This document shows, one piece after another, positions 1 to 40,514 of a stretch of DNA of 40,514 nt. Every line of letters begins with the position of its first letter. Within the stretch, counting starts at the first letter, position 1. The stretch lies in IMG/VR virus record IMGVR_UViG_2529292831_000017, positions 1 to 40,514 of that record. One strand, 5' to 3'. The notes under the pieces are model-generated. The model was not told the origin of the DNA. It saw nothing but the letters and a program-made list of their open reading frames with translations, and ran no database searches. The DNA is from a virus. Its lineage: Duplodnaviria > Heunggongvirae > Uroviricota > Caudoviricetes. The translations under genes were made by a program, and so were the position numbers.

Positions 1-483
1 ATGACGAAGAAAAAAGCACATAAACCTGGTTCAGCGACCATCGCGCTTAACAAGCGCGCCCGTCACGAATACTTTATCGAAGAAGAGTTCGAAGCGGGAC
101 TTGCCCTGCAAGGCTGGGAGGTTAAATCCCTGCGCGCAGGAAAAGCCAATATCAGCGACAGCTACGTCCTTCTGCGTGACGGAGAGGCATTTCTGTTTGG
201 CGCTAACATCACGCCAATGGCCGTGGCCTCCACGCATGTGGTGTGCGATCCTACCCGTACCCGCAAGTTACTTCTCAACCAGCGCGAACTGGACTCATTG
301 TACGGTCGCGTCAATCGAGAAGGCTATACCGTAGTGGCGCTCTCCCTGTACTGGAAAAATGCCTGGTGCAAAGTGAAAATCGGCGTCGCCAAAGGTAAAA
401 AACAGCACGATAAACGTTCAGATATCAAAGAACGCGAATGGCAGGTGGATAAAGCACGTATCATGAAAAACGCCCACCGTTAA
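1..483 (+). CDS. smpB: SsrA-binding protein SmpB (160 aa)
   Basis: Full-length ORF whose translation reads as canonical enterobacterial SmpB; sits immediately upstream of the tmRNA gene as in E. coli. Confidence 0.95.
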
Positions 484-697
484 ACCTGCACTCCAATTAT
501 TGACCAGTTCCTCACCGCGCCTCCCTCTCCGGCGGCGCGAATGAACATCTTATTGGCTATCACATCCGACACAAATGTTGCCATCCCATTGCTTAATCGA
601 ATAAAAATCAGGCTACATGGGTGCTAAATCTTTAACGATAACGCCATTGAGGCTGGTCATGGCGCTCATAAATCTGGTATACTTACCTTTACACATT

Positions 698-1060
698 GGG
701 GCTGATTCTGGATTCGACGGGATTTGCGAAACCCAAGGTGCATGCCGAGGGGCGGTTGGCCTCGTAAAAAGCCGCAAAAAATAGTCGCAAACGACGAAAA
801 CTACGCTTTAGCAGCTTAATAACCTGCTTAGAGCCCTCTCTCCCTAGCCTCCGCTCTTAGGACGGGGATCAAGAGAGGTCAAACCCAAAAGAGATCGCGT
901 GGAAGCCCTGCCTGGGGTTGAAGCGTTAAAACTTAATCAGGCTAGTTTGTTAGTGGCGTGTCCGTCCGCAGCTGGCAAGCGAATGTAAAGACTGACTAAG
1001 CATGTAGTACCGAGGATGTAGGAATTTCGGACGCGGGTTCAACTCCCGCCAGCTCCACCA
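698..1060 (+). ncRNA. ssrA: tmRNA (SsrA), 363 nt
   Basis: Begins GGGGCTGATTCTGGATTCGACGGG, contains the tag-reading-frame region, and ends in a tRNA-like 3' domain GGTTCAACTCCCGCCAGCTCCACCA; length and sequence match E. coli ssrA. Confidence 0.93.
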
Positions 1061-1063
1061 AAT
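1016..1063. repeat. attL: 48-bp direct repeat, the intact 3' end of ssrA
   Basis: ATGTAGGAATTTCGGACGCGGGTTCAACTCCCGCCAGCTCCACCAAAT is repeated exactly at 36431-36478. Confidence 0.85.
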
Positions 1064-1070
1064 AAATCAA

Positions 1071-1103
1071 GGGGTTACGTGAAAGCGTAGCCCCTTTTTC
1101 TTT
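1071..1103 (+). terminator. Rho-independent terminator downstream of ssrA
   Basis: GGGGTTACG / CGTAGCCCC stem followed by TTTTTCTTT, immediately 3' of the tmRNA end. Confidence 0.6.
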
Positions 1104-1115
1104 GGTAGTGGCGGC

Positions 1116-1160
1116 AAAATGGCGACAGACTTTTGCGTCCATCTTGCCTGTCGCCATCTT
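1116..1160. promoter_or_regulatory. 10-bp perfect inverted repeat upstream of the WYL/BRCT-like gene (candidate operator)
   Basis: ATGGCGACAG (1119-1128) and CTGTCGCCAT (1148-1157) separated by 19 bp; lies just upstream of the AAGAGG ribosome-binding site of the 1184 ORF. Confidence 0.3.
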
Positions 1161-1183
1161 GAAATCATGCAAAGAGGTTTCAC

Positions 1184-1666
1184 ATGGAAGAACTTCACTT
1201 TGTTTACATCAATGCAAATGGTCGTATCGGTGTTCACTCAATACAGAGCATCAGTTATAGCGAAAATCATATACAGGGCATTTGTAAGAACACCGATCGA
1301 ATAAAAACCTTCCGAAAAGACCGCATTCTTAAACAGTACGATTCACCAGAACAAGCCATTCAGGAATGCGCGTCATTCCTCCCCGAAAACTACTCACATC
1401 TCACTAAGCAGTCTGGTCCGAAAAAAAATACATTCGATGTGTGCTTCACCGGATTTAAGAAAGCAGATAAAGAAAGATTGGTTGATAAGGCGAATGAACA
1501 AGGATTAACGGTAAGAACCTCTGTAACCCAAAGCCTTCAGATGCTCTGTTGCGGTTACAATGCAGGCCCATCAAAAGTATCGGCAGCCAGGATGAAAGGC
1601 ACAATCATCATAGATGAGCCTGGCTTTATACATTTTCTTGAAACGGGTGAGATCCCAGATGAATAA
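1184..1666 (+). CDS. Hypothetical 160-aa protein: N-terminal WYL-like motif (RIKTFRKDRI), C-terminal BRCT-like region
   Basis: Good SD (AAGAGG, 6-nt spacer). C-terminal half (VCFTGF...GLTVRTSVTQS...GYNAGPSKVSAARMKGTIIIDEPGFIHFL) follows the BRCT pattern seen at the C-terminus of NAD-dependent ligases. GC lower than phage backbone. Sits between attL and ogr. Confidence 0.5.
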   Translation: MEELHFVYINANGRIGVHSIQSISYSENHIQGICKNTDRIKTFRKDRILKQYDSPEQAIQECASFLPENYSHLTKQSGPKKNTFDVCFTGFKKADKERLVDKANEQGLTVRTSVTQSLQMLCCGYNAGPSKVSAARMKGTIIIDEPGFIHFLETGEIPDE

Positions 1667-1667
1667 A

Positions 1668-1694
1668 AACCTGCCGTAGCAGGTTCTCTTTCTT
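1668..1694. terminator. Bidirectional hairpin terminator between convergent 1184 ORF and ogr
   Basis: AACCTGC-CGTA-GCAGGTT perfect 7-bp stem, T-rich on the + side (CTCTTTCTT) and on the - side (TTTATTC). Confidence 0.6.
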
Positions 1695-1911
1695 AAAAAT
1701 TCATATGGCCCTGACCACCTGGCAATGGATGTGGAGGGGCTGTGGCAATCACTGCAGGTGTCACAATAAACCGGACCACTGTTTCATGGGTAACAAAAGT
1801 GCTCCCGCAGTTAATATTTTGGCACTGGCAGTAACGCTCTTTGGTGCTTTCTGTTACTTGAAAACTGCTCCTTGTGTGCGCCGCATGACCACACTTCGGA
1901 CAATTCATCAT
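1693..1911 (-). CDS. ogr: Ogr/Delta-type zinc-finger late transcription activator (72 aa from internal ATG)
   Basis: MMNCPKCGHAAH...KERYCQCQNINCGSTF matches the P2 Ogr C2-C2 zinc-finger pattern; the tracked ORF begins at an upstream GTG, the ATG at 1909-1911 gives the P2-like 72-aa length. Confidence 0.8.
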   Translation of the reverse strand: MMNCPKCGHAAHTRSSFQVTESTKERYCQCQNINCGSTFVTHETVVRFIVTPAVIATAPPHPLPGGQGHMNF

Positions 1912-1979
1912 ATCCAGATCCCTACCTTTGCTATCAGAATCATTGTAATGATACACAAAATATCAATATTGAGAACACT

Positions 1980-3080
1980 TTATTCCATTTCAAGATCATC
2001 AATCTTCACTTCGAGTTCAATGCTGGTTGTAAAACCGTTATCCGGGCTGACGGTATGTGTCAGAGTCGTAATGGTCCATTCCGCATCATCTATCGGCTGT
2101 TTAAAGCCACTGACTTTCACTGGCATTTCCGTGTAGAGATCTGCCCGACCTTCCGCCAGTTGTAGCGAGAATGACGCAACACCACGTTGCAGGCGTTCCC
2201 ACTGCATTTTCGCCGCTCGTTCGGCGTTGCTCCGGTTGGCATAAGTGCGATTAAGTACCAGCACGTTTTCATCCGTACCCACCAGGTAATCGCCCTGCTT
2301 CGCCTCCGGCTCTTTCTTCTGCTTTGCGGTCCTGCGCTTACGCTTCACCGTGGTGCTTTCTTTCTTCGCGGGTTCGCGGGTATGCAACCAGCTGGCAATT
2401 ACGCCCGTATAGGCTCCGCGATCTGCCAGGGTAAAGCGGTGACTGTCGCCGTCCTTACGTGTGATAGTGATCACCGGTAGTGGTTTACCGCTGGCGCTTT
2501 TACCCTGCCCCTGCCGGATGAATAACAGATTGCCATTTTTCACCGACGCAATAGCACCATACTGGCGCGCCAACCGCATCAGAAAACTGCCGTCACTCTC
2601 ATTGGTCTGGTCTATATGTTCCACGGGTTTATCTGACAGGTCTTTACCCAATGCCATCTTCAGTTTGTGCCGCGCAGCTATTTCCTTCACCACTTCCCCA
2701 ACGGTGGTCTTGTGCCACGACTTTTCACGGCGGGGATTCAGCGTTTCCCGAAAATCAGCACTTCGCGCCCGGATAGTCAGGCGGTCCGGTGCGCCAGTGT
2801 GTTCAATCTCGTCCACCGTGAATGCCCCTTTCGGGAAAAGCGGCTGCCCCTTCCAGCCCAGCGCCAGCGTAATAACCGCACCACGGCGCGGCAGCACGAT
2901 TTTTCCGTCAGCGTCATCCAGCTCCAGATCAAGCTGGTCCGCTTCAAAGCCCCGGTTATCCGTCAGCGTCAAACTCATCAGGCGGTTATCCAGCACAGTG
3001 GTGATATCCTTCCCCTCAATACTGATGCTGAATGCGGGAGTTTTGTTGCCTTTGTTAAGCAGTTCAGAGCTGAAATTCAC
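1980..3080 (-). CDS. D: Tail protein D (P2 gpD-like)
   Basis: Size and position at the end of the FI-FII-E-T-U-D tail operon adjacent to ogr. Confidence 0.8.
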   Translation of the reverse strand: MNFSSELLNKGNKTPAFSISIEGKDITTVLDNRLMSLTLTDNRGFEADQLDLELDDADGKIVLPRRGAVITLALGWKGQPLFPKGAFTVDEIEHTGAPDRLTIRARSADFRETLNPRREKSWHKTTVGEVVKEIAARHKLKMALGKDLSDKPVEHIDQTNESDGSFLMRLARQYGAIASVKNGNLLFIRQGQGKSASGKPLPVITITRKDGDSHRFTLADRGAYTGVIASWLHTREPAKKESTTVKRKRRTAKQKKEPEAKQGDYLVGTDENVLVLNRTYANRSNAERAAKMQWERLQRGVASFSLQLAEGRADLYTEMPVKVSGFKQPIDDAEWTITTLTHTVSPDNGFTTSIELEVKIDDLEME

Positions 3081-3562
3081 GACAGCAGCCCTCCCACCGT
3101 TTTACTGATATCGCTTAAGGCAGACGTTGCCGTATCCTGCAAATTATTCAGCTGCGCACGTAGATCACCGAACATATCGGACAGGGATTCATCCACCCGT
3201 TTGAGCGACAGGGTGAACTCAATCCGGCGCGGCATACCATCGCGGAAAAACTCCGTTTTAGTCTGATTCAGTCCCTCAATCACATACATGCCGTAAATCG
3301 TGCCGCTGCCTTCAATCAGGGGCCATGCTTTCCCCTGTTCTGCCATCTGCTCCAGTGCCAGTAACGACAGCCTGCCGCCTGTTATCTCCGGCATAAGAAC
3401 GCCAGAAAGCGTCAGCATGTCGTTATCCGGTCCCAGAAACTGCGTGGACGGGCGTCGGTTAACCCGGCTGTTAGCCGCATGTCGCCAGCTGCGCTGATAC
3501 TGCAGCTCCTGATACGGCACGGTGCGCAGCATAAACACGTACAATCCCAGCACCATCATCAT
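3077..3562 (-). CDS. U: Tail protein U (P2 gpU-like)
   Basis: 161 aa, overlaps the D start and T stop by 4 bp as in the P2 tail operon. Confidence 0.8.
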   Translation of the reverse strand: MMMVLGLYVFMLRTVPYQELQYQRSWRHAANSRVNRRPSTQFLGPDNDMLTLSGVLMPEITGGRLSLLALEQMAEQGKAWPLIEGSGTIYGMYVIEGLNQTKTEFFRDGMPRRIEFTLSLKRVDESLSDMFGDLRAQLNNLQDTATSALSDISKTVGGLLS

Positions 3563-6500
3563 GCGTCGTATCCCCCCTGATCGCTGTAGTTACTCCTGGC
3601 TTTTGCCTTCAGCCTGCGTTCACGTTCATCAAGCTGGCGGGCCACCTCCCGCGCAATATCCTGCGCACTTTGTCCTGGCTGTGTCTGGATGATGATCTGC
3701 GTCGGTGCCTCAATCCGTTGAACGAGCGGCACAGTGGCTGCGCGACTCACAATTGCTTCTCCACCTTTCGCGGGAAGTGCCAAAGGGTGCAACGGTGGAA
3801 GCTCTGCTGGCGCGGCAGCAACGCCCATCATTCCGGCAACAACGGCAGCCAGTGCAGCTGTATTTCTCCGGCTGGTCACATTTGCCGGGCCGTTAACAAT
3901 TTCCGGCCCGTTTTCACCGACGATGCCAAACTGCCCGCGCGGGATATACCCTCCGCTGTCATACATCCCCGCAAAGCCATATCCCCATGACGGAAAACCA
4001 CCCGATGGCATCATCACTTTACCGTCTGCATTCACCGTCGCAAGTTGCTGACGCGTCACGCTTTCCGGCAGTTTTGCCTTTGCGGCCTCTTTACTGACAA
4101 TGCCAAGTTTCTCCAGTAACCATGAAACGCCGGATTTCAGGGAGTCCAGCGGATGCATGACCATATTCAGCCCTTCCGCCAGTGCCTCTCCGAATCGCCG
4201 CCCCATTGCCGCTGCACTCTGCAGTTCGGCAGAGGTCGACTTAACGGGCGTCAGCAGATCAGTAAACCAGCCCCACAGCGCCTGTACTTTGTCGCCAATC
4301 CACTGGAACACGGGCTTAAGCGGTTCGAATGCTGCACTGACGGGACCTGCCGCCGCTTTGAATCCTTCCACCACGCCACCAAGAAATGCGGTGATGGGTT
4401 GCCAGTATTTCCAGACAACCAGCGCCACGCCCGCCAGTGCAGTAACCACAAGACCTATCGGACTGAGCAGAGCACCTAACAGACCAGATACGGCATACAG
4501 GGCAACGCGCAGCATCGCCAGTGGACCAGATGCCAGTACTCGCAGCACCGTGCCTGCGGCGACCAGTCCACCGCGCAGTACCGCCAGAGGATTCATAAAC
4601 ATCACAGCAACAGCACGTAAACCGGATAATCCAGACCGCAAAAGTGCAACCGGCGCACCTGCTACAGTTTTCAGGACATTTCCCGTCAGTGATGCCGTGC
4701 GGCGCAAAGACGACAACGGCGCAGTAAGTAAACCCGCTGCGTTGCCCGATGAAGCAAGCCCGCGTCGCAGCAGTGCCAGTGGAGCGCCAGCTAACCAGGA
4801 CAACGCGCTGCTGGTTCGTGTTACTGCTGCCGTAACGGAAGGTAACGTTTTGATACCCAGCACAGAGAATCCCAGACGGATGACTGCCAGCGGCCCCAGC
4901 ACTGCAGCCAGCGCCACCGCTAAGGTGCCGAGGCCTACGGTAACCGCAGCCACAACAGCCGCTACTTTCATCAGTGTGCCTGTCAGTTCCGGGTTAGCTT
5001 CCACCCAGCGGCGCAACGCCCCCGTGATGCTTTTCACCGTGTACAGAATATCCATCAGCGGCTGGCGCAGCGTTTCGCCCAGGCTGCTGAAGGTGTTCTG
5101 CGCTCCGGTTTTGACCAGCAACCACTGAGCAGAAAGTGAGTCTTTGTTGATGTCGGATTCTTTCTGCATGGAACCGAGCGCATCATTGCCCGCTGTCAGT
5201 TTTAGCTGGCGCTGCAGTTCCGGAAGGTTGTTTGCCAGTTTCGCCGCGTCATCACCAAACTCTTTACCAAACAACATGGTCATGGCAGACAGACGCTTGT
5301 CCTGCGGCAGTGCGTTCACCTTCTCCAGCACACGCTGGATAGTTCCCATCGCATCCTTCGTCATCTGCTTTTCAATCACTTCAGGATTGAGTTTCAGCAG
5401 ATTCATCCCTTCAAAGAAACTCTTGCTTTGCATGGTGGCAATGGACAATTCACGCACCATCGCGTTTGCTGCACTGGCTGCAACCTCTGGCGCAGCACCC
5501 AGTGTCAGAAAGGTGGAACCCAGTGCCGCCGCTTTACGATAATCCAGACGGTCAGCCACACCACCCAGGCGTTGCATGACATCAATGATATCTGCCCCTT
5601 TCGACATGGCGTTATCATCCAGATAGTTCAGCGCATCACCGAGCTGTTCAATATTGCGGGTAGGGATGTTGTAGAGCTGGGCGATTTTCCCCAGACTTTC
5701 TGACAGTTCATCCGCTGGCAGCTCAAAGGCTGTTGCCGCCTTTGCTGCCGTACTGGCGAAGGCCAGCAGGTCACGTTTCTGGTCTTCCCAGCTGTCGTCA
5801 GGGTTTGCGACGTTCATGCGCGCACCACCTTCAACCAGTGCAGCGAAATCCACCGCACCGTTTTCCATCGGCAACTGTTCGCTGGCAGCCTTGATGGCAT
5901 CCTGCATTTCATAAAAACGTGCTGTGCGGTTGCCATTATCGTCACGCAGACCATTGACCTGCTTTGCCACACCTTTCATGGCATCTTCCATGCTGGTATA
6001 GCTTTTTACTGCCGCCATCACTGGTGCGCCCATTGCCAGCCCTGCAGCCGTGGTGGTGGCTCCGGCACCTGCAATACGATCGCGCACCTCCAGCGAACGG
6101 GCATAACTGGCACGTGCTGCATTCATCCTGCGCTGAGCTTCCCCCAGTCGCTTCAGCCGCGCCTCCTGTTTCGACAATTCCTGGTTATAACGTGATGTTT
6201 CACGGGCTAAACGGGCGGTTGCTCCCGCATCATCTTTCGCAGAAATTCCCGCCCGGTACAGTTCTGCACGCACAAGCGCCGTTTGCTTCTGCAAATATTT
6301 TTGCTGTTCTTCCAGGCGTTGGACTGCCAGCGTTTGCCGACCTAAAGCCACAAGGTGCCGTTGTGATGGTTGTTCCATCGCCTCCAGCTCAGAGCTAAGC
6401 AAATTAGCCTTCTGTCTGGCATAGTTCAGCCTGTCGCCTAACTTCTTGTTATCAGCCTGCAGCTTGCGAAATTTTTCCAGGCTATTACCCGCCTGATTGA

Positions 6501-6636
6501 GTTGCTTTAATGCGTCACGGGAGTTTCTGATTGCGCCAGCCAGCTCTTTCGAACTGGCCTGTGCAACACGGAATGGGCGGGGGAGTTTGTCAACCGCATT
6601 AAGAATGACCTGCAGCCGCAGGTTGTTATCACTCAT
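3559..6636 (-). CDS. T: Tail tape measure protein (P2 gpT-like)
   Basis: 1025 aa, Ala/Gly-rich, coiled-coil N-terminus and hydrophobic central repeats; position after E/E'. Confidence 0.9.
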   Translation of the reverse strand: MSDNNLRLQVILNAVDKLPRPFRVAQASSKELAGAIRNSRDALKQLNQAGNSLEKFRKLQADNKKLGDRLNYARQKANLLSSELEAMEQPSQRHLVALGRQTLAVQRLEEQQKYLQKQTALVRAELYRAGISAKDDAGATARLARETSRYNQELSKQEARLKRLGEAQRRMNAARASYARSLEVRDRIAGAGATTTAAGLAMGAPVMAAVKSYTSMEDAMKGVAKQVNGLRDDNGNRTARFYEMQDAIKAASEQLPMENGAVDFAALVEGGARMNVANPDDSWEDQKRDLLAFASTAAKAATAFELPADELSESLGKIAQLYNIPTRNIEQLGDALNYLDDNAMSKGADIIDVMQRLGGVADRLDYRKAAALGSTFLTLGAAPEVAASAANAMVRELSIATMQSKSFFEGMNLLKLNPEVIEKQMTKDAMGTIQRVLEKVNALPQDKRLSAMTMLFGKEFGDDAAKLANNLPELQRQLKLTAGNDALGSMQKESDINKDSLSAQWLLVKTGAQNTFSSLGETLRQPLMDILYTVKSITGALRRWVEANPELTGTLMKVAAVVAAVTVGLGTLAVALAAVLGPLAVIRLGFSVLGIKTLPSVTAAVTRTSSALSWLAGAPLALLRRGLASSGNAAGLLTAPLSSLRRTASLTGNVLKTVAGAPVALLRSGLSGLRAVAVMFMNPLAVLRGGLVAAGTVLRVLASGPLAMLRVALYAVSGLLGALLSPIGLVVTALAGVALVVWKYWQPITAFLGGVVEGFKAAAGPVSAAFEPLKPVFQWIGDKVQALWGWFTDLLTPVKSTSAELQSAAAMGRRFGEALAEGLNMVMHPLDSLKSGVSWLLEKLGIVSKEAAKAKLPESVTRQQLATVNADGKVMMPSGGFPSWGYGFAGMYDSGGYIPRGQFGIVGENGPEIVNGPANVTSRRNTAALAAVVAGMMGVAAAPAELPPLHPLALPAKGGEAIVSRAATVPLVQRIEAPTQIIIQTQPGQSAQDIAREVARQLDERERRLKAKARSNYSDQGGYDA

Positions 6637-7065
6637 CGTTGGCCCCGCTTCTCTGAATCGCTTTATACCGCCATTCCAGCACTTCGGTCAGCGGCATAAC
6701 GTCAGTAACGGATGGCGGCCAGTGAAAAATGGTGGCGATGTCTGCCACCAGATCGTCAACCGTCAGGCTGTCGGTAAACCGGCAAGCACCGACTTCTTCA
6801 ACAAAAAAGTGACAACCTCAACCGACATAGCGGTGAGATCTGCCGGGTCCATCTCTGCGATTTCCTGTGCAGTCAGTACCGGACTGGAAATGCGGGGGAT
6901 CACGGTCATCATCGCGTTCACATCCATATCCATAATGGCCTGCAGGCGCGTGCCGCGCAGCGCACCGGACTGCGGCTTACGCAGCACAATTTCGGTGATT
7001 TCCGTTTTACCGCGCTTGATAGGGGTATCCAGTTGAATGGTCTTTTCAGTCTGCTTATCGCTCAT
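6629..7065 (-). CDS. E+E' tail assembly chaperone fusion made by programmed -1 frameshift
   Basis: Slippery heptamer T-TTT-TTG (- strand, + coordinates 6802-6808) lies 13 codons before the E stop. Hand translation of the -1 frame shows it open from the slip site to a TGA at 6629-6631 overlapping the T start; predicted fusion about 145 aa. Confidence 0.55.
6763..7065 (-). CDS. E: Tail assembly chaperone E (P2 gpE-like)
   Basis: 100-aa ORF between FII and T carrying the slippery site. Confidence 0.8.
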   Translation of the reverse strand: MSDKQTEKTIQLDTPIKRGKTEITEIVLRKPQSGALRGTRLQAIMDMDVNAMMTVIPRISSPVLTAQEIAEMDPADLTAMSVEVVTFLLKKSVLAGLPTA

Positions 7066-7119
7066 TTTGTTGTCCTGTAAATTGGGTTCTGGCGCGGTAT
7101 CCCGCGCCGTTCAGATACA

Positions 7120-7635
7120 TCAGAGGCCGAGGGCGTTGCGGTGCGCTTCCATCAGGTCCACACCGTCCACAATTTCCACCATGTTGATAAGGTCCACTTC
7201 ATAGAGCACCTCACCATTGATGGTCAGCTTCGCGTAGCTGTTGGTACTGGTCACTTTGGTGGTGTTGCTTTCGCCTGTCTTCCACTCGCCGGAATCCACT
7301 TCTTTGTGACGTCCACGCACCACAAGCTCCACGGCCTGCACTTCCCCGGTATCGTCACGCTGGATAGAGCCGGTAAAGCGCAACTGGATGCCATCCACCG
7401 TGGATTTGCCCATCTGCTTAAACAGCAGCAGTTCGGTACCACCAATGGAAAATTCTGTATCCAGTGCACTGTCATCCAGTCCCAGATCCACATCCACCGC
7501 CCCCGGCATACCGCCGCCGCGATACTTCTCATATTTGCGGGTGAATTTCGGCAGCGTCAGCGACTCAACGATTCCCTGCCAGTTGTTCCCGTCGTTAAAC
7601 AGGTTCAGATGTTTTAATTTGCGTGGTAAAGCCAT
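7120..7635 (-). CDS. FII: Tail tube protein FII
   Basis: 171 aa, directly downstream of the sheath gene; P2 gpFII-like size. Confidence 0.85.
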   Translation of the reverse strand: MALPRKLKHLNLFNDGNNWQGIVESLTLPKFTRKYEKYRGGGMPGAVDVDLGLDDSALDTEFSIGGTELLLFKQMGKSTVDGIQLRFTGSIQRDDTGEVQAVELVVRGRHKEVDSGEWKTGESNTTKVTSTNSYAKLTINGEVLYEVDLINMVEIVDGVDLMEAHRNALGL

Positions 7636-7644
7636 GTTGTCCCC

Positions 7645-8817
7645 TTACGCGCTGACCTGGCTGGCGAAATTCACCAGGTACTGATCGGTGATGCGCTGGC
7701 GCAGCATCAGATTTTCAAGTGGCGGCACTGGCGTGTAGTCGTAGTCGATGGTGAGTTTTCCGGCTTTAAGCGTGTCTTTGTCGTTCACCGACTCGTCCAG
7801 CCAGCAATCACCACCAATGAGATAGCCCTGACTGACCAGGCTGCGCATTTTGGCGCGGATACCTTCGATAATGTCGCGGGCCAGCGACGGGTTCAGCGGT
7901 TTGTCTACCGCCCACATGTGTGCTTCTGCCATCGTGTCCGTCAGCACCTGCGCCGTGCGGGTGTAGTTTTCGAAAGCAAAAAGCGGATCATCGCTCAGAC
8001 AGCGGGAACCCCAGAAGCGGAAACCATCCTTGCGCACAAGCGTGGTGACGTCGTTCTGGTTCAGCAGACCTGCATCGGTTGCCGGGTCCTGCAGATCCCA
8101 GAACACATCAGCAGAAATTCCGGTGACACCGTTCACGCCCACGTTGGACAGGCTTTTGTGCCATCCGGTCTGCTCATCAATTTTGGCGCGCAGACCGAGC
8201 GCACGGGCGGTGGCATAAGCCGTTGCTTCGGCATTCAGCACCGTGTCCCAGCCAGTAAAGTCGGGCCAGATCAGCATTCCTTCACGCTGACTGAAGTTTT
8301 CACGGTAAGTGATTGCTTCCTGCACCGTCTTGCAACCATACGCTGACAGGTAAGCAAACCCACGCAGGCTTTGCGCCACGCTCAGCAACTCAGTAGCTAC
8401 CGCCTTCGTGTCGTGACCTGGCACGCCGAGAATGCGCGGTTTAACGCCGAGCTGTGACTGGGCAGATAACAGGGCTTTCATGCCTGTTTTTTTACCTTCA
8501 GCAGTCACTGCGCCGATGATATTGGTCGTGGTTTCTTCTTCCGTTTCACCCTGCGGCACACGCACAACAACGGTCACGGGTTTTGCCTGGTCAGCGATGG
8601 CGTCCAGCGAACGGGCCAGCGTACCGGACTCACCCGCTTTACCGCTGGCGGTCAGCACGTCAGTGATCAGAACGGGTTTATTAAGAGGAAACATTTTTGC
8701 ATCGGCATCATCGCCCGTGCAGACCATACCCACGATGGCGGTGCTCACCGTGGTAATAGATCGGGTGCCTTCGTTGACTTCAACAACGCGCACCCCGTGG
8801 TGGTAATCCTGAGCCAT
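7645..8817 (-). CDS. FI: Contractile tail sheath protein FI
   Basis: 390 aa; first gene of the FETUD operon, P2 gpFI-like. Confidence 0.9.
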
Positions 8818-8892
8818 AAGGCAGTCTCTCCGGTAGTAGAGGGGGTCTGCCTATGTTCTTGTTGATACGAGCAGGATGCACGTTATGTGGTT

Positions 8893-8910
8893 TGTATGAA
8901 AAATGGCACA
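8893..8910. promoter_or_regulatory. TGT-N12-ACA dyad upstream of FI (candidate Ogr site of late promoter PF)
   Basis: TGTATGAAAAATGGCACA, 76-93 bp upstream of the FI start codon; P2 late promoters carry a TGT-N12-ACA Ogr site centred near -55. Confidence 0.55.
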
Positions 8911-8949
8911 ACGGCGGATACAGGAATCCCCGCAGACGCGGGGATGTAT

Positions 8950-9384
8950 TCAGACTTCTGGTGATAAAGGCCAGACTATATCCGGGGCATCACTTACATT
9001 AATATTTTCAAGTAACTCAAGATAATCCAGCATCGCATTAAATCTGGCTGTCTCCATTTCGTTCAGCCTGCCAAGCTGTAATTTTGATGGCCATTGTTTT
9101 TCATTAATCAGGTTGTTAGCCTCATTAATGCGCATCTGTTTCATCATTTCTGCCTGTTCCACCTGTTCCTCATAGGTCAATGGTGGACGTTCTTCCCATG
9201 ATGGCTGGTTATCAGTGCCTGCAACCATTTTGTACCCTTCCCGATAACCAAGATAAAACTCCTGATAGACTGCATCACTTACCTCAATACAGTCATCCGG
9301 CCACGCATCGAGAGCAGCGTAATAATCAGATTTCAGTTCACTGTTATAAAATGCATTTCTTGATGGACTGTAAAAATAACTCAT
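8950..9384 (-). CDS. G: Tail fibre assembly chaperone (P2 gpG / Tfa-like)
   Basis: Downstream of the tail fibre gene; the ATG at 9382-9384 overlaps the H stop (ATGA). Confidence 0.75.
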   Translation of the reverse strand: MSYFYSPSRNAFYNSELKSDYYAALDAWPDDCIEVSDAVYQEFYLGYREGYKMVAGTDNQPSWEERPPLTYEEQVEQAEMMKQMRINEANNLINEKQWPSKLQLGRLNEMETARFNAMLDYLELLENINVSDAPDIVWPLSPEV

Positions 9385-11114
9385 CAGACCCCCTCCGCAA
9401 TAAACCCAATATTCCATCCACCGTTATCTCCGGTGATGCTCAGAGTAAAGCCAGTTGCAGTAATAGCTGTAATGGCGACACCCTCAACACTCCCACCGTG
9501 TGACGAACGGAAAACGGGGATCACGTACCAGCACTGACGGGCAAATGGTGTCGGAAAATTCACCTGATACTCTTTATTCACCACACCCGTTGCCCCGGAA
9601 AAATAACTGTTAAAAAACTGCTTCAGCACACCGCCAGTTATTCGGTGATAATTGCTGCCAAATGAAAATTCATCTTCACAAACACCCCGACGCCATAGTG
9701 TTGTATTGTCTTTAACCGTATCAGAGCCGCTGAAACGGTGATACATTTCCCCTGCTCCGGTGATGAAAATCTGCGCGCGTCTGTTCTTGTTATACGCAGC
9801 CTGAAAACCTGCACCATTCGATGGTACTTCATCTGCATTACCTGAATATGCAAGAAACTGTGAAACCTCACCCATTTCGTAGTTATTATTGCTACCGATT
9901 CCGTATGCTCCCTGTTGTAGAGCACTTTCAGCCTTATCAACCGTCGGTTTAAGTCCCAGATTCTGAATAAACAAAGTCGGGTCAGGAATATCAGCACCAT
10001 TGCGGTCCTTTGCCAGTCTCGCGCTGGCGTTGTCCATCGCAATTTTTACCGCTTTCAATGTCGCCGCAACATTTTCTGACACGCTGTTTACATCGTTCCC
10101 CAGTTGCACCATTCCTTTAACACTCACTGATGCTTCTGGATAATGTGCACTGGTGAACACCTGATTCCACGGTGTTTCATCATCGGCAATTTTCGATAAC
10201 ATGCTGAATCGACAGTACATCTTGCCATCATTAGCGACATAAATTTGTGCACGTCGATTGTCGTTGTAACAGGCCTGGAAACCAGCACCATGTGTTGGCA
10301 CTTCTGGATAGCCGACAGCTGTACCATAAGCAAAAAATTGCGATTTGGTTCCCATGGTTTTCAGATAAGCCAGGCCAATTCCATAATCTCCTGGCTGAAT
10401 CGCTGATGCAGCTTTATCAACAGTCGTTTTCAATCCCAGATTCTGAACAAACAGTGCCGGATTGGGAATATCAGAACCATTGCGGTCTTTTGCCAGTCTG
10501 GCGCTGGCATTATCCATCGCTATTTTCACTGCTTTTGGCGTTGCAGCGACTGTTTCATCATTGCTTTCCACACCGCTATACAGACGTACAAATCCCTTTT
10601 CTGTCAAAGACGCAGAAGGATGGCGGCGCGATTGCTCATGAATCTCTATTTGTTGATCTACATAATGACGGGTTGCCAGCACGACAGCAGGGTCGATTTT
10701 CAGGGTGATATTGTCCGTGCTGCTGGTAATCAGCACCATGCGCACGGTCTGGGTACGCCCGCTGCCTTCAGCCAGTTGCGGTTTATAGCTTTCCGGGCAG
10801 TTCCCCACGGCAATCAATGCCCCTGACTCATCAAACAGGCCCACTTCACGTATCCACCAACCGCCCTCGTTTTCAGGGATCACCTGTTCAGCAATAATCT
10901 GGCTGCTGTTCTGCGGGTCGATATAGAGCATATTCAGCGCAGCCCGGCGTTTCTCATTTACCAATGCCGTCTGCTTTGCGTCCGGCGTCGGCAATGCTCC
11001 GCCGCCATCGCCCACCGCCATATGGGTAATTTTTAGCGGCACACCGAGCGCGGCGGCGCTGGCAAGTTTCGCCGCGCCAATATCCGTCAGCAGGGTATAA
11101 AATTTTGTGCTCAT
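9384..11114 (-). CDS. H: Tail fibre protein H
   Basis: 576 aa; N-terminal 150 aa match the conserved P2 gpH baseplate-attachment domain (MSTKF...MAVGDGGG...ESYKPQLAEGSGR); C-terminal part divergent and internally repeated. Confidence 0.85.
   Translation of the reverse strand: MSTKFYTLLTDIGAAKLASAAALGVPLKITHMAVGDGGGALPTPDAKQTALVNEKRRAALNMLYIDPQNSSQIIAEQVIPENEGGWWIREVGLFDESGALIAVGNCPESYKPQLAEGSGRTQTVRMVLITSSTDNITLKIDPAVVLATRHYVDQQIEIHEQSRRHPSASLTEKGFVRLYSGVESNDETVAATPKAVKIAMDNASARLAKDRNGSDIPNPALFVQNLGLKTTVDKAASAIQPGDYGIGLAYLKTMGTKSQFFAYGTAVGYPEVPTHGAGFQACYNDNRRAQIYVANDGKMYCRFSMLSKIADDETPWNQVFTSAHYPEASVSVKGMVQLGNDVNSVSENVAATLKAVKIAMDNASARLAKDRNGADIPDPTLFIQNLGLKPTVDKAESALQQGAYGIGSNNNYEMGEVSQFLAYSGNADEVPSNGAGFQAAYNKNRRAQIFITGAGEMYHRFSGSDTVKDNTTLWRRGVCEDEFSFGSNYHRITGGVLKQFFNSYFSGATGVVNKEYQVNFPTPFARQCWYVIPVFRSSHGGSVEGVAITAITATGFTLSITGDNGGWNIGFIAEGV
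9726..10559. repeat. Intragenic tandem duplication in tail fibre gene H (two ~0.35-kb units about 480 bp apart)
   Basis: Protein segments aa ~186-304 and ~346-463 are near-identical in blocks (KAVKIAMDNASARLAKDRNG, LFxQNLGLK, HGAGFQAxYNxNRRAQI); DNA copies at ~10203-10559 and ~9726-10079. Confidence 0.6.
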
Positions 11115-11716
11115 GGATTCACTCTCATTGTGTCAATAACATGGACCGCCCCGCCTTCATGCGCGGTGCCACCGGAAATAATCGTTTCGTTGATATACGG
11201 ATAGATCGTGATTTCTTCGCCAAGATAGCTGGCGGCTCCCACCCAATGCGGGCCGCTGGTCTGCAGATTGATGGACATGCCGATCATGTGGCGGCTACAT
11301 GGTTTGGCATCGCTTATCAGTCGCTCAAGTTCCAGATAGGTATCTTCAGTGATGCCCTGGTCCTGCACGCCGATATCCAGGCGAAACGTGCCCGGTGCCT
11401 CTCCGGTTTGCCACCACTCAATAATGCGGATCAGAAAGCCGAACGGCTCCACCACCCGCCGCACGGCACTGGTGGTCCCTTTATGCTGATGAATATAAAA
11501 AGCATCCTTCACCACCTGGCGCTTGACGCTTTCTGTCCAGCCCTCGTCCCAGCGATCCACAGAGAACGCCCAGGCGAGATAAGGCAGGAAACTGACCGGA
11601 CAGGTTGCCGGATTCCACAAGTCACGAAGCGGCACCTGCAGATCAGAAATCCCGCTGCAGGTTTGCGCCAGTCGGCGCTCCAGTGGTGTTGAACCCGGTG
11701 GCAGCAGACTATTCAT
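11111..11716 (-). CDS. I: Baseplate protein I
   Basis: 201 aa, between J and H in P2 order. Confidence 0.8.
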   Translation of the reverse strand: MNSLLPPGSTPLERRLAQTCSGISDLQVPLRDLWNPATCPVSFLPYLAWAFSVDRWDEGWTESVKRQVVKDAFYIHQHKGTTSAVRRVVEPFGFLIRIIEWWQTGEAPGTFRLDIGVQDQGITEDTYLELERLISDAKPCSRHMIGMSINLQTSGPHWVGAASYLGEEITIYPYINETIISGGTAHEGGAVHVIDTMRVNP

Positions 11717-12617
11717 CCGTTCCTCCGTTGGTTACGCTCCACTGCGTACATGATGCCGCCTGTGTTTTGTTCAGGACCACATCCGCCAGAGGAGAAGCCA
11801 GCTCCACACGCTGCACACCCTCAACATGCAGGGCGGCAAAGATGGCGCTACGGCGAATATCCCGACCAAGACGCGTCTGACTGGCGATGTACTTCTGCAG
11901 GCTGGCTTTTGCCGCTGCCATTACCGGCTCTGCTTCCGGTCCCGGATAGAGAAAAATGGTGGCTTCCACACGGTACGGGATGATTTCTGCGCTGCGAACC
12001 GTCAGACGGTCAGCCACCGGGCGGACGTTCTCACTGTTCAGGGCTTTCTCCACCACGTCCAGTAAGTCTTTTTCTGCAGTTCCGTCGCCTTCGCGACTCA
12101 GGACAGTCAGCACCACCTCTGCAGGTGCCGGACTGGTTGCACTGGCATCCGCCACCCGACCGTCGGCGCTTCGGGCATGAAATTCATAAGCTGCAGTTGG
12201 CCCCGCAACTGAAAGTCCTTCAAAGGCTGCAGGCACACGCAGGCGTAACGCTTCATCACTTTCCATCACAGCCGCAACAGGCGGTACAGCGTCATCATCA
12301 GCAGGTGTCACCGTCAGGCGTTTCACGTTGTAGTTGGCAGCAATTTGGTCAAGGTCTCCGCCAATCGCGTAAGCCACCATCACCGCCTGCGCGGCTTCGT
12401 TAATGCGCTGACGCAGAAGCAATTCACGGTAAGCGTTCTCCTGCAACAATTTAGTGACGGGTTCAGATTCAAGCTCCAGCGTACGCATTACTGCTTCCTG
12501 CTCATCTTTCGGATGAAGCGCCACAAATTCTGCCTTGCGTTCAGCAAGCAGCGTCTCAAAGTCCGGCACATCCACAATCTGCGGCGCAGGCAACTGCGAA
12601 AGGTCAATCACTGCCAT
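11709..12617 (-). CDS. J: Baseplate protein J
   Basis: Likely starts at the ATG overlapping the W stop (MAVIDLSQLPAP...); the tracked ORF extends 13 codons further upstream. Confidence 0.8.
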   Translation of the reverse strand: MAVIDLSQLPAPQIVDVPDFETLLAERKAEFVALHPKDEQEAVMRTLELESEPVTKLLQENAYRELLLRQRINEAAQAVMVAYAIGGDLDQIAANYNVKRLTVTPADDDAVPPVAAVMESDEALRLRVPAAFEGLSVAGPTAAYEFHARSADGRVADASATSPAPAEVVLTVLSREGDGTAEKDLLDVVEKALNSENVRPVADRLTVRSAEIIPYRVEATIFLYPGPEAEPVMAAAKASLQKYIASQTRLGRDIRRSAIFAALHVEGVQRVELASPLADVVLNKTQAASCTQWSVTNGGTDE

Positions 12618-12963
12618 TCTCTGCTCCTGTTGATACGGAAAGGGACACAGGCACACCGTTATTCCGCCGCCCGGTCAGCTCCACCACCATAGAACCGTCA
12701 AAGTTGCTGTTGATGGTGATGGAATCCAGCGTCAGCCGTGGCTCCCAGCGACTCAGCGCCACATACACTGCCGACATGACCTGCAGGCGCAATGCCGGAT
12801 TTTGTGCCTGGTCTATCAGCGCCGACAGCAGGGAACCATATTCCCGACGGGCAATGCGGCTACCCTGTGGCGTCAGCAAAATGTCCCGCACCGACTGGCG
12901 CAGATGGTCCGTGTCTGTAATAGCTTTTCCGTTGCTCTGACTCATGCCGATATACAGCGTCAT
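12604..12963 (-). CDS. W: Baseplate wedge protein W
   Basis: 119 aa, P2 gpW-like size and position. Confidence 0.8.
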   Translation of the reverse strand: MTLYIGMSQSNGKAITDTDHLRQSVRDILLTPQGSRIARREYGSLLSALIDQAQNPALRLQVMSAVYVALSRWEPRLTLDSITINSNFDGSMVVELTGRRNNGVPVSLSVSTGAENGSD

Positions 12964-13538
12964 ACCGGGCCTCCGGTTGTATCGCCGCCTTTCAGGACGC
13001 CAGTATGCTGATGCGCATCAACCACAATCCCGTTAGAACTCATCGCTCCGCCGCCCTGGATAACGCCACCATTGATCACCACTTCGCTGTTAATACGCGT
13101 GCGGTCAGCCTCCAGTACAAACTCACTGGTTTTCATGGTGATGTTGTCAGCGGCCTCAATGACCATTGATTTGATGCCCCTGACATACCAGCGCCCGGTG
13201 GCGGGTTCATATTCAAACCAGCCGCCGTCAGGATGCTCTGTCACGCAGGCATCCGCCGACGTCGACGGTGGCGCGAACTGATTCGAATAGATGGCGGGCA
13301 ACGCAAAGGCGGTTTCCAGATTTCCGCCCAGACTCAGCAGCACCACCTGCTCACCTTCCGATGGTCGCCACCATGTGCGGGCATTCCCGGCACGCAGCGT
13401 CAGCCAGCTGATCCAGTTGGTTTCAAGCTCGCCCGTTTTCACCCGGCAAAGCCAGTTTTCCCTGTCCCCTTCGGTGACTACCCCAGTGCGGATCAGGTTG
13501 GTGATAAGGCGCATGATTTCGGTTAATTGTGCGTTCAT
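12960..13538 (-). CDS. V: Baseplate spike/hub protein V
   Basis: 192 aa, first gene of the V-W-J-I-H-G operon. Confidence 0.8.
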   Translation of the reverse strand: MNAQLTEIMRLITNLIRTGVVTEGDRENWLCRVKTGELETNWISWLTLRAGNARTWWRPSEGEQVVLLSLGGNLETAFALPAIYSNQFAPPSTSADACVTEHPDGGWFEYEPATGRWYVRGIKSMVIEAADNITMKTSEFVLEADRTRINSEVVINGGVIQGGGAMSSNGIVVDAHQHTGVLKGGDTTGGPV

Positions 13539-13584
13539 TTCTAAAGTGTCTCACATTAGAATGTCCTACCATTGCGAAGAAATT

Positions 13585-13602
13585 TGTATGAATGAAGATA
13601 CA
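13585..13602. promoter_or_regulatory. TGT-N12-ACA dyad upstream of V (candidate Ogr site of PV)
   Basis: TGTATGAATGAAGATACA, resembling the FI-upstream dyad; sits in the short spacer between V and the divergent cargo gene. Confidence 0.45.
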
Positions 13603-13615
13603 AAATGGAGATTGA

Positions 13616-14467
13616 ATGTTTACTGTTGGTATTTACGGCTTTACTCTAACAAAGATAACTCACTTTTCATTCGGGACAATGTATCCAATAGAAACCAGTT
13701 TTCTTAAATTAAAAAAATATAGACAAGACAAGGAAAAATTATATCTTACTGCGCTCCTTGAACTTGACATCATAGACAAGAGCGAAACAGATAATATCAT
13801 ATTTCATCTAGAGAAAATTTTGAGTTTTATAGAACAGAGAGCAGTATTTATCAGACACCAACTAAATAATAAGACTCATAAATTTGACTTGCCCATAGAT
13901 TACCCTCTCTTTATAACTCCTAATATTAACTTATCAAGTTCAGGAGAAATCATTCTTGAAGATTGCTTTTCCAAAAACTCAAGACGCTACTTTATTGAAC
14001 TTGCTATAAATAAGATCATCATTGCTAGAGATCGACCATTTACCACAATACTTCATAAAAATGTATTGGTTTTCTCTAATCCAATAAATTATCTTGATGT
14101 ATCATATTACTTACTTTTTTCTGGCCTTGAGTCATTAGTTCGAGAACGTGAGAATGATTTTAAATCAAACATTACGCCAATAATGTATCGTTACCTCAAA
14201 AAGCATGGGTTTAATATAAATCAACAAAACAATAAACATCATGACATCTCACTTGATATTTACTGTAGCTTAAGGAACGCATTATTTCACAATGGTCAAT
14301 TCCAAACCATGCCGATGAAAAGAGGCTCTAAAACAATCAGTTTTGCACTAAAGGATTTTTACTCACAATTTAAACGATTAAACTGCCTAGTCATATTAAA
14401 AGAAGCAGAATTCAGCGATCATCATATCAACTGGAATTTTAGTGATTATAGAAACCCTTTTATATAA
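13616..14467 (+). CDS. AT-rich accessory gene between S and V: hypothetical 283-aa protein with an Rx4H (HEPN-like) motif
   Basis: Opposite strand to the late operons, GC far below backbone, SD GGAG 5 nt upstream; motif SLRNALFHNG near the C-terminus. The same S-V junction holds the low-GC orf30 in P2. Confidence 0.5.
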   Translation: MFTVGIYGFTLTKITHFSFGTMYPIETSFLKLKKYRQDKEKLYLTALLELDIIDKSETDNIIFHLEKILSFIEQRAVFIRHQLNNKTHKFDLPIDYPLFITPNINLSSSGEIILEDCFSKNSRRYFIELAINKIIIARDRPFTTILHKNVLVFSNPINYLDVSYYLLFSGLESLVRERENDFKSNITPIMYRYLKKHGFNINQQNNKHHDISLDIYCSLRNALFHNGQFQTMPMKRGSKTISFALKDFYSQFKRLNCLVILKEAEFSDHHINWNFSDYRNPFI

Positions 14468-14468
14468 C

Positions 14469-14915
14469 TCACCCTGACAACCAATGAAGTAAAATATCAT
14501 GAGTGATGGCCTCTAACTCATCGTTGCTCCCCAACAACTGCCGCTCTGCGTACCGTACCTCCGGTCCTTTGCGGCTGACGCGATCACGTAAGCCGTAGTG
14601 ATGAACACGGGCAATGCGCTGTACCTTGCCTTCAAACTGCACGCTGGCAGAGTCGGCGCTGGCGGCAGTTTTCAGGTATTTTGTGGTGCGCAGCTTTGTA
14701 AACATCTGACGTTTGATGCGCCCCTTTTTGCTGCGTGCTGTTACCCTGCGCGGCTCATAACTGCTGCCATCTGGATTGCGCTGCATCCTGATGTTCTGCT
14801 GCTGTGTCCGGCGCAGTTCCTGCGCCAGCTGGCGCATCATGCGGCTTCTTGCGGCTGGCTCCAGATTCGCCAATAATGCACTCAGCCAGTTGTCCACCTT
14901 CTGCAGTTCAGCCAC
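14469..14915 (-). CDS. S: Tail completion protein S
   Basis: 148 aa, P2 gpS-like; overlaps R. Confidence 0.8.
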   Translation of the reverse strand: MAELQKVDNWLSALLANLEPAARSRMMRQLAQELRRTQQQNIRMQRNPDGSSYEPRRVTARSKKGRIKRQMFTKLRTTKYLKTAASADSASVQFEGKVQRIARVHHYGLRDRVSRKGPEVRYAERQLLGSNDELEAITHDILLHWLSG

Positions 14916-15360
14916 GTTTCACCGTCCACATTTCTTCAGGTTCATCAGGTTCCGCTACCGCTTCAACGTTCGACACACTGCCGTCAGTGCTGACCAGCAC
15001 ACGCTCCGTCAGTTGCAGGTTAAGGCTGATATCACAGACATCGTTGCGCAGAATATCCACCTCAAAGGTGAATAGCTTTTCCCGTAACGCCGGGTTATTG
15101 ATGGCATCGGGCTGGTTATCCCGCAGCCACAGCAAAACCGGGGCCATCAGCAGATTCTGATCGCCGCTGAAATCCTCAATCACCACGTTCAGGGTGTAGC
15201 GGTACTCCCATGACATGGAGTTGGCCCCCGTGGCAACCAGCGAACCGTTATCCACAAACAGATGCAGTTTGTCCGGGTTATTACGGACATAAGGCACTGC
15301 TTTATTGAGGGCGTGGCGCAGGGATTGTGGTTTGTTCACTGTTTCGCTCCTGACATGCAA
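14908..15360 (-). CDS. R: Tail completion protein R
   Basis: 150 aa, P2 gpR-like. Confidence 0.8.
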   Translation of the reverse strand: MHVRSETVNKPQSLRHALNKAVPYVRNNPDKLHLFVDNGSLVATGANSMSWEYRYTLNVVIEDFSGDQNLLMAPVLLWLRDNQPDAINNPALREKLFTFEVDILRNDVCDISLNLQLTERVLVSTDGSVSNVEAVAEPDEPEEMWTVKRG

Positions 15361-15592
15361 TAATCATGTCCACTTTGTCTGCACAGACCGCCCAGGCGGC
15401 CTCCGTTTCATCCAGCAACGCGTTCAGATCACCGTTAGTGCGCGGCGCTGCCTGATCCAGCCGACACGGCGTCACCCGCGGACAACCACTGACGGTAAGC
15501 TGCACCTCCGGTGAATGCCGGACGTTTCCGCAGCCGGATAATGTCAGCAGGCAAAGGAGTATCAGCCCAGCGGCGTAAATCCTCGCTCTCAC
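15302..15592 (-). CDS. lysC: o-spanin (LysC / Rz1-like lipoprotein) embedded in lysB in another frame
   Basis: N-terminal signal peptide with lipobox LTLSGC, proline-rich C-terminus, nested in the lysB region. Confidence 0.55.
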   Translation of the reverse strand: MRARIYAAGLILLCLLTLSGCGNVRHSPEVQLTVSGCPRVTPCRLDQAAPRTNGDLNALLDETEAAWAVCADKVDMIIACQERNSEQTTIPAPRPQ

Positions 15593-15863
15593 GTTTCAGT
15601 TCCTCAATCCGGTGTTGTCGTTGTCTCAGCAGTGCAATGGTCTGTTCTGCTTCGGCATAGAGCCGCGCCTGCTCCCGGTTATTGGTTTCAGTCAGAATGG
15701 ACAGGCTGATAAGCTGGCTGTTGCTCTTTGCCAGCGCCTGGCTTTTGCTCTGCAGTTCGTCTGCCTGCGTGCTGATGGTCTGGCTGGCATCAGCCAGACG
15801 CCACGTCTGCCAGCCCAGCGTCGCCAGTAATAACGCCAGCACAACCAGCAGCAACCGGTTCAT
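15435..15863 (-). CDS. lysB: i-spanin (LysB / Rz-like)
   Basis: N-terminal TM helix followed by coiled-coil (MNRLLLVVLALLLATLGW...). Confidence 0.7.
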   Translation of the reverse strand: MNRLLLVVLALLLATLGWQTWRLADASQTISTQADELQSKSQALAKSNSQLISLSILTETNNREQARLYAEAEQTIALLRQRQHRIEELKRESEDLRRWADTPLPADIIRLRKRPAFTGGAAYRQWLSAGDAVSAGSGSAAH

Positions 15864-16237
15864 GCGGCTACCTGTTGCGCCATCTGGTTACGTGTGATCC
15901 AGAAGGCAATAACGGTCAGTAGATAAAAGACCAGGGTAATGGCCCACCCCGTCCAGGCGAGACTTACGATAATCAGCAATCGCATCACCCAGCTGATAAA
16001 TACGTTTTCTTTTCGGGTAATGCTCTTCAGCAAAGATGCCCTCAACTCCTGCCAGAGCGGGCCGTTCTTAATTAACGCAGCCAGTGCTACCGGAATTACT
16101 GCCCATGTCAGCAGACAGGCTACCCAAACGCCGGATGCTGCCAGTACCGGAAAAATCTCCTGTGGATACATCATTGTTGCGATCAACAGCCCCATCCATA
16201 ACATCAGAAACAGCCCGCTGATTAATTTCTTTTTCAT
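15860..16237 (-). CDS. lysA: Lysis regulatory membrane protein (LysA-like)
   Basis: Multi-TM small protein; likely starts at the MKKKLISG ATG (16235-16237) just after the K stop. Confidence 0.6.
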   Translation of the reverse strand: MKKKLISGLFLMLWMGLLIATMMYPQEIFPVLAASGVWVACLLTWAVIPVALAALIKNGPLWQELRASLLKSITRKENVFISWVMRLLIIVSLAWTGWAITLVFYLLTVIAFWITRNQMAQQVAA

Positions 16238-16238
16238 T

Positions 16239-16751
16239 TCAGTTTGCTCCCTGTAAGCACCAGGCCATCTCCCGCGCACGGCGGTTATCCAGCCCCTGAT
16301 TAAAAACACCTTTCACATAAACCCAGCGCGGCAACTGTCGGCACGCATCCGCCCAGCGCCGCTGGTTGAGTAATTTCACCAGTGTGGAACTGCAGGCATT
16401 GCCCGTTCCCACGTTGAAGGCAAACGACACTGCAGCGTCATACACCTTCTGCGGCGGCTGTTGCTTCACACCCCTTTCCAGCGCCCGCTCCACACGCAGC
16501 ACGTTGGAGATCAGCCCTTCCGCGGCCTGTCGTTCCGTAATGGTTTTGCCGGGAATGACGCCAGATGTATTACCAATGCCGTCGGTCCAGACACCCGCGC
16601 TGCACTGATACGGCCGCAGACGACAGCCTTCGTAATCGGCAATCAGTTTCAGCCCCTCCACGGAGGTGTGAAGCTGCTGAAAACCCGGCAGCGTGGCAGC
16701 AATAGCCAGCACGGCCCCTACAAGGCAGCGTTTAACGATTGATGGATTCAT
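16239..16751 (-). CDS. K: Endolysin (P2 gpK-like lysozyme)
   Basis: 170 aa with N-terminal signal-anchor-like segment; in the X-Y-K lysis cassette. Confidence 0.8.
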   Translation of the reverse strand: MNPSIVKRCLVGAVLAIAATLPGFQQLHTSVEGLKLIADYEGCRLRPYQCSAGVWTDGIGNTSGVIPGKTITERQAAEGLISNVLRVERALERGVKQQPPQKVYDAAVSFAFNVGTGNACSSTLVKLLNQRRWADACRQLPRWVYVKGVFNQGLDNRRAREMAWCLQGAN

Positions 16752-16947
16752 AGTCCTCCCGCGTGATCTGCCCGTCGCGCAGAAGCTGGTAGGCTTTGTG
16801 TTTGTAGTACCAGTTGATAGCCAGCATCAGCACACCAATCATCAGGCCGCCCAGCGTTGAGGCATCCTTGATGGACAAATCGCCCAGCCAGGCCAGCACA
16901 ACGGCGATGCAGTACGTGATAAAGGCGCTGATTCGCTCAAGCGTCAT
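16732..16947 (-). CDS. Y: Holin
   Basis: 71 aa, two hydrophobic helices and a charged C-terminus; between X and K. Confidence 0.7.
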   Translation of the reverse strand: MTLERISAFITYCIAVVLAWLGDLSIKDASTLGGLMIGVLMLAINWYYKHKAYQLLRDGQITREDYESINR

Positions 16948-16950
16948 AAT

Positions 16951-17154
16951 TCAGTCCCATAGCTGGACGGTCTGCACGGTGGTGGTTGTCGGTATGTCCG
17001 GCAGCTCCACCTGCAGCCCGTGAGGTAAAAAGGGGCCGTATTCGGCAAGCCCCGGATTTGCCTTCAGTACCTGCTCCGTGACACCCTGCGTGCGCCCGTA
17101 ATGACGCCAGCAAAGCGCGTCCACCGTGTCATACTGATGCGCACGCACTTTCAT
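16951..17154 (-). CDS. X: Tail protein X
   Basis: 67 aa, matching the P2 gpX length and position. Confidence 0.75.
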   Translation of the reverse strand: MKVRAHQYDTVDALCWRHYGRTQGVTEQVLKANPGLAEYGPFLPHGLQVELPDIPTTTTVQTVQLWD

Positions 17155-17681
17155 CAGATAAGCTCCACTGTGCAGTGCGGCGCGTCCTGTACCCGGCTGA
17201 TGGCCCAGCGGGCGTCACGCCATAAATCACCGCTGGCTTCCGCCAGTTCCTCGCCTCGCTTCACACCAGACGCCGTGGCGTCATAGTCCTGGTATCGTTC
17301 GTTGAGCATGGCGCGGGCCCAGCAGTAAACCGCGTTGAAATAGTGCTGAATGCGCTCACTTTTCCCGTCCAGATGTTCTGCCGGAACCTCTGCCAGCGAG
17401 GCATATCCCAGCATCAGCTGGCGTCTGCGAAACTCATACAGCTCTGCGTTGACCTCCGAAATTGCCGACAGCGCAACCTGCTTTAAACGCGGCTGCGTCA
17501 CCGTGCCGTCAGTGCGCATGACACTGCGAAACTCCGACAAGTCCATATCAGGCCAGAACGGCGTATTCCTGATGATTTCCGCCTGTTCCGGTGCCTGTTC
17601 TGGCGCAACAAACTTCATGCTGCTTTCTCCTGAAATAAAGGGCGGTGGACGGGGCTTTGATGTGGCAGTGCCTTTCGCCAC
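17154..17681 (-). CDS. L: Head completion protein L
   Basis: 175 aa, P2 gpL-like, after M. Confidence 0.8.
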   Translation of the reverse strand: MAKGTATSKPRPPPFISGESSMKFVAPEQAPEQAEIIRNTPFWPDMDLSEFRSVMRTDGTVTQPRLKQVALSAISEVNAELYEFRRRQLMLGYASLAEVPAEHLDGKSERIQHYFNAVYCWARAMLNERYQDYDATASGVKRGEELAEASGDLWRDARWAISRVQDAPHCTVELI

Positions 17682-17713
17682 CCCGTGCCGCCCGTGCGCG
17701 GGGGCACGTTCTG

Positions 17714-18364
17714 TCAGCGGCTGTCATTGCGCAGTCTGCGCTCCAGCTGCTGTTTGTCTTTTTTCACGCCACAGCGGGGATCGAGCTGTAACGCATGGTT
17801 GAGATGATTAAGGGCGGAAGCCGGATTACTTTCACTCAGGACAGCGCCAATCGCTTTATGCAGACGCGCCCGTGACTGGTCCGGCATATCCAGACCGTCT
17901 GTCAGCTCCAGCGTCTGCAGCAACAGATCGGCATCAAAGCCGGTAGTGGCAAGCATTGCGCTCTGTGCCGCGTCTGCCATTTCCTCTGCCAGCACGGTCT
18001 GCACGTTGCGGTTACCCAGCGGCATCACCCAGCCATGACGCAGGGCATGACGCCCGATCTCCAGCGCCCCGGCATAATCTCCGGCATCAATACGCCACAG
18101 CATCACGTACATCAGCACGTCATCCTGTTGAGCGCCTCCGGCAGCCAGAACCCCCTCCGCCCAGGCGGCGTACTTCGGCAGCAGCTCCACTTTGATTTCC
18201 GCTTTTTTGACCGTGGACTGAACGCCCTTGAGACGGCGTCGGTCTTCCGCCAGTTGCAGCAGCATCAGGTCATAGCCCGACGCGTGGCGAACGCTGCCGC
18301 CCTCACGGGCGGCCTGTTCAGCCTGAACGCGCAGGCGATGCTGCCGTGCGGGACTCAGGCTCAT
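17714..18364 (-). CDS. M: Terminase small (endonuclease) subunit M
   Basis: 216 aa; position after capsid gene N. Confidence 0.8.
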   Translation of the reverse strand: MSLSPARQHRLRVQAEQAAREGGSVRHASGYDLMLLQLAEDRRRLKGVQSTVKKAEIKVELLPKYAAWAEGVLAAGGAQQDDVLMYVMLWRIDAGDYAGALEIGRHALRHGWVMPLGNRNVQTVLAEEMADAAQSAMLATTGFDADLLLQTLELTDGLDMPDQSRARLHKAIGAVLSESNPASALNHLNHALQLDPRCGVKKDKQQLERRLRNDSR

Positions 18365-18367
18365 GGA

Positions 18368-19426
18368 TTACGCTCCGGTTTCTGCTGCGGCGGCGCTGAA
18401 GTCGCCAATCTGGATGTTTTCCACCAGTGCGGCGCAGCGGTAGTCCTCAACCACATAGGCTTCGTTAACGGATTCAAAGTTTTCAATCCGGTCACGTTTC
18501 GGGTTGTCGATAACTGAACGGCGGCGGGTATCTTCCTGCCAGTAGATGGACAGGTTATCCAGACGGGTGATCAGCAGCGCATTCGGCGGGAAGAACGGCG
18601 CACGCACGGCCTGCAGGCCACCCATGCGTTTCTGACTGATAATCATATCGGCTGCCAGTTTTTCAGTGTTTTCCTGCTCTTTGTTGACCAGCGGGAAATA
18701 CTTGTCAGACAGCAGTTCACGACCGCAAATCACCACCAGATCGTCGTCGTCCTGGTAGACCACGTCGATAAGCTCATTGACCGCATCCATCACCACAGCG
18801 TCCAGGTTGGCATATTCGCCACCTTTCCCGACTTTCACCGCACCCGGTGTGGTTTCGCCGCCCGTGGTGGTGCTGCCCATGACGTGATCCGGTGCATCCT
18901 CACGGATTTTCTGCAGCCAGCCTTTGTTCACATCCTGCAGCAGCGGGTTTTCACTACGGTTGGAGGTTTTCGCACGCTTCACGCCGTTAAAGCCGATCAT
19001 GATGCGGTCCAGTGCCTGACGTTTCACGATGGCGTCACGGATACGCACCTGGAAATCCTGAAACTTCGCCCACAGGTCCAGCTTCGCGTAGGTCAGCACC
19101 GTGTCAAAGTTGGTCTGCTCGCATTTATATTCCACATCGACCATCAGCGTCGGATCGACAGGTTCACGCTCTTTCGCAGTGGTGTCAGTGGTTCCGGCAA
19201 TGGTGCTGCCAACACCCAGCCCCAGCAGCTGACCGGACTGCTCAGTCACTGGCGTGACGTTAATCAGCGTCAGGAAAGCGGCGGACTGCTGGATCTGGTC
19301 TTCCAGCGTCTGCTGCACAGACGGCTCCACAGTGAATTTGCTGGACAGTTCTTCAACTGCCACACCATTCAGACGCGCCAGCTGCTGCAGGTAAGCGTTA
19401 AAAGCAAAGCGGGTATTCTTCTTCAT
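18368..19426 (-). CDS. N: Major capsid protein N
   Basis: 352 aa, P2 gpN-like size and position. Confidence 0.9.
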   Translation of the reverse strand: MKKNTRFAFNAYLQQLARLNGVAVEELSSKFTVEPSVQQTLEDQIQQSAAFLTLINVTPVTEQSGQLLGLGVGSTIAGTTDTTAKEREPVDPTLMVDVEYKCEQTNFDTVLTYAKLDLWAKFQDFQVRIRDAIVKRQALDRIMIGFNGVKRAKTSNRSENPLLQDVNKGWLQKIREDAPDHVMGSTTTGGETTPGAVKVGKGGEYANLDAVVMDAVNELIDVVYQDDDDLVVICGRELLSDKYFPLVNKEQENTEKLAADMIISQKRMGGLQAVRAPFFPPNALLITRLDNLSIYWQEDTRRRSVIDNPKRDRIENFESVNEAYVVEDYRCAALVENIQIGDFSAAAAETGA

Positions 19427-19442
19427 CGGGTTTTGTGCTCCA

Positions 19443-20276
19443 TCAGCAATTGGTCAGAGTGTCAGCGGGGGCGTTACTGCCTGTTGCACGCTGGCGGTAG
19501 TCCTGGCGGCTGTCTTCATGACTCAGCTTGTCCACCAGTTCGTTAAAGGCGGTCTGCTGTGCCTGCAGGGCAGTCTCCAGCTCAGACAGACGTTCTTCCT
19601 GCTCAGACAGGGATTTTTCGGTGTGTGCGCTCAGGTTCTGCTGCTCAGTGGCGACCAGCTCCACGGCCTTATGCACATCAGAGAACCGGGCGTCATCGGA
19701 CTGCTCTTTTTTGGTAAACAGCGCCGTGACGCGGGCAAACAGGGACGGTTTGTCGTCCTGGATTTCTTCCAGTTCGATCACCGTTTCCTCTGCAGCGGTA
19801 AAGAGATTGGCAGGATTCTGCTTGCGGTTTGCCAGCGGGTTATGGGCTGCACTGGCGCTGAATGTCAGCATTTCCGTACCCAGACTGGCAGGGTCATCAG
19901 TGGCAGCCAGGCCGACCAGGTAGGCTTTGCCCGTATCAGCGAACTTCGGGCTGACTTCCATAGAGGTGAATAATTTCTGGCCTTTTTTCACCAGTTCCAC
20001 CAGGGACTCCGTTGGCTCAACGTCGGCATACAGCGCCATCTTGCCTGCCAGCGGACCTTCCGTGATTTCTTCAGCAAACAGCGCCGTCACCTTGCCGTAG
20101 CGGTTAAAGGTGCTGTCCGGCAGATAAGACTTGATGTGCTCAAGGTTAATCAGCGCGGTATACACCGCCGGGTTGTAGCTGGCTGCCATCTGTTCCAGCC
20201 ATTCACGCTGGATTTCGCGTCCGTCGGTGGTGGCACCTTCCACCCCGATGCGAAAACGCTTTGCTTTCACTGTCAT
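19443..20276 (-). CDS. O: Capsid scaffolding protein O
   Basis: 277 aa, acidic coiled-coil-rich; first gene of the O-N-M-L operon. Confidence 0.85.
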   Translation of the reverse strand: MTVKAKRFRIGVEGATTDGREIQREWLEQMAASYNPAVYTALINLEHIKSYLPDSTFNRYGKVTALFAEEITEGPLAGKMALYADVEPTESLVELVKKGQKLFTSMEVSPKFADTGKAYLVGLAATDDPASLGTEMLTFSASAAHNPLANRKQNPANLFTAAEETVIELEEIQDDKPSLFARVTALFTKKEQSDDARFSDVHKAVELVATEQQNLSAHTEKSLSEQEERLSELETALQAQQTAFNELVDKLSHEDSRQDYRQRATGSNAPADTLTNC

Positions 20277-20354
20277 GAGCCGTGCTCCGTTAGAAAAAAC
20301 TTACTGGAGCCTTATGGTTGCGGTGATGGGGGCAGTGAAACAATGAGCGGTATT

Positions 20355-20372
20355 TGTACCGACAACCACACA
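20355..20372. promoter_or_regulatory. TGT-N12-ACA dyad in the divergent O/P intergenic region (candidate Ogr site)
   Basis: TGTACCGACAACCACACA between the O and P start codons. Confidence 0.45.
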
Positions 20373-20418
20373 AACCGCAGGCGGGGAAAGCCTTCATTCA
20401 AGGCTGTAGGTTTGTTCC

Positions 20419-22185
20419 ATGAACACCACACTGACACCCGCAGATCTCGATCCCCGTCGGCAGGCCATGCTGCTGTACTTTCAGGGATACCGCGTAGCCC
20501 GCATTGCTGAAATGCTGGGCGAGAAAGTTGCAACCGTTCACAGCTGGAAAAAACGCGACAAGTGGGGTGACTATGGGCCGCTGGATCAGATGCAGCTCAC
20601 CACCGCCGCACGCTACTGCCAGCTCATTATGAAGGAGCACAAAGAAGGGAAAGATTTCAAAGAGATTGACCTGCTGGCGCGCCAGTCGGAGCGCCACGCG
20701 CGGATCGGCAAGTTTAACAATGGCGGCAACGAAGCCGACTTAAACCCTAACGTCGCCAACCGCAACAAAGGCCCGCGTCGTCAGCCGGAAAAGAACGTTT
20801 TCACCGATGAACAGATTGAGAAGCTGGAAGAAATCTTCCATTCCTCCATGTTCAACTACCAGCGCCACTGGTGGGAAGCCGGAAAAACCAACCGCATCCG
20901 CAACCTGCTGAAGTCACGCCAGATCGGCGCGACCTTTTACTTTGCCCGTGAAGCCCTGATTGACGCCCTGCTTACCGGACGTAACCAGATTTTCCTTTCC
21001 GCCAGTAAGGCACAGGCCCACGTCTTTAAACAGTACATCATCGACTTCGCCAAAGAAGTGGAGGTGGAGCTGAAAGGCGATCCGATGGTGCTTCCCAACG
21101 GGGCCACGCTTTACTTCCTCGGCACCAATGCCCGCACGGCCCAGAGTTACCACGGCAACCTGTATCTGGATGAATATTTCTGGATACCGAAATTCCAGGA
21201 GCTGCGCAAGGTGGCTTCCGGTATGGCTATTCACAAAAAATGGCGACAAACCTATTTTTCCACGCCATCCAGCCTGACACACAGTGCTTATCCGTTCTGG
21301 TCCGGTGCGCTGTTTAACCGTGGGCGCAACAAAACCGATAAGGTGGACATCGACCTGTCCCACAGCAATCTGGCCCCCGGCCTGCTGTGCGCAGACGGGC
21401 AATACCGCCAGATAGTCACCGTGGAAGATGCGGTGCGCGGCGGCTGTAACCTGTTCGACCTCGACCAGCTACGCATGGAGTACAGCCCGGACGAATACCA
21501 GAACCTGCTGATGTGCGAGTTTGTGGACGATCTCGCGTCCGTGTTTCCGCTCAGCGAGCTGCAGGCGTGCATGGTGGACAGTTGGGAAGTCTGGACCGAC
21601 TTTCATGCACTGGCGCTGCGCCCGTTTGGCTGGCGCGAAGTGTGGATCGGTTATGACCCGGCAAAAGGTACGCAAAACGGCGACAGCGCCGGATGCGTAG
21701 TGGTGGCACCGCCAGCCGTGCCGGGTGGTAAGTTCCGCATTCTTGAGCGTCACCAGTGGCGCGGGATGGACTTCCGCGCCCAGGCTGACGCCATCAAAAA
21801 ACTTACCGAACAGTACAACGTGACTTATATCGGAATCGACTCAACCGGCGTTGGTCACGGGGTTTACGAGAACGTGAAAGCGTTCTTTCCTGCCGTCCGG
21901 GAGTTTGTCTACAACCCCAACGTTAAAAACGCCCTGGTACTCAAGGCCTACGACATTATCAGCCACCGCCGTCTGGAGTTTGACGCCGGGCACACCGACA
22001 TTGCGCAGTCATTCATGGCAATCCGTCGCGCAACCACCGCCAGTGGCAACCGCCCAACCTATGAAGCCAGCCGCAGCGAAGAAGCCAGCCACGCCGATCT
22101 GGCCTGGGCAACAATGCACGCACTGTTTAACGAACCACTGCAGGGCGAGTCCGCCAATACCAGTAATATTGTGGAGATTTTTTGA
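20419..22185 (+). CDS. P: Terminase large (ATPase) subunit P
   Basis: 588 aa, P2 gpP-like length; divergent from O. Confidence 0.9.
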   Translation: MNTTLTPADLDPRRQAMLLYFQGYRVARIAEMLGEKVATVHSWKKRDKWGDYGPLDQMQLTTAARYCQLIMKEHKEGKDFKEIDLLARQSERHARIGKFNNGGNEADLNPNVANRNKGPRRQPEKNVFTDEQIEKLEEIFHSSMFNYQRHWWEAGKTNRIRNLLKSRQIGATFYFAREALIDALLTGRNQIFLSASKAQAHVFKQYIIDFAKEVEVELKGDPMVLPNGATLYFLGTNARTAQSYHGNLYLDEYFWIPKFQELRKVASGMAIHKKWRQTYFSTPSSLTHSAYPFWSGALFNRGRNKTDKVDIDLSHSNLAPGLLCADGQYRQIVTVEDAVRGGCNLFDLDQLRMEYSPDEYQNLLMCEFVDDLASVFPLSELQACMVDSWEVWTDFHALALRPFGWREVWIGYDPAKGTQNGDSAGCVVVAPPAVPGGKFRILERHQWRGMDFRAQADAIKKLTEQYNVTYIGIDSTGVGHGVYENVKAFFPAVREFVYNPNVKNALVLKAYDIISHRRLEFDAGHTDIAQSFMAIRRATTASGNRPTYEASRSEEASHADLAWATMHALFNEPLQGESANTSNIVEIF

Positions 22186-23213
22186 TGGGAAAGAGTAAGA
22201 AGAACCGCGCTGCGTCGACGAACCAGATCCAGCATAAAAGTCAAACTACAGCCGAAGCATTCAGCTTCGGTGATCCCGTTCCTGTTCTGGACCGCCGCGA
22301 ACTACTGGACTATGTGGAATGCGTACAAACAGATCGCTGGTATGAGCCGCCAGTAAGCTTTGACGGACTGGCGCGCACCTTCCGCGCCGCCGTGCATCAC
22401 AGTTCACCAATTGCGGTGAAATGCAACATTCTGACCAGTACCTACATCCCCCACCCGCTGCTCAGCCAGCAGGCTTTTTCACGTTTTGTGCAGGACTATC
22501 TGGTATTTGGTAACGCTTACCTGGAGAAACGCACGAACCGGTTCGGTGAAGTTATCGCCCTTGAGCCTGCTCTGGCAAAATACACCCGACGTGGGTTAGA
22601 CCTGGATACCTACTGGTTTGTGCAATACGGTATGACAACCCAGCCGTATCAGTTCACGAAAGGCAGCATTTTTCATCTGATGGAACCGGACATCAACCAG
22701 GAGATCTACGGCCTGCCCGGCTATCTTTCTGCCATTCCATCCGCCCTGCTCAACGAGTCCGCCACGCTGTTCCGCCGTAAGTATTACATCAACGGCAGCC
22801 ATGCAGGCTTCATCATGTACATGACCGACGCCGCGCAGAATCAGGAGGATGTGAACAACCTCCGCAACGCGATGAAAAGTGCCAAAGGTCCAGGCAACTT
22901 CCGCAACCTGTTTATGTACTCGCCTAACGGCAAAAAAGACGGGCTTCAGATCATCCCATTGTCAGAAGTCGCGGCGAAGGATGAATTTCTTAACATCAAG
23001 AACGTAAGTCGGGATGACATGATGGCGGCGCATCGTGTGCCGCCGCAGATGATGGGGATAATGCCAAACAATGTTGGGGGGTTTGGGGATATAGAAAAAG
23101 CCAGTTGCGTTTTTGTGCGAAATGAGTTAACTCCTTTACAAAAAAGACTTGTAGAAATTAATATTTGGCTAAAGAAAAAAATAATAGCCTTCAAAGATTA
23201 TTCATTGAATTAG
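22182..23213 (+). CDS. Q: Portal protein Q
   Basis: 343 aa, 4-bp overlap with P; P2 gpQ-like. Confidence 0.9.
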   Translation: MMGKSKKNRAASTNQIQHKSQTTAEAFSFGDPVPVLDRRELLDYVECVQTDRWYEPPVSFDGLARTFRAAVHHSSPIAVKCNILTSTYIPHPLLSQQAFSRFVQDYLVFGNAYLEKRTNRFGEVIALEPALAKYTRRGLDLDTYWFVQYGMTTQPYQFTKGSIFHLMEPDINQEIYGLPGYLSAIPSALLNESATLFRRKYYINGSHAGFIMYMTDAAQNQEDVNNLRNAMKSAKGPGNFRNLFMYSPNGKKDGLQIIPLSEVAAKDEFLNIKNVSRDDMMAAHRVPPQMMGIMPNNVGGFGDIEKASCVFVRNELTPLQKRLVEINIWLKKKIIAFKDYSLN

Positions 23214-23224
23214 ATAAAATGTGT

Positions 23225-23242
23225 GGGGGATGAAAATCCCCC
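23225..23242. terminator. Hairpin between convergent Q and the KAP-like gene
   Basis: GGGGGAT-GAAA-ATCCCCC stem-loop in the 37-bp gap between the two stop codons. Confidence 0.4.
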
Positions 23243-23250
23243 CTCCCAAA

Positions 23251-24933
23251 TTACAAATACCGTCTAACACGTATTTTATTAATGCTCGACTCATTTCCAA
23301 TTCTTATCAAAGCATTTCTCGCTTTTTCTCCGATGCGTTTCATTCTTTCTGAACCATTGCTATACCCACCAAACTTAAGAGCAGTAGCTATTATTGAATC
23401 ACCACCATCAAGAATGACTTTTTTAAATAAATCATAGTAGTCATCCTCTGAGGCAGCATCCAATATTTCCTCGTGCCTATCAGACCAACCATTCTGACTT
23501 GATAATTTTATTAGAACATCCTTTATAGAACCATCCAGATTTAAAGTAGTAGAATAATCTTGGATTTTTGACTTTAACTCAGCATCTTTTATAGGATGAA
23601 CATTCATGTAAATAGATTGAACATATTCCTTAAGAGCATCATTACCGTAATTAATAAATTTACTTATTAATTCACTTGCTTTAATATTTTCACCTAAATC
23701 TCTATACAGTCCGACAACACTATCCAAGTCACTTGGAGTTACATACTCTATCCCACCAACCACCGCTTGATATAGATTATCAATAACCTGATTTCGGTTA
23801 TCTTCAAATGAATTATAGAAAAGCTTCCATGCTTCAAACAGTGAACCTCGCTTACTATCACGGATAAGTTCATCATTCCTTAGACTTACTTGCCTTTGGA
23901 AATTGTTCATATCAATATATCCATGCCTTACCATGTCTATAAGGACTTCATCAAGTTCGTTTGTTTTTTTATAATCATATATAAGCAAAGTATTAAGCCA
24001 TTTTTTTTCTTTTCCATCCTCTTTTTCATCACGCATATAGATATTTCTCATATTTCTAATATACTCCAATGATGGTACATCTCCATCTGGAGTAAATGCG
24101 TAATGACTCCAACAATACAAAGTTAAGGAGTGTGCGACTTCATTTGCAATTTTTTCAAAATTAACGTTAATGCCAGGTAACAAGGCTAGCAAAAACCGCT
24201 CTATTTTTTTCAGTATCCTAATATTCTTAATACCCAGGGAAATGGAGTATTTGCTTAATAATTTATGAACATCAGAATTATTTTTATATGCTATAACTGC
24301 ACATTCTTCTGGAGTAGGATTATAGGTAATCTCTCTATCAATAACCTTTTCTTTATAAGTGGAGTAGTCATCCATACCACTTGTCCCGTTATTAAGTAAA
24401 AGAACCACCTTACAATTTTTTTGTTCTTTCAATAAAGAAACCAACCCTAAGACATCTTTCACTTCTAAATTTTTACCACGTCTTTCTAAGTCATCTATGA
24501 CTACAATAACATTAGTAATTGACATAAATGACATTGACTCAAGTGTCGTAGTGAAATTTTTCAAAAAAGGTGTATCTTTTAACACACGAGCGGTCTTTCT
24601 AGTGCAGGATTCAAGAAGCCCCTTTGCATTTTGTGTTGCTGTTTTTAAATTAGGTTTGTTTCCAATGAAATCTTTCGTAATTGTATTTTCAAAGATGGAG
24701 TATTTTAATGCGTCCAATGAATTAACACCAAAAAGAGAGACGTAACTATATCTATTAAATGCAATCTTATTTTTATTTTCCTTTAAGAAAGCATTCCAAG
24801 TATAGGTTTTCCCAATCCCCCACTCACCCTGAATAGCCATTACCTCAGGTTCTGCAGATGAAATAAAGTCTGACAACTGTTCTTTAATATAGTCTAATGA
24901 CATGTACATTCTCCGAGATAGATAGTCATCCAT
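23251..24933 (-). CDS. Accessory gene: KAP-family-like P-loop NTPase (560 aa)
   Basis: Walker A GEWGIGKT and Walker B VIVVIDDLERR (the GxWGxGK / hhhhDDLDR pattern of KAP NTPases); very AT-rich; lies between cos and Q. Confidence 0.6.
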   Translation of the reverse strand: MDDYLSRRMYMSLDYIKEQLSDFISSAEPEVMAIQGEWGIGKTYTWNAFLKENKNKIAFNRYSYVSLFGVNSLDALKYSIFENTITKDFIGNKPNLKTATQNAKGLLESCTRKTARVLKDTPFLKNFTTTLESMSFMSITNVIVVIDDLERRGKNLEVKDVLGLVSLLKEQKNCKVVLLLNNGTSGMDDYSTYKEKVIDREITYNPTPEECAVIAYKNNSDVHKLLSKYSISLGIKNIRILKKIERFLLALLPGINVNFEKIANEVAHSLTLYCWSHYAFTPDGDVPSLEYIRNMRNIYMRDEKEDGKEKKWLNTLLIYDYKKTNELDEVLIDMVRHGYIDMNNFQRQVSLRNDELIRDSKRGSLFEAWKLFYNSFEDNRNQVIDNLYQAVVGGIEYVTPSDLDSVVGLYRDLGENIKASELISKFINYGNDALKEYVQSIYMNVHPIKDAELKSKIQDYSTTLNLDGSIKDVLIKLSSQNGWSDRHEEILDAASEDDYYDLFKKVILDGGDSIIATALKFGGYSNGSERMKRIGEKARNALIRIGNESSINKIRVRRYL

Positions 24934-24970
24934 ATTATAACCCGAGTACTATCAAAGTAATAAGCGCGCG

Positions 24971-24989
24971 CTCGTATCCCCGCCACGCC
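24971..24989. other. Prophage cos site (186-type cohesive-end sequence)
   Basis: Reverse complement reads GGCGTGGCGGGGATACGAG, homologous to the 19-nt P2/186 cohesive end, and the flanking GCCCGCTTT...GCGGTTT also matches the second cos at 40245-40263. Confidence 0.6.
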
Positions 24990-25032
24990 TGCCCGCTTTA
25001 TGTAGCGGTTTTCATGCGCCTGCATGACATAA

Positions 25033-25057
25033 GCAAAATCCCGCCACTCCTGGCGGG
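25033..25057 (-). terminator. Rho-independent terminator downstream of the 203-aa membrane protein gene
   Basis: CCCGCCA / TGGCGGG stem with a T-run on the - strand (ATTTTGC). Confidence 0.5.
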
Positions 25058-25149
25058 CCTCAGCTAAAACGATCCTCAAACGATCATGCGGATTCATGCG
25101 GCATAGACATGCACAATCTCCAAAGCGGGCATCGAGACTTTTTGGAAAC

Positions 25150-25761
25150 CTACGTAACCACAGTTAATGTGTGCATCCTGTCTCGAATTGCATCACACGT
25201 CTCATCAAAAAGCTTGGTGATGGTTGTATGGTTCAACTCCGCCTCTTTCCAATAATTTTGCCCGTCAAATTCTGGATCGCTATGCTTAAACGATATTGAC
25301 TCTGAAAGGCATTCCTTCCGGAAACGGTCCAAGATTATATAAACCTCTGGTGAGATGAACGGTTTGTTAGATTCAACACTTGTAACAAAAGTGTTAAATG
25401 CATCAAAAAAAACTTTCAACCTTCTAAATTTTCTCTCTTCAAATGGTTCGTTGGGGTCAACATGATCCAGCGCAGGCCTCAGCTTAAGCACGCTTTCTCT
25501 GGTTTCAAACATCGAATTCCAAATGAGACTATATGCTGATAACTCCTTATCAAAATACGCTTTCGTTACATAAACAGAATTGTCTAACTTAGCCTTTATT
25601 CTTTCATTAGTTGCACTCAGTTGTGATTGAAATTCAGCAATATCTTTGTTTAGCCGCGACTTATATCTTTCTAAATAAACTTTCCCGATCCAAACAAATA
25701 TGCCAGATGCAACAAAAGACACCCCACCCAACGAAGCCAGAACTTTAAAGACCAAATCCAT
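25150..25761 (-). CDS. Accessory gene: 203-aa protein with one N-terminal TM helix and a coiled-coil-rich body
   Basis: Hydrophobic N-terminus LVFKVLASLGGVSFVASGIFVWIG; GC below backbone; between the SOS operon and cos, where P2 carries tin/old. Confidence 0.5.
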   Translation of the reverse strand: MDLVFKVLASLGGVSFVASGIFVWIGKVYLERYKSRLNKDIAEFQSQLSATNERIKAKLDNSVYVTKAYFDKELSAYSLIWNSMFETRESVLKLRPALDHVDPNEPFEERKFRRLKVFFDAFNTFVTSVESNKPFISPEVYIILDRFRKECLSESISFKHSDPEFDGQNYWKEAELNHTTITKLFDETCDAIRDRMHTLTVVT

Positions 25762-25809
25762 TGCGCCCCCACCTGCAAAAATAGTATTCCATTATAAGCT
25801 AATACATTT

Positions 25810-26025
25810 TTAATCAAACAGGGGATAATTCGCGTCAACCTCATCACTTCTCTGCTCTACCCTAGTGACTTCCATCAAAAACCCCAGGCCGTCATATAGC
25901 GAAACGGGGAATTCCAGCTCAAGCCAGAAGCAGTCTTCATAGATGCGGCCCAACCAAAAACCTCCGCCACACTCCTTTGGGCGTTGAAAGAAGACCCAGT
26001 CGCCAAGGGTTAAACGTTCCAGCAC
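25810..26025 (-). CDS. Hypothetical 71-aa protein
   Basis: ORF only; position downstream of the DinI-like gene. Confidence 0.3.
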   Translation of the reverse strand: MLERLTLGDWVFFQRPKECGGGFWLGRIYEDCFWLELEFPVSLYDGLGFLMEVTRVEQRSDEVDANYPLFD

Positions 26026-26143
26026 CTAGCCCCGATAAATAATCTGGTGATTACTGTCTTTTTTACCCATGGCTAACGCCTCGCTACTCTCGTTGTTCAA
26101 CCTTGCTGACGTCAGATTCAAGTTCTTACATCAGGAACGTTCC

Positions 26144-26377
26144 TTAGTGCAGCCAGCTGTCGTCTTCCCAAACCTGTTGCATAATTTCCATCACCCGCTT
26201 TTTGTCTTCATCAAGCTTTAAGCCACTCAGCTCAACGCCGTTTGCCGACCCTTTACGGATGCGGATAGCGGTCTTGGGATAGATGGGTAGCAGGTTGCGG
26301 TAAAGCTCGGACTCCAGAGCGTCCAGGGTAGACTGGCTAATCTTCTGCTCTTTATCGATCATTATTTCAATGCGCAT
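26144..26377 (-). CDS. dinI: DinI-like protein (77 aa from internal ATG)
   Basis: MRIEIMIDKEQKISQSTLDALESELYRNLL...DKKRVMEIMQQVWEDDSW aligns with E. coli DinI (MRIEVTIAK...ALAGEL...EILQETWE). Confidence 0.75.
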   Translation of the reverse strand: MRIEIMIDKEQKISQSTLDALESELYRNLLPIYPKTAIRIRKGSANGVELSGLKLDEDKKRVMEIMQQVWEDDSWLH

Positions 26378-26387
26378 AAAAGTCACC

Positions 26388-26576
26388 TCAGCTGATGACA
26401 TCCATTGAGCGGTTGTATTCGTGGCTTCTGATTTTTGCCATGAGTTCATCAGTCAATTCAGAAACCCACTGCAGGGCCAGCCCCTTCTCTTCATCACTAC
26501 ACTCACTAGCCGCTACAAGCTTAAGAAAAAAATCAATGCGCTGGAGCTTCAAAGACTCCAAAAAATAGTCCTGCAT
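26388..26576 (-). CDS. Small protein (62 aa), first gene of the LexA-box operon; possible Tum-like N-terminal part
   Basis: Strong SD AGGAGG 4 nt upstream of the ATG at 26574-26576; the tracked upstream extension runs through the LexA box and is unlikely to be translated. Confidence 0.45.
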   Translation of the reverse strand: MQDYFLESLKLQRIDFFLKLVAASECSDEEKGLALQWVSELTDELMAKIRSHEYNRSMDVIS

Positions 26577-26619
26577 CTTTCCTCCTATGACACCGCAAAC
26601 AATACTGTATAGATAATCA

Positions 26620-26635
26620 CTGCTTATATTTACAG
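26620..26635. promoter_or_regulatory. LexA box (SOS operator)
   Basis: CTGCTTATATTTACAG fits CTG-N10-CAG with an AT-rich centre; an adjacent weaker half-site CTGTATAGATAATCAC at 26605-26620. Confidence 0.65.
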
Positions 26636-26729
26636 TATATAATAATCTTACTGATGTAAAACGTTTTTTTACGTTCATCAGCCTGATATGCCTGGTATTA
26701 TTAAGAGCACGAATTGTTAACCCGCGTAA

Positions 26730-29144
26730 TTAATACAGGTTCCGCCACTTATCATCTTCCTGCAAACGCTGGTTCCGATAGAAGACACGCAGGCCTGCTC
26801 CTGACGGAATACTGCCGCCGCGAAGGAGTAAATCGACCTCTTTCTCGCTGCCATCAAATCCTCTGGACTTCAGTTCATAGACGAGCTGCTGTCGTTGATG
26901 GTCTGTAATTCGCTGTTTGTAGTCTCTACGCCGTTTCGGTTTCACCAGGCGTAACCTTGCAGCCAGTTCCCGGCGCTCTTTTTTGTTCATACTGTGCAGG
27001 TAATCGTGCAACTCCTTGTCATCCATGTGGGTAATGTCCGTTCTGGTATCCCCATCAGCTGATTTGTCTTTCCCTTGTTGGTTCAAATTTTCAGCAAGGG
27101 GACAGTTATTGCCACGAGTCCAAGGGGCGCAAGCGCCCTGGTCGGCTGCCGCCTCCTGAACGTCAACGGCCTTACGAACCATTTTCCACTTCACCGCATG
27201 AGTGCAGATCTTGCCCTCTGCAATGGGTGACCAGATGCCATAAATACGAATACCGTGATCGCCATAGGCGGTCGGTTCTTCGTTGATTTCATAAGCAGTT
27301 CTGATGAGGTGATATTTGCGGGGAACCAGTACGCCGCCCTGCTTCATGATGTAGGTGGCAAAACAACCAGCATCAGCAGCAGCCAGGATTGCATCAAGGC
27401 GCGGGTTATCCAGTACCGGCGCACCTGCTTTTTTGTCCCCCTGTTGCCTTGCCGCCTGACCAGCCAGCAATCGCAGTTCACGGTAAGCCTGACGCCCCGG
27501 AATGCCAAAGAAGCGGAATTGCTGAACACGATGCAGAGACGCCCAGGCATTAACGTATTCAGCGTTATCACGCAGGGATTTACCCGTTTCCTTGCTGATC
27601 TCGCCAGCCAGACCACGCCCGTCAATGTTCTTACTGATGTATTTCGCGATGTAGCTTGTTGGCGTACCTTTGCGCGGGTTTATCAGCTCAGACTTAAAGC
27701 GTGGTCCCGTGTTATTACCCAGCTCCTCGCGGTCTTCACGAATGGCAAACTTACGCAACAAAGCAGTAATGGTGCGGCGATCTTTTTTGCGCATAAAACA
27801 CAACAGATGCCAGTGAACTGTACCGTCATGATGCGGCTCAGCCACCCGCACGCCATACCAGCGCAATCCGGCTTTGTGCATCGCCTTACGAAATGCAGCA
27901 AACATGCCGACCAGATAATCACTGCTTTGTCTTACCGTCGCATTTGTCCAGGTCGGGTTGGGCCTGCCGTTATTTAGCGTGGAATGGAAACGTGACGGAC
28001 AGGTGATGGTGTAGAAAACGGCGCAGTCACCGCGCATTTCCGCGATAAGCTCCAGACCTTTAACACAGGCCATCATCTCATTGCGGCGATGCGCAGGGTT
28101 GCTGCTGCTGGCGTTTACCACATCCTCCATGTCCAGCGTGTCGCCGTCTTCGTTCACCAGTTCATGAGAACGGAAAAACTCCAGTGACTTGCGGCGCTGC
28201 TCACGTTTATGCATCACGGCTTCATAGCTGACATAGGGAGATGCTTTTTTGCTGACCAGGCAAACAGCACGCAACTGATCTTCCCGCCATTCGCAACGCA
28301 TCTTCCACAATTTCCGATACCACCAGTCGGCGCACAGCATACGCGCCAGCGACCCCGGAATGAGTTCATAGGGCACGGGTTTACGGCGGTTTCTTTTCCG
28401 GCGGAGTTGCTCAAACGCAGGCGGTATGACATCCAGTCGCAGGGTTTCTGCTGCCACCTTTTCCCATGTCTTGCGGATTTCTTCTGGCTTAACATCATCG
28501 GTGGCATACAAATCGCCACAAGCAGCATCAAGGCACATGCTCATATGCGCAGCTACCAAGGTGGACAGGCGTTTCACCTGATCCTGACTCATTTCAGGCA
28601 GAATCAGCAGGCCATCCAGCCCTTCATGGCTTGCCATAAAGCGAAAAGAAGTGGATAGCTGACTGTCGCGTACATGCTCCAGCCGTTCCAGACATGGCTT
28701 AATCGTCTCACACAAATAGCGGGAATAAGCCTTTGGCCTGCCCAGGCTGCTGAAGTATTCAATACGTTGCATCAGCGGCTTGCTGATATGGGAAGGCTGG
28801 GCGTTAACGTCCGCCAGAATGACCATGTCTGGATTAAAACGCTGCTGCTCATGCGCCAGCTTTGCCCAGCTAATGAGCTTATCCTGCTCCATTTCGCGTT
28901 GGACAGGATCACGGGATTCATTAAAGAAATAACGCTCCCAGACCTGAGCACTCAGTGCCTCGCGGCGCAGCTGTTCCTGCTCGTTATCGGCAGCGTACAG
29001 AGTGATCAGGTTTGAAAGCGCAGAAACCGGCGCGACTTCCGCCGGGTCCAGATAAGGGTTAATGGCCTTTTTCGGGCTGTTCCATGAGAATGCTGCGGCG
29101 GCCTCGTTAAAGCCGCTGCAGTTGTTCATATCAGCATGGCTCAT
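26730..29144 (-). CDS. A: Replication initiation endonuclease A (rolling-circle initiator)
   Basis: 804 aa; contains the tyrosine motif [12 protein letters not shown] typical of P2 gpA-family initiators. Confidence 0.9.
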
Positions 29145-29998
29145 GCACGCACTCCGTACACGGCAGAACTATCCACGCCACGCAAAGGATCAAATCCCAC
29201 CCAGCAGCGCGCCCCGGAAACAGCGATGATTTCTGTTGCAGATTTACTCTCACCAGCTGCTACGCCGATGCTGCGTTTTGCCTTGATGTAGTGGTGAGTA
29301 AAATTGCGATACAGCGAACGGATCAGGGATGTGTCACTGTTAGAAACAATGACCGGATGTCCTTCAGATGCTCGATGTTCAAGAACGGATGCCAGGTGAT
29401 ACTGGTCATCTTCAGTGAAACCATCAGTGTGATAGCCGGAAAACGTACCGTCATACGGCGGATCGCAATACACCACATCCCCCGCCTTCAACATCGCCAG
29501 CGTTTCATCAAAGCTGGCGCAGATAAACGTTGCCCGCTGGGCTTTTTCTGCAAATGCGCGAATTTCTTTTTCAGGTAAATACGGATTTTTATAATTACCG
29601 TAGGGAATGTTGAAATGCCCGCTCTTGTTATAGCGACATAAACCACGGTAACCGTGACGATTGAGATACAGGAAATATACCGCTTTCATGAAATCAGTAA
29701 TTTCAGTTGAGTAATTAAACTCCTGCCTTATGTTGTAATAAGCTACCTCCCTGTTTGCGATCTCAAATAAAACTCTGGCGCGAGATATAAACGATTCACA
29801 ATCAGCGGCAACCTTTTTATAGAGGTTGATTAAATCAGGATTAATATCCGCAACCAGATAGCTTGGATAATCCGTCTCCATCATCACCGCACAGGAACCC
29901 GCGAAAGGTTCAACCAGTCGCGGGCCAGCAGGAAGGTGTTTTTTCAGTTCGGACATAATTGCGGTTTTATTTCCCGCCCATTTCAGGATGGTGCTCAT
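29141..29998 (-). CDS. dam: DNA adenine methyltransferase (Dam-like)
   Basis: [12 protein letters not shown]-terminus and catalytic DPPY motif ([10 protein letters not shown]). Confidence 0.85.
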
Positions 29999-30222
29999 AC
30001 AGCACCTCCGTTGTAATGTTTGCCTTTCAGCTCTGCAATTTCCTGACAGGTAATGCAAAGCTGCACACCCGGAATGGCACGACGGCGTGCTGGCGGAATT
30101 GGCGCTTCACACTCAACGCAAAGCACGCGGGACACGCCCGGTGTTTTGGCACGGGCAGCACGGATATGACGTTGGCGTTCTTCTTCAACTCGCTGCTGTA
30201 CGAGATCCATTGCATCAGCCAT
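29995..30222 (-). CDS. TraR/DksA-family C4 zinc-finger protein
   Basis: CVECEAPIPPARRRAIPGVQLCITCQ, the four-Cys motif of TraR/DksA. Confidence 0.8.
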   Translation of the reverse strand: MADAMDLVQQRVEEERQRHIRAARAKTPGVSRVLCVECEAPIPPARRRAIPGVQLCITCQEIAELKGKHYNGGAV

Positions 30223-30461
30223 CAGTGGATCTCCTGCGCTTCGTTCTGGATTGCTTCAGCAGTCACACGCAGCAGTTCTGCCGCTTCGACGTGGTTTAAC
30301 TGGCGGGATGTGATATGACACGCCAGGCTATCAAGGCGGGCAGCCATTGCCTCAGCCCTTGCCCGACGTTCTTCAAGACGGGCCTCTGTCAGTAAAAGAT
30401 TAAGACCTGCATCATCCGGTCCGGTTTTAGTCGTGAGGGTTTCAATATTACGCATAATCAA
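30222..30461 (-). CDS. Hypothetical early-region protein (79 aa)
   Basis: ORF in the early operon, start overlapping the downstream gene. Confidence 0.4.
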   Translation of the reverse strand: MIMRNIETLTTKTGPDDAGLNLLLTEARLEERRARAEAMAARLDSLACHITSRQLNHVEAAELLRVTAEAIQNEAQEIH

Positions 30462-30522
30462 TTCTCCTGAATTTAGATAAAGGGATGCCCGGCGGGTTTA
30501 CGCCATTAATTTCATTAGTTGG

Positions 30523-30864
30523 TTAATTCGGCATGGTTAGCCGTCTGGGAAATAAGCTCACCACTGCACGAAAATGATTCATTGCTTTAATCAACTCCCG
30601 CTTTTCGTCAGTGGTCAGCTCATTAATGCTGATGCTATGACGTTCAGCTGGAATTTTTGCCATAAAGAATATGGCAGCCAGTGCCCGTTTATTTTGTTCG
30701 CTATTAATATCCCGTGAATCACGCATATCTTTAATAAACCGCTCAAGCTCTGACTCAATATTCAGGCCAAAAACTTTCGCCCTTAACTCCGCAATGTGAT
30801 TAAGTCCATTCAGGCGTTCACCGGGGCTTAATGGAACAGTCGCCGCAGTGCCTTCAATAGCCAT
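30523..30864 (-). CDS. Hypothetical early-region protein (113 aa)
   Basis: ORF with protein-like composition in the early operon. Confidence 0.4.
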   Translation of the reverse strand: MAIEGTAATVPLSPGERLNGLNHIAELRAKVFGLNIESELERFIKDMRDSRDINSEQNKRALAAIFFMAKIPAERHSISINELTTDEKRELIKAMNHFRAVVSLFPRRLTMPN

Positions 30865-30945
30865 TTATGCATCCCACAACACATCTACTAAAAAATTTTT
30901 GATATGATCCATTACCAACATATTGATAGCTAGAAGGAATCATCA

Positions 30946-31194
30946 ATGTTGAACCCGGTTGAAAGAGAGCGTATAGAGCAACTTGAAAACGAGATCTCCA
31001 GTCTTCGCGATGAGGTTGCTGTTCAACGAATTCTTGTTTCAGGTCTGATCCACTCCTTATTTCGAACTGACTCAGCAAATCAATCAGCATTTTTTGAGCT
31101 CCTCCGCGAAGAATTAAACAAACTTCCTTTAGGTTCGGTTAAACAACAAGAATTCACTCATCTGATACAGACACTGATAGATCGTTACCGATAA
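30946..31194 (+). CDS. Hypothetical 82-aa helical protein, antisense to the early operon
   Basis: SD AGGAA 7-8 nt upstream; predicted coiled-coil composition; preferred over the overlapping - strand ORF 30854-31090. Confidence 0.4.
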   Translation: MLNPVERERIEQLENEISSLRDEVAVQRILVSGLIHSLFRTDSANQSAFFELLREELNKLPLGSVKQQEFTHLIQTLIDRYR

Positions 31195-31409
31195 ATATTT
31201 CGCCGATAACGTTCAAGAGGTGATGTCTTTATACGCATCACTTCTTGTACTTTTTCACCACGTATAAAGGTTCCATCCTTTAGCGTGAAAAAGTAGCTAC
31301 CATCGCCCGACAACGACGGATAACAACAGAGCAAATCATCTTCAGGTACTGAATAATTCTCCCCTCTGTAACGAAAGTGATAAACCACTTTATTTTCTGC
31401 CGCATACAT
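31185..31409 (-). CDS. Hypothetical early protein (74 aa)
   Basis: ORF downstream of cII; overlaps the alternative ORF 31280-31606, whose N-terminal part is also protein-like. Confidence 0.35.
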   Translation of the reverse strand: MYAAENKVVYHFRYRGENYSVPEDDLLCCYPSLSGDGSYFFTLKDGTFIRGEKVQEVMRIKTSPLERYRRNIYR

Positions 31410-31583
31410 TTGGACTTTCTCCGTTTCCTCGTGGTCAATTCAGACAGCAATTCATCTTGTGAACGGCACGGATGCCAGCGTTTACCATCCTCACCCATGA
31501 TCCAGCCGTGACCGTAGTGCATTGCCGGGCTTTGTTTTACCAGCAGCGATGCAAATGATGGTTCTTTCGTCAGCATAAGCACC

Positions 31584-32093
31584 TCACAGCAAACCGAATG
31601 AAGCACCGAGGCCAGTCACGGTATCAACTGCACTCGCCATCGCAGGATTAGCCTGTAAACGGGCCTGCAATGAAACAGCCGCCAGCGCCATCAGTCGTGT
31701 TACAGAGTTAATGCTGCTGATAGCATCACGACGACCGGCACAGGTTTTTACATCGCCAGATACCGCACCTGCAGCAACACGCCCGATCTCTGCGGTTGCA
31801 CTCATGACGTAATGTGGCAGTTTCTCTTTTGCCACCTCATTAATCGGTACACATGGCAGACAATGAATCTGAGCCAGAAAGCCATCGACCAGCGTTGAAT
31901 CTTCAGTCAGATCGGTAAGCAACCAGATTTCTGACGGCGTGAGCTGATGTGATTGTTCCGGGTTAAGCTTGTTACGCAGCGTCTGGACGTTCATTCCCGC
32001 GCGTTCTGCCAGCTTCGCCATGTTGTGACGCAGTGCGAAAGCCCGACAGGCTTCATCAAAATGCGGATGTTTGGAAATCTTGTAATCAAACAT
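31584..32093 (-). CDS. cII: CII-like lysogeny-establishment regulator (169 aa)
   Basis: Same length as 186 CII and same position after apl; the 186-CII similarity is from recollection, not alignment. Confidence 0.75.
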   Translation of the reverse strand: MFDYKISKHPHFDEACRAFALRHNMAKLAERAGMNVQTLRNKLNPEQSHQLTPSEIWLLTDLTEDSTLVDGFLAQIHCLPCVPINEVAKEKLPHYVMSATAEIGRVAAGAVSGDVKTCAGRRDAISSINSVTRLMALAAVSLQARLQANPAMASAVDTVTGLGASFGLL

Positions 32094-32125
32094 GGTGCTC
32101 CCTTAGAAAGTTCCCATAATTGAAG

Positions 32126-32368
32126 TTACTTACCAACAATGACGCGGAAGTTGGAATGACCGAGGGATTCACGGACCTGATCAGTTTTGTACATCAGATA
32201 ACGCAGGCTTACGCGGCCTTTGTTTTTTTCTTTCTTGACCATGTACTTAGCGAGTTGGCCATGGTGAATTTTTTGGTAAACAGACCCACGGGAAATACCT
32301 TCCCATTCAGCGAATTCAGCAGGCGTAGCCATCTCTTTTGGTACACGAATTGAAATATCTGTGCTCAT
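32126..32368 (-). CDS. apl: Apl/Cox-like excisionase and switch regulator
   Basis: 80-aa basic protein, first gene of the lytic transcript, divergent from cI. Confidence 0.55.
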   Translation of the reverse strand: MSTDISIRVPKEMATPAEFAEWEGISRGSVYQKIHHGQLAKYMVKKEKNKGRVSLRYLMYKTDQVRESLGHSNFRVIVGK

Positions 32369-32475
32369 AGTGCAGTATCCTTAGATTTAAGTTAGTTTTA
32401 TCTCGTTTTAGATCACTTTCCGGGATTCCCCTTGCGGGATAATCGCGATACTACGATCACTTTAAGTGGTCGTCA
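32369..32475. promoter_or_regulatory. Immunity switch region with divergent pR/pL-type promoters
   Basis: 107-bp AT-rich spacer between divergent apl and cI, as in the 186 switch. Confidence 0.5.
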
Positions 32476-33120
32476 ATGGAGTATTTGATGATCAACATTC
32501 AGGCAGGTCCCAATACGGGAGGTAGAGAGGCGATCGAAAGATTGCTTAAGGCATATGGATTCAGCACCAAACAAGCACTAGCTGACCATTTAAAAATTTC
32601 AAAAAGTACTATGGCAAACAGAAACTTACGAGATAGCTTTCCTGCTGAGTGGGTCATCCAGTGTGCACTTGAAACAGGGGTTTCGCTGCTATGGCTAGCC
32701 ACAGGCCAGGGTGAAATGTTCACTTCAGAAGATCGAGAAAAAAATCCCGTAAACGAGTCAAACGTCACGCTTCGACCACTTTCCAAAATCGTTGCCCCCA
32801 GCATTAAGCAAGCCGAATTGAAGAATGGGGAGTTGAATAACGAAGGGGAAGTCTTGCTTGATAGCAGCTTACTGGACAGTGAGCCCGGCAATTCATTGTT
32901 TATAAAAACGTCTACTGACTGCTTTGTAGTGGATATATCTGTCAAACAGGTTAGCAATGGTTACTGGCTTGTCGATATTGATGGGGTGAAAAGCATCGTC
33001 AAGATTGCCCGAATACCAGGCAACAGAATTGTTGTTCACCAGGACGACTCATCCTTTGAGTGTTCTGTTGATGATGTGGAAGTTGTCGGGCGAGCCATTA
33101 AAGTAATCAAGAGTATTTAG
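32476..33120 (+). CDS. cI: CI-type immunity repressor
   Basis: N-terminal HTH-like segment (KQALADHLKISKSTMANRN) plus C-terminal domain; co-oriented with and directly upstream of int. Confidence 0.75.
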   Translation: MEYLMINIQAGPNTGGREAIERLLKAYGFSTKQALADHLKISKSTMANRNLRDSFPAEWVIQCALETGVSLLWLATGQGEMFTSEDREKNPVNESNVTLRPLSKIVAPSIKQAELKNGELNNEGEVLLDSSLLDSEPGNSLFIKTSTDCFVVDISVKQVSNGYWLVDIDGVKSIVKIARIPGNRIVVHQDDSSFECSVDDVEVVGRAIKVIKSI

Positions 33121-33122
33121 TC

Positions 33123-34142
33123 ATGACCATCAGGAAACAGCCGAACGGAAAATGGTTGTGTGAGTGCTACCCTAACGGGCGGGACGGCAAGCGCGTGCGC
33201 AAGCAATTTGCGACGAAAGGCGAAGCCGTAGCATTCGAAAACTTCACCATGGATGAAGTAAACAAAAAACCATGGCTGGGGGAAAAGGAAGATCGGCGGC
33301 ATCTGTCAGAAGTGATAGAGCAATGGCACTCACTATACGGGCAGACGCTCGCAGACCCCAAACGCCTGATGGCGAAACTTAGAATTATCTGTAATGGCCT
33401 GGGCGACCCTATCGCCTCAGAGCTGACCGCCGGAGATTTTACGAAATACCGTGAAGCGCGATTAAAAGGTGAAGTGCGAAATGAAGATGGCGCGCTTATG
33501 TCGCCAGTTAAGCCCCGAACGGTAAACCTCGAACAACGCAACCTATCATCAGTTTTTGGGACTCTGAAAAAACTGGGCCACTGGTCAGCCCCTAACCCGC
33601 TCGCCGGTCTGCCAACATTCAAAATCGCAGAGGGTGAACTGGCATTCCTGACCCCAGAAGAAATTAAACGCCTGCTGGATGCCTGCGCGGATTCTCAAAG
33701 CCCCAGCCTGCTGATGATTGCAAAAATATGCCTAGCTACTGGTGCGCGGTGGAGTGAAGCAGAAAACCTGCAGGGCCATCAGTTATCAAAATACCGCATC
33801 ACTTATACCAAGACGAAGGGCAAGAAAAACCGTACCGTGCCGATATCTCAGGATCTGTATGACGAACTCCCCAAGAACAGAGGGAAGTTATTCACCCCAT
33901 GCAGAAAAGCTTTTGAGCGTGCAGTTAAACGAGCTGGTATCGACTTGCCAGAGGGACAATGTACCCACGTCTTGCGCCATACATTCGCCAGTTACTTTAT
34001 GATGAATGGAGGGAATATTCTTGTACTAAGAGATATTTTAGGCCATTCAGATATAAAAATGACTATGGTCTATTCTCATTTTTCACCTGAGCATCTTGAA
34101 GATGCTGTAACAAAAAACCCTTTATCATCACTAGCGATTTAA
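33123..34142 (+). CDS. int: Tyrosine integrase (P2/186 Int-like)
   Basis: C-terminal catalytic region HVLRHTFASYFMMNGGNILVLRDILGHSDIKMTMVYSH with the R...HxxR...Y signature. Confidence 0.9.
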   Translation: MTIRKQPNGKWLCECYPNGRDGKRVRKQFATKGEAVAFENFTMDEVNKKPWLGEKEDRRHLSEVIEQWHSLYGQTLADPKRLMAKLRIICNGLGDPIASELTAGDFTKYREARLKGEVRNEDGALMSPVKPRTVNLEQRNLSSVFGTLKKLGHWSAPNPLAGLPTFKIAEGELAFLTPEEIKRLLDACADSQSPSLLMIAKICLATGARWSEAENLQGHQLSKYRITYTKTKGKKNRTVPISQDLYDELPKNRGKLFTPCRKAFERAVKRAGIDLPEGQCTHVLRHTFASYFMMNGGNILVLRDILGHSDIKMTMVYSHFSPEHLEDAVTKNPLSSLAI

Positions 34143-34146
34143 CATA

Positions 34147-35358
34147 ATGAAAATTAATAAAATTAGTACCACAGATTATGTAGCAATGCTTAATGAAATA
34201 TTATTCGAAATAGAGTCCAAACCACTATTAAAAGCTCCTTATCTCGCGGGAAATAATATCATTAAAGATTTTAACAATAGGGTTAAATGTTACCTAGAAG
34301 TCATAAACAAGATTTACAGTAAAAACCCTCACAACCTTGTAATTCGTGAAATAAAATCAAAAATAAAAAGCACAAAAACACTCTCGGATAAAATTTCAGA
34401 AACACTTAGATTATATTTAAACGGTAAAATCAAAGAATCTTACCTAACATTTGATCACGCTATCACCAAGACAAATATAAATGACCACATCTATAATATG
34501 TCCGTTCCATTAAGTGTGTTTTGTCATCCTGGAAAACCTCTATTTCGCGTAAGAAAAAGCGATCAAATAATAAAAGAAAGGCGTGATATCTTTCATATTC
34601 CTTTTTCTAAACGTTATCTTGTGAATGCACAAAGATACTCAGTCTCAGGCCTTCCTTGTTTATATTTAGGAACCTCTATTTTTGTATGTTGGCAAGAAAT
34701 GGAAAAACCAGACTTTGATAAATTATATGTATCTTCATTCATCACAGAGTCTGGTTCATCACATAGAATACTTAACCTTGGTTATAATTTGAGATCAGCA
34801 TTGAACATAAACACCTTAGCATGGCTGTTAGATAATGATACTGAAGGAACTATGAATAGGGTCATTTCGAACTTAATTTCCTGGCCACTTGTGTTAGCCT
34901 GTAATTATACAAAACAACATAAAAACTCTAGTTTCAACCCTGAGTACATAATCCCCAACCTTCTTATGCAATGGCTCAGCAGCAATGAAAATAAGGGCAT
35001 AGCCGGTATCGCTTATCGCACGACTAAAATTCTCAATCAAAAAGATAGTGATATTGGTATTAATATAATCATGCCACCTAAAATGGATAATATTTTGGAT
35101 TCTGGTTATGATTACTGCCCACACTTACTAAGTGTATTTAAATTTACCAAACCTGTTTCATGGCAAGTATTTAGCACTTTAAACGTCAAGACCGATGGTA
35201 TGGATGAAGATAGACTCATAATGGGAGGACCAACTCCAGCATCAGGTACAATTGAAGATTTTGATGAATCGCTAGTGGAATATTACAATAATACCTCATT
35301 CAAAAAAGTTCAATTGTTAATTCATAAAATGATGAAGCATGATTATCTTGAGCCTTAA
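34147..35358 (+). CDS. Accessory gene: 403-aa protein with RES-domain-like motifs
   Basis: About 30% GC; starts 4 bp after the int stop; LFRVRK...QRYSVSGLPCLYLGTSIFVCWQEM and later GIAGIAYRTTKI...GINIIMPP follow the RES pattern (conserved Arg, Glu, Ser/Thr). Confidence 0.5.
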   Translation: MKINKISTTDYVAMLNEILFEIESKPLLKAPYLAGNNIIKDFNNRVKCYLEVINKIYSKNPHNLVIREIKSKIKSTKTLSDKISETLRLYLNGKIKESYLTFDHAITKTNINDHIYNMSVPLSVFCHPGKPLFRVRKSDQIIKERRDIFHIPFSKRYLVNAQRYSVSGLPCLYLGTSIFVCWQEMEKPDFDKLYVSSFITESGSSHRILNLGYNLRSALNINTLAWLLDNDTEGTMNRVISNLISWPLVLACNYTKQHKNSSFNPEYIIPNLLMQWLSSNENKGIAGIAYRTTKILNQKDSDIGINIIMPPKMDNILDSGYDYCPHLLSVFKFTKPVSWQVFSTLNVKTDGMDEDRLIMGGPTPASGTIEDFDESLVEYYNNTSFKKVQLLIHKMMKHDYLEP

Positions 35359-35387
35359 GTGGCGGCGTTTTGGCGGTAGAGTATTAA
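35359..35387. repeat. 29-bp imperfect direct repeat, copy 1 (copy 2 at 36317-36345)
   Basis: GTGGCGGCGTTTTGGCGGTAGAGTATTAA versus CTGGCGGCACTTTGGCGGCAGAGCATTAA (24/29 identical); each ends in the stop codon region of a cargo gene. Confidence 0.6.
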
Positions 35388-35391
35388 GAGG

Positions 35392-36345
35392 ATGCAGTTA
35401 CAAAAAACCTCTAACTCCATTATAGAAATAGGAAGTGATCTGATGAATAACATCATCTATACAAACGAACAATATGAAATCGAAAATCTAAGTATAGCCC
35501 TGTATGCAATTTTCGATAAAATAAAAGAAAGGATTTCCATCGCCGAAGAATCTAACATTTACACTATCAGAGATGTTGGTCATAACTCGGAATCTCAAGT
35601 TTGCAAAAACACTTTTAATAAATTAACGCAATTTTTTGATTCAAACATTCTTTACATCCAAGACTGTGAAGTCTTAATTTCATATATAACAGAGTGCAGT
35701 TTGGAACTCTCTGTTATAGCGCAACAATTTTATGAAATACTCTGGAGCGATTTGTTAATAACCACACCAGACAAAGATTTTAAAGGGATTTTAGTAGCAA
35801 AATCGCCAAAAACAAGCTTGCTATTTTCTTTGTTAAGCATGCTATTTATAAAAATGAATAGTTTGTTTGACTACGTTACTAAAATCTCCTTTGAATTATT
35901 AAAGAGTAACTTCCCAATCTCTAAATACAAGAAATTAATATCCAAAAATAAATTATACGGCAACTATAAAGAATTAGTTTTTTCGACAACAACGGATACC
36001 ATATTTGAAAATAGCAATTTTATAAACACTGTAACATCATTACGAAATCATATAATTCACCACGGTTATATAGATGAGCACCCAAAGGTATATGTTGAAG
36101 TGGAAAATGGCATTGCATTTGGGAGATTTGTACTATTCCCCGATTTGAATGAGAGTGGAGGACTGGAAAATTGCATTAACAGAACTTTATTCTATTCAAA
36201 AGAAACAAAGATTGATGAAAAATTACCTGACTTAATTAAGGAATGCCAAATTAAAGTAATTAACTCGTTGAAGGTACTAATTAAAGATCATGAAGCATTA
36301 GAAGATTCAAGAAAGACTGGCGGCACTTTGGCGGCAGAGCATTAA
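35392..36345 (+). CDS. Accessory gene: 317-aa protein with an Rx4H (HEPN-like) motif
   Basis: About 30% GC; motif SLRNHIIHHG parallels SLRNALFHNG in the 13616 ORF; the ATG at 35443 has the better SD (AGGAAG, 7-nt spacer). Confidence 0.5.
   Translation: MQLQKTSNSIIEIGSDLMNNIIYTNEQYEIENLSIALYAIFDKIKERISIAEESNIYTIRDVGHNSESQVCKNTFNKLTQFFDSNILYIQDCEVLISYITECSLELSVIAQQFYEILWSDLLITTPDKDFKGILVAKSPKTSLLFSLLSMLFIKMNSLFDYVTKISFELLKSNFPISKYKKLISKNKLYGNYKELVFSTTTDTIFENSNFINTVTSLRNHIIHHGYIDEHPKVYVEVENGIAFGRFVLFPDLNESGGLENCINRTLFYSKETKIDEKLPDLIKECQIKVINSLKVLIKDHEALEDSRKTGGTLAAEH
36317..36345. repeat. 29-bp imperfect direct repeat, copy 2
   Basis: See copy 1; a related sequence AGTGGCGGCAAAATGGCGACAGAC also occurs near attL (1107-1130). 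Confidence 0.6.
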
Positions 36346-36430
36346 AAACGAGTAAAATGAACAAACACCGAGTAATACCAACCTACTGTTTTAAAAAGCA
36401 AATCATTGTTTTTGTTATAGTTAAGATAGT

Positions 36431-36478
36431 ATGTAGGAATTTCGGACGCGGGTTCAACTCCCGCCAGCTCCACCAAAT
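36431..36478. repeat. attR: second copy of the 48-bp ssrA 3' end
   Basis: Exact copy of 1016-1063; flanks diverge immediately outside the repeat. Confidence 0.85.
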
Positions 36479-36506
36479 CATGATCCGGATACGTCCGGTG
36501 AAGTGC

Positions 36507-36545
36507 AAAAAGCCCGCATGGCACAAGCCCTGCGGGCTTTTTTGT
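36507..36545. terminator. Bidirectional rho-independent terminator after attR
   Basis: AGCCCGCA...TGCGGGCT stem flanked by AAAA and TTTTTTG. Confidence 0.6.
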
Positions 36546-36588
36546 GTCTGTCGTTGTCCGAGAATATCCGGCTAAATCCGGTGATTAT

Positions 36589-36640
36589 TGGTATACGTTT
36601 AGGTATACGGTAGGATGTATACCTAAAAGCGTATACCAAT
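36589..36640. promoter_or_regulatory. Four GTATAC-containing repeats upstream of the P4-type integrase
   Basis: GTATAC at 36591, 36604, 36617 and 36631 (13-14 bp spacing); the outer pair forms the inverted repeat TTGGTATACG...CGTATACCAA; ends 20 bp before the int SD. Confidence 0.35.
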
Positions 36641-36659
36641 TCATGAAGGAGCGGCCACA

Positions 36660-37856
36660 GTGGCACGGACAACACGCCCCCTGACCAACACCGAAGTTCT
36701 GCGCGCTAAAGCGATGGAGAAGGATCTAACGCTGCATGATGGCGATGGCCTTTTCCTAATAGTGAAAACCAGCGGGAAAAAGCTCTGGCGCTTCCGTTAT
36801 CAACGTCCAGTGACAAAACAGCGGACAATGATGGGACTAGGTGCTTTCCCCGCTCTTTCACTTGCTGACGCCCGAGGGTTAAGAGCAGATTACCTTGCCT
36901 TGTTAGCCAACGGAATTGACCCACAAATTCAGGCCGAAGTTGCAAAGGAACAGCAGCAAATCGCTCTGGACAGTATTTTTTCAACGGTTGCCGCTAACTG
37001 GTTCCAGCTCAAAAGTAAAAGCGTTACCCCTGATTACGCAAAAGACATTTGGCGTTCACTGGAGAAAGATGTATTCCCTGTCATTGGTGAGATCCCCGTT
37101 CAGCAAATCAAAGCACGAACTTTGGTTGAAGCCCTTGAGCCAATCAAAGCTCGTGGGGCGCTTGAGACTGTACGTCGACTTGTGCAGCGCATCAACGAGA
37201 TAATGATTTATGCCGTAAACACTGGTCTGATTGATGCCAATCCAGCATCAGGTATTGGAATGGCCTTTGAGAAGCCCAAAAAACAAAACATGCCGACGCT
37301 GCGGCCAGAAGAATTGCCGAAGCTGATGCGTTCTTTGGTTATGTCTAATCTGTCTGTTCCGACGCGTTGTCTTATTGAGTGGCAACTTCTCACGCTTGTG
37401 CGCCCTTCTGAAGCATCCGGCACTCGATGGGCAGAAATCGATCTCGATGCCAAGCTCTGGACGATCCCAGCCGAACGGATGAAGGCCAAGCGTGAACATA
37501 TTGTTCCTCTATCTCCTCAGGCATTAGAGATTCTGGAAGTAATGAGGCCAATCAGTGCTCACCGTGAGCATGTTTTTCCAAGCAGAAATGATCCAAAGCA
37601 AGCGATGAATAGTCAGACTGCAAATGCCGCGTTAAAACGAATTGGATATGGAGGTAAATTAGTAGCTCATGGTTTGCGCTCAATAGCGAGTACTGCTATG
37701 AATGAAGCTGGTTTTAATTCAGATGTGATTGAAGCAGCACTCGCTCATAGTGATAAAAATGAAGTGCGAAAAGCTTATAATCGCGCGACATATATCAATG
37801 CTAGAAAAGAAATTATGAATTGGTGGGGAAATTGCATCAATAAAAGTAAGATCTAA
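36660..37856 (+). CDS. P4-type tyrosine integrase (CP4-57 IntA-like)
   Basis: 398 aa, GTG start with SD AAGGAG; N-terminal arm-binding-type domain plus catalytic region (HGLRSIAST...LAHSD...VRKAYNRATY); P4-family integrases typically target ssrA and tRNA genes. Confidence 0.9.
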   Translation: MARTTRPLTNTEVLRAKAMEKDLTLHDGDGLFLIVKTSGKKLWRFRYQRPVTKQRTMMGLGAFPALSLADARGLRADYLALLANGIDPQIQAEVAKEQQQIALDSIFSTVAANWFQLKSKSVTPDYAKDIWRSLEKDVFPVIGEIPVQQIKARTLVEALEPIKARGALETVRRLVQRINEIMIYAVNTGLIDANPASGIGMAFEKPKKQNMPTLRPEELPKLMRSLVMSNLSVPTRCLIEWQLLTLVRPSEASGTRWAEIDLDAKLWTIPAERMKAKREHIVPLSPQALEILEVMRPISAHREHVFPSRNDPKQAMNSQTANAALKRIGYGGKLVAHGLRSIASTAMNEAGFNSDVIEAALAHSDKNEVRKAYNRATYINARKEIMNWWGNCINKSKI

Positions 37857-37878
37857 AATTAGATCTTACTTTCATCAA

Positions 37879-38787
37879 TTAGATCATGGTTGCTATGCGT
37901 TCTTTTAAATAACCAAATTGCGTGTAGCCTTCATTCTTTTTAATTAAACTTGCTATTTGAGACTCGTTATAGCTACCTTCAAATCCATAAAGACAGAGCT
38001 CATCATTCCCACTGTAACAAAACTGACATTTATCTACCTCATCATGCAGACATTTTGTTTTCAACCCTTTAATTTCACCAATTAACATTCGGCAGAATTC
38101 GCCAATTAACCACTTACCTTTACATATATTAAGTAAACCTGCTAAGTCTTTGCTTACCCCCATCTGAATAGCAAATTCATCAAGTTCTTTTTCTCGCTCA
38201 ACAATTTTTTCAAAAGCGCCTATATTTTTCAAGTGTTGAACGCTCATCTTATATGATGCTAGAGATTCATAATCTTTCACGCAAGCTTTTTTCAAGCACT
38301 CTAAAGACATATAATACAACGACATTAGAGCCTCTGCTAAATTTTCATAGAGCATCTCAATTAACTCACTGGTTAGCAATTTTGGCTGTATTCTTGTACA
38401 TTGTTCAATAACACATTTTATTGCCTGCCGTGTGATAAAATGGCTTTCCATCGAGTACCATCTCAGCACAAAAACGGCTGAATTATTAACAACTTCACCT
38501 CGGTAGTAGCGAGCATCTCGATCTATAATGCCTAAAATGTAGTGCCCTAAATCCCCCTCATACTCAAGTTCAAGTAATGCCTCAATAAAGTCAATTACAC
38601 CTCTATTACCTTCACTCATATCCTTGAAATTCTGAACAGCAACCACCTCGAAATATTTATCAAGCTGTTGACAAATGCCTTCATAAATTGAAATGTCATC
38701 GACGCCTTCAACGACTAACATTGGCGTTTCAGACATAATTGCCTCATTCAATATTTCATCATACTCCATACTCAGCCAATCGTTCAT
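37879..38787 (-). CDS. ariB: TOPRIM/DUF4435-like nuclease, PARIS AriB-like (302 aa)
   Basis: N-terminal LVVEGVDD glutamate motif and ILGIIDRDARYY DxD motif; AT-rich; 4-bp overlap with the upstream ATPase gene. Confidence 0.55.
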   Translation of the reverse strand: MNDWLSMEYDEILNEAIMSETPMLVVEGVDDISIYEGICQQLDKYFEVVAVQNFKDMSEGNRGVIDFIEALLELEYEGDLGHYILGIIDRDARYYRGEVVNNSAVFVLRWYSMESHFITRQAIKCVIEQCTRIQPKLLTSELIEMLYENLAEALMSLYYMSLECLKKACVKDYESLASYKMSVQHLKNIGAFEKIVEREKELDEFAIQMGVSKDLAGLLNICKGKWLIGEFCRMLIGEIKGLKTKCLHDEVDKCQFCYSGNDELCLYGFEGSYNESQIASLIKKNEGYTQFGYLKERIATMI

Positions 38788-40079
38788 TTCGAATTATTCT
38801 CAATTTTAACCGGTGCAAGTTTAACCAGACTGTTGGGTGACTTCTTAGATATGATAGGGCTATGAGAGGCCACGATTATTTGTGTTTCTGGCACTAATTC
38901 CTGTAGAAGACTCAGCAATGTACGTTGCCATTTGATATTAAGAGAAATTTCTGGCTCATCAATAAGTAGAATATCTCTTCCACGACCTGCAATTATAACT
39001 ATTGATAGAAAGGTAAGAATATGCCTTTCACCACTTGATAATGCTCCGATGGATAAATGAGAGTCTTCAGTTTCAACATATATCTCATGCTTATTAATAA
39101 TTAACTTTTTATCTCCAACCAAGAAGGAGTTAAAGACATCAACCAAGATGTTAATGGAACTTAAAAGTTGTTTCTCAACCTTTAATTCACGAGTCATATT
39201 CATGACTAACTTTCTCAACAGTTGGTTTTCAAGTATTTTATTAACATCAGATTCACTTTGTATTGATGATAAAATATTAACAACATGATTTTTAAAATTA
39301 TTCTCAAAACCATCATCCAACGCTTCAATAATCCTCTCTTTATTTTTATATACATCACTCTCAAAATTCGAAGGCATCACGATATCTTCAGAAGTTTTCT
39401 TTGCATCCACTGCTATGGCCAACGTATCAAACAACGCATTTTGAATTCTTTCAGTAGCTATATTCCTTGCTAATAGATAACGTTCAACAAGCATATTCTC
39501 GATATTACTCATTTTTATATTTTGAAGAAAAACATGTTTTGCATCTAAATCCATATCATCTTTTTTATTTCTCCTCCTGTTGTTTTGATATCTCTTTAGA
39601 AACATTGCCATCCTTTCACTAAACAAATGAATATCTGTCTTCGCAAATAAAGAGCGATATTCTGGATGACCAAGAAATCTCAAAATATCCACTGGTTCAA
39701 CTTTCAATGACTCTGATGTTACGCCCCTCTCCACACCAAGAGATAATGATGTACAATCAGCTAATTCAGAATCGACAAGATCGCTCCAGTCGTATGAGTC
39801 TTTAATAATCCCCTCTTCTCCCTCCTCTTGAATCTGTCTTACTGGTACAAACTCTCTTTCTCCATTATTTTTCTCATAATAGATTTCAACATACATTACA
39901 TTTTCGCTTGCAAGCGACTCATCATCACGTTTAAGGATAGAATGTATTAATTTCAAAAATGTAGTTTTACCGCAACCATTATCACCATAAATAACAGATA
40001 TGTCACCATCAGCAAATTCAACATAAGCTGCTCTGTTAATTGATTGGAAGCCTGCAATGTATATAGATAATAGCTTCAT
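38784..40079 (-). CDS. ariA: ABC-type ATPase, PARIS AriA-like (431 aa)
   Basis: Walker A GDNGCGKTT, ABC signature LSSGERHIL, Walker B ILLIDEPE, H-loop ASHSP; AT-rich. Confidence 0.6.
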   Translation of the reverse strand: MKLLSIYIAGFQSINRAAYVEFADGDISVIYGDNGCGKTTFLKLIHSILKRDDESLASENVMYVEIYYEKNNGEREFVPVRQIQEEGEEGIIKDSYDWSDLVDSELADCTSLSLGVERGVTSESLKVEPVDILRFLGHPEYRSLFAKTDIHLFSERMAMFLKRYQNNRRRNKKDDMDLDAKHVFLQNIKMSNIENMLVERYLLARNIATERIQNALFDTLAIAVDAKKTSEDIVMPSNFESDVYKNKERIIEALDDGFENNFKNHVVNILSSIQSESDVNKILENQLLRKLVMNMTRELKVEKQLLSSINILVDVFNSFLVGDKKLIINKHEIYVETEDSHLSIGALSSGERHILTFLSIVIIAGRGRDILLIDEPEISLNIKWQRTLLSLLQELVPETQIIVASHSPIISKKSPNSLVKLAPVKIENNSK

Positions 40080-40244
40080 TACATCTCCATTATTGCATCA
40101 AGGGTTTAGTTTTAAGAAAATGCCCGAGAAGTTTATTACAACTAACCATATGATTCTACAACCATAAAGACTTTAACTTTTTTCTCATCAATCACAAGTC
40201 CTTGAAGTGAAAATTTATAATTATAAATTCTTTGCCTACGCGCA

Positions 40245-40263
40245 GTGCTTTCCCCGCCTCGCC
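40245..40263. other. P2/P4-type cos site
   Basis: Reverse complement is GGCGAGGCGGGGAAAGCAC, matching (from recollection) the 19-nt P2/P4 cohesive end, in a GC-rich non-coding stretch. Confidence 0.6.
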
Positions 40264-40514
40264 CGCCCGCTTTGCGGGGCGGTTTCAATGCAGTTGCACT
40301 GACACGCTCAGGCCGCGCCGGGAATGGCGCGGTCTGCAGAAAATGAGGCAGGAAAACGCATGCAAAGCCATGCACCTTATCGATGCATGGCTTTTTTCAG
40401 TAAAAACGGGCGGATTTTCGGGGAATTTTACACAGACTGATGTGATGCCAGTTGCGCACTTTTACGCGAAAAAATCATGTTCTGCGCAGGAGTGAATTTT
40501 TCACGGCTGTCATC

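Follow-up and report, generated by a model that had tools for sequence, protein, structure and literature searches.

The window, a stretch of 40,514 nucleotides, opens with smpB as chromosomal flank (1–483, plus strand), placed by the PGAP annotation of a 100% identical stretch in strain 504237. An intact ssrA gene follows on the same strand (698–1060). It was found by ARAGORN with the tag peptide ANDENYALAA and matched Rfam RF00023 over its full length at 295.8 bits, and this tmRNA gene was the sole match in an Rfam scan of the window. As the initial annotation had stated, the 3′ end of ssrA occurs twice, in exact 48-nt copies at 1016–1063 and 36431–36478 (both plus strand). The copies lie within a longer direct repeat of 51 nt, 1013–1063 and 36428–36478, with a single mismatch at its third base. 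The first copy is the attL of a prophage, and behind it come a hairpin and T-run derived from the phage; the 3′ end of ssrA is now provided by the prophage's attachment site. The second copy is both the prophage attR and the bacterial half of a satellite attL. The tmRNA gene of E. coli thus carries, one behind the other, a complete P2-family prophage and then a P4 satellite, both mobile elements of known kinds.

The first element (1064–36478, 35.4 kb) had been described as P2/186-like, and proved to be a complete prophage of the P2/186 family bounded by both ssrA 3′ ends. Homologues of all P2 late genes queried (Q, P, O, N, M, L, FI, D and ogr) were present and in the expected order. P (terminase ATPase, 63%) and Q (portal, 62%) occupy 20419–23213 on the plus strand; S, R, the lysis genes, X, L, M (small terminase), N (capsid) and O (scaffold) occupy 14469–20276 on the minus strand, as assigned by PGAP and homology; N is 59–60% identical to P2 and 186. 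The tail and baseplate genes (D, U, T, E/E′, FII, FI, the tail fibre and its assembly protein, I, J, W and V) lie at 1980–13538, minus strand (PGAP and tblastn), with FI 68–70% and D 54–56% identical to P2 and 186 by tblastn. The late-gene activator ogr/B (1693–1911, minus strand; PGAP) is 56% identical to P2 Ogr and 67% to 186 B. The late order conserved in Peduoviridae is kept: Q and P diverge from O-N-M-L, behind which come the genes for lysis, tail and baseplate and finally ogr. All core ORFs are intact; fil alone is truncated. The nearest named phage is Cartapus (Elveevirus, as is Klebsiella phage 4LV2017), to which the late region is 96% identical over 77% of its length. Positions 1–36475 are 100% identical to E. 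coli strain 504237, where a different, non-satellite integrase island follows attR. This identical copy in another strain suggests recent mobility. This exact prophage genome is known solely as an unannotated prophage of 504237.

Immunity is of the 186 style, with CI, CII and Apl. The CI-type repressor and the prophage tyrosine integrase (Int_N and Phage_integrase domains) lie at 32488–34142 on the plus strand. Divergent from them, on the minus strand, PGAP placed an early lytic operon (29995–32368) with cII (31584–32093), a truncated fil pseudogene and an Apl/Cox-like excisionase (32126–32368), an arrangement shared with 186. Identities to 186 were 30% for CI, 53% for Int (38% to P2 Int), 71% for CII and 30% for Apl; the operon also matched phrog_575 and phrog_6912. 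Homologues of P2 C and P2 Cox were sought in the prophage and none was found. The replication endonuclease A and a Dam-type methylase occupy 26730–29998, minus strand (PGAP, PADLOC and homology). Next, at 26144–26637, minus strand, are a 62-aa ORF and a DinI/Tum-like gene whose product shares 41% identity with the C-terminal part of 186 Tum. A LexA-like box, CTG-N10-CAG, can be read at 26618–26637 upstream of this operon, again as in 186, although strict scans for LexA boxes (CTGT-N8-ACAG; the 20-mer consensus with 3 mismatches) gave no match. The prophage is probably under Tum-like SOS control.

Cargo occupies hotspots that are already published. Between attL and ogr lies a 160-aa ORF (1184–1666, plus strand; phrog_2561, 2e-77; PDC-S48, 2e-7) with a BRCT-like C-terminus, whose BRCT match, at 1e-3, was under the Pfam cut-off. 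The position of P2 orf30 holds a 283-aa ORF with an RNALFH (Rx4H) motif (13616–14467, plus strand; phrog_4373); in strain D3 a TIR protein takes this slot. The hotspot at cos carries a KAP-family P-loop NTPase (23251–24903, minus strand; PF07693, 1.4e-8; PADLOC PDC-S49, 2e-25) with a GC content of 0.34. Across cos from it lies a 203-aa ORF (25150–25761, minus strand), for which the RefSeq label 'valyl-tRNA synthetase' reflects a sub-threshold match. Between int and attR (34147–36345, plus strand) lie a RES-domain protein (34147–35358) and an Rx4H-motif protein starting at 35392 or 35443 and ending at 36345. The former has a RES fold with the conserved Arg, Glu and Ser found in RES-domain toxins. 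ORFs 13616–14467, 34147–35358 and 35392–36345 had zero matches in Pfam, NCBIfam and PADLOC, even at E = 10. The initial annotation counted five accessory loci in the window, a fair count in which one of the five is divided by cos; several are low in GC.

The second element begins at the second ssrA copy. The P4-type integrase that had been noted there is a 398-aa P4-family protein specific for ssrA (36660–37856, plus strand; Arm-DNA-bind_3, Phage_int_M and Phage_integrase; NF007246, 587 bits), starting 182 nt downstream of the copy and 34% identical to P4 Int. A GGTATAC-containing repeat at 36588–36610 (plus strand) recurs at both satellite ends in two other loci, and is probably an arm-type binding site of this integrase. 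On the minus strand follows a PARIS-like pair (37879–40079; Pfam and PADLOC), AriB (DUF4435, 37879–38787) and AriA (ABC/AAA ATPase, 38784–40079). Domain scores were 42.9 bits for DUF4435, 76.2 for AAA_21 and 62.0 for AAA_15, with PADLOC matches of 1e-28 (AriA) and 4e-13 (AriB). The pair passes the detection cut-offs of Rousset et al. 2022 (32, 27 and 27 bits; PMC9122126) and is a candidate defence system. It shares its domain pair and its place in the P4 int–cos hotspot with PARIS of E. coli B185 (same study; PDB 8ux9), but its proteins are distant relatives: AriA matched the solved AriA at E = 2.5e-14, and AriB had no sequence relative in the PDB. The window ends within psu, whose 3′ end (40428–40514, minus strand; coordinates transferred from a near-identical copy) is 96% identical to P4 Psu over 28 C-terminal codons.

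The character of this element beyond position 40514 was approached through its other copies. Window positions 36433–40514 match strain 100181 at 99.9% identity; there the satellite adjoins ssrA directly and encodes Psu, Delta, Sid, Epsilon and Alpha with 98–100% protein identity to P4, Int being at 34%. Epsilon and Alpha, both beyond the window, are 99–100% identical to P4 in the near-identical copies. In the assembly collection, 288 indexed blocks contain this very integrase protein. The family of P4-like satellites was defined by Moura de Sousa and Rocha (PMC8628076), and the core set was taken as int, psu, delta, sid, alpA, epsilon and alpha. The full set, psu-delta-sid included, was present as intact ORFs in all 8 listed copies with the identical integrase. 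The satellite here, judged by these copies, would carry the P4 core genes past 40514. It could instead be a decayed, no longer mobilisable cryptic island resembling CP4-57. The window itself shows just 87 nt of psu besides int, cargo and cos, and in strain 100181 the right-hand att of the near-identical element is degenerate (TTCAAACTCCGCCAGCCCACCAATCATGATT compared with the end of ssrA). However, the intact core set in all listed copies, the near-identity of the proteins to P4, a cos block matching P4 at 57/59 positions and near-identity in unrelated strains, which favours recent mobility, make decay improbable. The initial annotation would have given up its reading had the capsid-redirecting genes been lacking; psu, delta and sid are there in the 99.9% identical copies, at 98–99% identity to P4.

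Compared with P4 (NC_001609), the satellite shares the cos 19-mer and is 97.6% identical in its cos–psu DNA, and its near-identical copies share the order int, cargo, cos, psu, delta, sid ... alpha. It differs in its target and in its cargo, the AriA/AriB-like pair standing where P4 has gop, beta and cII. P4 itself integrates at a tRNA-Leu gene, and the satellite at ssrA. The prophage, for its part, shares its cos 19-mer with SEN8, and its cos region is 92.6% identical to that of SopEPhi; its hotspot cargo and tail-fibre region differ from those of Fels-2, SopEPhi, SEN8 and Elveevirus. SopEPhi and Fels-2 are said, in work by Pelludat et al. from 2003, to integrate at ssrA, as does the prophage here. 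The prophage is unlike 186 in its structural and packaging proteins (45–63%), its overhang (15/19) and its attachment site. Known ssrA arrays likewise have a P4-family integrase directly 3′ of ssrA, and their successive elements each regenerate the 3′ end of the gene; there the integrase belongs to a decayed island, whereas here it belongs to an intact P4 satellite.

Both elements integrate at ssrA, and their adjacency is therefore, in all likelihood, that of two independent integrative elements with a common target and not a functional coupling. The prophage integrase would recombine inside the last 48 bp of ssrA, its att site restoring the gene and the displaced copy ending up at the far end of the prophage. 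There the satellite would begin, as a canonical P4 whose integration module had been swapped for one with an ssrA-specific integrase, whose int–cos slot had been filled by the PARIS-like pair, and which was built for a terminase recognising the P2/P4-type cos. Most probably the phage entered ssrA upstream of a satellite already resident; the opposite order, with the satellite entering the prophage attR, would be expected to leave the same structure. That the P4-type integrase uses the second att copy, as had been proposed, is borne out in other strains, where the same integrase element adjoins intact ssrA with an identical junction. Among 8 listed sites of the exact integrase, 7 were without this prophage and 1 was a tandem with a different P2-family prophage. 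The tandem architecture was found in 19 of 5,426 complete E. coli genomes, with differing cargo.

The junction at ~36.4 kb might also be an assembly chimera created by the 48-bp ssrA repeat, and the exact combination seen here occurs in no complete E. coli genome. The architecture, however, is present in those 19 genomes and in one further assembly, and repeats of only 48 bp would not systematically mislead modern assemblers. The RefSeq numbers are moreover consecutive, from WP_001726272 to WP_001726301 for the prophage and WP_001726305 for the satellite DUF4435 protein, which suggests first registration from one genome. A chimera is thus highly improbable.

Each element carries one cos site on the minus strand, and the two differ, as the initial annotation had observed. 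The prophage site, GGCGTGGCGGGGATACGAG (24971–24989), is of the SEN8/Fels-2 type and gave one exact match, with 0.03 expected by chance; the satellite site, GGCGAGGCGGGGAAAGCAC (40245–40263), is that of P2 and P4 and also gave one exact match (0.01 expected). The identical prophage 19-mer is annotated as cos in the SEN8 genome paper (PMC5427200). The cuts could be placed from phage records, the end of the SEN8 record aligning to window position 24990 and the right end of the P4 record to 40264. In the prophage, cos is a GC-rich stretch of 19 nt between Q and the replication region with a conserved flanking block, a Peduoviridae trait; in the satellite, it is a helper-type site between the cargo slot and psu, a trait of P4 satellites. 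The flanking block GCAT.AAAACC...AAAGCGGGC is common to both types. The two 19-mers disagree at positions 5, 14, 16, 17 and 19. Among IMG/VR loci, the SEN8-type 19-mer was found in 112 phages and 0 satellites, and the P2 type in 23 satellites as well as 96 phages (Fisher p = 9e-8). GTDB genomes yielded 42 phages and 0 satellites for the SEN8 type. Two loci with a SEN8-type cos and no nearby phage genes were considered as satellites and rejected, one being a remnant beside lptFG and the other having defence cargo adjoining cos. Packaging in situ of the 15.3-kb interval between the two co-oriented sites was discarded as well, its size fitting neither capsid; P2 terminase, besides, works on circular monomers. 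In four tandems, the prophage cos was of the SEN8 type in 4/4, and the satellite cos was of the P4 type in 3 and of a third type in 1.

Whether the resident prophage could serve the satellite as helper had been raised by the initial annotation as a question and not asserted. The neighbours might form a working helper-satellite pair, with an SOS-induced prophage hijacked by the adjoining satellite. This is possible but doubtful, and equally tentative is the course it would take: Delta and Ogr would cross-activate late genes, Sid would shrink the capsid, and the terminase would cut the P4-type cos despite the differences. Several features are consistent with such a pairing. TGT-N12-ACA dyads, putative activator sites, occur once in each of the three late-promoter regions, upstream of P/O (20355), V (13585) and FI (8893). 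At the positions of gpN that determine Sid responsiveness (sir positions, from PMC7552001), 4/5 contact residues are identical (M184, Y207, A217 and L221) and the fifth is a conservative change, D206E; conservation is comparable to that in the helper 186, and the sir loop is ~55% identical overall. Late-gene activation and a Sid-responsive capsid could thus plausibly pass from prophage to satellite, judging from sequence. The cos architecture is common to both elements. Exact identity of the overhang is dispensable between satellite and helper, since a separate satellite lineage has a cos 23-mer found in no phage. Phage 186 is said to be a P4 helper (Six and Klug in 1973; Sauer et al. in 1982), and its own overhang has 2/19 mismatches to P4 (17/19; cos block 51/59). 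The tandem, finally, recurs in 19 genomes.

The evidence on helper competence nonetheless leans against cognate pairing. Recurrence is already accounted for by the shared attB, and the identical prophage in 504237 adjoins an island that is not a satellite. The overhangs of prophage and satellite agree at 14/19 positions, with 5 mismatches, and the whole cos block at 43/59, compared with 19/19 and 52/59 for P2 against P4 and 17/19 and 51/59 for 186 against P4, both proven helper pairs. The small terminase is 50% identical to P2 M. For N, P, M and O, identities to P2 or 186 were 59, 63, 50 and 45%, against 76, 88, 70 and 81% between P2 and 186; the capsid and terminase proteins of the prophage are far more diverged from either phage than these are from each other, which counts against cognate pairing. 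No satellite with psu/sid and a SEN8-type cos was present among 174 sampled loci. With 30% identity to 186 CI, the repressor belongs to the CI type and not to the P2 C type that Epsilon inactivates; epsilon-mediated derepression is therefore not expected, in keeping with the published behaviour of 186. No report of Fels-2 acting as a P4 helper came up in a literature search. We infer that the prophage would probably be a poor or non-cognate packaging source for the satellite.

The arrangement is ordinary, already known biology: P2-family prophages, P4 satellites, ssrA integration, tandem arrays, cargo hotspots and PARIS have all been published. Its modest value is that of a natural test case, in which a canonical P4 hijacking module lies beside a P2-family phage diverged from P2 and 186. 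Such a strain bears on the reach of the P4 helper range, and on whether overhang or flanking block carries terminase specificity. It is a rather unlikely further reading that Fels-2/SEN8-type Peduoviridae escaped canonical P4 piracy through their diverged cos and terminase, and that D3-type satellites are their true parasites. If so, the satellite here would be stranded beside a non-cognate phage, and within one host species helpers and satellites would fall into compatibility groups set by their cos type. The overhang of the D3-type satellite is distinct, but in its flank (GGTGCATGAAAACCA) it agrees exactly with SEN8-type phages.

The window begins with smpB (1-483), followed by an intact tmRNA gene (ssrA, 698-1060). 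The only notable long-range direct repeat in the window was a 51-nt pair with one mismatch, at the third base (1013-1063 and 36428-36478). Its exact part of 48 nt (1016-1063 and 36431-36478) is the ssrA 3′ end that the initial annotation had reported as present twice. Phage DNA directly followed the first copy, and the second was directly followed by CATGATCCGG..., the exact sequence 3′ of ssrA in satellite-only strains. These junctions indicate that the second copy is at once the attR of the prophage and the attL of the satellite; the same junction at ssrA in satellite-only strains speaks against the earlier reservation that the P4-type integrase might not use it. The far attachment site of the satellite in strain 100181 was short and degenerate (TTCAAACTCCGCCAGCCCACCAATCATGATT), and GGTATAC-containing repeats occurred inside both satellite ends. 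The segments of the ssrA 3′ end used by the two integrases thus overlap without being the same. In E. coli PSS-08-2 (database locus L435, 2482-2658), the partial ssrA copy at a prophage attR is called a 177-nt tmRNA gene by PGAP; calls of this type could distort automated ssrA counts.

The prophage spanned 35,415 bp (1064-36478). Window positions 1-25000 and 34000-36475 matched E. coli strain 504237 at 100% identity; for this strain, PGAP annotation gave a complete P2-family gene set (ogr, tail genes, lysis genes, L-M-N-O, P-Q, A, Dam methylase, CII, Apl/Cox-like excisionase, CI and int), with fil the sole truncated gene. The tail-fibre gene contained a 239-nt internal direct repeat (9895-10133 and 10375-10613, 71% identity). 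The closest named phages were Cartapus (Peduoviridae, Elveevirus; 96.3% identity across 77% of the late region) together with the Klebsiella 4LV2017 group; SopEPhi showed 92.6% likeness in the cos region. Protein identities to P2 and 186 were 59-60% for N (capsid), 63% for P (large terminase), 49-50% for M (small terminase), 45% for O (scaffold) and 62-63% for Q (portal); between P2 and 186 themselves, the values were 76% (N), 88% (P), 70% (M) and 81% (O). Ogr/B was 56% identical to P2 and 67% to 186, and CII, Int and CI were 71%, 53% and 30% identical to 186, respectively. Protein comparison with P2 detected neither a C nor a Cox homologue in the prophage. After a CTG-N10-CAG box (26618-26637) lay a DinI/Tum-like gene with 41% identity to the Tum C-terminus, an arrangement that makes SOS induction of the 186 kind plausible. 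This LexA-like box, upstream of the DinI/Tum-like operon, falls within one copy of a 26-nt repeat (26611-26636), the other copy of which (27913-27938, 81% identity) lies inside gene A.

The satellite, from 36431, carried the P4-type integrase expected after the second repeat, a P4-family protein of 398 aa (36660-37856). On the opposite strand, a DUF4435 protein and then an ABC/AAA ATPase conformed to the published PARIS detection rule and matched the PADLOC AriB and AriA models, although the pair was only distantly related to the solved AriA of B185 PARIS. Beyond these came the P4-type cos and, at the window end, the last 28 codons of psu. Positions 36433-40514 were 99.9% identical to an element directly adjoining ssrA in strain 100181. 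That element goes on to encode Psu, Delta, Sid, Vis, Epsilon, ORF151, ORF106 and Alpha, all 98-100% identical to the P4 proteins, whereas its Int was only 34% identical. Near-identical core genes with a divergent Int indicate that the satellite is P4 itself, its integration module and cargo exchanged. Sid, Delta and Psu in this near-identical element speak against the concern that P4 capsid-redirecting genes might be lacking downstream.

Within the assembly collection, 288 blocks contained the exact satellite integrase, and the same complete satellite was found in all eight places examined among them, seven without a prophage and one in tandem with another P2-family prophage. In E. coli 504237 (L003, 36641-43179), the element after the identical prophage was another island with a P4-family integrase, which encodes a response-regulator-receiver protein and an ATP-binding protein and contains IS3; the phage thus inserts at ssrA regardless of the downstream element. 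Integration of the satellite after the phage would produce an identical structure; however, because the satellite is mostly found without the phage, and the identical phage beside another island, phage insertion upstream of an already resident satellite would be the simpler history. The junction of phage attR and ssrA-type P4 integrase was found in 19 of 5,426 complete E. coli genomes, seven matches having full coverage and 12 having 78-79% coverage beginning inside phage DNA (one of the 12 was checked directly). Strains D3, SCU-172 and E47 shared the architecture, but their cargo differed in every slot; the int-att slot of E47 contained an annotated anti-phage dCTP deaminase. The structural interpretation in the initial annotation, a complete prophage between repeat copies with a P4 satellite after the second, was sound; the arrangement is of a kind already known, and the adjacency is explained by shared attachment-site use. 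In E47, a third integrase gene past the satellite (L062, 24811-25953) makes the ssrA array one of three members.

The two 19-mers previously proposed as cos each had one exact match in the window, on the minus strand in either case (24971-24989 and 40245-40263; chance expectation 0.03 and 0.01, respectively). The P4 record's right end aligned at 40264, identifying the latter 19-mer as the P4 left cohesive end in circular form. The SEN8 record's end aligned at 24990, and the SEN8 cos site is annotated as ggcgtggcggggatacgag (PMC5427200). Both proposals thus fell at placed cos cleavage points, and the initial observation was confirmed.

Whether the prophage could supply late functions, capsid and terminase to the adjoining satellite is a modest question. 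A TGT-N12-ACA dyad in each of its late-promoter regions favours a helper role, while its repressor, which would not be the target of Epsilon, counts against it. Of the five gpN positions at which mutation blocks Sid (M184, D206, Y207, A217, L221; PMC7552001), four were identical, D206 being replaced by E, and the helper 186 likewise retains four, which also favours the role; yet the divergence of terminase and capsid proteins from P2/186 far exceeds that between P2 and 186, and would count against the role. The two elements shared a flanking cos block, but matched at only 14/19 overhang positions and 43/59 of a 59-nt block, below the proven pairs 186 with P4 (17/19 and 51/59) and P2 with P4 (19/19 and 52/59).

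Cos types were surveyed in the first 120 IMG/VR loci listed per 19-mer. The P2/P4 type comprised 96 phage, 23 satellite and 1 unclassified loci, the 186/PSP3 type 115, 2 and 3, and the SEN8 type 112, 0 and 8 (SEN8 vs P2 type, P = 9e-8, Fisher's exact test, loci listed); 54 GTDB loci of SEN8 type added 42 phage, 0 satellite and 12 unclassified. Four tandems inspected all had a SEN8-type prophage cos, with a satellite cos of P4 type in three and D3 type in one. The D3 type (a 23-mer) occurred in three satellites and one unclassified locus, and no phage with this overhang was found among these four loci. These correlations, among the loci listed, lean against cognate pairing of prophage and satellite without settling it. 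The 15-mer GGTGCATGAAAACCA was common to the D3-type satellite and SEN8-type phages, while P4-type satellites, P2 and 186 carry GCATT(A/G)AAACC instead, which hints that terminase specificity may lie in the cos flank and that the window's satellite may belong to the P2/186 compatibility group. The D3-type lineage, a second one of P4-like satellites (L002, 28150-28225; L431-L434), has a Psu ~28% identical to P4 Psu; its cos, GGCGGGCGGGGCAGCGCAC, was seen in satellites and never phages among the loci searched, and its flank matches SEN8-type phages exactly over 15 nt. In Chitinimonas (Betaproteobacteria), two genomes each contained several exact SEN8-type 19-mers (L008, L009, L013, L014, L017, L038, L041, L052); in L052, a P4-family integrase and a Delta-like gene flank the 19-mer, which may mark a candidate satellite.

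Low-GC cargo occupied positions that are all hotspots in P2 and P4 elements (PMC9122126; PMC13586616), including those between int and att (34147-36345) and between int and cos of the satellite (37879-40079). At the P2 orf30 position (13616-14467), a 283-aa ORF had an RNALFH (Rx4H) motif and phrog_4373 as its sole family match; the same slot in strain D3 holds a TIR-domain protein. Cargo lay on each side of cos: a KAP-family P-loop NTPase (23251-24903) matching the PADLOC candidate system PDC-S49 (2e-25), and a 203-aa ORF (25150-25761) named 'valyl-tRNA synthetase' in RefSeq. This name is probably a misannotation, since its sole support, a tRNA-binding arm match, reached 16.7 bits, below the cut-off of 25.9. 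Between attL and ogr (1184-1666), a 160-aa protein with a BRCT-like C-terminus matched phrog_2561 ('DNA ligase') and showed weak likeness to the LigA C-terminus and PDC-S48.

Follow-up and report, generated by a model that had tools for sequence, protein, structure and literature searches.

Between the left attachment site of a prophage and its late-gene activator, ogr, lies a short open reading frame (ORF) with an inverted repeat in front of it, which raises the questions of what kind of protein is encoded there and whether the repeat controls its gene. The DNA analysed here (a stretch of 40,514 nucleotides from a virus, referred to as the window) had been the subject of an earlier note, in which the ORF was given a WYL-like and a BRCT-like region and was suggested to be a possible regulator. 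WYL domains are sensors of single-stranded DNA (ssDNA) or of ligands, wired to helix-turn-helix (HTH) regulators, helicases or Cas proteins. In bacteria, BRCT domains are regarded as nearly exclusive to LigA and a Pol III epsilon-like exonuclease (PMC10386641). In the present case, both occur together in a very small protein without any enzymatic part, which is widespread and unstudied, and which is found repeatedly behind the repressors of P2-family phages.

A conserved gene at the end of a P2-family prophage

The window opens with smpB (1-483), which is followed by the tmRNA gene, ssrA (698-1060 in the annotation of a RefSeq record identical to this region), at which a Fels-2/186-like prophage of the P2 family is integrated. 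The 25-bp 3' end of ssrA is present in two exact copies in the window and nowhere else within it, and these copies are the cores of attL and attR (Table 1). The gene under study, which is annotated in the same RefSeq record and will be referred to as the WYL-BRCT gene, is situated between the ssrA 3' end with attL and ogr. A second integrase gene (36660-37856) and more island DNA are found beyond attR, and a DinI/Tum-like gene is present in the prophage at positions 26144-26377.

Table 1. Coordinates of features at the WYL-BRCT locus and at the two att junctions of the window
Feature	Position	Strand	Remarks
attL core, the ssrA 3' end	1036-1060	+	exact 25-mer, duplicated at attR
Replacement terminator of ssrA, supplied by the phage	1069-1096	+	12-pair hairpin, then TTTCTTTGG; within the block shared with Fels-2 attP
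Predicted integrase arm-type site P'1, TGGCGGCA	1109-1116	+	reverse complement of the 186-type arm consensus
Predicted integrase arm-type site P'2, TGGCGACA	1120-1127	+	left arm of the inverted repeat
Third copy of the arm-site motif, inverted	1149-1156	-	right arm of the inverted repeat
Shine-Dalgarno sequence, AAAGAGG	1171-1177	+	6 nt 5' of the ATG
WYL-BRCT coding sequence, 160 aa, ATG start	1184-1666, including stop	+	full-length match to PHROG 2561
WYL-type Sm-like beta-barrel, residues 3-52, five strands	1190-1339	+	
Two short linker helices, residues 55-73	1346-1402	+	poorly conserved; from AF2 secondary structure and alignment
LigA/RFC1-type BRCT, residues 84-154	1433-1645	+	invariant T89, G90 and K131
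Hairpin terminator, AACCTGC-CGTA-GCAGGTT	1668-1685	both	serves the WYL-BRCT gene (+) and ogr (-)
ogr, late-gene activator	1693-1911	-	convergent neighbour
Predicted P-arm integrase sites: TGGCGGCA, 3 nt, TGGCGGCA	36318-36336	+	~115 bp before the attR core
attR core	36451-36475	+	second copy of the attL 25-mer

The span of 1107-1694 given in the earlier note is made up of the 160-aa ORF, which is indeed present, and its flanks. This ORF is a real gene, because it is intact and identically spaced in E. coli genomes, shows a low dN/dS of about 0.1, and has full-length homologues that reach down to about 30% identity. Among 5,426 complete E. coli genomes, 168 carry the intact gene with attL and ogr exactly 876 bp apart. 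An empty-site variant was sought in E. coli but was not found, as all 168 genomes with attL and ogr showed the gene-bearing 876-bp spacing. When 42 alleles were compared, dN/dS was approximately 0 to 0.4 within the E. coli lineage, and between lineages the synonymous sites were saturated while protein identity was still about 70%. In most relatives, a Shine-Dalgarno motif (AAGGTG/AAGAGG) is kept at the same distance to the start codon. The strong bidirectional terminator that had been noted after the ORF is also there, as a hairpin with T-rich tracts on both sides: a moderate T-run follows it on the + strand, and TTTTTATT does so on the - strand. Our terminator scan reported the + strand form only, and the T-run of the - strand was taken directly from the sequence. 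With T-rich tracts in both directions, the hairpin should therefore terminate ogr as well as the WYL-BRCT gene.

Among temperate phages of the P2 family, the gene is a conserved accessory one. It is carried by 28 sequenced temperate phages with genomes of 31-47 kb, whose hosts are Escherichia, Yersinia, Vibrio, Mannheimia, Burkholderia and Pseudomonas, and it occupies either of two positions in P2-family elements. In position A (the window, loci L086-L090 and L093, and Burkholderia phage vB_SBP26), it lies at the att end and is convergent with ogr or gpD. In position B, it is located directly downstream of the immunity repressor and is usually followed by variable cargo and int. The repressor in position B is either of the 186-type CI (L084, L085, L092, L094, L108, L109, L110 and L125) or an HTH-S24 protein (LexA-like, with a G-D-S-M motif; L113, L115, L119, L121, L122 and L132). 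In Mannheimia phage PHL101, the gene begins 4 nt after cI (annotated "CI-like repressor"), its RBS overlapping the 3' end of cI, and in Vibrio phage PV94 it is downstream of an HTH gene in the repressor position. A further copy, in marine Pseudothioglobus, resides in an integrase-bearing island where it adjoins an Mrr-like nuclease and a DNA methylase.

Domains, fold and family of the protein

Searches with the single window protein against Pfam, NCBIfam and PDB sequences yielded sub-threshold BRCT matches only and none to WYL: the Pfam BRCT model (PF00533) scored 19.5 bits, below its gathering threshold of 21.3, and the Pfam WYL model (PF13280) had no match at E≤10. The relatives were more informative. 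Pfam BRCT matched 50 of 57 close relatives (E≤0.1), and Pfam WYL matched 8 of these 57 and 23 of 57 longer, more distant relatives, with a best E value of 1.2e-8. A profile of the N-terminal domain built from the wider family matched the WYL domains of PafBC (E 2.6e-6) and PafC (E 4.5e-6), aligning Y-I-E-G-Y-C...R-T-F-R-x-D-R-I on W-Y-F-E-A-Y-C...R-x-F-R-x-D-R-I of these proteins. Against the PDB, the family profile found the BRCT domains of LigA (Thermus filiformis, 1dgs) and of human and yeast RFC1, at E values of about 4e-5.

The domain and structure predictions that had been proposed as a check recovered both folds. The AF2 model has a pLDDT of 92 for the full protein and of 92.8 for residues 1-76 modelled alone. 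The latter form the five-stranded Sm/SH3-like beta-barrel of the WYL fold, and the best solved structural neighbours of this model are WYL domains, generic Sm/Hfq barrels ranking slightly lower. The C-terminal domain has the beta-alpha-beta-beta-alpha-beta-alpha order of a BRCT fold. BRCT membership is accepted despite the sub-threshold score because the fold and the family profile agree. Both domain calls of the earlier note are thus supported, the first by the PafBC/PafC profile matches and the WYL structural neighbours, the second by the fold and the LigA/RFC1 matches. No HTH was detected using Pfam or NCBIfam, and outside the two domains the AF2 model has only the two short linker helices; no catalytic domain was found in the protein either. 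The gene product is therefore a stand-alone protein that consists of an HTH-less WYL domain, a short helical linker and a BRCT domain of the LigA/RFC1 class.

In an alignment of 57 full-length homologues, conservation is concentrated in a block in the N-terminal third (F-x-Y...K-T-F-R-K-D-R) and one in the C-terminal half (C-F-T-G-F-K-K...V-T-x-N-L...G-Y-N-A-G-P-x-K...E-T-G-E), with Y8, T42, T89, G90, F91, L99, L121, G124 and K131 being invariant. The RIKTFRKDRI segment that had been pointed out as a WYL signature corresponds to residues 39-48 (nt 1298-1327), and its K-T-F-R-K-D-R-I is nearly invariant in the family. The position of the W-Y-L motif itself reads N-H-I in the window protein and x-Y-I/L in most of the family. 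Unlike the WYL regulators, the window protein, like its enterobacterial subfamily, has a histidine at the family's conserved Arg18 (His18, where 90% of the wider family has an arginine in strand 2) and another at the conserved tyrosine of W-Y-L (His29). Because of these replacements, its ligand may differ from the ssDNA of PafBC, DriD and CapW. In the BRCT domain, the phosphate-pocket positions are present, namely a Thr-Gly after strand 1 and a Lys starting helix 2 (T89, G90 and K131). Judging from alignment position, we take these residues to be equivalent to S1655/G1656/K1702 of BRCA1 and T415/G416/K458 of RFC1. BRCT phosphate pockets are also able to bind phosphopeptides, ADP-ribose or NAD-type ligands. 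The protein is neutral to slightly acidic (pI 6.95 as a whole and 5.8 for the BRCT half), which is atypical of a general DNA binder.

The family is large. In an exhaustive profile search, 2,595 clusters (50% identity) were recovered at E≤1e-3, and 204 of them reached E≤1e-30. When the 142 best new representatives were sorted by architecture, 79 proved to be stand-alone proteins of roughly 160 aa, approximately 40 have N-terminal hydrophobic (membrane) segments ahead of the WYL-BRCT unit, and approximately 20 are longer soluble proteins with duplicated units, extra BRCTs or another extension. Fused functional domains were sought in 57 longer relatives, and no Pfam family beyond WYL and BRCT recurred among them; four other Pfam families each matched a single protein, and the remaining additions were hydrophobic N-termini and a further extension of about 230 aa. 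The view of the earlier note that the two domains make an unusual pairing is accordingly not supported, the module occurring in thousands of protein clusters and the WYL+BRCT fusion having already been listed in one sentence by Makarova et al. 2014 (PMC4012209). Our literature search on WYL-BRCT returned nothing beyond that sentence, recent papers that survey the defence hotspots of P2 make no mention of it, and no characterised homologue was found. PADLOC 2.0 has no model for the family, its best match being to the C-terminal 72 positions of the candidate PDC-S48 (E 1.8e-7) and confined to the BRCT region. The only label that the family carries, "DNA ligase", is a misleading one: PHROG 2561, which bears it, matches the window protein from end to end (E 2e-77), and this is therefore a catalogued but mislabelled phage family. 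PHROG 2561 and the RefSeq "BRCT domain-containing protein" are the same family, and the WYL half has gone unrecognised in these annotations.

The inverted repeat and the integrase arm sites

The perfect 10-bp inverted repeat that was reported to precede the Shine-Dalgarno sequence is present (ATGGCGACAG at 1119-1128 and CTGTCGCCAT at 1148-1157), and it extends to 14 nt with 93% complementarity (1115-1128/1148-1161) around a 19-nt spacer. Its arms, however, are copies of TGGCGRCA, the arm-site consensus of 186-type integrases. This motif was observed 14 times in the window versus 3.6 times expected, a count of 14 being reached in none of 100 shuffles, and five of the 14 copies are at the two att junctions. 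Among these are direct pairs that flank both cores: one pair starts at 1109 and 1120, 11 bp apart (agTGGCGGCA plus aaTGGCGACA, 1107-1127), and another with the same spacing starts at 36318 and 36329 by attR (cTGGCGGCA plus tTGGCGGCA, 36317-36336). The published arm consensus of 186-type integrases is tgccGCCActt (PMC3448106); its reverse complement, aagTGGCggca, is the motif seen here, and the right arm of the repeat, tgTCGCCAtctt, fits the consensus in forward orientation.

The distribution of these copies among relatives is consistent with this assignment. The direct pair was found in 14 of 15 distinct att-adjacent upstream regions of homologues; in the exception, L074, the sequence varies to TGGCAGCA. 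Matches of the inverted third copy reach 8 of 8 positions (10 of 10 with the flanks) in the E. coli lineage only, and 4 to 6 of 8 in other gene-bearing lineages. Fels-2 shares window positions 1050-1128 and then continues directly with ogr, with no WYL-BRCT gene between them, and its attP contains the same direct pair, together with a third copy that is likewise directly oriented. Relative to Fels-2, the window thus has a cassette of about 560 bp inserted after position 1128 (1129-~1690), which comprises the third site, the Shine-Dalgarno sequence, the gene and the terminator. An operator of this gene would be expected to accompany the gene and to be missing where the gene is missing, and neither holds for the repeat: its inverted copy is perfect in the E. 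coli lineage only, and its left arm is present in gene-less Fels-2. As an RNA element, the repeat is unremarkable (fold z-score of -1.8), and it does not sequester the Shine-Dalgarno sequence.

Judged from these sequence comparisons, the repeat is best read as part of a set of three integrase arm-type sites in the P' arm of attP, and not as an operator. The operator claim could not be sustained, as the arms of the repeat are sites of the kind found at both att junctions and in a phage lacking the gene, and as the inverted copy is not preserved wherever the gene occurs. Before an inverted repeat near att is called an operator, it should be compared with the arm sites of integrases.

Expression and possible function

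We are highly confident of the gene, the folds, the family and the integrase sites taken together. The full explanation, in which a two-domain accessory protein with integrase sites upstream of its gene would be made in lysogens and would bind DNA structures to act in exclusion, has in our estimation about an even chance of being correct.

No sigma-70 promoter was detected upstream of the gene on the + strand in the window, and a weak candidate promoter of relatives (TTCATA-16-TGTAAT) is not conserved there. Once the phage is integrated, ssrA has the only strong promoter directed into the gene, across the terminator copy at 1069-1096. Read-through of ssrA transcription, which is very strong, might account for part of the gene's expression in the prophage, and integration at ssrA might itself switch on the promoter-less cassette via the tmRNA promoter. 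The failure to detect a promoter and the terminator copy, which looks strong, both count against expression in this prophage. In the circular phage form, the order is cI-int-orf-orf-attP-WYL-BRCT gene, with one strand used throughout. Because the gene follows the repressor in many relatives and stands at the end of this string in the window, it is expected to be made in lysogens, and its arrangement suggests such expression. Neighbour clustering of 52 loci revealed no dedicated partner gene, the repressor, int and tail genes alone being recurrent. That the gene is linked to two repressor folds which are unrelated speaks for joint expression in lysogens and not for a physical partnership with the repressor. 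Att-adjacent and cI-int positions are general cargo hotspots (PMC13586616), and position alone is therefore weak evidence of function.

The solved WYL domains of PafBC, DriD and CapW bind ssDNA, and DriD and CapW are among the structural neighbours of the N-terminal domain. BRCTs of the LigA/RFC1 class contribute to the binding of nicked DNA (PMC10386641), and the RFC1 BRCT region participates in binding 5' duplex ends at gaps (PMC9293004). With a WYL domain whose solved counterparts bind ssDNA and a BRCT of the class that binds 5'-phosphate ends, the protein would most likely recognise ssDNA next to a 5'-phosphate junction, which could be a nick, a gap, or a resected or cohesive end. As a catalytic domain is missing, its mode of action would be to occupy or mark such a structure. 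The expected expression in lysogens and the frequent membrane anchoring of relatives both point to interference with incoming DNA, and superinfection exclusion or defence against foreign DNA would be the most probable outcome. A binder of ssDNA/5'-phosphate junctions with this role is a tentative proposal that we consider possible, though short of even. More broadly, we would describe the product as a putative DNA-structure-binding accessory protein in superinfection exclusion or DNA-damage sensing; this assignment of function is drawn from domain analogy and gene position, and our confidence in it is low.

Other roles should be weighed against this proposal. Instead of excluding other phages, the protein could be a sensor of DNA damage or ssDNA for the prophage or the host, its WYL domain sensing ssDNA and its BRCT recruiting or modulating a repair or replication factor such as LigA, the clamp or a polymerase, or affecting induction independently of LexA/RecA. 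Its nearest structural neighbours are indeed ssDNA-activated WYL proteins of the damage response, many phages transcribe the gene together with the repressor, and the prophage, with its DinI/Tum-like gene, belongs to the SOS-linked 186 type. However, the occurrence of two unrelated neighbouring repressor folds (186-CI and S24) argues against a specific contact with the repressor, a conserved partner gene was not found, histidines take the place of R18 and Y29 in the window subfamily, and membrane-anchored relatives are hard to square with recruitment of a repair factor. We regard this idea as unlikely. We find it somewhat less probable still that the protein serves counter-defence, either shielding the DNA ends or ssDNA of the phage from host nucleases or sequestering a phosphorylated or nucleotide-derived signal of host immunity. 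A small, single-gene, non-enzymatic, ligand-binding architecture on phages would suit such a role, WYL domains have been described as sensors of negatively charged ligands (PMC4012209), and BRCT pockets bind phosphate-bearing ligands (PMC10386641). On the other hand, the gene runs in the direction of the lysogeny genes or follows them immediately, its orientation being the reverse of that of the late genes, and it is also found outside recognisable phages and in membrane-anchored forms. Anti-defence genes usually belong to early lytic operons.

The earlier note had proposed a WYL-type transcription regulator that would use the repeat at 1119-1157 as its operator and control itself, the prophage or its cargo. 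The repeat is perfect and just 5' of the Shine-Dalgarno sequence, and there are regulators among the WYL proteins, namely BrxR, CapW, PafBC and DriD. These proteins, however, combine a winged HTH (wHTH), a WYL domain and a C-terminal WCX dimerisation domain and read DNA via the N-terminal wHTH, and the defence-island WYL regulators all carry a sequence-reading domain, whereas the WYL-BRCT protein has no wHTH, no WCX, and no HTH or other domain of that kind. With a BRCT output module in their place, it therefore cannot work like the PafBC, DriD, CapW and BrxR transcription factors. In addition, the left arm of the repeat belongs to a direct pair of predicted integrase sites of which attR and Fels-2 have a counterpart, other lineages with the gene do not keep the right arm, and in many phages the gene forms part of the cI operon and has no intergenic region in front of it. 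A regulator of this sort is thus very improbable; by its domain content, the protein is not a transcription factor, and it is an uncharacterised variant of WYL sensor proteins with a BRCT in place of the usual HTH output. The database labels can be given practically no credence. "DNA ligase" is used in PHROG 2561 and for phages 500465-1 and PHL101, and "putative exonuclease" in phage Cartapus, but the LigA model is matched only by its C-terminal BRCT (the last ~100 positions; 19.6 bits versus a cut-off of 444), the DEDDh exonuclease model NF004719 only at positions 229-307 of 331 (26.1 bits versus a cut-off of 389), and 160 aa are too few for a nucleotidyl-transferase, OB-fold or DEDDh domain. 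Identity as LigA was rejected since the adenylation domain (KxDG), OB fold, Zn finger and HhH are missing, and identity as a DEDDh exonuclease since that domain is absent and the match is to the BRCT region. As only the BRCT matches and no catalytic domain is present, both labels are annotation artefacts, and they should be dropped for the WYL-BRCT family.

Comparisons with other systems help to delimit the proposed junction binder. Its BRCT resembles those of LigA and RFC1, which are its best sequence matches and have the Thr-Gly and Lys phosphate-pocket positions in common with it, but the protein lacks the ligase or AAA+ clamp-loader body and is mildly acidic instead of basic. The split phage DNA ligase subunit B (PR1/T5-like, PDB 9hu3_B) differs in having HhH motifs and a phage-encoded catalytic partner, and no catalytic ligase partner of that kind was found in this prophage. 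The rexAB genes of lambda, and glo, between cI and int in the Vibrio P2-like phage K139, are exclusion genes that are expressed in lysogens and co-transcribed with the repressor. The likeness is one of position, the accessory gene being directly behind the repressor or between the repressor and int; there is no kinship in sequence or fold, and an exclusion role of the WYL-BRCT protein is putative.

The most specific form of the junction-binder proposal is a hitherto unrecognised single-protein module for immunity or exclusion in temperate phages, made in lysogens, that would capture a structure found solely in foreign DNA as it enters or replicates, such as cohesive ends or the nicks of annealed cos, and compete with the BRCT of host LigA, thereby blocking ligation or circularisation of the entering DNA; in many bacteria, a membrane tether would place it at the site of DNA entry. 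At this level of detail, we think it quite unlikely that the scheme is right. If the protein is a binder of DNA ends or gaps that is active in lysogens, it would represent a new, compact mechanism for prophage exclusion or DNA-damage sensing and, should this be true, a simple reagent for the recognition of 5' junctions. The membrane anchoring seen in about 40 of the 142 best representatives fits action at the DNA entry site.

Residues, architecture and range of the WYL-BRCT family

Both codons 18 and 29 of the WYL-BRCT gene specify histidine, as is the case in the enterobacterial subfamily, while in the wider family position 18 is an arginine (90%) and position 29 is the tyrosine of the W-Y-L motif. 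The two histidines hint that the enterobacterial proteins may recognize an altered ligand. The architecture of the family is also variable, as about 40 of the 142 representatives carry one to four hydrophobic segments N-terminal to the WYL-BRCT unit; P0139, P0160, P0166, P0185, P0190 and P0197 are examples. Two representatives (P0172 and P0174) possess two WYL-BRCT units each, and five (P0131, P0158, P0177, P0182 and P0183) share an extension of about 230 aa of no recognised kind (compare the phage protein family PHROG 36782). In a Pseudothioglobus genome (region L083 7366-8884), the WYL-BRCT gene lies inside an integrase/AlpA/Rep island, with a convergent Mrr-like nuclease gene and a DNA methylase nearby. 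The range of the family therefore extends beyond P2-like phages.

Features discussed in this part, with positions in the window
Feature	Position	Strand	Remarks
Third integrase arm-type copy (P' arm)	1149-1156		inverted; 21 bp past second copy
Codon H18	1235-1237	
Codon H29	1268-1270	
283-aa ORF	13616-14467		opposite strand, within tail/baseplate block (P2 Z/fun-type hotspot)
gpA-portal cargo hotspot	23251-25761		KAP-family P-loop NTPase and neighbouring ORF
DinI-family gene	26144-26377		Pfam E 9e-24
CII-like gene	31584-32093	
cI	32476-33120	
ORFs of 403 and ~300-317 aa	34147-36345		between int and attR
P-arm integrase sites	36318-36336		within 3' end of second of these ORFs
Second integrase gene	36660-37856	+	directly past attR
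AriB-like DUF4435 protein	37879-38787	-	AriB match, E 4e-13
AriA-like AAA ATPase	38784-40079	-	AriA match, E 1e-28

The prophage switch and cargo genes

The DinI-family gene occupies the place of the Tum-type, SOS-controlled antirepressor of 186, and together with the cI and CII-like genes this arrangement fits a 186-like inducible switch. Within the gpA-portal hotspot, the KAP-family NTPase (560 aa) was matched by Pfam (E 1e-8) and by the PADLOC candidate PDC-S49 (E 2e-25). The 203-aa ORF beside it has no family match, and its RefSeq label, "valyl-tRNA synthetase", was judged implausible. Searches of Pfam and PADLOC gave no match for the 283-aa ORF, nor for the two ORFs near attR, the first of which begins 5 nt past the int stop codon.

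The region beyond attR

Next to the second integrase gene, the AriB-like and AriA-like genes make up a two-gene unit similar to PARIS, a defence system. Since this integrase and the PARIS-like pair lie just past attR, a second mobile island is present in tandem at ssrA. The RefSeq record NZ_CP025862 diverges from the window in this region (36660-40079) and is identical otherwise.

Orientation of the third integrase arm-type copy

The third P'-arm copy is direct in Fels-2 (L082 100-107), where it lies 12 bp past the second, whereas that of the window is inverted. In the other lineages compared, inverted third copies are degenerate and are located at varying distances.

Follow-up and report, generated by a model that had tools for sequence, protein, structure and literature searches.

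The gene inserted between S and V of the P2-like Escherichia coli prophage discussed here is best explained as a horizontally acquired "moron" in the slot that P2 fills with orf30, and its product very probably adopts the HEPN fold and retains the catalytic signature intact. We also consider it fairly probable that this protein acts as a self-contained two-domain HEPN ribonuclease, i.e., as a one-protein abortive-infection or phage-exclusion module. The stretch that was analyzed (the window) is 40,514 nucleotides long and represents a P2-like prophage of E. coli, which has its late genes on the minus strand and adjoins a tmRNA gene at 698-1060 (Rfam). It was already known that P2-like phages accommodate horizontally acquired genes at the orf30 locus (PMC3091744), that P2 hotspots are established defense reservoirs (PMC9122126; PMC13586616), and that solo HEPN proteins can act in defense. 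What is added here is the cargo family itself, together with its assignment to HEPN, the domain at its N-terminus, and a hypothesis for its regulation.

The cargo gene at the S/V junction

The S/V region of the window carries the following features:

12960..13538, minus strand: V, baseplate spike, first gene of the operon read from the V late promoter, PV (Pfam Phage_base_V and Apex)
13585-13602: TGT-N12-ACA dyad, TGTATGAATGAAGATACA, Ogr-type activator site of PV (consensus from PMC3931495)
13607-13610, plus strand: GGAG ribosome-binding site, 5 nt 5′ of the cargo ATG (from the sequence)
13616..14467, plus strand: cargo gene, 283 aa, ATG start (ORF; PHROG 4373; GC 0.308)
14469..14915, minus strand: S, tail completion (Pfam Phage_tail_S)

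The AT-rich ORF of 283 aa that the first-pass annotation had placed on the opposite strand at the S/V junction was found as described. It runs antisense between V and S (13616-14467, 852 nt), with a GC content of 0.308 vs. 0.572 for V and 0.557 for S, and the whole S-V interval comprises 930 nt with a GC content of 0.31. The gene is 100% identical to that of strain 504237 (NZ_CP025862), and its product corresponds to RefSeq WP_001726279.1, a "hypothetical protein". The cargo gene is genuine and conserved, and its base composition is foreign. Close relatives without cargo have an empty S/V junction of 68 nt, and in the nearest phages of the phage collection the V and S flanks are 85-95% identical with no insert between them, in keeping with the earlier view of a lone cargo gene at the position of orf30. 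The cargo gene and S converge, with their stop codons 1 nt apart. A scan of 13300-14800 revealed no terminator-like hairpin between the two genes, and the Rfam search, in which only the tmRNA gene matched, gave no known ncRNA in the cargo region.

The P2 record confirms that a low-GC gene, orf30, occupies the same slot, where it is antisense and non-essential. In the GenBank record, the pV activator site is annotated and the orf30 start codon lies 14 nt beyond it, an arrangement shared with the gene discussed here. The P2 Orf30 protein (NP_046770) differs in size (261 aa) and looks membrane-associated, as judged from its hydrophobic ends. Moreover, a terminator is annotated in P2 in the interval from S to orf30, whereas the two stop codons are nearly adjacent in the window. 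Homology between the two proteins was considered and rejected (BLASTP E 0.66; a tblastn search of the phage collection without a P2 match); only the position is common. The other P2 morons included in the comparison were old, tin, and Z/fun. With the gene discussed here, the S/V slot joins the better-studied old/tin and Z/fun hotspots as a place that holds defense-like cargo. At least three low-GC cargo loci are present in the prophage: a KAP NTPase, the S/V gene, and an unrelated int-adjacent HEPN-like protein (see below).

A predicted HEPN fold with an intact catalytic signature

The AlphaFold2 model of the cargo protein, calculated on the family alignment, is of high confidence (pLDDT 91.7, pTM 0.91). 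It divides the protein into an N-terminal domain and a HEPN half, connected by two linking helices:

13616..13975, plus strand: N-terminal alpha/beta domain, b-b-a-b-a-b, approximately residues 1-120 (AlphaFold2 model)
14084..14410, plus strand: HEPN-fold core, approximately residues 157-265 (model and structural comparison)
14129..14143, plus strand: Ex3R motif, E172-S-L-V-R176 (E and R without variation in the 27-sequence alignment)
14273..14290, plus strand: Rx4H motif, R220-N-A-L-F-H225, predicted RNase active site (six residues invariant in 27 sequences)

In the model, the HEPN core consists of helix 160-179 with the Ex3R motif, helix 186-196, helix 213-226 with the Rx4H motif, a beta-hairpin insert at 234-241, and helix 245-263. 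This topology corresponds to the HEPN fold, a four-helix up-down bundle of two alpha-hairpins that often carries inserts. The string SLRNALFHNG corresponds to residues 218-227, and E172 and R176 belong to helix 160-179, upstream of the motif helix. The sequence hallmarks of HEPN domains are Rx4-6H, a polar residue (N, D, or H) straight after the arginine, and an upstream acidic residue, typically as Ex3[KR] (PMC3710099). All three are present in the cargo family, and all three are invariant in the alignment of 27 family sequences, which extends down to 28% identity; Y164, L166, F168, and S169 are also invariant. An Rx4H string alone would be weak evidence, as the chance of finding one in a protein of this size is roughly estimated as one in three. 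It carries weight here because it is invariant across the family. The confident model together with the invariant Rx4H, the Asn following the Arg, and Ex3R thus supports the HEPN-like reading of the S/V protein put forward in the first-pass annotation.

Profile and structure searches, which had been named as the way to examine this reading, gave a divided answer: a HEPN fold is predicted, but profile matches were not obtained and Foldseek against the PDB returned nothing significant, with no match below E 0.6. Pfam, NCBIfam, and PADLOC gave no match to the cargo protein, and no Pfam HEPN family matched any of the 27 aligned members at E<=10. In PHROGs, the protein has a full-length match to family 4373, "unknown function". 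The structural alignments include HepT/MNT toxins (5YEP, 7AE2, 8XDJ, and HI0074) and the AbiF-type structure 8vz6; the sequence identity to the HepT-type toxins in these alignments is 5-10%. Matches in a sequence-profile search of the PDB were rejected as spurious hits of consensus-TPR proteins to the "LRNALFHNG" stretch. Membership of the cargo protein in any named HEPN family is not well supported.

The N-terminal domain has no confident structural or sequence relative, and across the family it is always paired with the HEPN half. We presume that it has a sensor or regulatory function. The possibility that it is an MNT-like domain, i.e., a fused antitoxin, was rejected because there is no conserved GS/DxD motif.

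Distribution and genomic context of the family

A word-indexed search gave 29 clusters, while an exhaustive profile search of 1.84 billion proteins gave 191 representatives at 50% identity, mostly full length (~280 aa). Enterobacterial homologues were inspected from E. coli, Salmonella, Klebsiella, and Proteus (32-100% identity), and all of these are positioned at V/S in antisense orientation, in P2-like phages of at least three genera that include Felsduovirus RE2010 and Gegevirus ST437-OXA245phi4.1; the closest relative of the present phage is a Wadgaonvirus. The gene is rare, being present in 6 of 5,426 complete E. coli genomes. Among GTDB species representatives, 29 loci were found and only Proteus has the P2 context. 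In Vibrio tubiashii, the homologue (39% identity) takes the form of one cassette, flanked by attC-like repeats, within a chromosomal integron array that adjoins a tyrosine recombinase. Integron-cassette HEPN proteins are represented by the PDB 3JRT family (PMC3710099), and defense cassettes have been described in sedentary chromosomal integrons (bioRxiv 10.1101/2024.07.02.601686); as a single cassette in a chromosomal integron, the V. tubiashii gene is like these. Other homologues are located beside integrases or are lone genes.

A raw listing of the two ORFs on each side of 28 non-P2 loci includes GajA, ZorD-like, DpdE, SIR2, and Mrr-type proteins and also housekeeping genes. As to a role in defense, the context consists of a prophage hotspot, an integron cassette, and some defense-gene neighbors, and several loci have housekeeping surroundings. 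There is no conserved partner gene, in that no neighbor family appears in more than two of the 28 non-P2 loci. Likewise, no minimal nucleotidyltransferase (MNT) antitoxin gene is adjacent; the neighbors are V and S, attC sites (in Vibrio), or unrelated genes. The family moves between mobile-element hotspots: the P2 S/V junction, integron cassettes, and sites adjacent to integrase or defense genes. Since the copies are lone and free of partners in such varied hotspots, the gene is a self-sufficient mobile single-gene module.

A proposed one-protein ribonuclease module and two alternatives

Given the fold, the motifs, and the context, we favor the following scenario for the cargo protein. It would dimerize through its HEPN domains and thereby form a composite RNase site; such dimerization and metal-independent cleavage of RNA are characteristic of HEPN ribonucleases. 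In the lysogen, the N-terminal alpha/beta domain would hold this site inactive until the RNase is switched on by a cue from an infecting phage. The activated enzyme would then cut tRNA or other RNA so that the infected cell stops, as with HepS and ApeA (discussed below).

A protein with a HEPN fold does not have to be an abortive-infection nuclease. It might be a binding or regulatory, an anti-defense, or a counter-defense factor that benefits the phage or the lysogen by another route, for example through binding of nucleotides or RNA. Some HEPN domains are indeed non-catalytic and bind substrates, and such domains typically lack Rx4-6H (PMC3710099). In the cargo family, however, Rx4H, the Asn after the Arg, and Ex3R are invariant, which indicates selection for catalysis. 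The failure of defense HMMs to match the cargo protein and the presence of some homologues amid housekeeping genes would fit a binding role; the single-gene mobility, on the other hand, is like that of known defense cargo. Taken together, we regard a binding or regulatory factor as unlikely. If the protein were inert, the finding would shrink to one more moron of the ordinary sort, in a place already known for morons.

Alternatively, the gene could serve as a selfish toxin or an addiction module, in which the RNase is held in check by an antisense or cis RNA (from late read-through or from its own leader) and which stabilizes the cargo or the prophage with no anti-phage role. HEPN toxins are common in toxin-antitoxin systems, as the structural matches to HepT/MNT illustrate, and AbiF-type HEPN proteins pair with an ncRNA (8vz6). 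The cargo gene is, moreover, convergent with S, abutting or overlapping it, with no terminator. Against this scenario, an MNT or other protein partner is absent from every context examined, no Rfam family matches in the region, and the upstream leader, of just ~46-77 nt, is occupied by PV. Furthermore, the Vibrio cassette and the lone chromosomal copies are intact outside the P2 antisense context. An addiction function consequently appears distinctly unlikely to us, and an abortive-infection ribonuclease remains the favored reading of the cargo protein.

The PV activator dyad

P2 has four Ogr-dependent late promoters, the activator sites of which follow the TGT-N12-ACA consensus (PMC3931495). 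The window encodes a candidate for the cognate activator:

1693..1911, minus strand: Ogr-family late activator, 72 aa, CX2CX22CX4C (motif from PMC3931495)

In the whole window, TGT-N12-ACA occurs five times vs. 10.7 expected matches, i.e., with no enrichment. Four of the five are in intergenic regions equivalent to the four P2 late promoters: one 5′ of FI (8893), one 5′ of V (13585), and two in the O-P interval (20355 and 20413). The genome thus combines a dyad in front of a late operon with a zinc-finger activator of the Ogr type, as is characteristic of Ogr/Delta-dependent late promoters, and the Ogr homologue presumably binds the dyad.

The dyad at 13585-13602 is close to the cargo ATG, as the first-pass annotation had pointed out, with 13 nt between the end of the dyad and the ATG. 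That the start region of the gene would overlap the dyad is incorrect for the coding region, which is clear of it; only the 5′ UTR or a promoter could overlap. At the E. coli and Salmonella loci, the dyad and the cargo ATG are 12-13 nt apart; the gap widens to 28 nt in Klebsiella and to 31 nt in Proteus. By comparison, the spacing between the V ATG and the dyad is 46-48 nt in ten loci (the window, L041, L001, L042, L043, L044, L008, L045, L030, and L002) and in P2, with 46 nt in the window and 48 nt in the Klebsiella phage and P2. In Escherichia phage 500465-1, which has no cargo, the 68-nt S-V interval reads, from the V ATG, 46 nt, TGTATCAGTGCTGATACA, 4 nt, and the S stop codon. Because the spacing to the V ATG is the same with or without cargo, the dyad is assigned to PV. 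It is a core phage element and a fixed part of PV, outside the function of the cargo. Dispensable DNA is present only between the dyad and the S stop codon, and any cargo therefore has to start directly behind the dyad. The closeness of dyad and ATG is inherited geometry, the same in P2, and not a special regulatory design; read as a sign of regulatory coupling, it fails, as the dyad has its fixed PV position also in cargo-free relatives.

These data bear on the suggestion that late-promoter activation and cargo expression are coupled, with the dyad driving both V and the cargo gene and the product having a role in the lytic cycle, e.g., as a host shut-off RNase. The symmetric dyad is directly 5′ of the cargo ATG, and P2 orf30 is arranged in the same way, as would be expected if this were the case. 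However, the gap of 13 nt, which includes the ribosome-binding site, is too short for any promoter, and activation of the full-length ORF by Ogr is excluded on this ground. A mirror-image promoter at the distance that PV keeps from the dyad would start transcription inside the cargo ORF. The N-terminus of the cargo protein (M1, Y7, and G8) is conserved in the alignment, from which it follows that no downstream start codon is used. An Ogr-activated divergent promoter for the cargo gene was accordingly rejected on geometry. In addition, cargo-free relatives have the dyad at an unchanged position, the cargo gene is oriented against the late transcription units, and homologues exist outside any P2 context. 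Hence, we consider an Ogr-coupled late gene highly improbable.

A candidate cargo promoter and the late program

As 13 nt is too short, any cargo promoter has to be in or beyond the PV core, where one candidate can be pointed out:

13534..13562, plus strand: candidate sigma-70 promoter, TTCATT (13534-13539), 17-nt spacer, TAGAAT (13557-13562)

The −35 element of this candidate is poor (3/6) and overlaps the V start codon, which constrains its sequence, and a stricter promoter scan did not call the segment at 13534-13562. Nevertheless, each of the eight cargo loci from E. coli and Salmonella, which represent about five or six independent lineages, has the pattern TTCAT(T/C)-N17-TA[G/A/C/T][A/T]AT on the cargo strand, always at the same position. 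No comparable promoter was seen in the locus of the cargo-free relative, and the candidate is ill-defined in the Klebsiella and Proteus loci. Among the cargo loci, conservation extends over the first 25 nt beyond the V ATG, and the 21 nt that follow are free to vary. On the V strand, a −10-like TAATGT (13558-13553) overlaps the candidate −10 of the cargo promoter. Because −10-like hexamers overlap on both strands, the assignment is ambiguous: the conserved block at 13539-13563 may be the cargo promoter, the −10 region of PV, or both, and it may simply be the PV core traveling with the cargo module.

Mutually exclusive expression of cargo and late genes, the other option raised in the first-pass annotation, is plausible on the arrangement of the sequence elements. 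In the lysogen, the cargo gene would be transcribed from a weak constitutive promoter inside the PV core (TTCATT-17-TAGAAT); if the promoter is inside the PV core, the cargo mRNA leader carries the dyad. In the late phase of the prophage, Ogr and RNA polymerase on PV would shut cargo transcription out. The upstream late (O-type) operon ends at S, and read-through from it would repress the cargo gene; transcription into the convergent gene, with no terminator between, would add to the shut-off. The most far-reaching version of this model would make the family a new HEPN sensor-effector family, in which the novel N-terminal alpha/beta domain senses an infection cue and the P2-like late program silences the cargo by three routes: Ogr and RNA polymerase would occlude the promoter at PV, the dyad within the leader would be the site of a roadblock, and O-type read-through would arrive convergently. 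We regard this version, with all its parts, as doubtful. If true, control at the level of transcription would let a prophage harbor an abortive-infection toxin that spares its own lytic cycle, and the antisense placement in the late region would offer a model for how prophages avoid self-intoxication.

Comparison with HepS, ApeA, and HepT

Solo HEPN nucleases are emerging as compact one-gene immunity, and two of them, HepS and ApeA, were worked out in 2026. HepS (STM14_3211) of the Salmonella prophage Gifsy-1 is a "HEPN solo" anticodon nuclease that causes abortive infection; its expression is constitutive, but the protein rests in an inactive state until a phage tail-tip protein activates it, after which it cuts tRNA anticodon loops (PMC13043305). 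The gene in the window is similar in being a prophage accessory gene in a cargo slot that encodes a single HEPN protein with a canonical Rx4H and is accompanied by no partner or inhibitor gene. The proteins appear to belong to different families, however, with the motif at R100-H105 in HepS vs. R220-H225 here, and the cargo protein has an additional ~150-aa N-terminal domain. The host phages also differ: Gifsy-1 is lambdoid and uses another slot, whereas the present prophage is P2-like. Moreover, Gifsy-1 escapes its own HepS through a variant of the trigger, in contrast to the silencing at the level of transcription proposed here.

ApeA (Gao et al. 2020) is a single-protein defense in which the HEPN RNase is C-terminal, and the N-terminal region, which lacks known homology, is involved in sensing (bioRxiv 10.64898/2026.01.26.701840). 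On the basis of the model, the cargo protein appears to have the same layout, i.e., a C-terminal HEPN RNase half and an N-terminal region without known homology. The nearest solved structural neighbors are the same HepT toxins (5YEP and 7AE8/7AE2), and in both cases there is an insert between core helices H3 and H4. ApeA is considerably larger than the cargo protein (~580 aa in three domains vs. 283 aa in two). An 81%-identical homologue from Salmonella carries the UniRef label "Apea-like HEPN domain-containing", which is the sole pointer to ApeA family membership. Such membership is not demonstrable: size and domains differ, and there is no Pfam or PADLOC match. The PADLOC models presumably include one for ApeA.

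The HepT toxins of HepT/MntA systems (5YEP, 7AE2, 8XDJ, and HI0074) differ in that no MNT gene is adjacent to the cargo gene in any locus, and the cargo protein has the N-terminal domain and the beta-hairpin insert in addition. The family lacks annotation in Pfam, NCBIfam, and PADLOC, is of cassette size, and has a novel N-terminal domain, and it is for these reasons a cheap candidate for a new infection sensor.

A second HEPN-like protein near int

The prophage encodes a second candidate in the int-att region, a hotspot described in PMC13586616:

35392..36345, plus strand: second HEPN-like cargo candidate, 317-aa ORF (motif, model, context)

That the prophage has two HEPN-like cargo proteins, as the first-pass annotation claimed, is plausible. 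The string SLRNHIIHHG is present in the 317-aa ORF as stated, and the S/V protein is supported (see above); the second protein is less so, and it probably starts at M18 (35443), which gives a product of 300 aa. Its model is moderate (pLDDT 72), and no homology between the two proteins was detected beyond the motif. The second protein has only four homologues, in which S-x-R-[ND]-H-I-I-H-H-G and D-x3-K are invariant. In Klebsiella 186/P2-like prophages, its homologue is found alone, directly after int.

The cargo module and the PV core

The 46 nt that separate the V start codon from the PV dyad, the Ogr-type activator site of the V late promoter, show no resemblance between cargo-bearing and cargo-less phages (window 13539-13584 versus 440-485 in L011, the locus of a cargo-less relative). 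In cargo-bearing phages this stretch is AT-rich and contains a conserved TCTCACATTAGAATG block, whereas it is GC-rich in cargo-less phages. The V proteins are nonetheless ~99% identical over the 146 aa of V that L011 contains, so that the cargo module seems to come with a PV core promoter of its own. Recombination end-points would fall on the start codon of V and the stop codon of S. On the S side, some homologous prophages have a cargo ORF that runs into the 3′ end of S, its convergent neighbour, by 38 nt in L042 (2354-2391) and by 8 nt in L044 (2333-2340). In these prophages, cargo and S are 3′-overlapping antisense genes with no space for terminators.

The cargo protein family

An N-terminal GIYG[YF] string is conserved in the cargo family (GIYGF in the window, residues 5-9, 13628-13642), with G8 invariant and Y7 nearly so. 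It is similar to the GIY-YIG nuclease motif in that motif's first half. However, none of the further GIY-YIG catalytic residues is conserved in the family and no structural match was found; the likeness is therefore probably coincidental.

The Vibrio tubiashii homologue is located in a chromosomal integron array (L004 2200-12870, CP187514.1). The array follows a tyrosine recombinase gene and consists of single small ORFs set apart by at least 13 attC-like repeats, each ~125 nt long (TAACAAA...GCGTT...GTTA); cassettes near the homologue include AAA_28 and NTP_transf_6 proteins.

Other features of the prophage

Two further dyads, spaced 58 nt, lie between O and P:
20355-20372, first TGT-N12-ACA dyad, O/P divergent intergenic region
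20413-20430, second TGT-N12-ACA dyad, same region

The second overlaps the first listed in-frame start codon of the terminase ORF (20419), and the actual P start is thus probably further downstream.

The gpA-Q (old/tin) hotspot carries:
23251-24933 (-), KAP-family P-loop NTPase, 559 aa, low GC (0.33)
25150-25761 (-), adjoining 202-aa ORF of unknown function

The NTPase matches the PADLOC candidate PDC-S49 (E 2e-25), and the hotspot is the third candidate defence locus of this prophage.

The prophage ends are flanked by:
698-1060 (+), tmRNA gene (ssrA), at the ogr end
1184-1666 (+), 160-aa ORF between ssrA and ogr, weak BRCT match
36660-37856 (+), second integrase, past the int end

With ssrA at one end and a second integrase past the other, it seems that elements are inserted in tandem at the ssrA site.

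Follow-up and report, generated by a model that had tools for sequence, protein, structure and literature searches.

The 1.7-kb cassette inserted between the cohesive-end site (cos) and the portal gene Q of a P2-like E. coli prophage is foreign, AT-rich and variable accessory cargo, and it encodes a KAP-type P-loop NTPase for which we infer an exclusion or defence function. The combined analyses suggest that the cassette is probably a self-contained 'moron' and that its product, a soluble KAP-type sensor NTPase, would give the lysogen anti-phage protection as a single protein. The DNA that was analysed, referred to below as the window, is a stretch of 40,514 nucleotides.

The longest open reading frame of the cassette (23251..24933, minus strand) encodes 560 amino acids and carries AIQGEWGIGKTYTW and NVIVVIDDLERRGKN. 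For an ORF of 1.65 kb at 33% GC a chance origin is unlikely; full-length homologues number in the hundreds, and dN/dS is 0.13. The first-pass annotation of this DNA had described an AT-rich gene for a 560-aa protein. The reading frame and its AT-richness (32.7% GC) stand, but judging from sequence the product is probably 550 aa long, with translation starting at Met11 (gene at 23251..24903, minus strand; WP_001726290.1). The RefSeq entry, a 550-aa protein of E. coli 504237, has the same start. A GGAG sequence at 24911-24914 lies 7 nt 5' of the Met11 start, and Met11 is the first residue in all homologues and in the PHROG profile. A perfect TATAAT hexamer (24934-24939, minus strand) is directly adjacent to the start of the longer frame, whose first ATG would therefore precede any transcript driven by this element. 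Among phage protein families phrog_4740 was matched (7.7e-145), and a sequence search of the PDB gave no relative of the NTPase.

Profile searches, which the first-pass annotation had proposed, connect the protein to the KAP family. The Pfam KAP_NTPase model (PF07693) scores 34.9 bits against a gathering cutoff of 20 (E = 1.3e-8), with a match that covers residues 18-210 of the 560-aa ORF (8-200 of the 550-aa form) and profile positions 6-231 of 293; PifA of plasmid F scores 148 bits. The model is also matched by 36 of 40 relatives at E < 0.01. By these sequence matches the NTPase is a peripheral member of the family, and the original designation as a KAP-like P-loop NTPase is upheld, with both motifs present. 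The Walker A motif GEWGIGKT (residues 26-33; 24805..24828, minus strand) and the Walker B strand VIVVIDDLER (residues 132-141; 24481..24510, minus strand) were located from the sequence and the alignment of homologues. Residues G26, W28, G29, G31, K32 and T33 of the former and I136, D137, D138, E140 and R141 of the latter show no variation across 40 homologues, and the LLLN residues are likewise invariant. The Walker B strand has the KAP-type 'DDLxR' signature. The PADLOC model PDC-S49 is matched with 87.5 bits (E = 2.2e-25) but only at positions 9-443 of 624, which points to a related subfamily and not to core membership; PDC-S49 profiles are matched by all 40 relatives tested (best E 3e-29). 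No STAND-type profile reached its threshold: NB-ARC scored 14.9 bits against a Pfam cutoff of 23.5, with weak matches in 14 of the 40 relatives, and NACHT was also sub-threshold. The tripartite layout of effector, NTPase and sensor is absent, as the NTPase begins at about residue 16 with no N-terminal effector.

In agreement with the soluble protein that had been anticipated, no transmembrane segments were found: the top 19-residue Kyte-Doolittle window has a value of 1.28 and no window exceeds 1.6. KAP proteins combine two or four transmembrane helices with the P-loop domain in eukaryotic and some bacterial members, but this feature is not universal. The absence of a membrane insertion, which the earlier reading contrasted with many KAP NTPases, is thus real but not unusual, and it does not exclude KAP membership because PifA lacks transmembrane helices as well.

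The AF2 model of the NTPase (pLDDT 84) shows two modules. The N-terminal NTPase module (residues ~16-205; 24289..24858, minus strand), delimited by Pfam, AF2 and Foldseek, has an alpha/beta P-loop core. Foldseek matched the model to ORC/Cdc6, RFC, RuvB and Apaf-1 at E ~1e-4, and comparison with the PDB and BFVD gave nothing beyond such generic AAA+/ORC matches. The core is accordingly modelled as an AAA+/STAND-like fold in which Walker A and Walker B look competent. AF2 and conservation reveal a polar helical-hairpin insert between the two Walker motifs (residues 86-127; 24523..24648, minus strand), with a pLDDT of 40-64, a conservation of 0.62 and 33-62% identity across subfamilies. This insert ranks among the most variable segments of the protein and contains no hydrophobic window; we infer that it is the counterpart of the transmembrane insert in membrane KAPs. 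The C-terminal module (residues 206-550; 23254..24288, minus strand) is entirely helical, with a lid region that precedes a helical-repeat-like part. It is conserved and private to the NTPase family, being seen only in this architecture, and no enzymatic fold matched it. Its surfaces are less conserved than the NTPase core, and its variability is highest at residues ~421-470. The arrangement of an NTPase followed by a helical C-terminus is fixed across 2,136 representatives.

The exact 19-mer of P2 cos occurs in the window only at 40245-40263. This copy was rejected as the cos of the P2-like prophage since it belongs to a neighbouring P4-like satellite, and an alignment located the cos of the prophage itself. 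The cos core 19-mer (cohesive-end) GGCGTGGCGGGGATACGAG, which is the reverse complement of 24971-24989 (minus strand), aligns with P4 cos, with the second cos of the window and with the corresponding site of two related prophages (L002 and L005), and the P2 cosL annotation supports the assignment. Because the prophage core is at 24971-24989, the NTPase gene lies between cos and the 3' end of Q, as had been proposed, and the 1.7-kb cassette fills what in P2 is a 167-bp cos-to-Q spacer without NTPase gene. The conserved backbone stops ~10 nt left of the cos core and the cassette starts at that point. At the other end, Q (22185..23213, plus strand; Pfam Phage_portal) forms the conserved backbone flank. 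Its stop codon (23211-23213) and that of the NTPase gene (23251-23253) are 37 bp apart, in line with the convergent arrangement reported earlier. A cassette edge inside the AT-rich 3' end of Q was considered and rejected, as all prophages, P2 among them, have a homologous portal C-terminus. The replication gene A is found at 26730..29144. The site had been called the place where P2 carries its own exclusion genes; P2 old and tin are in fact on the other side of cos, but the literature treats A to Q as one hotspot. The window also holds the P4-like satellite mentioned above, which has its own cos and a PARIS system.

Between the stop codons of Q and the NTPase gene, at the position of P2 terminator tQ, is a GC-rich hairpin, GGGGGAT-GAAA-ATCCCCC (23225..23242). 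The hairpin claimed for the cassette thus exists, but it is not a canonical intrinsic terminator: it has no canonical T-tract, the terminator scan did not call it, and its stability (-15.4 kcal/mol) is ordinary for its composition (z = -1.4). A terminator-like hairpin with a T-tract is located on the A side of cos (25040..25057, minus strand) in conserved backbone and is kept in L002 and L005; it would shield the NTPase gene from upstream transcription. The TATAAT at 24934..24939 (minus strand) is a candidate -10 hexamer that is kept in a 77%-identical allele (L005) and is accompanied by a weak -35. This promoter assignment is tentative because a sigma-70 consensus scan found no full match at the NTPase gene. 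A promoter spanning cos was rejected, since neither the candidate -10 nor the weak -35 reaches beyond the gene side of the 19-mer.

The composition and distribution of the gene mark it as cargo. Its GC content and GC3 are 32.7% and 26.5%, compared with 50% and 59% for Q and 53% and 57% for A, and the flanking genes are at ~50-56% GC versus 33% in the cassette. Of 5,426 E. coli genomes, 128 carry the gene and 1,282 the P2-type flanks; ~90% of the genomes that have matching flanks are without it. A comparison of cos-Q junctions, as suggested at the outset, shows that the gene is variable among related prophages, and the commonest allele has no cargo other than the NTPase between DinI and Q. A decayed P2 remnant with a truncated portal gene keeps an intact copy. 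For a pair of NTPase alleles whose Q flanks are 96-97% identical in amino acid sequence, dN/dS is 0.13 at a dS of 0.93, and this comparison indicates that the gene is under purifying selection. Clustering at 50% identity divides the family into more than 2,000 groups. Its relatives are located on prophages, phage-plasmids, plasmids and islands in many phyla, with full-length members from Enterobacterales to Cyanobacteria, Bacteroidota, Leptospira and CPR bacteria. A P2 context accounts for only 3 of 80 species-level loci, and the full-length protein is also found in hosts without P2 or P4. No conserved partner gene was detected in these 80 loci, and no flanking family occurs in more than three of them. 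Outside P2 the neighbours are heterogeneous (integrases, housekeeping genes, few defence genes), and guilt by association is therefore modest there. Some distant relatives on plasmids or phage-plasmids adjoin toxin-antitoxin genes.

Experiments support the gpA-gpQ/cos region as a defence hotspot of P2 (PMC9122126; PMC9519451). The NTPase gene agrees with the description of hotspot cargo in that it lies between A and Q, adjoins cos and varies among similar prophages. Table S5 of Rousset et al. 2022 lists the same locus, with WP_001726290, as 'hypothetical + hypothetical + KAP_NTPase + DinI' for NZ_CP025862, and contains at least 69 KAP_NTPase entries (PMC9122126). In that catalogue KAP_NTPase is listed but was not cloned, and the position of this cargo on the Q side of cos is not distinguished. 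The hotspot also contains non-defence cargo, with partition systems in about a quarter of the loci and toxins in some (PMC9122126). A phenotype of the NTPase or a close relative was not found in the literature, the protein is absent from the sets tested by Rousset (PMC9122126) and Vassallo (PMC9519451), and literature searches for PDC-S49 and the protein accessions returned no paper. With both the site and the exact locus already catalogued, the NTPase is a good but unsurprising candidate, and the locus as it stands bears out published hotspot biology without adding to it.

Several known systems share features with the NTPase. PifA, by which plasmid F excludes T7, is like the NTPase a single PF07693 P-loop protein without transmembrane helices that is encoded on a mobile element; the lack of such helices does not prevent T7 exclusion (PMC13001434). 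The motifs GxWGxGKT, hhhhDDLxR and YxxKxI are collinear in the two proteins, with GAWGSGKT and IVVMDDLDR of PifA aligning to GEWGIGKT and VIVVIDDLER. Their similarity is limited to these NTPase motifs (hhalign probability 34%), and although each protein has a long non-enzymatic C-terminal region, these regions are unrelated. PifA (741 aa) is a core KAP member with 148 bits, against 35 bits for the NTPase, and pifA forms an operon with the repressor gene pifC, whereas the NTPase gene has no partner. The phenotype and triggers of PifA are known, while the NTPase is a putative defence protein. The phage defence candidate PDC-S49 of PADLOC has the same single-gene architecture, the PDC entries being computational candidates. 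KAP NTPases fused to unknown C-terminal regions confer Walker-B-dependent phage resistance (PMC13552941, PLoS Biol 2026). EF_KAP and metagenomic KAP NTPase defences from the same work are similarly single proteins in which a KAP P-loop domain is combined with a C-terminal region of unknown function; EF_KAP requires both Walker B and the C-terminal region, is from Enterococcus and has two transmembrane helices, unlike the NTPase. Reve, another single protein of this general layout, is a single-gene KAP defence of P4 hotspots (PMC13586616, NAR 2026). The likeness to Reve is one of description, and Reve is described as missed by PADLOC whereas the NTPase is recognised. With the NLR-like NTPases of the STAND/Avs type and with Tmn (YobI family) the protein would have in common the logic of an NTPase switch and a helical-repeat sensor, although the match to the Apaf-1 fold is weak and an N-terminal effector domain as in STAND/Avs is missing. 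Tmn has transmembrane helices and the NTPase has none.

In a possible mechanism, a weak promoter belonging to the gene itself would maintain low expression of the NTPase in the lysogen. A phage-encoded protein could be recognised by variable helical surfaces of the NTPase, i.e. the C-terminal module, especially around residues 421-470, and the insert at 86-127, and this binding would bring about an NTP-dependent, probably oligomeric, active state of the NTPase. As the protein has no effector domain, the NTPase-driven assembly itself could be the output, and this assembly may sequester or remodel an essential phage component. Alternatively, the protein could act at the membrane via host factors in a PifA-like manner and cause abortive infection. 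The output step is speculative since a recognisable effector is lacking. It is conceivable, but rather doubtful, that the proteins constitute a very large, effector-less soluble KAP immune sensor family in which the C-terminal module recognises and directly neutralises a phage protein via NTP-driven self-assembly. If true, such direct neutralisation would be distinct from the membrane leakage of PifA, the Mg2+ export and plasmolysis of Tmn, and the effector domains of STAND/Avs proteins.

Several other roles should be considered beside single-protein defence. The position of the cassette directly at cos would be explained if the NTPase were a factor in competition between elements, acting against P4-like satellites or rival P2-like phages via the shared packaging functions (cos, terminase, portal). 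The cassette abuts cos, a satellite with its own cos and PARIS is present in the same window, and one system of the P2 hotspot restricts P2 relatives (PMC9122126). However, Rousset et al. attribute the adjacency to a recombination hotspot shared at cos and not to a functional link (PMC9122126), the family is mostly found away from P2 (all but 3 of 80 loci) and in hosts without P2 or P4, and the NTPase resembles no terminase- or cos-binding protein, which makes this role quite improbable. The adjacent gene for a 203-aa coiled-coil protein with a single, N-terminal transmembrane helix (25150..25761) could suggest a two-gene system of NTPase sensor and membrane effector: both genes are AT-rich and share a strand, and defence systems often include membrane effectors. 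Yet cos and a terminator-like hairpin lie between them, each has other neighbours in Table S5 of Rousset et al., and the commonest allele carries the NTPase as its only cargo. The NTPase gene was counted in 128 genomes and the gene for the 203-aa protein in 52; a single complete genome has both together. These co-occurrence data largely refute the pairing, which was rejected as very improbable. A core role in phage packaging, structure or replication, for which the proximity of cos, portal and terminase and a weak PHROG clamp-loader match (E = 6e-4) could be cited, has a negligible chance of being correct and is refuted by the distribution: the gene is absent from P2 and from ~90% of related E. 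coli prophages, and it is found on non-phage plasmids and islands. Its foreign GC is far below that of the backbone, and the protein matched no packaging or structural family.

Regulation of a host membrane or signalling complex was the first proposal for KAP proteins generally, and the NTPase might likewise be an accessory protein outside defence, serving such regulation, prophage or plasmid maintenance, or addiction. Partition systems occupy about one in four P2 hotspots (PMC9122126), toxin-antitoxin genes accompany some of the distant relatives on plasmids and phage-plasmids, and no defence phenotype of the NTPase was found in the literature. Nonetheless we consider these roles unlikely. 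The 80 loci contain no partner such as a centromere-binding protein or antitoxin, the fold is not of the ParA/ParM type, the defence-candidate profile PDC-S49 is matched, and immunity genes typically combine a sporadic spread over many phyla with variable, recognition-like surfaces.

If the NTPase is active in anti-phage defence, a widespread single-gene family would join the short list of KAP-type defences, as ~2% of complete E. coli genomes carry the gene and relatives occur in many phyla. Having no obvious effector or membrane anchor, the protein would be a clean model for how a bare NTPase with a helical sensor stops a phage. The two deeply diverged alleles found at the same cos-Q slot (dS ~0.9, near-identical flanks) would represent a natural experiment on the swapping of specificity.

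The NTPase gene lies in a P2-like prophage, whose terminase P (20419..22185), portal Q (22185..23213, Phage_portal) and replication gene A (26730..29144, Phage_GPA, E = 1e-127) surround it, with DinI and a 62-aa ORF between Q and A. Both GEWGIGKT and VIVVIDDLERR are encoded by the 560-aa minus-strand ORF 23251..24933, as the first-pass annotation had read. The window is 99.9% identical to E. coli strain 504237 (NZ_CP025862.1), where the RefSeq product is named 'P-loop NTPase fold protein' (WP_001726290.1) and starts at Met11. We accept this shorter start, which predicts a protein of 550 aa (23251..24903), because a GGAG is found 7 nt 5' of the Met11 ATG, a perfect TATAAT (24934-24939, minus strand) sits directly against the initial ATG of the 560-aa frame, and all homologues as well as the PHROG profile begin at 'MSL...'. 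The earlier figure of 560 aa thus holds for the ORF but probably not for the protein. The gene was also described as very AT-rich, and its GC content is 32.7% (GC3 26.5%), against 50% (GC3 59%) in Q and 53% (GC3 57%) in A. In E. coli JL05 (NZ_CP049936.1) a 99.8% identical allele aligns over 1,682 nt versus 1,683, and its annotation is split in two ('P-loop NTPase fold protein | hypothetical protein'), which suggests a frameshifted copy.

The exact P2/P4 cos 19-mer occurs only once in the window, at 40245-40263, and this copy is part of a neighboring P4-like satellite. A 186-like variant, GGCGTGGCGGGGATACGAG, serves as the cos of the prophage itself; it is the reverse complement of 24971-24989 and aligned column for column with the P4 cos, the second cos of the window and the corresponding site of two related prophages. 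Toward Q, these prophages lose similarity to one another within about 10 nt of cos. In P2 itself cosL occupies 1-19, terminator tQ 160-181 and the Q stop codon position 187, from which it follows that the 1.7-kb NTPase cassette takes the place of the 167-bp cos-to-Q spacer of P2. The gene is transcribed away from cos and is convergent with Q, as had been proposed, with the stop codons 37 bp apart. The hairpin terminator ascribed to it is a different matter. A GC-rich hairpin (23225-23242, -15.4 kcal/mol) is indeed present between the two stop codons at the tQ position, but a proper T-tract is missing, the terminator scan did not call it, and its stability is not exceptional compared to shuffled sequence (z = -1.4). 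Across cos, toward A, a terminator-like hairpin (25040-25057) is conserved and would shield the NTPase gene from upstream transcription. A 67-aa ORF that spans cos (24894-25097, minus strand) matches phrog_28685 (E = 1.8e-24) and is absent from the RefSeq annotation; it is probably spurious and conserved only through the conservation of cos.

The distribution of the gene shows that it is cargo and not core. It was found in 128 of 5,426 complete E. coli genomes, and parts of the flanking region in 1,282 of them, so that roughly one in ten genomes with matching flanks carries it. This rarity and the foreign, AT-rich composition refute a core phage function. Two deeply diverged alleles share the same slot in E. 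coli: 14 genomes carry an allele at least 95% identical in nucleotides to that of the window, and 112 fall in the 80-90% band, with about 80% identity among the matches listed. A Salmonella homologue of 44% identity occupies the same position adjoining Q. All alleles are AT-rich (GC 33-36%, GC3 25-31%; Q 50-53% GC). Comparison of the window allele with the 80% allele gives a dS of 0.93 and a dN/dS of 0.13, whereas the adjoining portal proteins are 96-97% identical. Sequence divergence of this kind indicates that the cassette is under strong purifying selection and far older than the flanks it has now, and is consistent with cassette exchange at the hotspot. On a Pantoea-type chromosome (Pantoea-like contigs, approximately 6185-9228) a decayed P2 remnant lies among chromosomal genes. 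It comprises a fragment of DinI, an ORF of 85 aa, an NTPase homologue that is intact (554 aa) and a portal gene cut short at 177 aa. It looks like an accessory gene that was kept after decay of the prophage.

The NTPase is a one-gene unit and not part of a multi-gene system. With the commonest E. coli allele it stands alone between DinI and Q. A two-gene system with the 203-aa protein encoded at 25150..25761 (minus strand; phrog_26391, WP_016237789), which has a coiled-coil region and a single TM helix at its N terminus, is largely refuted: its gene lies on the opposite, A side of cos, and of the 52 E. coli genomes that have it only one complete genome also carries the NTPase. In the table of Rousset et al. 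(PMC9122126) each of the two genes occurs with other partners. The 203-aa protein is independent hotspot cargo. Its RefSeq name, 'valyl-tRNA synthetase', we consider a misannotation because the sole Pfam trace of that name is a sub-threshold match (16.7 bits) to the coiled-coil arm, Val_tRNA-synt_C. When the three nearest ORFs on each side were clustered across 80 species-level loci, no flanking family recurred in more than three, and the families in three loci were the P2 portal, terminase and scaffold set.

The protein matches Pfam KAP_NTPase with 34.9 bits (gathering score 20), in agreement with the assignment made from the motifs, while AAA_22, AAA_16 and NB-ARC remain below threshold. Among 40 diverse relatives, KAP_NTPase matched 36, NB-ARC weakly 14, and the PADLOC candidate single-gene family PDC-S49 all 40; for the NTPase itself the PDC-S49 match (E = 2e-25) covers profile positions 9-443 of 624. 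Its PHROGs family is phrog_4740 (function unknown), and an NCBIfam search gave no match. In an alignment of 40 homologues the Walker A (G26, W28, G29, G31, K32, T33) and Walker B residues (I136, D137, D138, E140, R141) are invariant, as are an LLLN strand at 169-171, N227, I228 and R229, and many positions in the C-terminal half, for example W359, K408, W473, F493, K494, E538 and R545. No TM segment was detected, as anticipated (top 19-residue hydropathy window 1.28). With a mean pLDDT of 84 the AlphaFold model is confident, and it predicts an alpha/beta P-loop core, a polar helical hairpin of low confidence between Walker A and Walker B (residues 86-127), and beyond this hairpin helices only. 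Foldseek against the PDB returned only weak matches (E ~1e-4, TM ~0.3) to ORC/Cdc6, RFC, RuvB, FtsH and Apaf-1, and the modeled core is generic AAA+/STAND-like. Searching a viral structure library with the model added nothing specific, and a sequence search of the PDB found no relative. When 1.84 billion representatives were searched with a C-terminal-half profile, 2,136 proteins matched, 966 of them at E <= 1e-30; almost all have about 550-600 aa and match at about 205-555. Such uniformity argues that the C-terminal module is private to this architecture rather than shuffled among other proteins.

Relatives of nearly full length, with 30-44% identity, have a sporadic distribution over Gamma-, Beta-, Alpha- and Deltaproteobacteria, Cyanobacteria, Bacteroidota, Leptospira, Myxococcota, Nitrospinota and several CPR lineages. 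More distant full-length relatives (26-28%) are found on SSU5-like phage-plasmids of Klebsiella, E. coli and Salmonella, on rhizobial plasmids, on a conjugative plasmid of Legionella with HicAB on one side and RelE toxin-antitoxin genes on the other, and at the genome end of Burkholderia temperate phages, adjoining a RelE-type toxin-antitoxin pair. Immediate neighbors in the 80 loci are mixed, including integrases, housekeeping genes and a few defense genes (Mads components, type IV restriction, other PDC candidates), and the association with defense islands outside P2 is therefore only modest.

In view of the above, the first-pass observation is confirmed and its interpretation supported with minor corrections. 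The locus is a known hotspot with a protein of a known class that is already cataloged and already a PADLOC candidate. The gpA-gpQ interval adjoining cos holds 1,650 gene arrangements, several systems from it were validated and old/tin confirmed (Rousset et al., PMC9122126), and four new systems came from the same place (Vassallo et al., PMC9519451). The table of Rousset et al. has at least 69 KAP_NTPase entries, among them this very locus (NZ_CP025862, WP_001726290), but their cloned systems include no KAP protein (PMC9122126). Our literature search found no paper on PDC-S49 or the NTPase accessions. KAP-type single-protein defenses were demonstrated experimentally in 2025-2026: EF_KAP, which is not abortive, and three metagenomic KAP proteins require both Walker B and the C-terminal region (PMC13552941); 'Reve' originates from P4 hotspots (PMC13586616). 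PifA of plasmid F is the classical TM-less KAP exclusion protein (PMC13001434). It has 741 aa and a KAP_NTPase score of 148 bits, and its likeness to the NTPase is limited to the motifs GxWGxGKT, hhhhDDLxR and YxxKxI, whereas the C-terminal parts are unrelated.

Conservation is 0.75-0.79 in the NTPase core and 0.52-0.66 in the C-terminal half, and lowest in the 86-127 insert and in residues ~421-470, where distant subfamilies share 24-26% identity. A conserved engine with variable surfaces fits a sensor NTPase. The helical surfaces could recognize a phage protein, upon which NTP binding or hydrolysis would drive a conformational or oligomeric switch. Because the protein has no effector domain, two outputs can be considered: the assembly itself may sequester or remodel a phage component, or, like PifA, it may work at the membrane by way of host factors. 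That the NTPase is a single-gene anti-phage defense of this general kind seems reasonably probable to us; any particular output step is far less so. Rival roles are competition against satellites or P2, and a non-defense function in maintenance or regulation. The NTPase is a solid, testable defense candidate.

Further elements lie in the same window. The P4-like satellite end adjoining the prophage (36660-40263) is a P4 cos-proximal defense hotspot, with an integrase (36660..37856, plus strand), the PARIS genes AriB (37879..38787, minus strand, DUF4435) and AriA (38784..40079, minus strand, AAA_15/AAA_21), and after these the exact cos core GGCGAGGCGGGGAAAGCAC at 40245-40263. Between this integrase and the P2-type integrase (33123..34142) are two unannotated ORFs on the plus strand of 403 aa (34147..35358) and 317 aa (35392..36345), AT-rich (30-35% GC) and with no Pfam or PADLOC match, which may be further accessory or defense cargo at the prophage end. 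A second low-GC island (13501-14500, 31% GC) among the late genes contains an AT-rich 283-aa ORF (13616..14467, plus strand) with no PADLOC match; judging by position, this is probably the second hotspot of P2, at the Z/fun locus that Vassallo et al. noted (PMC9519451). Near the window start, in a stretch of 44% GC, a 160-aa ORF (1184-1666, plus strand) gives a weak PADLOC match to candidate PDC-S48 (E = 1.8e-7) that covers only its C-terminal 70 residues.

Follow-up and report, generated by a model that had tools for sequence, protein, structure and literature searches.

The DNA analysed in this study, i.e. the whole 40,514-nt stretch of IMG/VR virus record IMGVR_UViG_2529292831_000017 (referred to below as the window), matches the genome of E. 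coli 504237 up to ~36.4 kb with 17 mismatches. The target gene, 612 nt in length and present in that strain as a RefSeq CDS with the same coordinates, is cargo of the cos-proximal hotspot between gpA and gpQ of a P2-like prophage (Table 1). On its 5' side lie a gene of the DinI family and another encoding 62 aa, the latter preceded by a LexA-box-like site, and on the other side lies the cos region, which separates the stop codon of the target gene from a KAP NTPase gene. The preliminary description of this DNA had placed the gene between an SOS operon and cos, with the KAP gene across cos, and had likened the site to the tin/old hotspot of P2. This placement proved accurate, and the comparison was borne out by the gpA-gpQ position and by the catalogue of Rousset et al. 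(2022; PMC9122126), who listed the exact protein there. In their Table S5B it appears as P2-hotspot system #39 ('1 TM', 103 occurrences), and their Table S5A gives the CP025862 arrangement as 'hypothetical + hypothetical + KAP_NTPase + DinI'. System #39, which represents the same family at the same locus with a near-identical sequence, is a catalogue entry without domain assignment or mechanism and is absent from Table S2 of cloned and tested systems (PMC9122126). According to the same source, the gpA-gpQ locus houses old/tin plus other validated anti-phage systems, it also carries non-defence cargo (partition systems, Cdt toxin), and just 3 of the 8 additional P2 systems tested gave protection.

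Table 1. Coordinates of the target gene, its predicted protein segments and surrounding features in the window
Feature	Position	Strand	Remarks
Target CDS	25150..25761	-	203 aa; ATG start; WP_016237789; phrog_26391; P2-hotspot system #39 of Rousset 2022
Predicted single TM helix	25684..25752	-	codons 4-26; hydropathy; small-residue-rich (G12 G13 S15 A18 S19 G20)
Predicted basic juxtamembrane segment and heptad-like helical stalk	25570..25683	-	codons 27-64; AF2 single helix 2-92
Predicted conserved up-down four-helix bundle	25162..25569	-	codons 65-200; helices 65-92, 107-131, 138-160, 167-200
Candidate own promoter and RBS of target	25766..25838	-	from sequence; kept between E. coli and Enterobacter loci
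Candidate -10 TATAAT	25796-25791	-	perfect; part of candidate target promoter
Candidate -35 TTGATT	25817-25812	-	15-nt spacer to -10
Candidate -35 TTGACG	25838-25833	-	second -35 option
SD AGGTGGGGG of target	25774-25766	-	
orf86 (phrog_2100) remnant	25810..26070	-	nonsense codon (position 15); a 71-aa ORF with GTG start remains
Cargo cassette (orf86 remnant and target), approximate	25115..26143	-	inserted between DinI gene and cos-flank backbone
LexA-box-like site	26620-26635		perfect CTGT-N8-ACAG in CP025862 and LF82; one base off in window
gpA	26730-29144		
Terminator-like hairpin CCCGCCA-GGAG-TGGCGGG with T-tract	25031..25057 (hairpin 25057-25040)	-	-18.4 kcal/mol; 3' of target
Prophage cos region	24963..25021	.	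from the ends of the alignment to the Cartapus record; Cartapus 'putative cos' 1-59 = window 25021-24963
cos 19-mer-like GGCGTGGCGGGGATACGAG	24989-24971	-	within prophage cos region
KAP gene	23251-24903		
gpQ	22185-23213		
lysB	15435-15863		
lysC	15302-15550		

Homology to the prophage backbone stops at about position 25114, and the segment 25762-26143 was seen solely in genomes that carry the target gene. The GC content of the gene (38.7%) is lower than that of the backbone (about 50-56%, measured for the gpP, gpQ, gpA and orf71 region), as had been noted earlier. A terminator of its own, also attributed to it, was not upheld: the hairpin found 3' of the gene is conserved cos-flank backbone, since it lies in the segment 24960-25114, which is common to 1267 E. 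coli genomes whatever cargo is present. The terminator scan as such was not above chance (3 found versus 1.9 expected). The candidate promoter upstream of the start codon, to which the higher transcription of the LF82 orthologue relative to the gene upstream also points (see below), was missed by the consensus scan because of its spacer length.

The target ORF is a real gene under purifying selection. Its dN/dS value is 0.12 at dS ~0.8 (versus the Enterobacter orthologues), and the search for relatives revealed 913 homologous 50%-identity clusters at E<=1e-3, which together place the ORF above chance. It was intact in all 20 IMG/VR loci. The HMM of phrog_26391, a family without known function, matched the protein along its entire length (E = 1.8e-142, positions 1-203 of 203) and also matched all 83 relatives. 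The scans against Pfam, NCBIfam and PADLOC yielded only sub-threshold coiled-coil noise for the target, as did the Pfam scan for the 83 relatives. In PADLOC-DB 2.0 there was no match to the target at E<=1 and there were only scattered chance-level matches to the relatives, and PDB profile sequence searches with two family profiles found no relative.

The gene was detected in 52 of 5426 complete E. coli genomes, compared with 1267 that contain the cos-flank backbone, i.e. in ~4% of such prophages, so that its presence varies among otherwise similar elements. The prophage in the window encodes its own holin, lysozyme, LysA, LysB and LysC. These observations show that the target gene belongs to the rare cargo of such prophages and not to their core set for lysis or morphogenesis; universal presence as a core gene of that kind, which the preliminary description had named as fatal to a defence role, was not seen. 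An 83% orthologue occupies the same slot in Enterobacter P2-like prophages, and a 75% orthologue resides in a non-P2 island beside smpB. Phage-borne relatives are found in Pseudomonas phage Riah (near the cI gene) and Clostridium phage Maintenon; besides these two, tblastn analysis of 50,697 phage records revealed matches to the target in Cartapus only. In the literature and supplements searched, the accession or sequence is named only in Rousset 2022 and in the LF82 papers and is absent from the DefensePredictor supplements, and functional work on the protein or any homologue was not found.

Hydropathy analysis (Kyte-Doolittle, 19-residue window) revealed one hydrophobic segment (residues ~4-26, mean up to 2.0) and no second one in the whole protein, in agreement with the single N-terminal TM helix proposed before. 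This helix is closed by a conserved juxtamembrane motif, W24-x-G26-K27. The proposal of a coiled-coil-rich body held for the stalk (residues ~27-64), which is coiled-coil-like (the weak coiled-coil Pfam matches are limited to residues 29-70), but not for residues 65-200, which were confidently predicted by AF2 to form a compact four-helix bundle. Stalk lengths within the family differ in steps of a full helical turn (32, 36, 40, 43, 47, 51...), and several residues of the bundle are invariant or nearly so (F70 E73 W81 L94 R95 P96 R114 P134 F135 E154 I192 R193 R195). In 80 of 83 members the TM helix is followed by more K/R residues than precede it (mean 3.3 versus 0.45), and the N-tails are acidic. 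By the positive-inside rule, the sole basis of this assignment, the bundle is predicted to reside in the cytoplasm (N-out/C-in); the protein is therefore more likely to act at the inner face of the membrane than to interfere with adsorption or injection from the periplasm.

The bundle showed no match to an enzyme fold in the structure search, and no Foldseek match reached E<=1e-3. The best structural matches were protein- or ligand-binding bundles, namely sensors and adaptors such as Tar/Tsr, the 4HB domains of histidine kinases, FAT of FAK, talin and vinculin; with 7-13% identity and a fold as generic as a four-helix bundle, this likeness is at the fold level only. No Pfam match to 4HB_MCP was found in the target or its relatives, and the sensors of that type have two TM helices and a periplasmic domain, whereas the target has one TM helix and a domain predicted to be cytoplasmic.

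The 913 clusters, all of stand-alone genes, come from many phyla and in many cases from outside prophages. The TM/juxtamembrane motif GG..LSxWLGKVWAxRIxE is kept across phyla, and the WLGKVWAxRI module is also joined to other C-terminal domains without annotation, at least six in number, giving at least seven types with the four-helix bundle included. Proteins joining the module to these other domains had no Pfam matches, and the search for domain fusions in longer relatives found only longer stalks or N-terminal extensions. Distant homologues were seen next to defence-type genes, i.e. (i) a MTase-REase fusion with Abi_alpha/PDC-S47 and (ii) PDC-M36A with DUF2971/PDC-S31, as well as next to HigBA, HNH-WYL, integrases and resolvases; this association of the wider superfamily with mobile elements and defence is anecdotal. 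Many members reside in ordinary chromosomal neighbourhoods in which no recombinase was detected. In a crude seed search, an ORF resembling a recombinase or transposase lay no more than 5 kb away from 9 of 80 genome loci, a proportion so weak, and so lacking a baseline, that we do not count it as support.

The orthologue of the target gene in LF82/Cartapus (CARTA_47/LF82_789) encodes a 97% identical protein. According to published RNA-seq data for LF82 (a strain other than that of the window), LF82_789 is one of only two Cartapus morons expressed in the lysogen, and in LB its transcript reaches 7x the prophage background and 5x the level of the gene upstream. The orthologue thus behaves as a moron, i.e. 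it is transcribed from a repressed prophage independently of its neighbours. Its transcript rises from log2 ~5.5 in LB to ~10.5 in macrophages; as the neighbouring SOS-operon genes rise in parallel, SOS induction or read-through may be the cause. That the lysogen expresses the gene steadily suggests a non-toxic product.

No homology of the target to Old or Tin was revealed by tblastn (50,697 phage records) or PADLOC. The old product is a soluble nuclease of the ATPase-TOPRIM type, tin serves in phage exclusion, and neither product is known to combine a TM anchor with a four-helix bundle. The likeness lies in the slot between gpA and cos and in the status of all three as prophage-borne accessory genes, and both old and tin exclude other phages (Rousset et al. 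2022, PMC9122126). Precedents in defence for the design predicted for the target are PdpSau of S. aureus prophages and AbiP of Lactococcus, prophage- or plasmid-borne single-gene Abi proteins in which one N-terminal TM helix precedes a cytoplasmic domain. However, this domain binds nucleic acids and is OB-fold-like in PdpSau and AbiP whereas that of the target is all-helical, they share no sequence similarity with it, and pdpSau, unlike the target gene, is located in a lysis module; the target thus has the TM helix of this class but not its OB-fold. Csx28 of type VI-B2 CRISPR-Cas is another precedent: it is reported to be small, to span the membrane with its N-terminus, to have a helical domain in the cytosol and to assemble into a membrane pore that slows metabolism upon infection (10.1101/2021.11.02.466367). 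Csx28 needs Cas13b, whereas the target has no partner, and it was not among the best matches listed in PDB sequence and fold searches with the target. Homology to the '1TM' effector of the P4 RT-nitrilase system was rejected (hhalign probability 0.5%), and a Vibrio hotspot protein named 'Apolipoprotein (1TM)', with its TM helix at the C-terminus, is no relative of the target either.

Several explanations of the target gene have to be compared. It might be half of a two-gene system, with either the KAP NTPase or the upstream orf86 as its partner: both flank it in the window, the KAP protein matches the PADLOC candidate PDC-S49, and in every P2-like locus examined in E. coli and Enterobacter the target came with orf86 sequence. 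We regard such a system as extremely improbable. Co-occurrence with KAP, suggested in the preliminary description as worth following across prophages, did not hold up, as the slot across cos is filled by KAP in just 1 of the 41 complete-genome loci and in 2 of the 20 IMG/VR loci, and elsewhere by DUF4145, retron, AIPR or other genes, and KAP is also found without the target. In P2-like prophages the cargo slots on either side of cos are therefore independent. The orf86 gene is intact in 6 and disrupted in 14 of 20 loci; besides the nonsense codon in the window, a loss of the start codon or of the reading frame was seen in further lineages, whereas the target is intact throughout. Transcription of orf86 in LF82 is at background level, and its sequence indicates that it is decaying. 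No recurrent adjacent gene was found among 94 same-strand neighbours of 80 genome loci or in metagenomic contexts, and the target is a stand-alone gene with no obligate partner. A part in the lytic cycle of the phage itself, as an i-spanin- or antiholin-like lysis regulator or as a cos/packaging accessory, is very improbable and largely refuted. The gene does adjoin cos, and an N-terminal TM helix with a helical body superficially recalls the Rz/LysB i-spanins; however, those proteins are N-in/C-out with a periplasmic coiled-coil, the opposite of the topology predicted for 80 of 83 members. Besides its rarity and its expression in the lysogen, the target has no partner lipoprotein gene, homologues exist outside phages, and the lysis cassette, LysB and LysC included, is complete elsewhere in the prophage.

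Classical superinfection exclusion without cell death, the main idea of the preliminary description, would mean that the protein blocks DNA delivery or another early membrane step of incoming phages, as P22 SieA, T4 Imm and HK97 gp15 do; it could bind the pilot or ejection proteins of these phages, or the channel that such proteins use in the inner membrane. An inner-membrane protein apparently non-toxic to the lysogen that expresses it (in the case of the 97% orthologue) and encoded in a prophage hotspot would suit this role, and SieA, likewise prophage-expressed in the inner membrane and sufficient alone for exclusion, is a precedent for a single gene without a partner. We nevertheless consider it unlikely. 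SieA acts on a periplasmic/membrane DNA-delivery conduit and only against P22-like phages, whereas the globular domain of the target is predicted to be cytoplasmic and kept off the membrane by the stalk. Known injection blockers, SieA included, form narrow phage-specific families, in contrast to the 913 clusters of many phyla; tblastn (50,697 phage records) revealed no similarity to the exclusion genes of P22, lambda or T4, and P2-hotspot systems are generally inactive on P2-like phages (Rousset et al., PMC9122126). Lysogenic conversion apart from defence is a further explanation, and a somewhat doubtful one. The protein would then be a membrane-tethered adaptor for host envelope or stress physiology, or would recruit or sequester a host protein, with a benefit for the lysogen inside its own host, e.g. 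in AIEC survival in macrophages. The rise of the LF82 transcript in macrophages, the non-defence cargo of the hotspot, the ordinary chromosomal surroundings of many superfamily members and the lack of similarity to known defence proteins are consistent with it; against it, the macrophage rise tracks the SOS-operon neighbours, and the patchy distribution, low GC content and hotspot site are typical of defence cargo, with defence candidates among the neighbours.

The explanation that we tentatively prefer, as possible rather than established, is that the target is a stand-alone, lysogen-expressed moron whose product acts as a phage-exclusion determinant at the cytoplasmic face of the membrane, leading to abortive-infection-type arrest. 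The product would be a single-pass inner-membrane protein with its short acidic N-terminus outside, followed by a Gly/Ser-rich TM helix, a basic juxtamembrane motif, a rigid stalk (probably coiled-coil and oligomeric) and the cytoplasmic four-helix bundle. The bundle may serve as a protein-binding sensor of a component of the infecting phage or of a phage-altered host factor, and the TM/juxtamembrane module as the output, which would cluster and perturb the membrane and so cause the arrest. The anti-phage role, the trigger, the oligomerisation and the membrane effect are what we infer here, and the target is a plausible candidate, though no more than a candidate, for a new anti-phage protein encoded by a single gene. 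It is rather unlikely, though worth considering, that the target is the E. coli member of a large and entirely unannotated superfamily of ~200-aa single-pass membrane proteins from many phyla that as a whole represents a new one-gene sensor-effector Abi class, in which a common TM effector on a quantised stalk would be combined with interchangeable cytoplasmic phage sensors of at least seven types.

If the target excludes phages, it would be a very small (612-nt) single-gene addition to the repertoire of the P2 hotspot and would open more than 900 clusters, together with the wider superfamily sharing the N-terminal module, that PADLOC and Pfam-based annotation miss. A conserved TM module, a stalk varying in whole turns and swappable bundles would also make a tractable model of how a cytoplasmic phage signal may be passed to the membrane within one polypeptide. 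If it is inactive on phages, it is still one of two LF82 Cartapus genes expressed in the lysogen, and is expressed in macrophages as well, which leaves it a candidate lysogenic-conversion factor in adherent-invasive E. coli. The analysis also corrects a recurrent misannotation: the RefSeq product name of WP_016237789 is often "valyl-tRNA synthetase", although the protein has only 203 aa and its sole ValRS match, to the PF10458 coiled-coil arm (residues 31-68), is sub-threshold (16.7 bits, cut-off 25.9).

The reading frame encoding the 203-aa protein (WP_016237789) lies where the preliminary description had placed it, and RefSeq annotates it with identical coordinates in E. coli 504237 (NZ_CP025862), whose record and the window are collinear (17 mismatches) up to ~36.4 kb. 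As had also been noted, its GC content is lower than that of the backbone (38.7% versus 50–56% for gpP, gpQ, gpA and the neighbouring orf). When 1.84 billion representative proteins were searched with a profile, 913 homologous clusters emerged at E≤1e-3 (384 at E≤1e-10), nearly all of 190–230 aa and of the same architecture from end to end. Since, in addition, comparison with the Enterobacter orthologues yielded a dN/dS of 0.12 (dS ~0.8), the ORF is a real gene. It is preceded by a strong SD and a perfect TATAAT, with TTGATT and TTGACG upstream of the latter, and this putative promoter/SD stretch is kept between the E. coli and Enterobacter loci. In published RNA-seq of AIEC strain LF82, phage Cartapus has just two morons, and the 97% identical orthologue CARTA_47 (LF82_789) is one of them; its expression in LB was 7-fold over the prophage background, its normalised reads were 45.8 versus 9.0 for the gene directly upstream, and expression went up further in macrophages. 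Expression exceeding both the background and the upstream gene therefore points to a promoter of its own.

The window carries a P2-like (Peduoviridae) prophage whose integration site adjoins ssrA. The gene order is gpP, gpQ, KAP NTPase, cos, the 203-aa gene, an orf86 remnant, the DinI-family gene, the 62-aa gene and gpA, i.e. cos does separate the gene from KAP, and its position agrees with the P2 tin/old location proposed for it, namely the cos-proximal gpA–gpQ hotspot of Rousset et al. 2022 (PMC9122126). In Table S5B of that study the protein is system #39 (103 occurrences, no domain, '1 TM'), which was outside the set of systems cloned by those authors, and Table S5A enters the CP025862 locus as 'hypothetical + hypothetical + KAP_NTPase + DinI'. 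Because both the locus type and the protein itself are already known from this catalogue, finding the gene here would not surprise a specialist. A terminator had been assigned to the gene; the hairpin with its T-tract exists (−18.4 kcal/mol), but it belongs to the backbone, because the cos-flank segment containing it is common to 1267 E. coli genomes regardless of cargo. The wording 'SOS operon' is reasonable, since the 62-aa gene is preceded by a LexA-box-like site. CP025862 and LF82 have this box in perfect form (CTGT-N8-ACAG, CTGTTTATATTTACAG); the window reads CTGC (a single T>C at 26623), which might weaken LexA repression of the 62-aa/DinI operon.

Positions of the features of the prophage and the P4-like satellite
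Feature	Position	Strand	Remark
160-aa gene	1184-1666	+	between ssrA and ogr
Hypothetical gene	13616-14467	+	GC 31–32%
gpP	20419-22185		
gpQ	22185-23213		
KAP-family P-loop NTPase	23251-24903	-	
cos-flank segment	24960-25114		
cos	24963-25021		
Terminator-like hairpin	25057-25040		
203-aa gene	25150-25761	-	ATG start
TATAAT	25796-25791		
orf86 (phrog_2100) pseudogene	25810-26070	-	TAG at codon 15
DinI-family gene	26144-26377		
62-aa gene	26388-26576		
LexA-box-like site	26620-26635		
gpA	26730-29144		
403-aa and 317-aa genes	34147-36345	+	low GC
P4-like satellite	36660-40263		3' end of window
Satellite integrase	36660-37856	+	
PARIS AriB/DUF4435	37879-38787	-	
PARIS AriA/AAA_15-AAA_21	38784-40079	-	
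Perfect P2-type cos 19-mer GGCGAGGCGGGGAAAGCAC	40263-40245		within satellite

Among the 5426 complete E. coli genomes, 52 carried the gene, each in one chromosomal copy, and these carriers make up ~4% of the genomes with the same cos-flank backbone, so that it is not a universal core gene of P2-like phages. The prophage has its own lysis set (holin, lysozyme, LysA-like, LysB and LysC genes), and a role of the protein in the lytic cycle appears very unlikely. The proposed check of co-occurrence with KAP gave a negative answer: KAP was found in 1 of 41 complete-genome loci and in 2 of 20 IMG/VR loci, where the slot otherwise held a DUF4145 gene (4 loci), a retron (4 loci) or something else. LF82 carries a DUF4145 gene there, and Enterobacter prophages with an 83% orthologue carry an unknown 223-aa gene, an AIPR gene or a retron. 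KAP was rejected as a partner because of this variety; the cargo slots on either side of cos are independent of each other. The small upstream ORF orf86 accompanies the gene in the loci examined, but just 6 of the 20 loci have it intact, against all 20 for the 203-aa gene, and orf86 too was rejected as a partner. It is decaying, disrupted independently across lineages: the codon 15 nonsense mutation of the window recurs in 8 of the 20 loci, and the start codon is lost in 6, mostly together with the reading frame. A two-gene system formed with KAP or orf86 is thus extremely improbable.

A 75% orthologue was detected in a non-P2 island adjoining smpB of Enterobacter cloacae. The distant relatives were always singletons in variable or mobile contexts, i.e. 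(i) next to an MTase-REase fusion and Abi_alpha (PDC-S47), (ii) next to PDC-M36A and DUF2971 (PDC-S31), (iii) next to HigBA with either a resolvase or HNH-WYL and an integrase, or (iv) within integrase/resolvase elements. Family members also occur in Pseudomonas phage Riah (near cI; profile E-value 1e-41) and Clostridium phage Maintenon (3e-20).

The gene product crosses the membrane once and bears a helical bundle on a stalk. Hydropathy analysis located one hydrophobic segment (residues ~4–26) and no second one, in agreement with the N-terminal TM helix of the preliminary description. AlphaFold2, run on a 35-sequence alignment, returned five concordant models (pLDDT 80–85), in which a predicted continuous helix (residues 2–92) runs from the TM helix through the stalk into the first helix of the bundle, and packs with helices 107–131, 138–160 and 167–200 into an up-down four-helix bundle. 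Weak coiled-coil-type matches (Pfam and NCBIfam) all fell inside residues 29–75; the 'coiled-coil-rich body' probably holds for the stalk, but not for the predicted bundle. In 80 of 83 relatives more K/R residues were found in the 15 positions after the TM helix than in the 15 before it (mean 3.3 versus 0.45), and the N-tails are short and acidic, unlike the signal-peptide pattern. By the positive-inside rule, this K/R excess predicts an external N-terminus and a cytoplasmic stalk and bundle. Bundle length is tightly kept (122–135 residues), with F70, E73, W81, L94-R95-P96, R114, P134-F135, E154, I192-R193 and R195 invariant or nearly so. The stalk (K27–F70) differs in length between members, from 32 to 96 residues, and does so by full helical turns (32, 36, 40, 43, 47, 51, 58), as would be expected of a rigid, in-register helical rod.

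The TM/juxtamembrane sequence is strikingly kept in most relatives (GG..IV..LSxWLGKVWAxRIxExxK). Scanning for the pattern [SA]xWLGKVWA, with each species represented by one genome, yielded 133 relatives, 80 of which were retained, from Proteobacteria, Firmicutes, Planctomycetota, Acidobacteriota, Nitrospirota, Bacteroidota, Verrucomicrobiota and CPR bacteria. A bundle of the type in the 203-aa protein was present in only 22 of these, while at least six other C-terminal clusters had 15, 12, 9, 4, 2 and 2 members, in addition to singletons. The module (TM, juxtamembrane and coiled-coil parts) recurs in proteins of ~180–460 aa, fused to C-terminal domains of at least seven kinds, which are unrelated to one another and carry no annotation. 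None of the C-terminal domains matched Pfam, and no recurring adjacent gene was found among the 80 loci; recombinase-like ORFs near 9 of them (crude seed search, no baseline) weigh neither way. The joining of a conserved module to interchangeable cytoplasmic domains suggests that the module does more than anchor the protein, and this modularity gives a concrete lead that can be tested.

The gene is a real, selected, stand-alone and lysogen-expressed cargo gene in a validated defence hotspot. We infer phage exclusion, and the mode in which it would operate, in line with the superinfection-exclusion or abortive-infection role originally suggested. Since the hotspot cargo is partly non-defence and only some of the systems tested by Rousset et al. 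2022 (PMC9122126) gave protection, the prior for a defence role is moderate. Tentatively, we favour a one-gene sensor–effector acting at the cytoplasmic face: the four-helix bundle would bind a phage protein, or a host protein altered by the phage, whereupon the TM/juxtamembrane module, by oligomerising, would perturb the membrane and cause an arrest of the abortive-infection type. PdpSau/AbiP and Csx28 (10.1101/2021.11.02.466367) resemble the protein in architecture only. Induction in macrophages and the lack of detected homology to defence proteins would both fit lysogenic conversion without a link to defence, which is possible, if rather unlikely. Exclusion by blocking injection, as by P22 SieA, is more doubtful, given the predicted cytoplasmic orientation and the very broad spread of the family outside phages.

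In many complete E. coli genomes PGAP labels WP_016237789 'valyl-tRNA synthetase'. This name is wrong; it goes back to a resemblance of the stalk to the coiled-coil arm of ValRS (PF10458), which scored below threshold (16.7 bits, cut-off 25.9). The accession was not mentioned in the literature searched, nor was the protein found in the DefensePredictor supplements; no annotation, structure or experiment was found for any member of the family or the wider superfamily. One of the best, albeit non-significant (E = 0.04), structural matches was the 23.2-kDa BFVD protein P51700 from the int–cI interval of the P2-like Haemophilus phage HP1, which might be a remote analogue in a different moron slot.

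Several other genes of the window deserve mention. The KAP-family NTPase matched the PADLOC candidate PDC-S49 (2e-25) and phrog_4740, and by description can be set beside 'Reve', a single-gene KAP/ATPase of P4 satellites recently reported to be protective. The 160-aa gene is 98% identical to CARTA_32/LF82_783 ('putative exonuclease'), the other lysogen-expressed Cartapus moron (15x background); it is named 'DNA ligase' in one phage record. The hypothetical low-GC gene, inserted on the strand opposite to that of its neighbours (baseplate gene V on one side, genes for tail/virion morphogenesis on the other), appears to mark a second slot for cargo in the prophage. The 403-aa and 317-aa genes, located between the P2-like and P4-like integrases, had no Pfam or PADLOC match. 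In CP025862, an otherwise identical strain, different genes occupy the place of the P4-like satellite.

What the first reader, a model, noticed from the sequence alone, without database searches (positions are those of the whole stretch)
26144..26635. LexA-controlled two-gene operon that may be a split Tum-like antirepressor
A LexA box (CTGCTTATATTTACAG) precedes a 62-aa ORF and a DinI-like ORF. The two tracked frames overlap over 26388-26449. In coliphage 186 the SOS-induced antirepressor Tum has, as far as I recall, a DinI-like C-terminal portion, so this could be Tum split by a frameshift, a two-protein version, or a programmed frameshift.
Basis: partly seen in the sequence, partly recalled or inferred. 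Interest (0 to 1): 0.4.

Follow-up and report, generated by a model that had tools for sequence, protein, structure and literature searches.

The report
Two-gene Tum antirepressor SOS operon
This is the ordinary, already described DNA-damage switch of a 186/Fels-2-like prophage: a LexA-repressed promoter drives a small antirepressor gene (tumA) and a separate DinI-like gene (tumB), which are two real genes and not a broken or frameshifted one.

Summary
On the minus strand, just downstream of replication gene A of a P2/186-like prophage, a LexA box overlaps a p95-like promoter. It is followed by a 62-aa gene (26388-26576) and a 77-aa DinI-family gene (26144-26377). The reported "overlap" is only 25 stop-free codons upstream of the DinI ATG. 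The genes are 10 nt apart, and the second has its own ribosome-binding site. BLASTP found no match between the 62-aa protein and 186 Tum. Profile comparison through intermediate relatives shows it is homologous to the Tum N-terminal half, in the same register (P=5e-10; reversed control 0.68). It is 97% identical to Fels-2 STM2728. The layout matches PSP3 tumA/tumB, described in the literature as tum split in two with the upstream gene as the antirepressor. Among relatives the relative frame of the two genes is +1, +2 or 0. Both genes are under strong purifying selection (dN/dS 0.02-0.12). TumA also occurs without any dinI gene. This rules out a frameshift pseudogene and a conserved programmed frameshift. 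The prophage repressor is 186-CI-type with no S24 peptidase domain, which fits induction by an antirepressor. The locus occurs in about 1,100 of 5,426 complete E. coli genomes. It is already known and of low interest. One side note: the operator is a colicin-type double LexA box.

The parts
26730..29144 (-). Replication endonuclease gene A (P2 gpA / 186 A homologue). The SOS operon starts just downstream, as in 186, PSP3 and Fels-2.
   Evidence: 804-aa ORF. The homologous Cartapus, Fels-2 and PSP3 genes are annotated gpA.
26650..26682 (-). Imperfect hairpin between gene A and the tum promoter. It may be a terminator or insulator for gene A transcripts. Its 3' arm contains the -35 hexamer.
   Evidence: RNA fold -12.6 kcal/mol, z = -3.0, 0 of 200 shuffles as stable. 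There is no clear T-run, so its function is inferred only. Lemire et al. note similar palindromes ahead of Gifsy LexA boxes.
26632..26660 (-). p95-like sigma-70 promoter: -35 TTTACA (26660-26655), 17-nt spacer, -10 TACTGT (26637-26632).
   Evidence: Read from the sequence. The architecture matches the annotated 186 p95 promoter: TTCACA, 18 nt, then TACTGT, which is also the first half of the LexA box. The -35 is conserved in Fels-2, SopEPhi and MLG42. The generic scanner did not call it, because the -10 has only 3 of 6 matches.
26618..26637 (-). LexA box 1, TACTGTAAATATAAGCAGTG, overlapping the -10.
   Evidence: Best PWM hit in the window, 18.1 bits. It is conserved in all relatives, which mostly score 20.6-28.8 bits. 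The window copy has A->G just before CAG.
26603..26622 (-). LexA-like box 2, CAGTGATTATCTATACAGTA. It shares CAGTG with box 1, giving a colicin-type double operator.
   Evidence: Second-best PWM hit in the window, 13.8 bits. It is conserved in Fels-2, SopEPhi and MLG42 (13-19 bits). It aligns with the double SOS operator upstream of colicin genes on Col plasmids.
26388..26576 (-). tumA: 62-aa predicted antirepressor, homologue of the N-terminal half of 186 Tum. SD AGGAGG at 26581-26586.
   Evidence: Homology to 186 Tum N-terminus P=5.4e-10, with controls. 96.8% identical to Fels-2 STM2728. dN/dS 0.06-0.12. Predicted helical hairpin, pLDDT 89. PHROG 698, 'unknown function'.
26144..26377 (-). 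tumB: 77-aa DinI-family protein with its own SD (GAGGTGA) and ATG, 10 nt after the tumA stop.
   Evidence: Pfam DinI E=9e-24. 41% identical to 186 Tum 71-145. About 90% identical by eye to PSP3 TumB. Full-length match to E. coli DinI 1GHH. dN/dS 0.02-0.10.
25150..26025 (-). Two downstream same-strand ORFs: 71 aa (PHROG 2100) and 203 aa (PHROG 26391). They may be co-transcribed, since no terminator was found after tumB. They occupy the position of 186 orf97 but are unrelated to it.
   Evidence: ORFs. PHROG hits of unknown function. No similarity to 186 Orf97. The only terminator-like site downstream is at 25040-25057. The fold after tumB is not significant.
32476..33120 (+). cI: 186-type immunity repressor, the presumed target of TumA.
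   Evidence: 30% identical to 186 CI, E=8e-35. Pfam Phage_CI_repr plus Phage_CI_C, with no S24 peptidase domain. Neighbouring apl-like, cII (71% to 186 CII) and int genes.

Best explanation
The locus is the SOS-induction operon of a 186/Fels-2-like P2-family prophage, in its two-gene form (tumA-tumB, as in PSP3 and Fels-2).

Proposed mechanism:
1. In the lysogen, host LexA binds a double operator that overlaps the -10 of a p95-like promoter downstream of replication gene A. This keeps the operon silent.
2. DNA damage leads to LexA self-cleavage, and the operon is transcribed.
3. TumA, a 62-aa two-helix protein homologous to the N-terminal half of 186 Tum, binds the 186-type CI repressor. CI has no self-cleavage domain. 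TumA binding stops CI from holding its operators, so the lytic promoter fires and the prophage is induced.
4. TumB is translated independently from its own ribosome-binding site. It is a DinI homologue that probably binds RecA filaments and tunes the SOS signal. It is dispensable for antirepression.

Shown here: gene structure, homology, the conserved LexA operator, purifying selection, and the 186-type switch.

Inferred from 186, PSP3 and Fels-2: LexA binding, TumA-CI binding, inducibility, and the TumB role.
For: Position and layout are the same as 186 p95-tum, PSP3 tumA-tumB and Fels-2 STM2728/STM2726.1.

Homology:
- TumA family against 186 Tum N-terminal family: hhalign Prob 96.6, P=5.4e-10, residues 3-45 to 3-45.
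- A Yersinia phage 'tum protein' bridges both families (P=2e-12 and 4e-11), and the reversed control gives P=0.68.
- phmmer of the Tum N-terminus hits distant TumA relatives at about 1e-10.
- TumB is a DinI-family protein.

Regulation and coding:
- A LexA box is conserved upstream of tumA in all 12 loci compared.
- dN/dS is 0.02-0.12 for both genes. In the last 21 tumA codons, changes fall mainly on tumA's third codon positions.

TumA as an autonomous unit:
- It stands alone without dinI in ESSI2_ev040, ESSI-2, YenM_06.16-2 and a 186-type 63-aa 'Tum protein'.

Target:
- CI is 186-type and lacks S24.

Literature:
- Tum is the LexA-controlled anti-CI factor of 186 (PMC7708051).
- Fels-2 and PSP3 have tum split in two, and the PSP3 upstream gene carries the antirepressor activity (PMC3121763).
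- The PSP3 record annotates tumA as 'UV induction of prophage'.
Against: - There is no direct similarity between TumA and 186 Tum by BLASTP. Identity is only about 20%, so function is transferred across a large distance.
- The functional evidence for PSP3 TumA is a personal communication cited second-hand. Bunny et al. 2002 could not be read.
- The same TumA accompanies very different CI proteins: identical TumA with 38%-identical CI in ESSI2_ev015 and ev040, and 98% TumA with 39% CI in 4LV2017. This is unexpected for a strictly immunity-specific partner.
- Box 1 in this copy carries an A->G change that lowers its PWM score from 23.9 to 18.1 bits. Box 2 lacks a canonical CTG.
Confidence: 0.85

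Rival explanations
1. The two ORFs are the remains of a single fused tum gene, as in 186, broken by a frameshift. The locus would then be a pseudogene or a sequencing error, and the prophage would be non-inducible.
For: 186 has the two modules fused in one 146-aa protein. Here the DinI frame stays open for 25 codons upstream of its ATG. Frameshifted variants of 186-type tum do exist in the databases, for example P0174 and P0176.
Against: - The same two-gene structure, with the 10-nt spacer, SD and ATG, is in Cartapus and Fels-2. With 11-12-nt or 3-nt spacers it is in SopEPhi, ST437phi4.1, MLG42 and PSP3.
- The locus matches about 1,100 complete E. coli genomes.
- dN/dS is 0.06-0.12 for tumA and 0.02-0.10 for tumB at dS of about 1.
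- The TumB start coincides with residue 1 of E. coli DinI.
- No fused relative appears among 87 representatives of the TumA family.
Confidence: 0.02
2. A programmed +1 frameshift or other recoding event near the tumA stop makes a fused TumA-TumB protein equivalent to 186 Tum, alongside the separate products.
For: tumB is in the +1 frame and is open across the tumA stop. A +1 shift at AGC-UGA would give TumA-AEVTF-TumB. In MLG42 and PSP3 the genes are in the same frame, separated by a UAG, so readthrough could also fuse them.
Against: - The relative frame is not conserved: +1, +2 or 0.
- No slippery motif is shared, and the site does not resemble the prfB-type shift site (read from the sequence).
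- The junction hairpin is not significant, z = -1.2, and is absent from SopEPhi-type junctions.
- Third-position bias shows that only the tumA frame is constrained in the overlap.
- tumA occurs without tumB.
Confidence: 0.03
3. The operon is an SOS-controlled accessory (moron) locus in which only DinI matters, modulating host RecA. The 62-aa protein is not the CI antirepressor. Induction, if any, would go by another route.
For: - TumA has no Pfam or NCBIfam family and is 'unknown function' in PHROGs.
- Its sequence does not co-vary cleanly with CI.
- dinI homologues under LexA control are common in prophages (PMC3121763).
Against: - Homology to the Tum N-terminal half is significant, and the gene has the same position, promoter and operator.
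- TumA-only loci keep the LexA box, whereas dinI is the dispensable partner.
- In Gifsy phages, dinI deletions did not significantly affect induction (PMC3121763).
- CI lacks a self-cleavage domain, so some antirepressor is needed.
Confidence: 0.08

Closest known systems
Fels-2 (Salmonella LT2) STM2728 / STM2726.1 locus
   Same: The gene order is the same: gpA, LexA operator, 62-aa gene, 10-nt spacer, 77-aa DinI gene. TumA is 96.8% identical. The double LexA operator is the same. CI is 72% identical. The literature describes it as tum split in two (PMC3121763).
   Different: The window copy has an A->G change in box 1 and several changes in box 2. The downstream genes differ: Fels-2 has a 243-aa ORF, while the window has 71-aa and 203-aa ORFs.
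PSP3 tumA / tumB
   Same: It is a named two-gene version with the same position after gene A. TumB is about 90% identical by eye. tumA is annotated 'similar to 5' end 186 tum; UV induction of prophage'. The upstream gene is reported to carry the antirepressor activity (PMC3121763).
   Different: TumA is strongly diverged (hhalign P=6e-4 to the window family, 6e-6 to 186 Tum N). PSP3 has a single LexA box. The two genes are in the same frame with a 3-nt spacer. CI is 286 aa, with an NTD 48% identical.
Coliphage 186 Tum (p95 SOS operon)
   Same: The promoter is LexA-repressed, with TACTGT serving both as -10 and as half of the box. The locus lies downstream of gene A. It has an N-terminal antirepressor module plus a DinI-like module, and a 186-type CI/Apl/CII switch.
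   Different: In 186 the two modules are fused in one 146-aa protein, with internal starts that also yield the DinI part alone. 186 has a single LexA box. orf97 follows in 186, and the window has no orf97 homologue. The N-terminal modules are only about 20% identical.
Gifsy-1/2/3 dinI-gfoA/gftA/gfhA operons (Salmonella)
   Same: A LexA-controlled operon pairs a small antirepressor with a dinI homologue. The repressor is not cleaved during induction (PMC3121763).
   Different: The gene order is reversed, with dinI first. These are lambdoid phages. I did not test similarity between TumA and GfoA/GftA. The repressor family is different.
Double overlapping SOS boxes of colicin operons
   Same: The 35-bp operator ACTGTA..A.CAGTGGTTATAT.TACAGTAT aligns with the operator upstream of colicin genes on Col plasmids. 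Colicin operators are reported to bind two LexA dimers and give very tight repression (PMC2994835).
   Different: Here the operator controls a prophage antirepressor rather than a colicin. The window copy is the most degenerate of those compared.

Membership tests
186 Tum / PSP3 TumA-TumB SOS antirepressor operon | Located immediately downstream of replication gene A of a P2/186-like phage, on the same strand | tested here: met
   gpA is at 26730-29144, then the operon. The order is the same in 186, PSP3, Fels-2 and Cartapus.
186 Tum / PSP3 TumA-TumB SOS antirepressor operon | LexA box overlapping the promoter | tested here: met
   The site is the best PWM hit in the window and overlaps the -10 TACTGT. 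It is conserved in 12 of 12 loci. LexA binding itself was not tested.
186 Tum / PSP3 TumA-TumB SOS antirepressor operon | Protein module homologous to the N-terminal (antirepressor) half of Tum | tested here: met
   hhalign P=5.4e-10, Prob 96.6, same register. A bridging sequence and a reversed control support it. Direct BLASTP is negative.
186 Tum / PSP3 TumA-TumB SOS antirepressor operon | DinI-like module following the antirepressor module, either fused or as a separate gene | tested here: met
   Pfam DinI 84 bits. 41% identical to Tum 71-145. It is a separate gene 10 nt downstream.
186 Tum / PSP3 TumA-TumB SOS antirepressor operon | Cognate 186-type CI repressor without a RecA-dependent self-cleavage domain | tested here: met
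   CI is 30% identical to 186 CI. It has the Phage_CI_repr and Phage_CI_C domains and no S24.
186 Tum / PSP3 TumA-TumB SOS antirepressor operon | The protein binds CI and prevents operator binding; the prophage is inducible by UV or mitomycin in a LexA-dependent way | not testable with these tools
   This is known for 186 (PMC7708051) and reported for PSP3 and Fels-2 (PMC3121763). It is inferred for this copy.
DinI family (Pfam PF06183) | Full-length match to the DinI profile above the curated threshold | tested here: met
   84 bits against a cut-off of 24.2, profile positions 1-63 of 63. Residues 1-75 align with E. coli DinI 1GHH residues 1-77. The score is below the NCBIfam equivalog cut-off (50.5 against 111), so it is a paralogue and not the host dinI.
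DinI family (Pfam PF06183) | Binding to RecA filaments | not testable with these tools
   Inferred from family membership only.
Programmed ribosomal frameshift gene pair | Conserved relative frame and a conserved shift site across homologues | tested here: not met
   The frame offset is +1, +2 or 0 and the spacer is 10, 11, 12 or 3 nt. The junction hairpin has z = -1.2.

The most novel reading that the evidence does not exclude
TumA of this (Fels-2) type may not be an immunity-specific partner of one CI. It may instead be a broad-range antirepressor that recognises a conserved patch of 186-type CI, perhaps in the N-terminal DNA-binding domain. One SOS-induced TumA could then cross-induce several heteroimmune P2-like prophages in a polylysogen. 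Its expression would be held back by a colicin-type double LexA operator, so that it fires late and in an all-or-none manner.

What my evidence allows:
- Identical or 98%-identical TumA proteins sit beside CI proteins that are only 38-39% identical.
- Among the five phages with window-type TumA, the CI NTD stays 61-76% identical to the window's while the CTD ranges from 26 to 77%.

Phylogenetic confounding and mismatched, non-inducible mosaics are equally possible explanations.
Probability: 0.25. Interest if true: 0.45.

Novelty: already known. Interest (0 to 1): 0.15.

Why it matters
The biology is not new. The two-gene Tum arrangement is published for Fels-2 and PSP3, and this copy is 97% identical to the Fels-2 gene.

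The practical value is in annotation. TumA is labelled 'hypothetical protein' or 'unknown function' in RefSeq E. coli genomes, PHROGs, Pfam and NCBIfam. Yet the locus matches about a fifth of complete E. coli genomes. Recognising it tells which P2-like prophages are likely to be SOS-inducible.

Two side observations could be followed up cheaply. One is the colicin-type double LexA operator. The other is the loose pairing between TumA and CI. Both bear on the timing of induction and on cross-talk between prophages.

Tried and rejected
- Direct BLASTP of the 62-aa protein against 186 Tum found no alignment. A first profile comparison using only close homologues was weak (P=7e-4). Only after adding the distant representatives did it become significant.
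- Pfam, NCBIfam, PADLOC and PDB sequence searches for TumA gave nothing meaningful.
- Bunny et al. 2002, the primary source for Fels-2 tum, could not be retrieved by DOI or by a guessed PMC id. A search for tumA/tumB papers found none.
- I tested CI/TumA co-variation to locate the target domain. There is a suggestive link to the NTD (58 phage records with NTD 60-80% identical, against 58 with TumA of at least 80%). It is confounded by phylogeny and contradicted by the ESSI2_ev015/ev040 pair, so I make no claim from it.
- I considered the hairpin spanning the tumA stop and the tumB SD (26382-26399, flagged as terminator-like) as an attenuator or coupling device. It is not significant (z = -1.2) and not conserved in SopEPhi-type junctions.
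- I looked for a terminator after tumB. None was found.
- I compared the 203-aa downstream ORF with 186 Orf97. They are unrelated.
- I did not run a fold search on the TumA model, because a two-helix hairpin would match non-specifically.

Full report
**Context.** The window is a P2-family prophage in the reverse of the usual P2 map. On the minus strand, the replication endonuclease gene A (26730-29144, 804 aa) is followed by the region in question. The closest phage records are Escherichia phage Cartapus (97% over 800 bp), many Klebsiella P2-like prophages, Fels-2 and relatives. The lysogeny switch is of the 186 type:
- a CI of 214 aa (32476-33120) is 30% identical to 186 CI (E=8e-35), with Pfam Phage_CI_repr and Phage_CI_C domains and no S24 peptidase domain;
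- next to it are an Apl-like gene, a CII 71% identical to 186 CII and an integrase.

**Checking the observation.** Read on the minus strand, the intergenic region after gene A contains, in order:
- an imperfect hairpin (26650-26682; z = -3.0);
- TTTACA (26660-26655), a 17-nt spacer, and TACTGT (26637-26632);
- the 20-mer TACTGTAAATATAAGCAGTG (26637-26618);
- AGGAGG, and an ATG at 26576.

This matches the annotated p95 promoter of 186, where TACTGT is both the -10 hexamer and the first half of the LexA box. The bare pattern CTGT-N9-CAG is no rarer than chance. A PWM made from 20 E. coli SOS boxes (sites written from memory) ranks this site first in the 40.5-kb window at 18.1 bits, against a training range of 12.6-27.1. 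An overlapping site at 26603-26622 ranks second at 13.8 bits. Shuffled windows reached a mean best score of 12.0 and a maximum of 21.5, so the score alone is not decisive. What settles it is conservation: every one of 12 tumA loci from different phage genera has a LexA box 18-48 nt upstream of the start codon.

The 62-aa gene is 26388-26576. The DinI-family gene is 26144-26377 (Pfam DinI 84 bits against a cut-off of 24.2). Its first residue aligns with residue 1 of E. coli DinI, PDB 1GHH. It is only 25 stop-free codons upstream of the DinI ATG, expected by chance about three times in ten (my own estimate). The two genes are separated by 10 nt that contain a ribosome-binding site (TGA-GGTGACTTTT-ATG).

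**Is the 62-aa protein related to Tum?**
- The DinI-like protein is 41% identical to residues 71-145 of 186 Tum.
- BLASTP finds nothing between the 62-aa protein and Tum.
- A first profile-profile comparison with only close homologues gave P=7e-4.
- An exhaustive profile search of 1.84 billion representatives returned 87 relatives. Nearly all are small free-standing proteins of 35-104 aa. The more distant ones visibly approach the Tum N-terminus, for example ..ALERIEMITRLVSVGKC.. against ..MIERVEMIARLTAEGTC...
- With these included, hhalign against the 186 Tum N-terminal family (collected) gives probability 96.6% and P=5.4e-10. Residues 3-45 align with residues 3-45, the same register from the start codon.
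- phmmer of the Tum N-terminus hits the distant relatives at about 1e-10.
- A Yersinia phage protein annotated 'tum protein' matches both families (P=2e-12 and 4e-11), and a reversed-alignment control gives P=0.68.

The homology is therefore established even though identity is only about 20%. AlphaFold predicts a two-helix hairpin (helices 2-23 and 28-61, pLDDT 89) with the conserved Cys26 in the turn.

**It is a known arrangement.**
- The 62-aa protein is 96.8% identical to Fels-2 STM2728. That gene is followed, after the same 10-nt spacer, by STM2726.1, which is annotated as similar to TumB of PSP3.
- PSP3 carries tumA (60 aa, 'similar to 5' end 186 tum; UV induction of prophage') and tumB ('similar to dinI and 3' end of 186 tum').
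- Lemire et al. 2011 (PMC3121763) state that Tum looks like an antirepressor fused to DinI. [quoted passage not shown] 2002 and a personal communication.
- Tum is the LexA-controlled anti-CI factor of 186 (PMC7708051).
- The 186 record also lists an internal GTG start that yields the DinI part alone. Even the fused form may therefore make a TumB-like product.

**Frameshift hypotheses.**
- Across relatives, tumB lies in frame +1 (window, Cartapus, Fels-2), +2 (SopEPhi, ST437phi4.1) or 0 (MLG42, PSP3) relative to tumA.
- The spacers are 10, 11, 12 or 3 nt. The open stretch upstream of the tumB ATG is 25, 14, 4 or 1 codons. Each tumB has its own SD and ATG.
- Both genes are under strong purifying selection at synonymous distances near 1: dN/dS is 0.06-0.12 for tumA and 0.02-0.10 for tumB.
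- In the last 21 codons of tumA, differences pile up on tumA's own third positions (11 of 16, 9 of 15 and 12 of 19).
- The hairpin across the junction is not significant (z = -1.2).
- TumA-type genes also occur with no dinI at all: in ESSI2_ev040, Cronobacter ESSI-2 and Yersinia YenM_06.16-2, and as a 186-type 63-aa 'Tum protein' followed by a methylase.
- The locus matches 1,126 of 5,426 complete E. coli genomes, where it is annotated 'DinI family protein | hypothetical protein'.

A frameshift pseudogene and a conserved programmed frameshift are therefore both rejected.

**Mechanism (inferred).** LexA represses the promoter. DNA damage removes LexA. TumA is made and sequesters the 186-type CI, which cannot cleave itself, and this derepresses the lytic promoter. 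TumB is a RecA-filament-binding DinI paralogue that may tune the signal. In Gifsy phages, dinI deletions had no significant effect on induction. Transcription may continue into two further ORFs (25810-26025 and 25150-25761, PHROGs of unknown function). No terminator was detected before 25040-25057.

**Two side findings.**
1. In the Fels-2-type loci the operator is double. Box 1 and a second LexA-like box share CAGTG. The 35-bp element aligns with the operator upstream of colicin genes on small Col plasmids. Such overlapping boxes are reported to bind two LexA dimers and give very tight repression (PMC2994835). 186, PSP3, ESSI-2 and YenM have a single box. The window copy is the most degenerate: A->G before CAG in box 1 lowers the score from 23.9 to 18.1 bits.
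2. TumA does not track CI neatly. ESSI2_ev015 and ev040 have identical TumA but CI proteins only 38% identical. Klebsiella phage 4LV2017 has 98% TumA but 39% CI. In the five phages with window-type TumA, the CI N-terminal domain stays 61-76% identical while the C-terminal domain ranges from 26 to 77%. This may point to the N-terminal domain or a conserved patch as the target, or to broad specificity. The sample is small and phylogenetically confounded, so I make no claim.

**Verdict.** The system is already known (Fels-2, PSP3). Interest is low, apart from an annotation gap and the two side observations.

Noticed in passing
window 26603-26637 (-); L004, L012, L015, L023, L024: The tumA operator of the Fels-2 type is two overlapping LexA-like boxes sharing CAGTG. 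It aligns over about 35 bp with the double SOS operator upstream of colicin genes on Col plasmids. 186, PSP3, ESSI-2 and YenM tumA promoters have one box. The window copy has an A->G change in box 1 and changes in box 2 that lower both scores.
   Followed up: partly
L011/L021 (ESSI2_ev015) vs L016/L022 (ESSI2_ev040); L006 (4LV2017) vs window 32476-33120: Identical or 98%-identical TumA proteins sit beside CI repressors only 38-39% identical. The CI N-terminal domain is better conserved than the C-terminal domain among phages that share the window-type TumA. This raises the question of what sets antirepressor specificity.
   Followed up: partly
window 23251-24933 (-): A 560-aa KAP-family P-loop NTPase (Pfam KAP_NTPase E=1e-8) lies between the SOS operon and the portal/terminase genes, at the P2 'old/tin' moron position. 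It matches the PADLOC candidate defence family PDC-S49 (E=2e-25). It may be a prophage-borne defence gene.
   Followed up: partly
window 26026-26071 (-), upstream of ORF 25810-26025: The gene after tumB is annotated as 86 aa in Cartapus. In the window the corresponding reading frame (MGKKDSNHQIIYRG) ends at a TAG directly before the GTG of the 71-aa ORF. This is either a nonsense mutation or an alternative start.
   Followed up: no
window 29141-30058 (-): A D12-class N6-adenine DNA methyltransferase (Pfam E=2e-75) lies directly upstream of gene A and overlaps it. 186 has the PAPS-reductase-like orf84 at that position.
   Followed up: no
window 34147-36345 (+) and 36660-37856 (+): Beyond the prophage integrase (33123-34142) lie two ORFs of 403 and 317 aa with no Pfam or PADLOC match; the 403-aa one matches PHROG 7835, unknown function. 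A second, P4-type tyrosine integrase follows (Arm-DNA-bind_3 + Phage_int_M + Phage_integrase). This suggests a second integrative element or island next to the prophage.
   Followed up: no
L013 (Escherichia phage 500465-1): In this relative, tumB has a stop after codon 4 (ATGCGCATTGAATAA) and tumA shows a short out-of-frame stretch (ERGWLCSGV). This could be a degraded copy or sequencing errors.
   Followed up: no
proteins P0174, P0176, P0196 (186-type Tum relatives): Some 186-type tum genes end in peptides that correspond to the linker read in another frame, after the T-rich run FSV(V)F. So 186-type tum is found fused, frameshifted and truncated in databases.
   Followed up: no

Follow-up and report, generated by a model that had tools for sequence, protein, structure and literature searches.

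The window analyzed here is a 40,514-nucleotide stretch of viral DNA (IMGVR_UViG_2529292831_000017) whose host element is a 186-like (Peduoviridae) prophage integrated at ssrA. Its rightward lysogenic operon begins with a 186-type CI repressor gene (positions 32476 to 33120, + strand; annotated in RefSeq as "phage repressor protein CI"), and the Pfam model Phage_CI_repr was matched in loci homologous to the cI region. The prophage tyrosine integrase gene, int, follows (33123 to 34142, + strand). Between int and the attachment repeat are two further + strand open reading frames, as the preliminary description had claimed: gene A (34147 to 35358, 403 aa), which starts after a gap of only 4 nt from the int stop codon, and gene B (35392 to 36345, 317 aa at its longest). 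Both are AT-rich, with a GC content of 32.5% for A and 31.1% for B, as compared with 48.5% for int and 50.8% for the rest of the prophage. The 317-aa frame of gene B, which was the version first described, does exist and begins at an in-frame ATG at 35392, but translation most likely starts at 35443 (M18), because all homologues and the RefSeq annotation begin there and AGGAAG lies 8 nt upstream. Gene B then spans 35443 to 36345 and encodes 300 aa.

The attachment repeat proposed earlier is real: a 51-nt direct repeat (repeat family D4, 98% identity) with copies at 1013 to 1063 and at 36428 to 36478, both on the + strand. The first copy, the attL core, corresponds to the 3' end of the tmRNA gene (698 to 1060). 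The second, the attR core, is a displaced ssrA 3' end, and the tmRNA fragment there was the sole match in an Rfam scan of the cassette. The octamer TGGCGRCA has 14 matches in the window, versus 3.6 expected, with clusters at both att flanks and pairs spaced 11 bp apart; these octamers are likely Int arm-type sites, as judged from the sequence. Three of them adjoin attL (1109 to 1156, no strand assigned) and would form the P' arm. On the right, a functional-looking pair, TGGCGGCA-N3-TGGCGGCA (36318 to 36345, + strand), overlaps the last nine codons of gene B, and homology to the att regions of other phages starts at this point. The pair closes the interval in all variants of the locus; the cargo slot runs from the int stop codon to the Int arm-type sites of attP.

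No terminator-like site was found on the + strand from 32300 to 36525, and thus none between A and B. The first terminator-like hairpin 3' of cI-int-A-B (36525 to 36539, + strand) is the native ssrA terminator. Promoter-like sites that might separate the genes were no more frequent than in shuffled sequences. Given the 4-nt gap between int and A and the lack of a terminator-like site before that of ssrA, A and B are probably cotranscribed with cI and int from the lysogenic promoter.

The predicted product of gene A consists of a variable helical N-terminal domain (aa 1 to 118), a core with the RES/ART fold (aa ~119 to 350), and a variable C-terminal tail. The sequence motifs quoted in the preliminary description for both proteins are all present in the translations, and the RES-like character that it assigned to A is supported by several results. 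A fold search with the confident structure model of A identifies the RES three-dimensional fold, the catalytic residues are kept, and 27 of 46 relatives give weak matches to the Pfam RES family (PF08808; best E-value, 0.0045), with no match at E ≤ 10 for the window protein itself. YopC of Bacillus phage SPbeta is a true, full-length member of the family (30% identical across 322 aa, a stretch that extends into the N-terminal domain; E-value, 7e-43), and scores 22.4 bits on the Pfam RES model against a cut-off of 23.2.

The catalytic motif codons of gene A lie at 34546 to 34698 (+ strand) and were aligned with those of aRES, a set of antiphage stand-alone RES-domain proteins described by Osterman et al. 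(bioRxiv 10.64898/2026.01.28.702374). They encode LFRVR (R134, R136), QRYS (R163), LYLG (Y173), and WQE (E184). In both BLASTP and hhalign alignments, these five residues and T292 correspond to aRES residues R182, R184, R215, Y225, E236, and S334, respectively, and alanine mutants of these six aRES residues lose defence (same source). The first five are invariant in 46 of 46 relatives of A, and position 292 is always S or T. A keeps all residues that characterised RES proteins need for NAD+ cleavage. RES-fold proteins may also act as protein ADP-ribosyltransferases, as in ParT, so NAD+ depletion is not the sole chemistry that such a fold could support.

Conservation within the A family is uneven. 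Mean pairwise identity is 57% to 70% in the catalytic segments and 25% to 32% in the N-terminus, an insert, and the C-terminus. The family comprises hundreds of clusters, with an identity spread of 37% to 69% and dozens of invariant residues. It is near-constant in ssrA-type 186-like phages, including the free phages Cartapus, RE2010, and SopEPhi, and the 186-like prophages that carry it, in Salmonella, Klebsiella, and E. coli, number in the thousands. For a single Salmonella allele, more than 6,000 assembly blocks are indexed.

For gene B, the Rx4H motif noted earlier as a HEPN signature is encoded at 36043 to 36060 (+ strand) as RNHIIH, with R201 and H206 in the numbering of the 300-aa protein. 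An exhaustive HMMER search gave 240 cluster representatives of the B family. In our alignment of the family (A3), only five columns are invariant (D143, R201, H206, R247, and F250). R201 and H206 are invariant in both sets of relatives that we compiled (n = 53 and n = 45), and the invariant residues are kept over an identity spread of 21% to 53%. Twelve of the 53 relatives match HEPN_Cthe2314 (PF18730) over the region bearing the motif, the best with an E-value of 2.8e-5 and a score of 24.6 bits (cut-off, 27.1); the window protein matches no HEPN family profile. The AlphaFold2 (AF2) model of B (pLDDT 84) has long helices and a beta-hairpin insert. Of the profile and structure searches that the preliminary description had suggested, the fold search with A revealed the RES fold, and fold searches with B returned generic helical matches and no specific HEPN structure; a PDB sequence search found no relative of B. 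Because the fold and PDB searches were uninformative, the HEPN assignment draws on the sub-threshold profile matches and on conservation of the motif. We conclude that B is likely a HEPN-type RNase of an uncharacterised family, an assignment less firm than that of A to the RES fold. Relatives of B are found in mobile elements, among conjugative-transposon genes and IS elements and beside type IIG restriction-modification and SocA/Panacea genes.

Other database searches were unproductive. Pfam, NCBIfam, and PADLOC yielded no useful match when scanned directly with A and B, a PHROGs search matched families of unknown function only, and sequence searches of the PDB found no relevant entry, whether the query was a single protein or a family profile. 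In PADLOC-DB v2, neither A nor the 317-aa form of B had a match at E ≤ 10, the 300-aa form had only a chance-level match to Cas13a (E-value, 0.061), and the 53 relatives of B gave no meaningful match. The same PADLOC search detected the neighbouring AriA and AriB genes; the adjacent P4-like island carries PARIS. A literature search on yopC and on the RES gene of Cartapus found no functional data.

P2/186-type phages had been expected to carry attP directly beside int. This expectation fails for the present lineage, since every ssrA-integrating 186-like prophage that we examined has a cargo gene between int and att. Homologues of both A and B recur in this interval in other 186-like prophages, a point that the preliminary description had proposed to check. 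Homologues of A are the only cargo in Salmonella, Klebsiella, and E. coli S88 and LF82; in Klebsiella and Enterobacter, B homologues likewise stand alone after int in this slot. The slot can also hold a third cargo gene, unrelated to either, which occurs alone or behind the closest homologue of A (69% identity); that homologue is thus followed by a different gene and not by B. A 352-aa gene in the same slot of other E. coli was considered as a diverged A or B and rejected on the basis of hhalign comparisons; it proved to be a relative of the gene located behind the closest A homologue. Altogether, the interval holds at least three unrelated cargo families and two stacked combinations, with the conserved arm sites as bounds. 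In 5,426 complete E. coli genomes, A and B occur together at 99% identity or more in 11, and a diverged A without B occurs in 30 more, so that the two are found together as one near-clonal allele pair only. Since each gene is found without the other, we also discarded the idea that B regulates A or serves as its antitoxin.

The junction between A and B preserves traces of how the pair arose. Immediately 3' of the A stop codon is a decayed duplicate of the arm sites (TGGCGGCGTTTTGGCGGTAGAGTATTAA; 35360 to 35387, + strand), detected by pattern match. Overlapping it is a remnant of the integrase 3' end (35379 to 35409, + strand; repeat family D17), which is 77% identical to positions 34089 to 34119 and which we aligned with the int 3' ends of prophages carrying B only. 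Duplication of both the arm site and the int 3' end indicates that two cassettes were joined, and we regard the junction as a stacking scar. The int remnant came in with the B cassette.

These observations bear on the suggestion, made in the preliminary description, that the two genes may be a dual-effector abortive-infection module; the RES NADase and the HEPN RNase would then act jointly, or one of the proteins would control the other. Adjacency, shared orientation, equally low GC content, and the lack of an intervening terminator-like site are what such a system would predict. In its favour too, 11 E. coli genomes of diverse origin keep A and B together with at least 99% identity. But the pair amounts to a single near-clonal combination, diverged forms of A and of B each occupy the slot alone, the closest A homologue has another partner, and the scar marks a recent joining of two cassettes; we therefore consider a single two-gene system improbable. 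A type II toxin-antitoxin arrangement, with A as the toxin and B, or the small reading frame upstream of B, as the antitoxin, would be in keeping with the pairing of classical RES toxins with an adjacent antitoxin, and in SPbeta yopC is preceded by the small HTH gene yopB. Yet antitoxins of the Xre-RES type are encoded upstream and have an HTH/DUF2384 domain, whereas int is upstream of A; B matches no HTH or antitoxin family; and thousands of genomes tolerate a homologue of A without B, just as B occurs without A. This arrangement is very improbable. The low GC content and the annotation "hypothetical protein" might also suggest that the frames are miscalled or are decaying, functionless AT-rich DNA, a suggestion to which we attach the least weight of all: each protein is a member of a large family in which dozens of residues are invariant, and both structure models are confident, and this family-wide conservation effectively refutes it already.

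A role for the two genes in the phage life cycle or in lysogenic conversion is unlikely, but deserves more consideration than the preceding alternatives. A could be an ADP-ribosyltransferase that modifies host proteins, resembling ParT or the Alt and Mod proteins of T4. Alternatively, either gene could act in counter-defence or encode a toxin of the addiction type, by which the prophage is stabilized. The RES/ART fold does include toxins that ADP-ribosylate proteins (ParT) and is related to diphtheria toxin, and the near-constant presence of A in ssrA-type 186-like phages could mean that its function benefits the phage. The contents of the slot are swappable (A, B, the third gene, or combinations), however, and therefore no single cargo is needed for phage growth. 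In addition, an addiction module would have no antitoxin partner at this locus, and a conserved core with a hypervariable periphery, situated in a published defence hotspot, fits immune sensors better.

The explanation that we favour, with somewhat better than even confidence, is that the locus is a variable cargo slot of a 186-like prophage in which two unrelated single-gene cassettes have been stacked, and that A and B are separate antiphage genes. In this explanation, A would be a stand-alone RES enzyme whose fast-evolving N-terminal, insert, and C-terminal regions surround a conserved ART-fold core. By analogy with aRES proteins, A would be kept inactive in the lysogen until its variable regions sense an incoming phage and it is switched on. 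Active A would then destroy NAD+, halting growth of the infected cell before phage maturation. B would function separately, as a single-gene abortive-infection RNase. The open reading frames and their base composition, the RES fold of A and its catalytic residues, the invariance of the motifs, the independent occurrence of the two genes, and the junction scar are direct observations; enzymatic activity, autoinhibition and triggering, an antiphage role, and cotranscription are what we infer from them.

A more far-reaching version of this explanation is possible, although we propose it only tentatively. It holds that A represents a distinct branch of stand-alone RES immunity, in which a new and rapidly evolving helical N-terminal domain, together with the variable insert and tail, takes the place of the Zn-ribbon/NTD1 sensor found in aRES, and that the int-attP interval is a stacking platform. 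Duplicated boundaries made of arm sites and int 3' ends would let single-gene defences (RES, HEPN-like, membrane protein) combine in tandem, and lysogens would gain a combinatorial immunity that travels with the phage.

If A does protect against phages, immunity based on RES proteins and NAD+ depletion would gain a second architecture, one that is very common in clinically important Enterobacteriaceae. The family would also supply naturally varied sensor regions attached to one constant catalytic core, with which to map the triggers of RES proteins. A phenotype for B would be the first in a HEPN-like family that numbers about 240 clusters and for which no function is known. The boundary scars provide a concrete case in which the cargo of a prophage hotspot has been stacked and not merely swapped. 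Our results give no sign of a new class of mechanism.

Among characterised proteins, A most resembles aRES in organization: each is a single gene of about 400 aa, lacking an antitoxin partner, whose product joins a noncatalytic N-terminal domain to a C-terminal RES domain, and each is found in enterobacteria in defence-rich contexts. At 403 aa, A is also a stand-alone gene within the 300 to 600 aa range of aRES. Proteins of the aRES group convert NAD+ into nicotinamide and ADPR-1''-phosphate (bioRxiv 10.64898/2026.01.28.702374). The similarity (~21% identity) is confined to the RES domain, the only region aligned when hhalign compared the A family with three aRES proteins (probability, 22%; E-value, 0.001). 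The N-terminal domain of A is a Cys-free helical bundle, whereas aRES proteins are defined by a Zn-ribbon/HEPN_RES_NTD1 domain (PF18870). With hmmscan, neither A nor its N-terminal 128 aa matches PF18870 at E ≤ 10, and aRES UC5 does (E-value, 3.6e-4); the aRES authors detected RES plus PF18870 by using HHsearch on deep alignments (bioRxiv 10.64898/2026.01.28.702374). The toxins of the Xre-RES, MbcT-MbcA, ParST, and NatRT systems differ more, being about 150 to 250 aa long and requiring an adjacent antitoxin; A is longer, has extra domains, and has no antitoxin gene, and no Xre/DUF2384 antitoxin gene is present upstream of A either here or in homologous loci.

Within the A family itself, yopC differs in context, since it follows the HTH gene yopB, whereas the "putative RES protein" of Escherichia phage Cartapus (the LF82 prophage) is a true family member (42% identity) in the same int-att slot. 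Both proteins are uncharacterised and supply annotation, not function. B is comparable to the Cthe_2314-like HEPN proteins (PF18730; PMC3710099) and to the single-gene HEPN Abi proteins (AbiD/F/J/U2/V) in standing alone, in its invariant R-x4-H, and in being cargo of mobile elements. Its profile similarity to PF18730 is weak, appears in its relatives, and is below the Pfam threshold in every case, and B differs from the Abi proteins in matching none of the PADLOC Abi models. No function or context is known for the Cthe_2314 family (Anantharaman et al. 2013, PMC3710099).

Finally, the slot resembles the hotspots of P2-like phages, in which variable cargo is rapidly swapped at a fixed prophage position. 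The interval between integrase and att holds 3% of P2 defence systems and is a published minor hotspot (Rousset et al. 2022, PMC9122126; Moura de Sousa et al. 2026, bioRxiv 10.64898/2026.02.27.708500), so this aspect of the locus is already known. The cargo genes described here differ from those systems in that they escape the defence-system models that we used (PADLOC). The evidence from boundary scars for tandem stacking at arm sites was obtained in the present analysis.

The 35.4-kb prophage in the window is of the 186/P2 type and is integrated at the 3' end of the tmRNA gene (ssrA, 698-1060), where it is bounded by a 51-nt direct repeat (attL, 1013-1063; attR, 36428-36478). After cI (32476-33120, + strand) and int (33123-34142, +), two further + strand genes precede attR. 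Gene A (34147-35358), separated from int by 4 nt, encodes 403 amino acids and is followed, after an 84-nt spacer, by gene B (35443-36345). The preliminary description had noted two AT-rich ORFs here, and their coordinates and composition bear this out (32.5% and 31.1% GC for A and B, vs 50.8% for the prophage); all motifs that it quoted are found in the translations. An ORF of 317 amino acids, as it gave for B, does exist, but the start is most likely M18, which yields 300 amino acids. M18 is the start site of every homologue and of the RefSeq annotation, and an AGGAAG Shine-Dalgarno sequence lies 8 nt upstream. E. coli strain 504237 (NZ_CP025862.1) is 100% identical to the cassette region 34000-36475, including A and nearly all of B. 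Elsewhere, the prophage late region contains a 239-nt segment repeated at 71% identity 480 nt downstream (window 9895-10613).

The A protein itself has no match in Pfam, NCBIfam or PADLOC. Its family comprises 315 clusters at E<=1e-3, the best 120 of which are all enterobacterial, and weak matches to Pfam RES occur in 27 of 46 diverse relatives. An AlphaFold2 model of A built on the 46 sequences is confident (pLDDT 85, pTM 0.86), and predicts a helical N-terminal domain (residues ~1-118), then a RES core, with a tail at the C-terminus. R134, R136, R163, Y173 and E184 are invariant across the 46 relatives, and position 292 is S or T. A is thus predicted to be a RES-fold enzyme; the earlier RES call was right on the combined evidence of the Pfam matches, the model and the alignment of these catalytic residues to those of known antiphage proteins (see below). 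Mean identity within the family is 57-70% in the catalytic segments and just 25-32% in the N-terminus, an internal insert (residues 201-245) and the C-terminus, as would be expected if a constant effector were combined with rapidly evolving recognition surfaces.

Relatives of A are also present in the free phages Cartapus, RE2010, SopEPhi and Bacillus phage SPbeta. The Cartapus protein is annotated as "putative RES protein, NAD+ binding domain". YopC of SPbeta is a full-length relative (30% identity over 322 amino acids) that scores 22.4 bits on the RES profile, for which the cut-off is 23.2. In SPbeta, yopC is preceded by yopB (yopB-yopC, positions 2249-3912 of locus L016), a Cro/C1-type HTH gene of 75 amino acids that may encode an Xre-like partner there; the enterobacterial A loci have no equivalent.

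For B, a word-indexed search returned just four close relatives, and an exhaustive HMMER search with a profile of these four returned 240 cluster representatives, mostly of 310-350 amino acids. An alignment of 53 relatives has only five invariant columns (D143, R201, H206, R247 and F250). R201 and H206, which are invariant in another alignment (45 sequences) as well, constitute the Rx4H motif on which the preliminary description based its HEPN assignment. That assignment is plausible, but the Pfam family HEPN_Cthe2314 is matched by 12 of the 53 relatives, over the motif-bearing region, always below threshold (at best E 2.8e-5 and 24.6 bits, vs a threshold of 27.1). Cthe_2314 is listed as a HEPN family with no context detected in a 2013 census (Anantharaman et al., PMC3710099). 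Judging from these sequence features, B is likely a HEPN-like protein of an uncharacterised family.

Distant B relatives reside in mobile elements, among Bacteroidota conjugative-transposon genes and in IS-rich regions, and also adjoin a type IIG restriction-modification gene and a SocA/Panacea gene. Many of the Bacteroidota proteins (P0252, P0296 and about 60 others) are ~560 amino acids long, with ~250 extra residues. One of the 53 scanned relatives carries a fused N6-adenine DNA methylase domain, a hint of a tie to restriction-modification. At two metagenomic loci, a small ORF of 83-91 amino acids (L023, 5746-5997; L024, 731-1006) ends 4 nt before a distant B homologue. In that branch it could encode a partner, for example an antitoxin; B in the prophage interval has no counterpart of it upstream.

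The preliminary description proposed that A and B form an unnamed dual-effector abortive-infection pair. Both genes do recur at other int-att junctions, a check that it had suggested, but they recur separately. An A homologue is the sole int-att gene in prophages of Salmonella (one allele being indexed in >6,000 assembly blocks), Klebsiella, and E. coli S88 and LF82, and a B homologue is the sole gene in Klebsiella and Enterobacter prophages. In other E. coli, the interval holds a third gene of 352 amino acids; hhalign ruled this out as a relative of A or B. Downstream of the closest A homologue (69% identity) comes, in place of B, a relative of this third gene at 41% identity. A and B are found together, at >=99% identity, in 11 of the 5,426 complete E. 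coli genomes; another 30 have a diverged A and lack B, and B is absent outside the 11. Members of the third family (352-360 amino acids) are found by themselves in E. coli BE2-5 (L002, 3145-4203) and, in a Logan contig (L025, 6271-7353), downstream of the closest A homologue; they have no Pfam or PADLOC match, and hydrophobic N-terminal stretches were judged by eye.

The A-B junction also argues for independent cassettes. Every version of the interval is closed by a conserved element, TGGCGGCAyTTTGGCGGCAGAGCATTAA, ~80 nt before the ssrA core. The window contains 14 copies of its octamer TGGCGRCA (vs 3.6 expected), which cluster as 11-bp-spaced pairs beside both att cores (1109-1156; 36318-36336). 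Because integrase arm-type sites are arranged in this way, we regard the pairs as putative sites of this kind. Directly after the A stop codon comes another, degenerate copy of the element (35360-35387). Fused to it is a 31-nt stretch (35379-35409) matching the int 3' end (34089-34119) at 77% identity; this stretch aligns with the int 3' ends ahead of B in B-only prophages. Therefore, a B cassette that brought along part of its donor's int was added downstream of an A cassette, which still bore its own arm element. At the other end, the B homologues of other prophages terminate immediately ahead of the arm-site element, and the final 9 codons of B in the window (GGTLAAEH, then stop) come from that element (36318-36345); this allele lost its own stop codon, and its reading frame now continues through the arm sites. 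The two genes are best seen as separate cassettes that share an established hotspot, not as one system.

In P2-like phages, the region between int and att is a published minor hotspot for defence genes (Rousset et al. 2022, PMC9122126; Moura de Sousa et al. 2026, bioRxiv 10.64898/2026.02.27.708500). Immediately after attR, a second, P4-type integrase is encoded (36660-37856). Beyond it, the adjacent P4-like island carries an AT-rich (34.6% GC) PARIS-like pair on the minus strand, made up of an AriB protein with DUF4435 (37879-38787) and an AriA ATPase of the AAA_15/21 type (38784-40079). Strain D3 has Hachiman (HamA and a helicase) at the PARIS position. On the + strand, no terminator-like site was found from 32300 up to the native ssrA terminator (36525-36539), and promoter-like sites are in no excess over shuffled sequence. 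A and B would likely be read through from the cI-int lysogenic transcript. By family resemblance and context, A would be held inactive until infection, when it would deplete NAD+ and arrest the cell, and B would be a separate RNase of the Abi type. Both genes are good candidates for defence testing, and the locus is a clear case of cassette stacking, not a new kind of system.

The nearest described counterparts of A are the aRES proteins, stand-alone RES proteins of 300-600 amino acids that protect E. coli and convert NAD+ to nicotinamide and ADPR-1''-phosphate (Osterman et al., January 2026 preprint, bioRxiv 10.64898/2026.01.28.702374). They are defined by RES together with the HEPN/RES-NTD1 domain PF18870, and their defence is abolished by mutating R182, R184, R215, Y225, E236 or S334 (same preprint). 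When A was compared with the three aRES sequences of Table S4 of the preprint, alignment was confined to the RES domain (BLASTP, 21% identity across 156 amino acids, pairwise E 2e-5; hhalign, E 0.001, probability 22%), where R134, R136, R163, Y173, E184 and T292 of A pair with the six aRES defence residues. In contrast, the N-terminal domain of A is unlike that of aRES. An hmmscan that detected RES (E 3.8e-14) and PF18870 (E 3.6e-4) in the aRES protein UC5 matched nothing in A or in its N-terminal fragment. By analogy, A most likely works like an aRES; because its N-terminal domain differs, it is not an aRES under the published definition, but a new architectural variant of a kind of stand-alone RES protein that has just been described.
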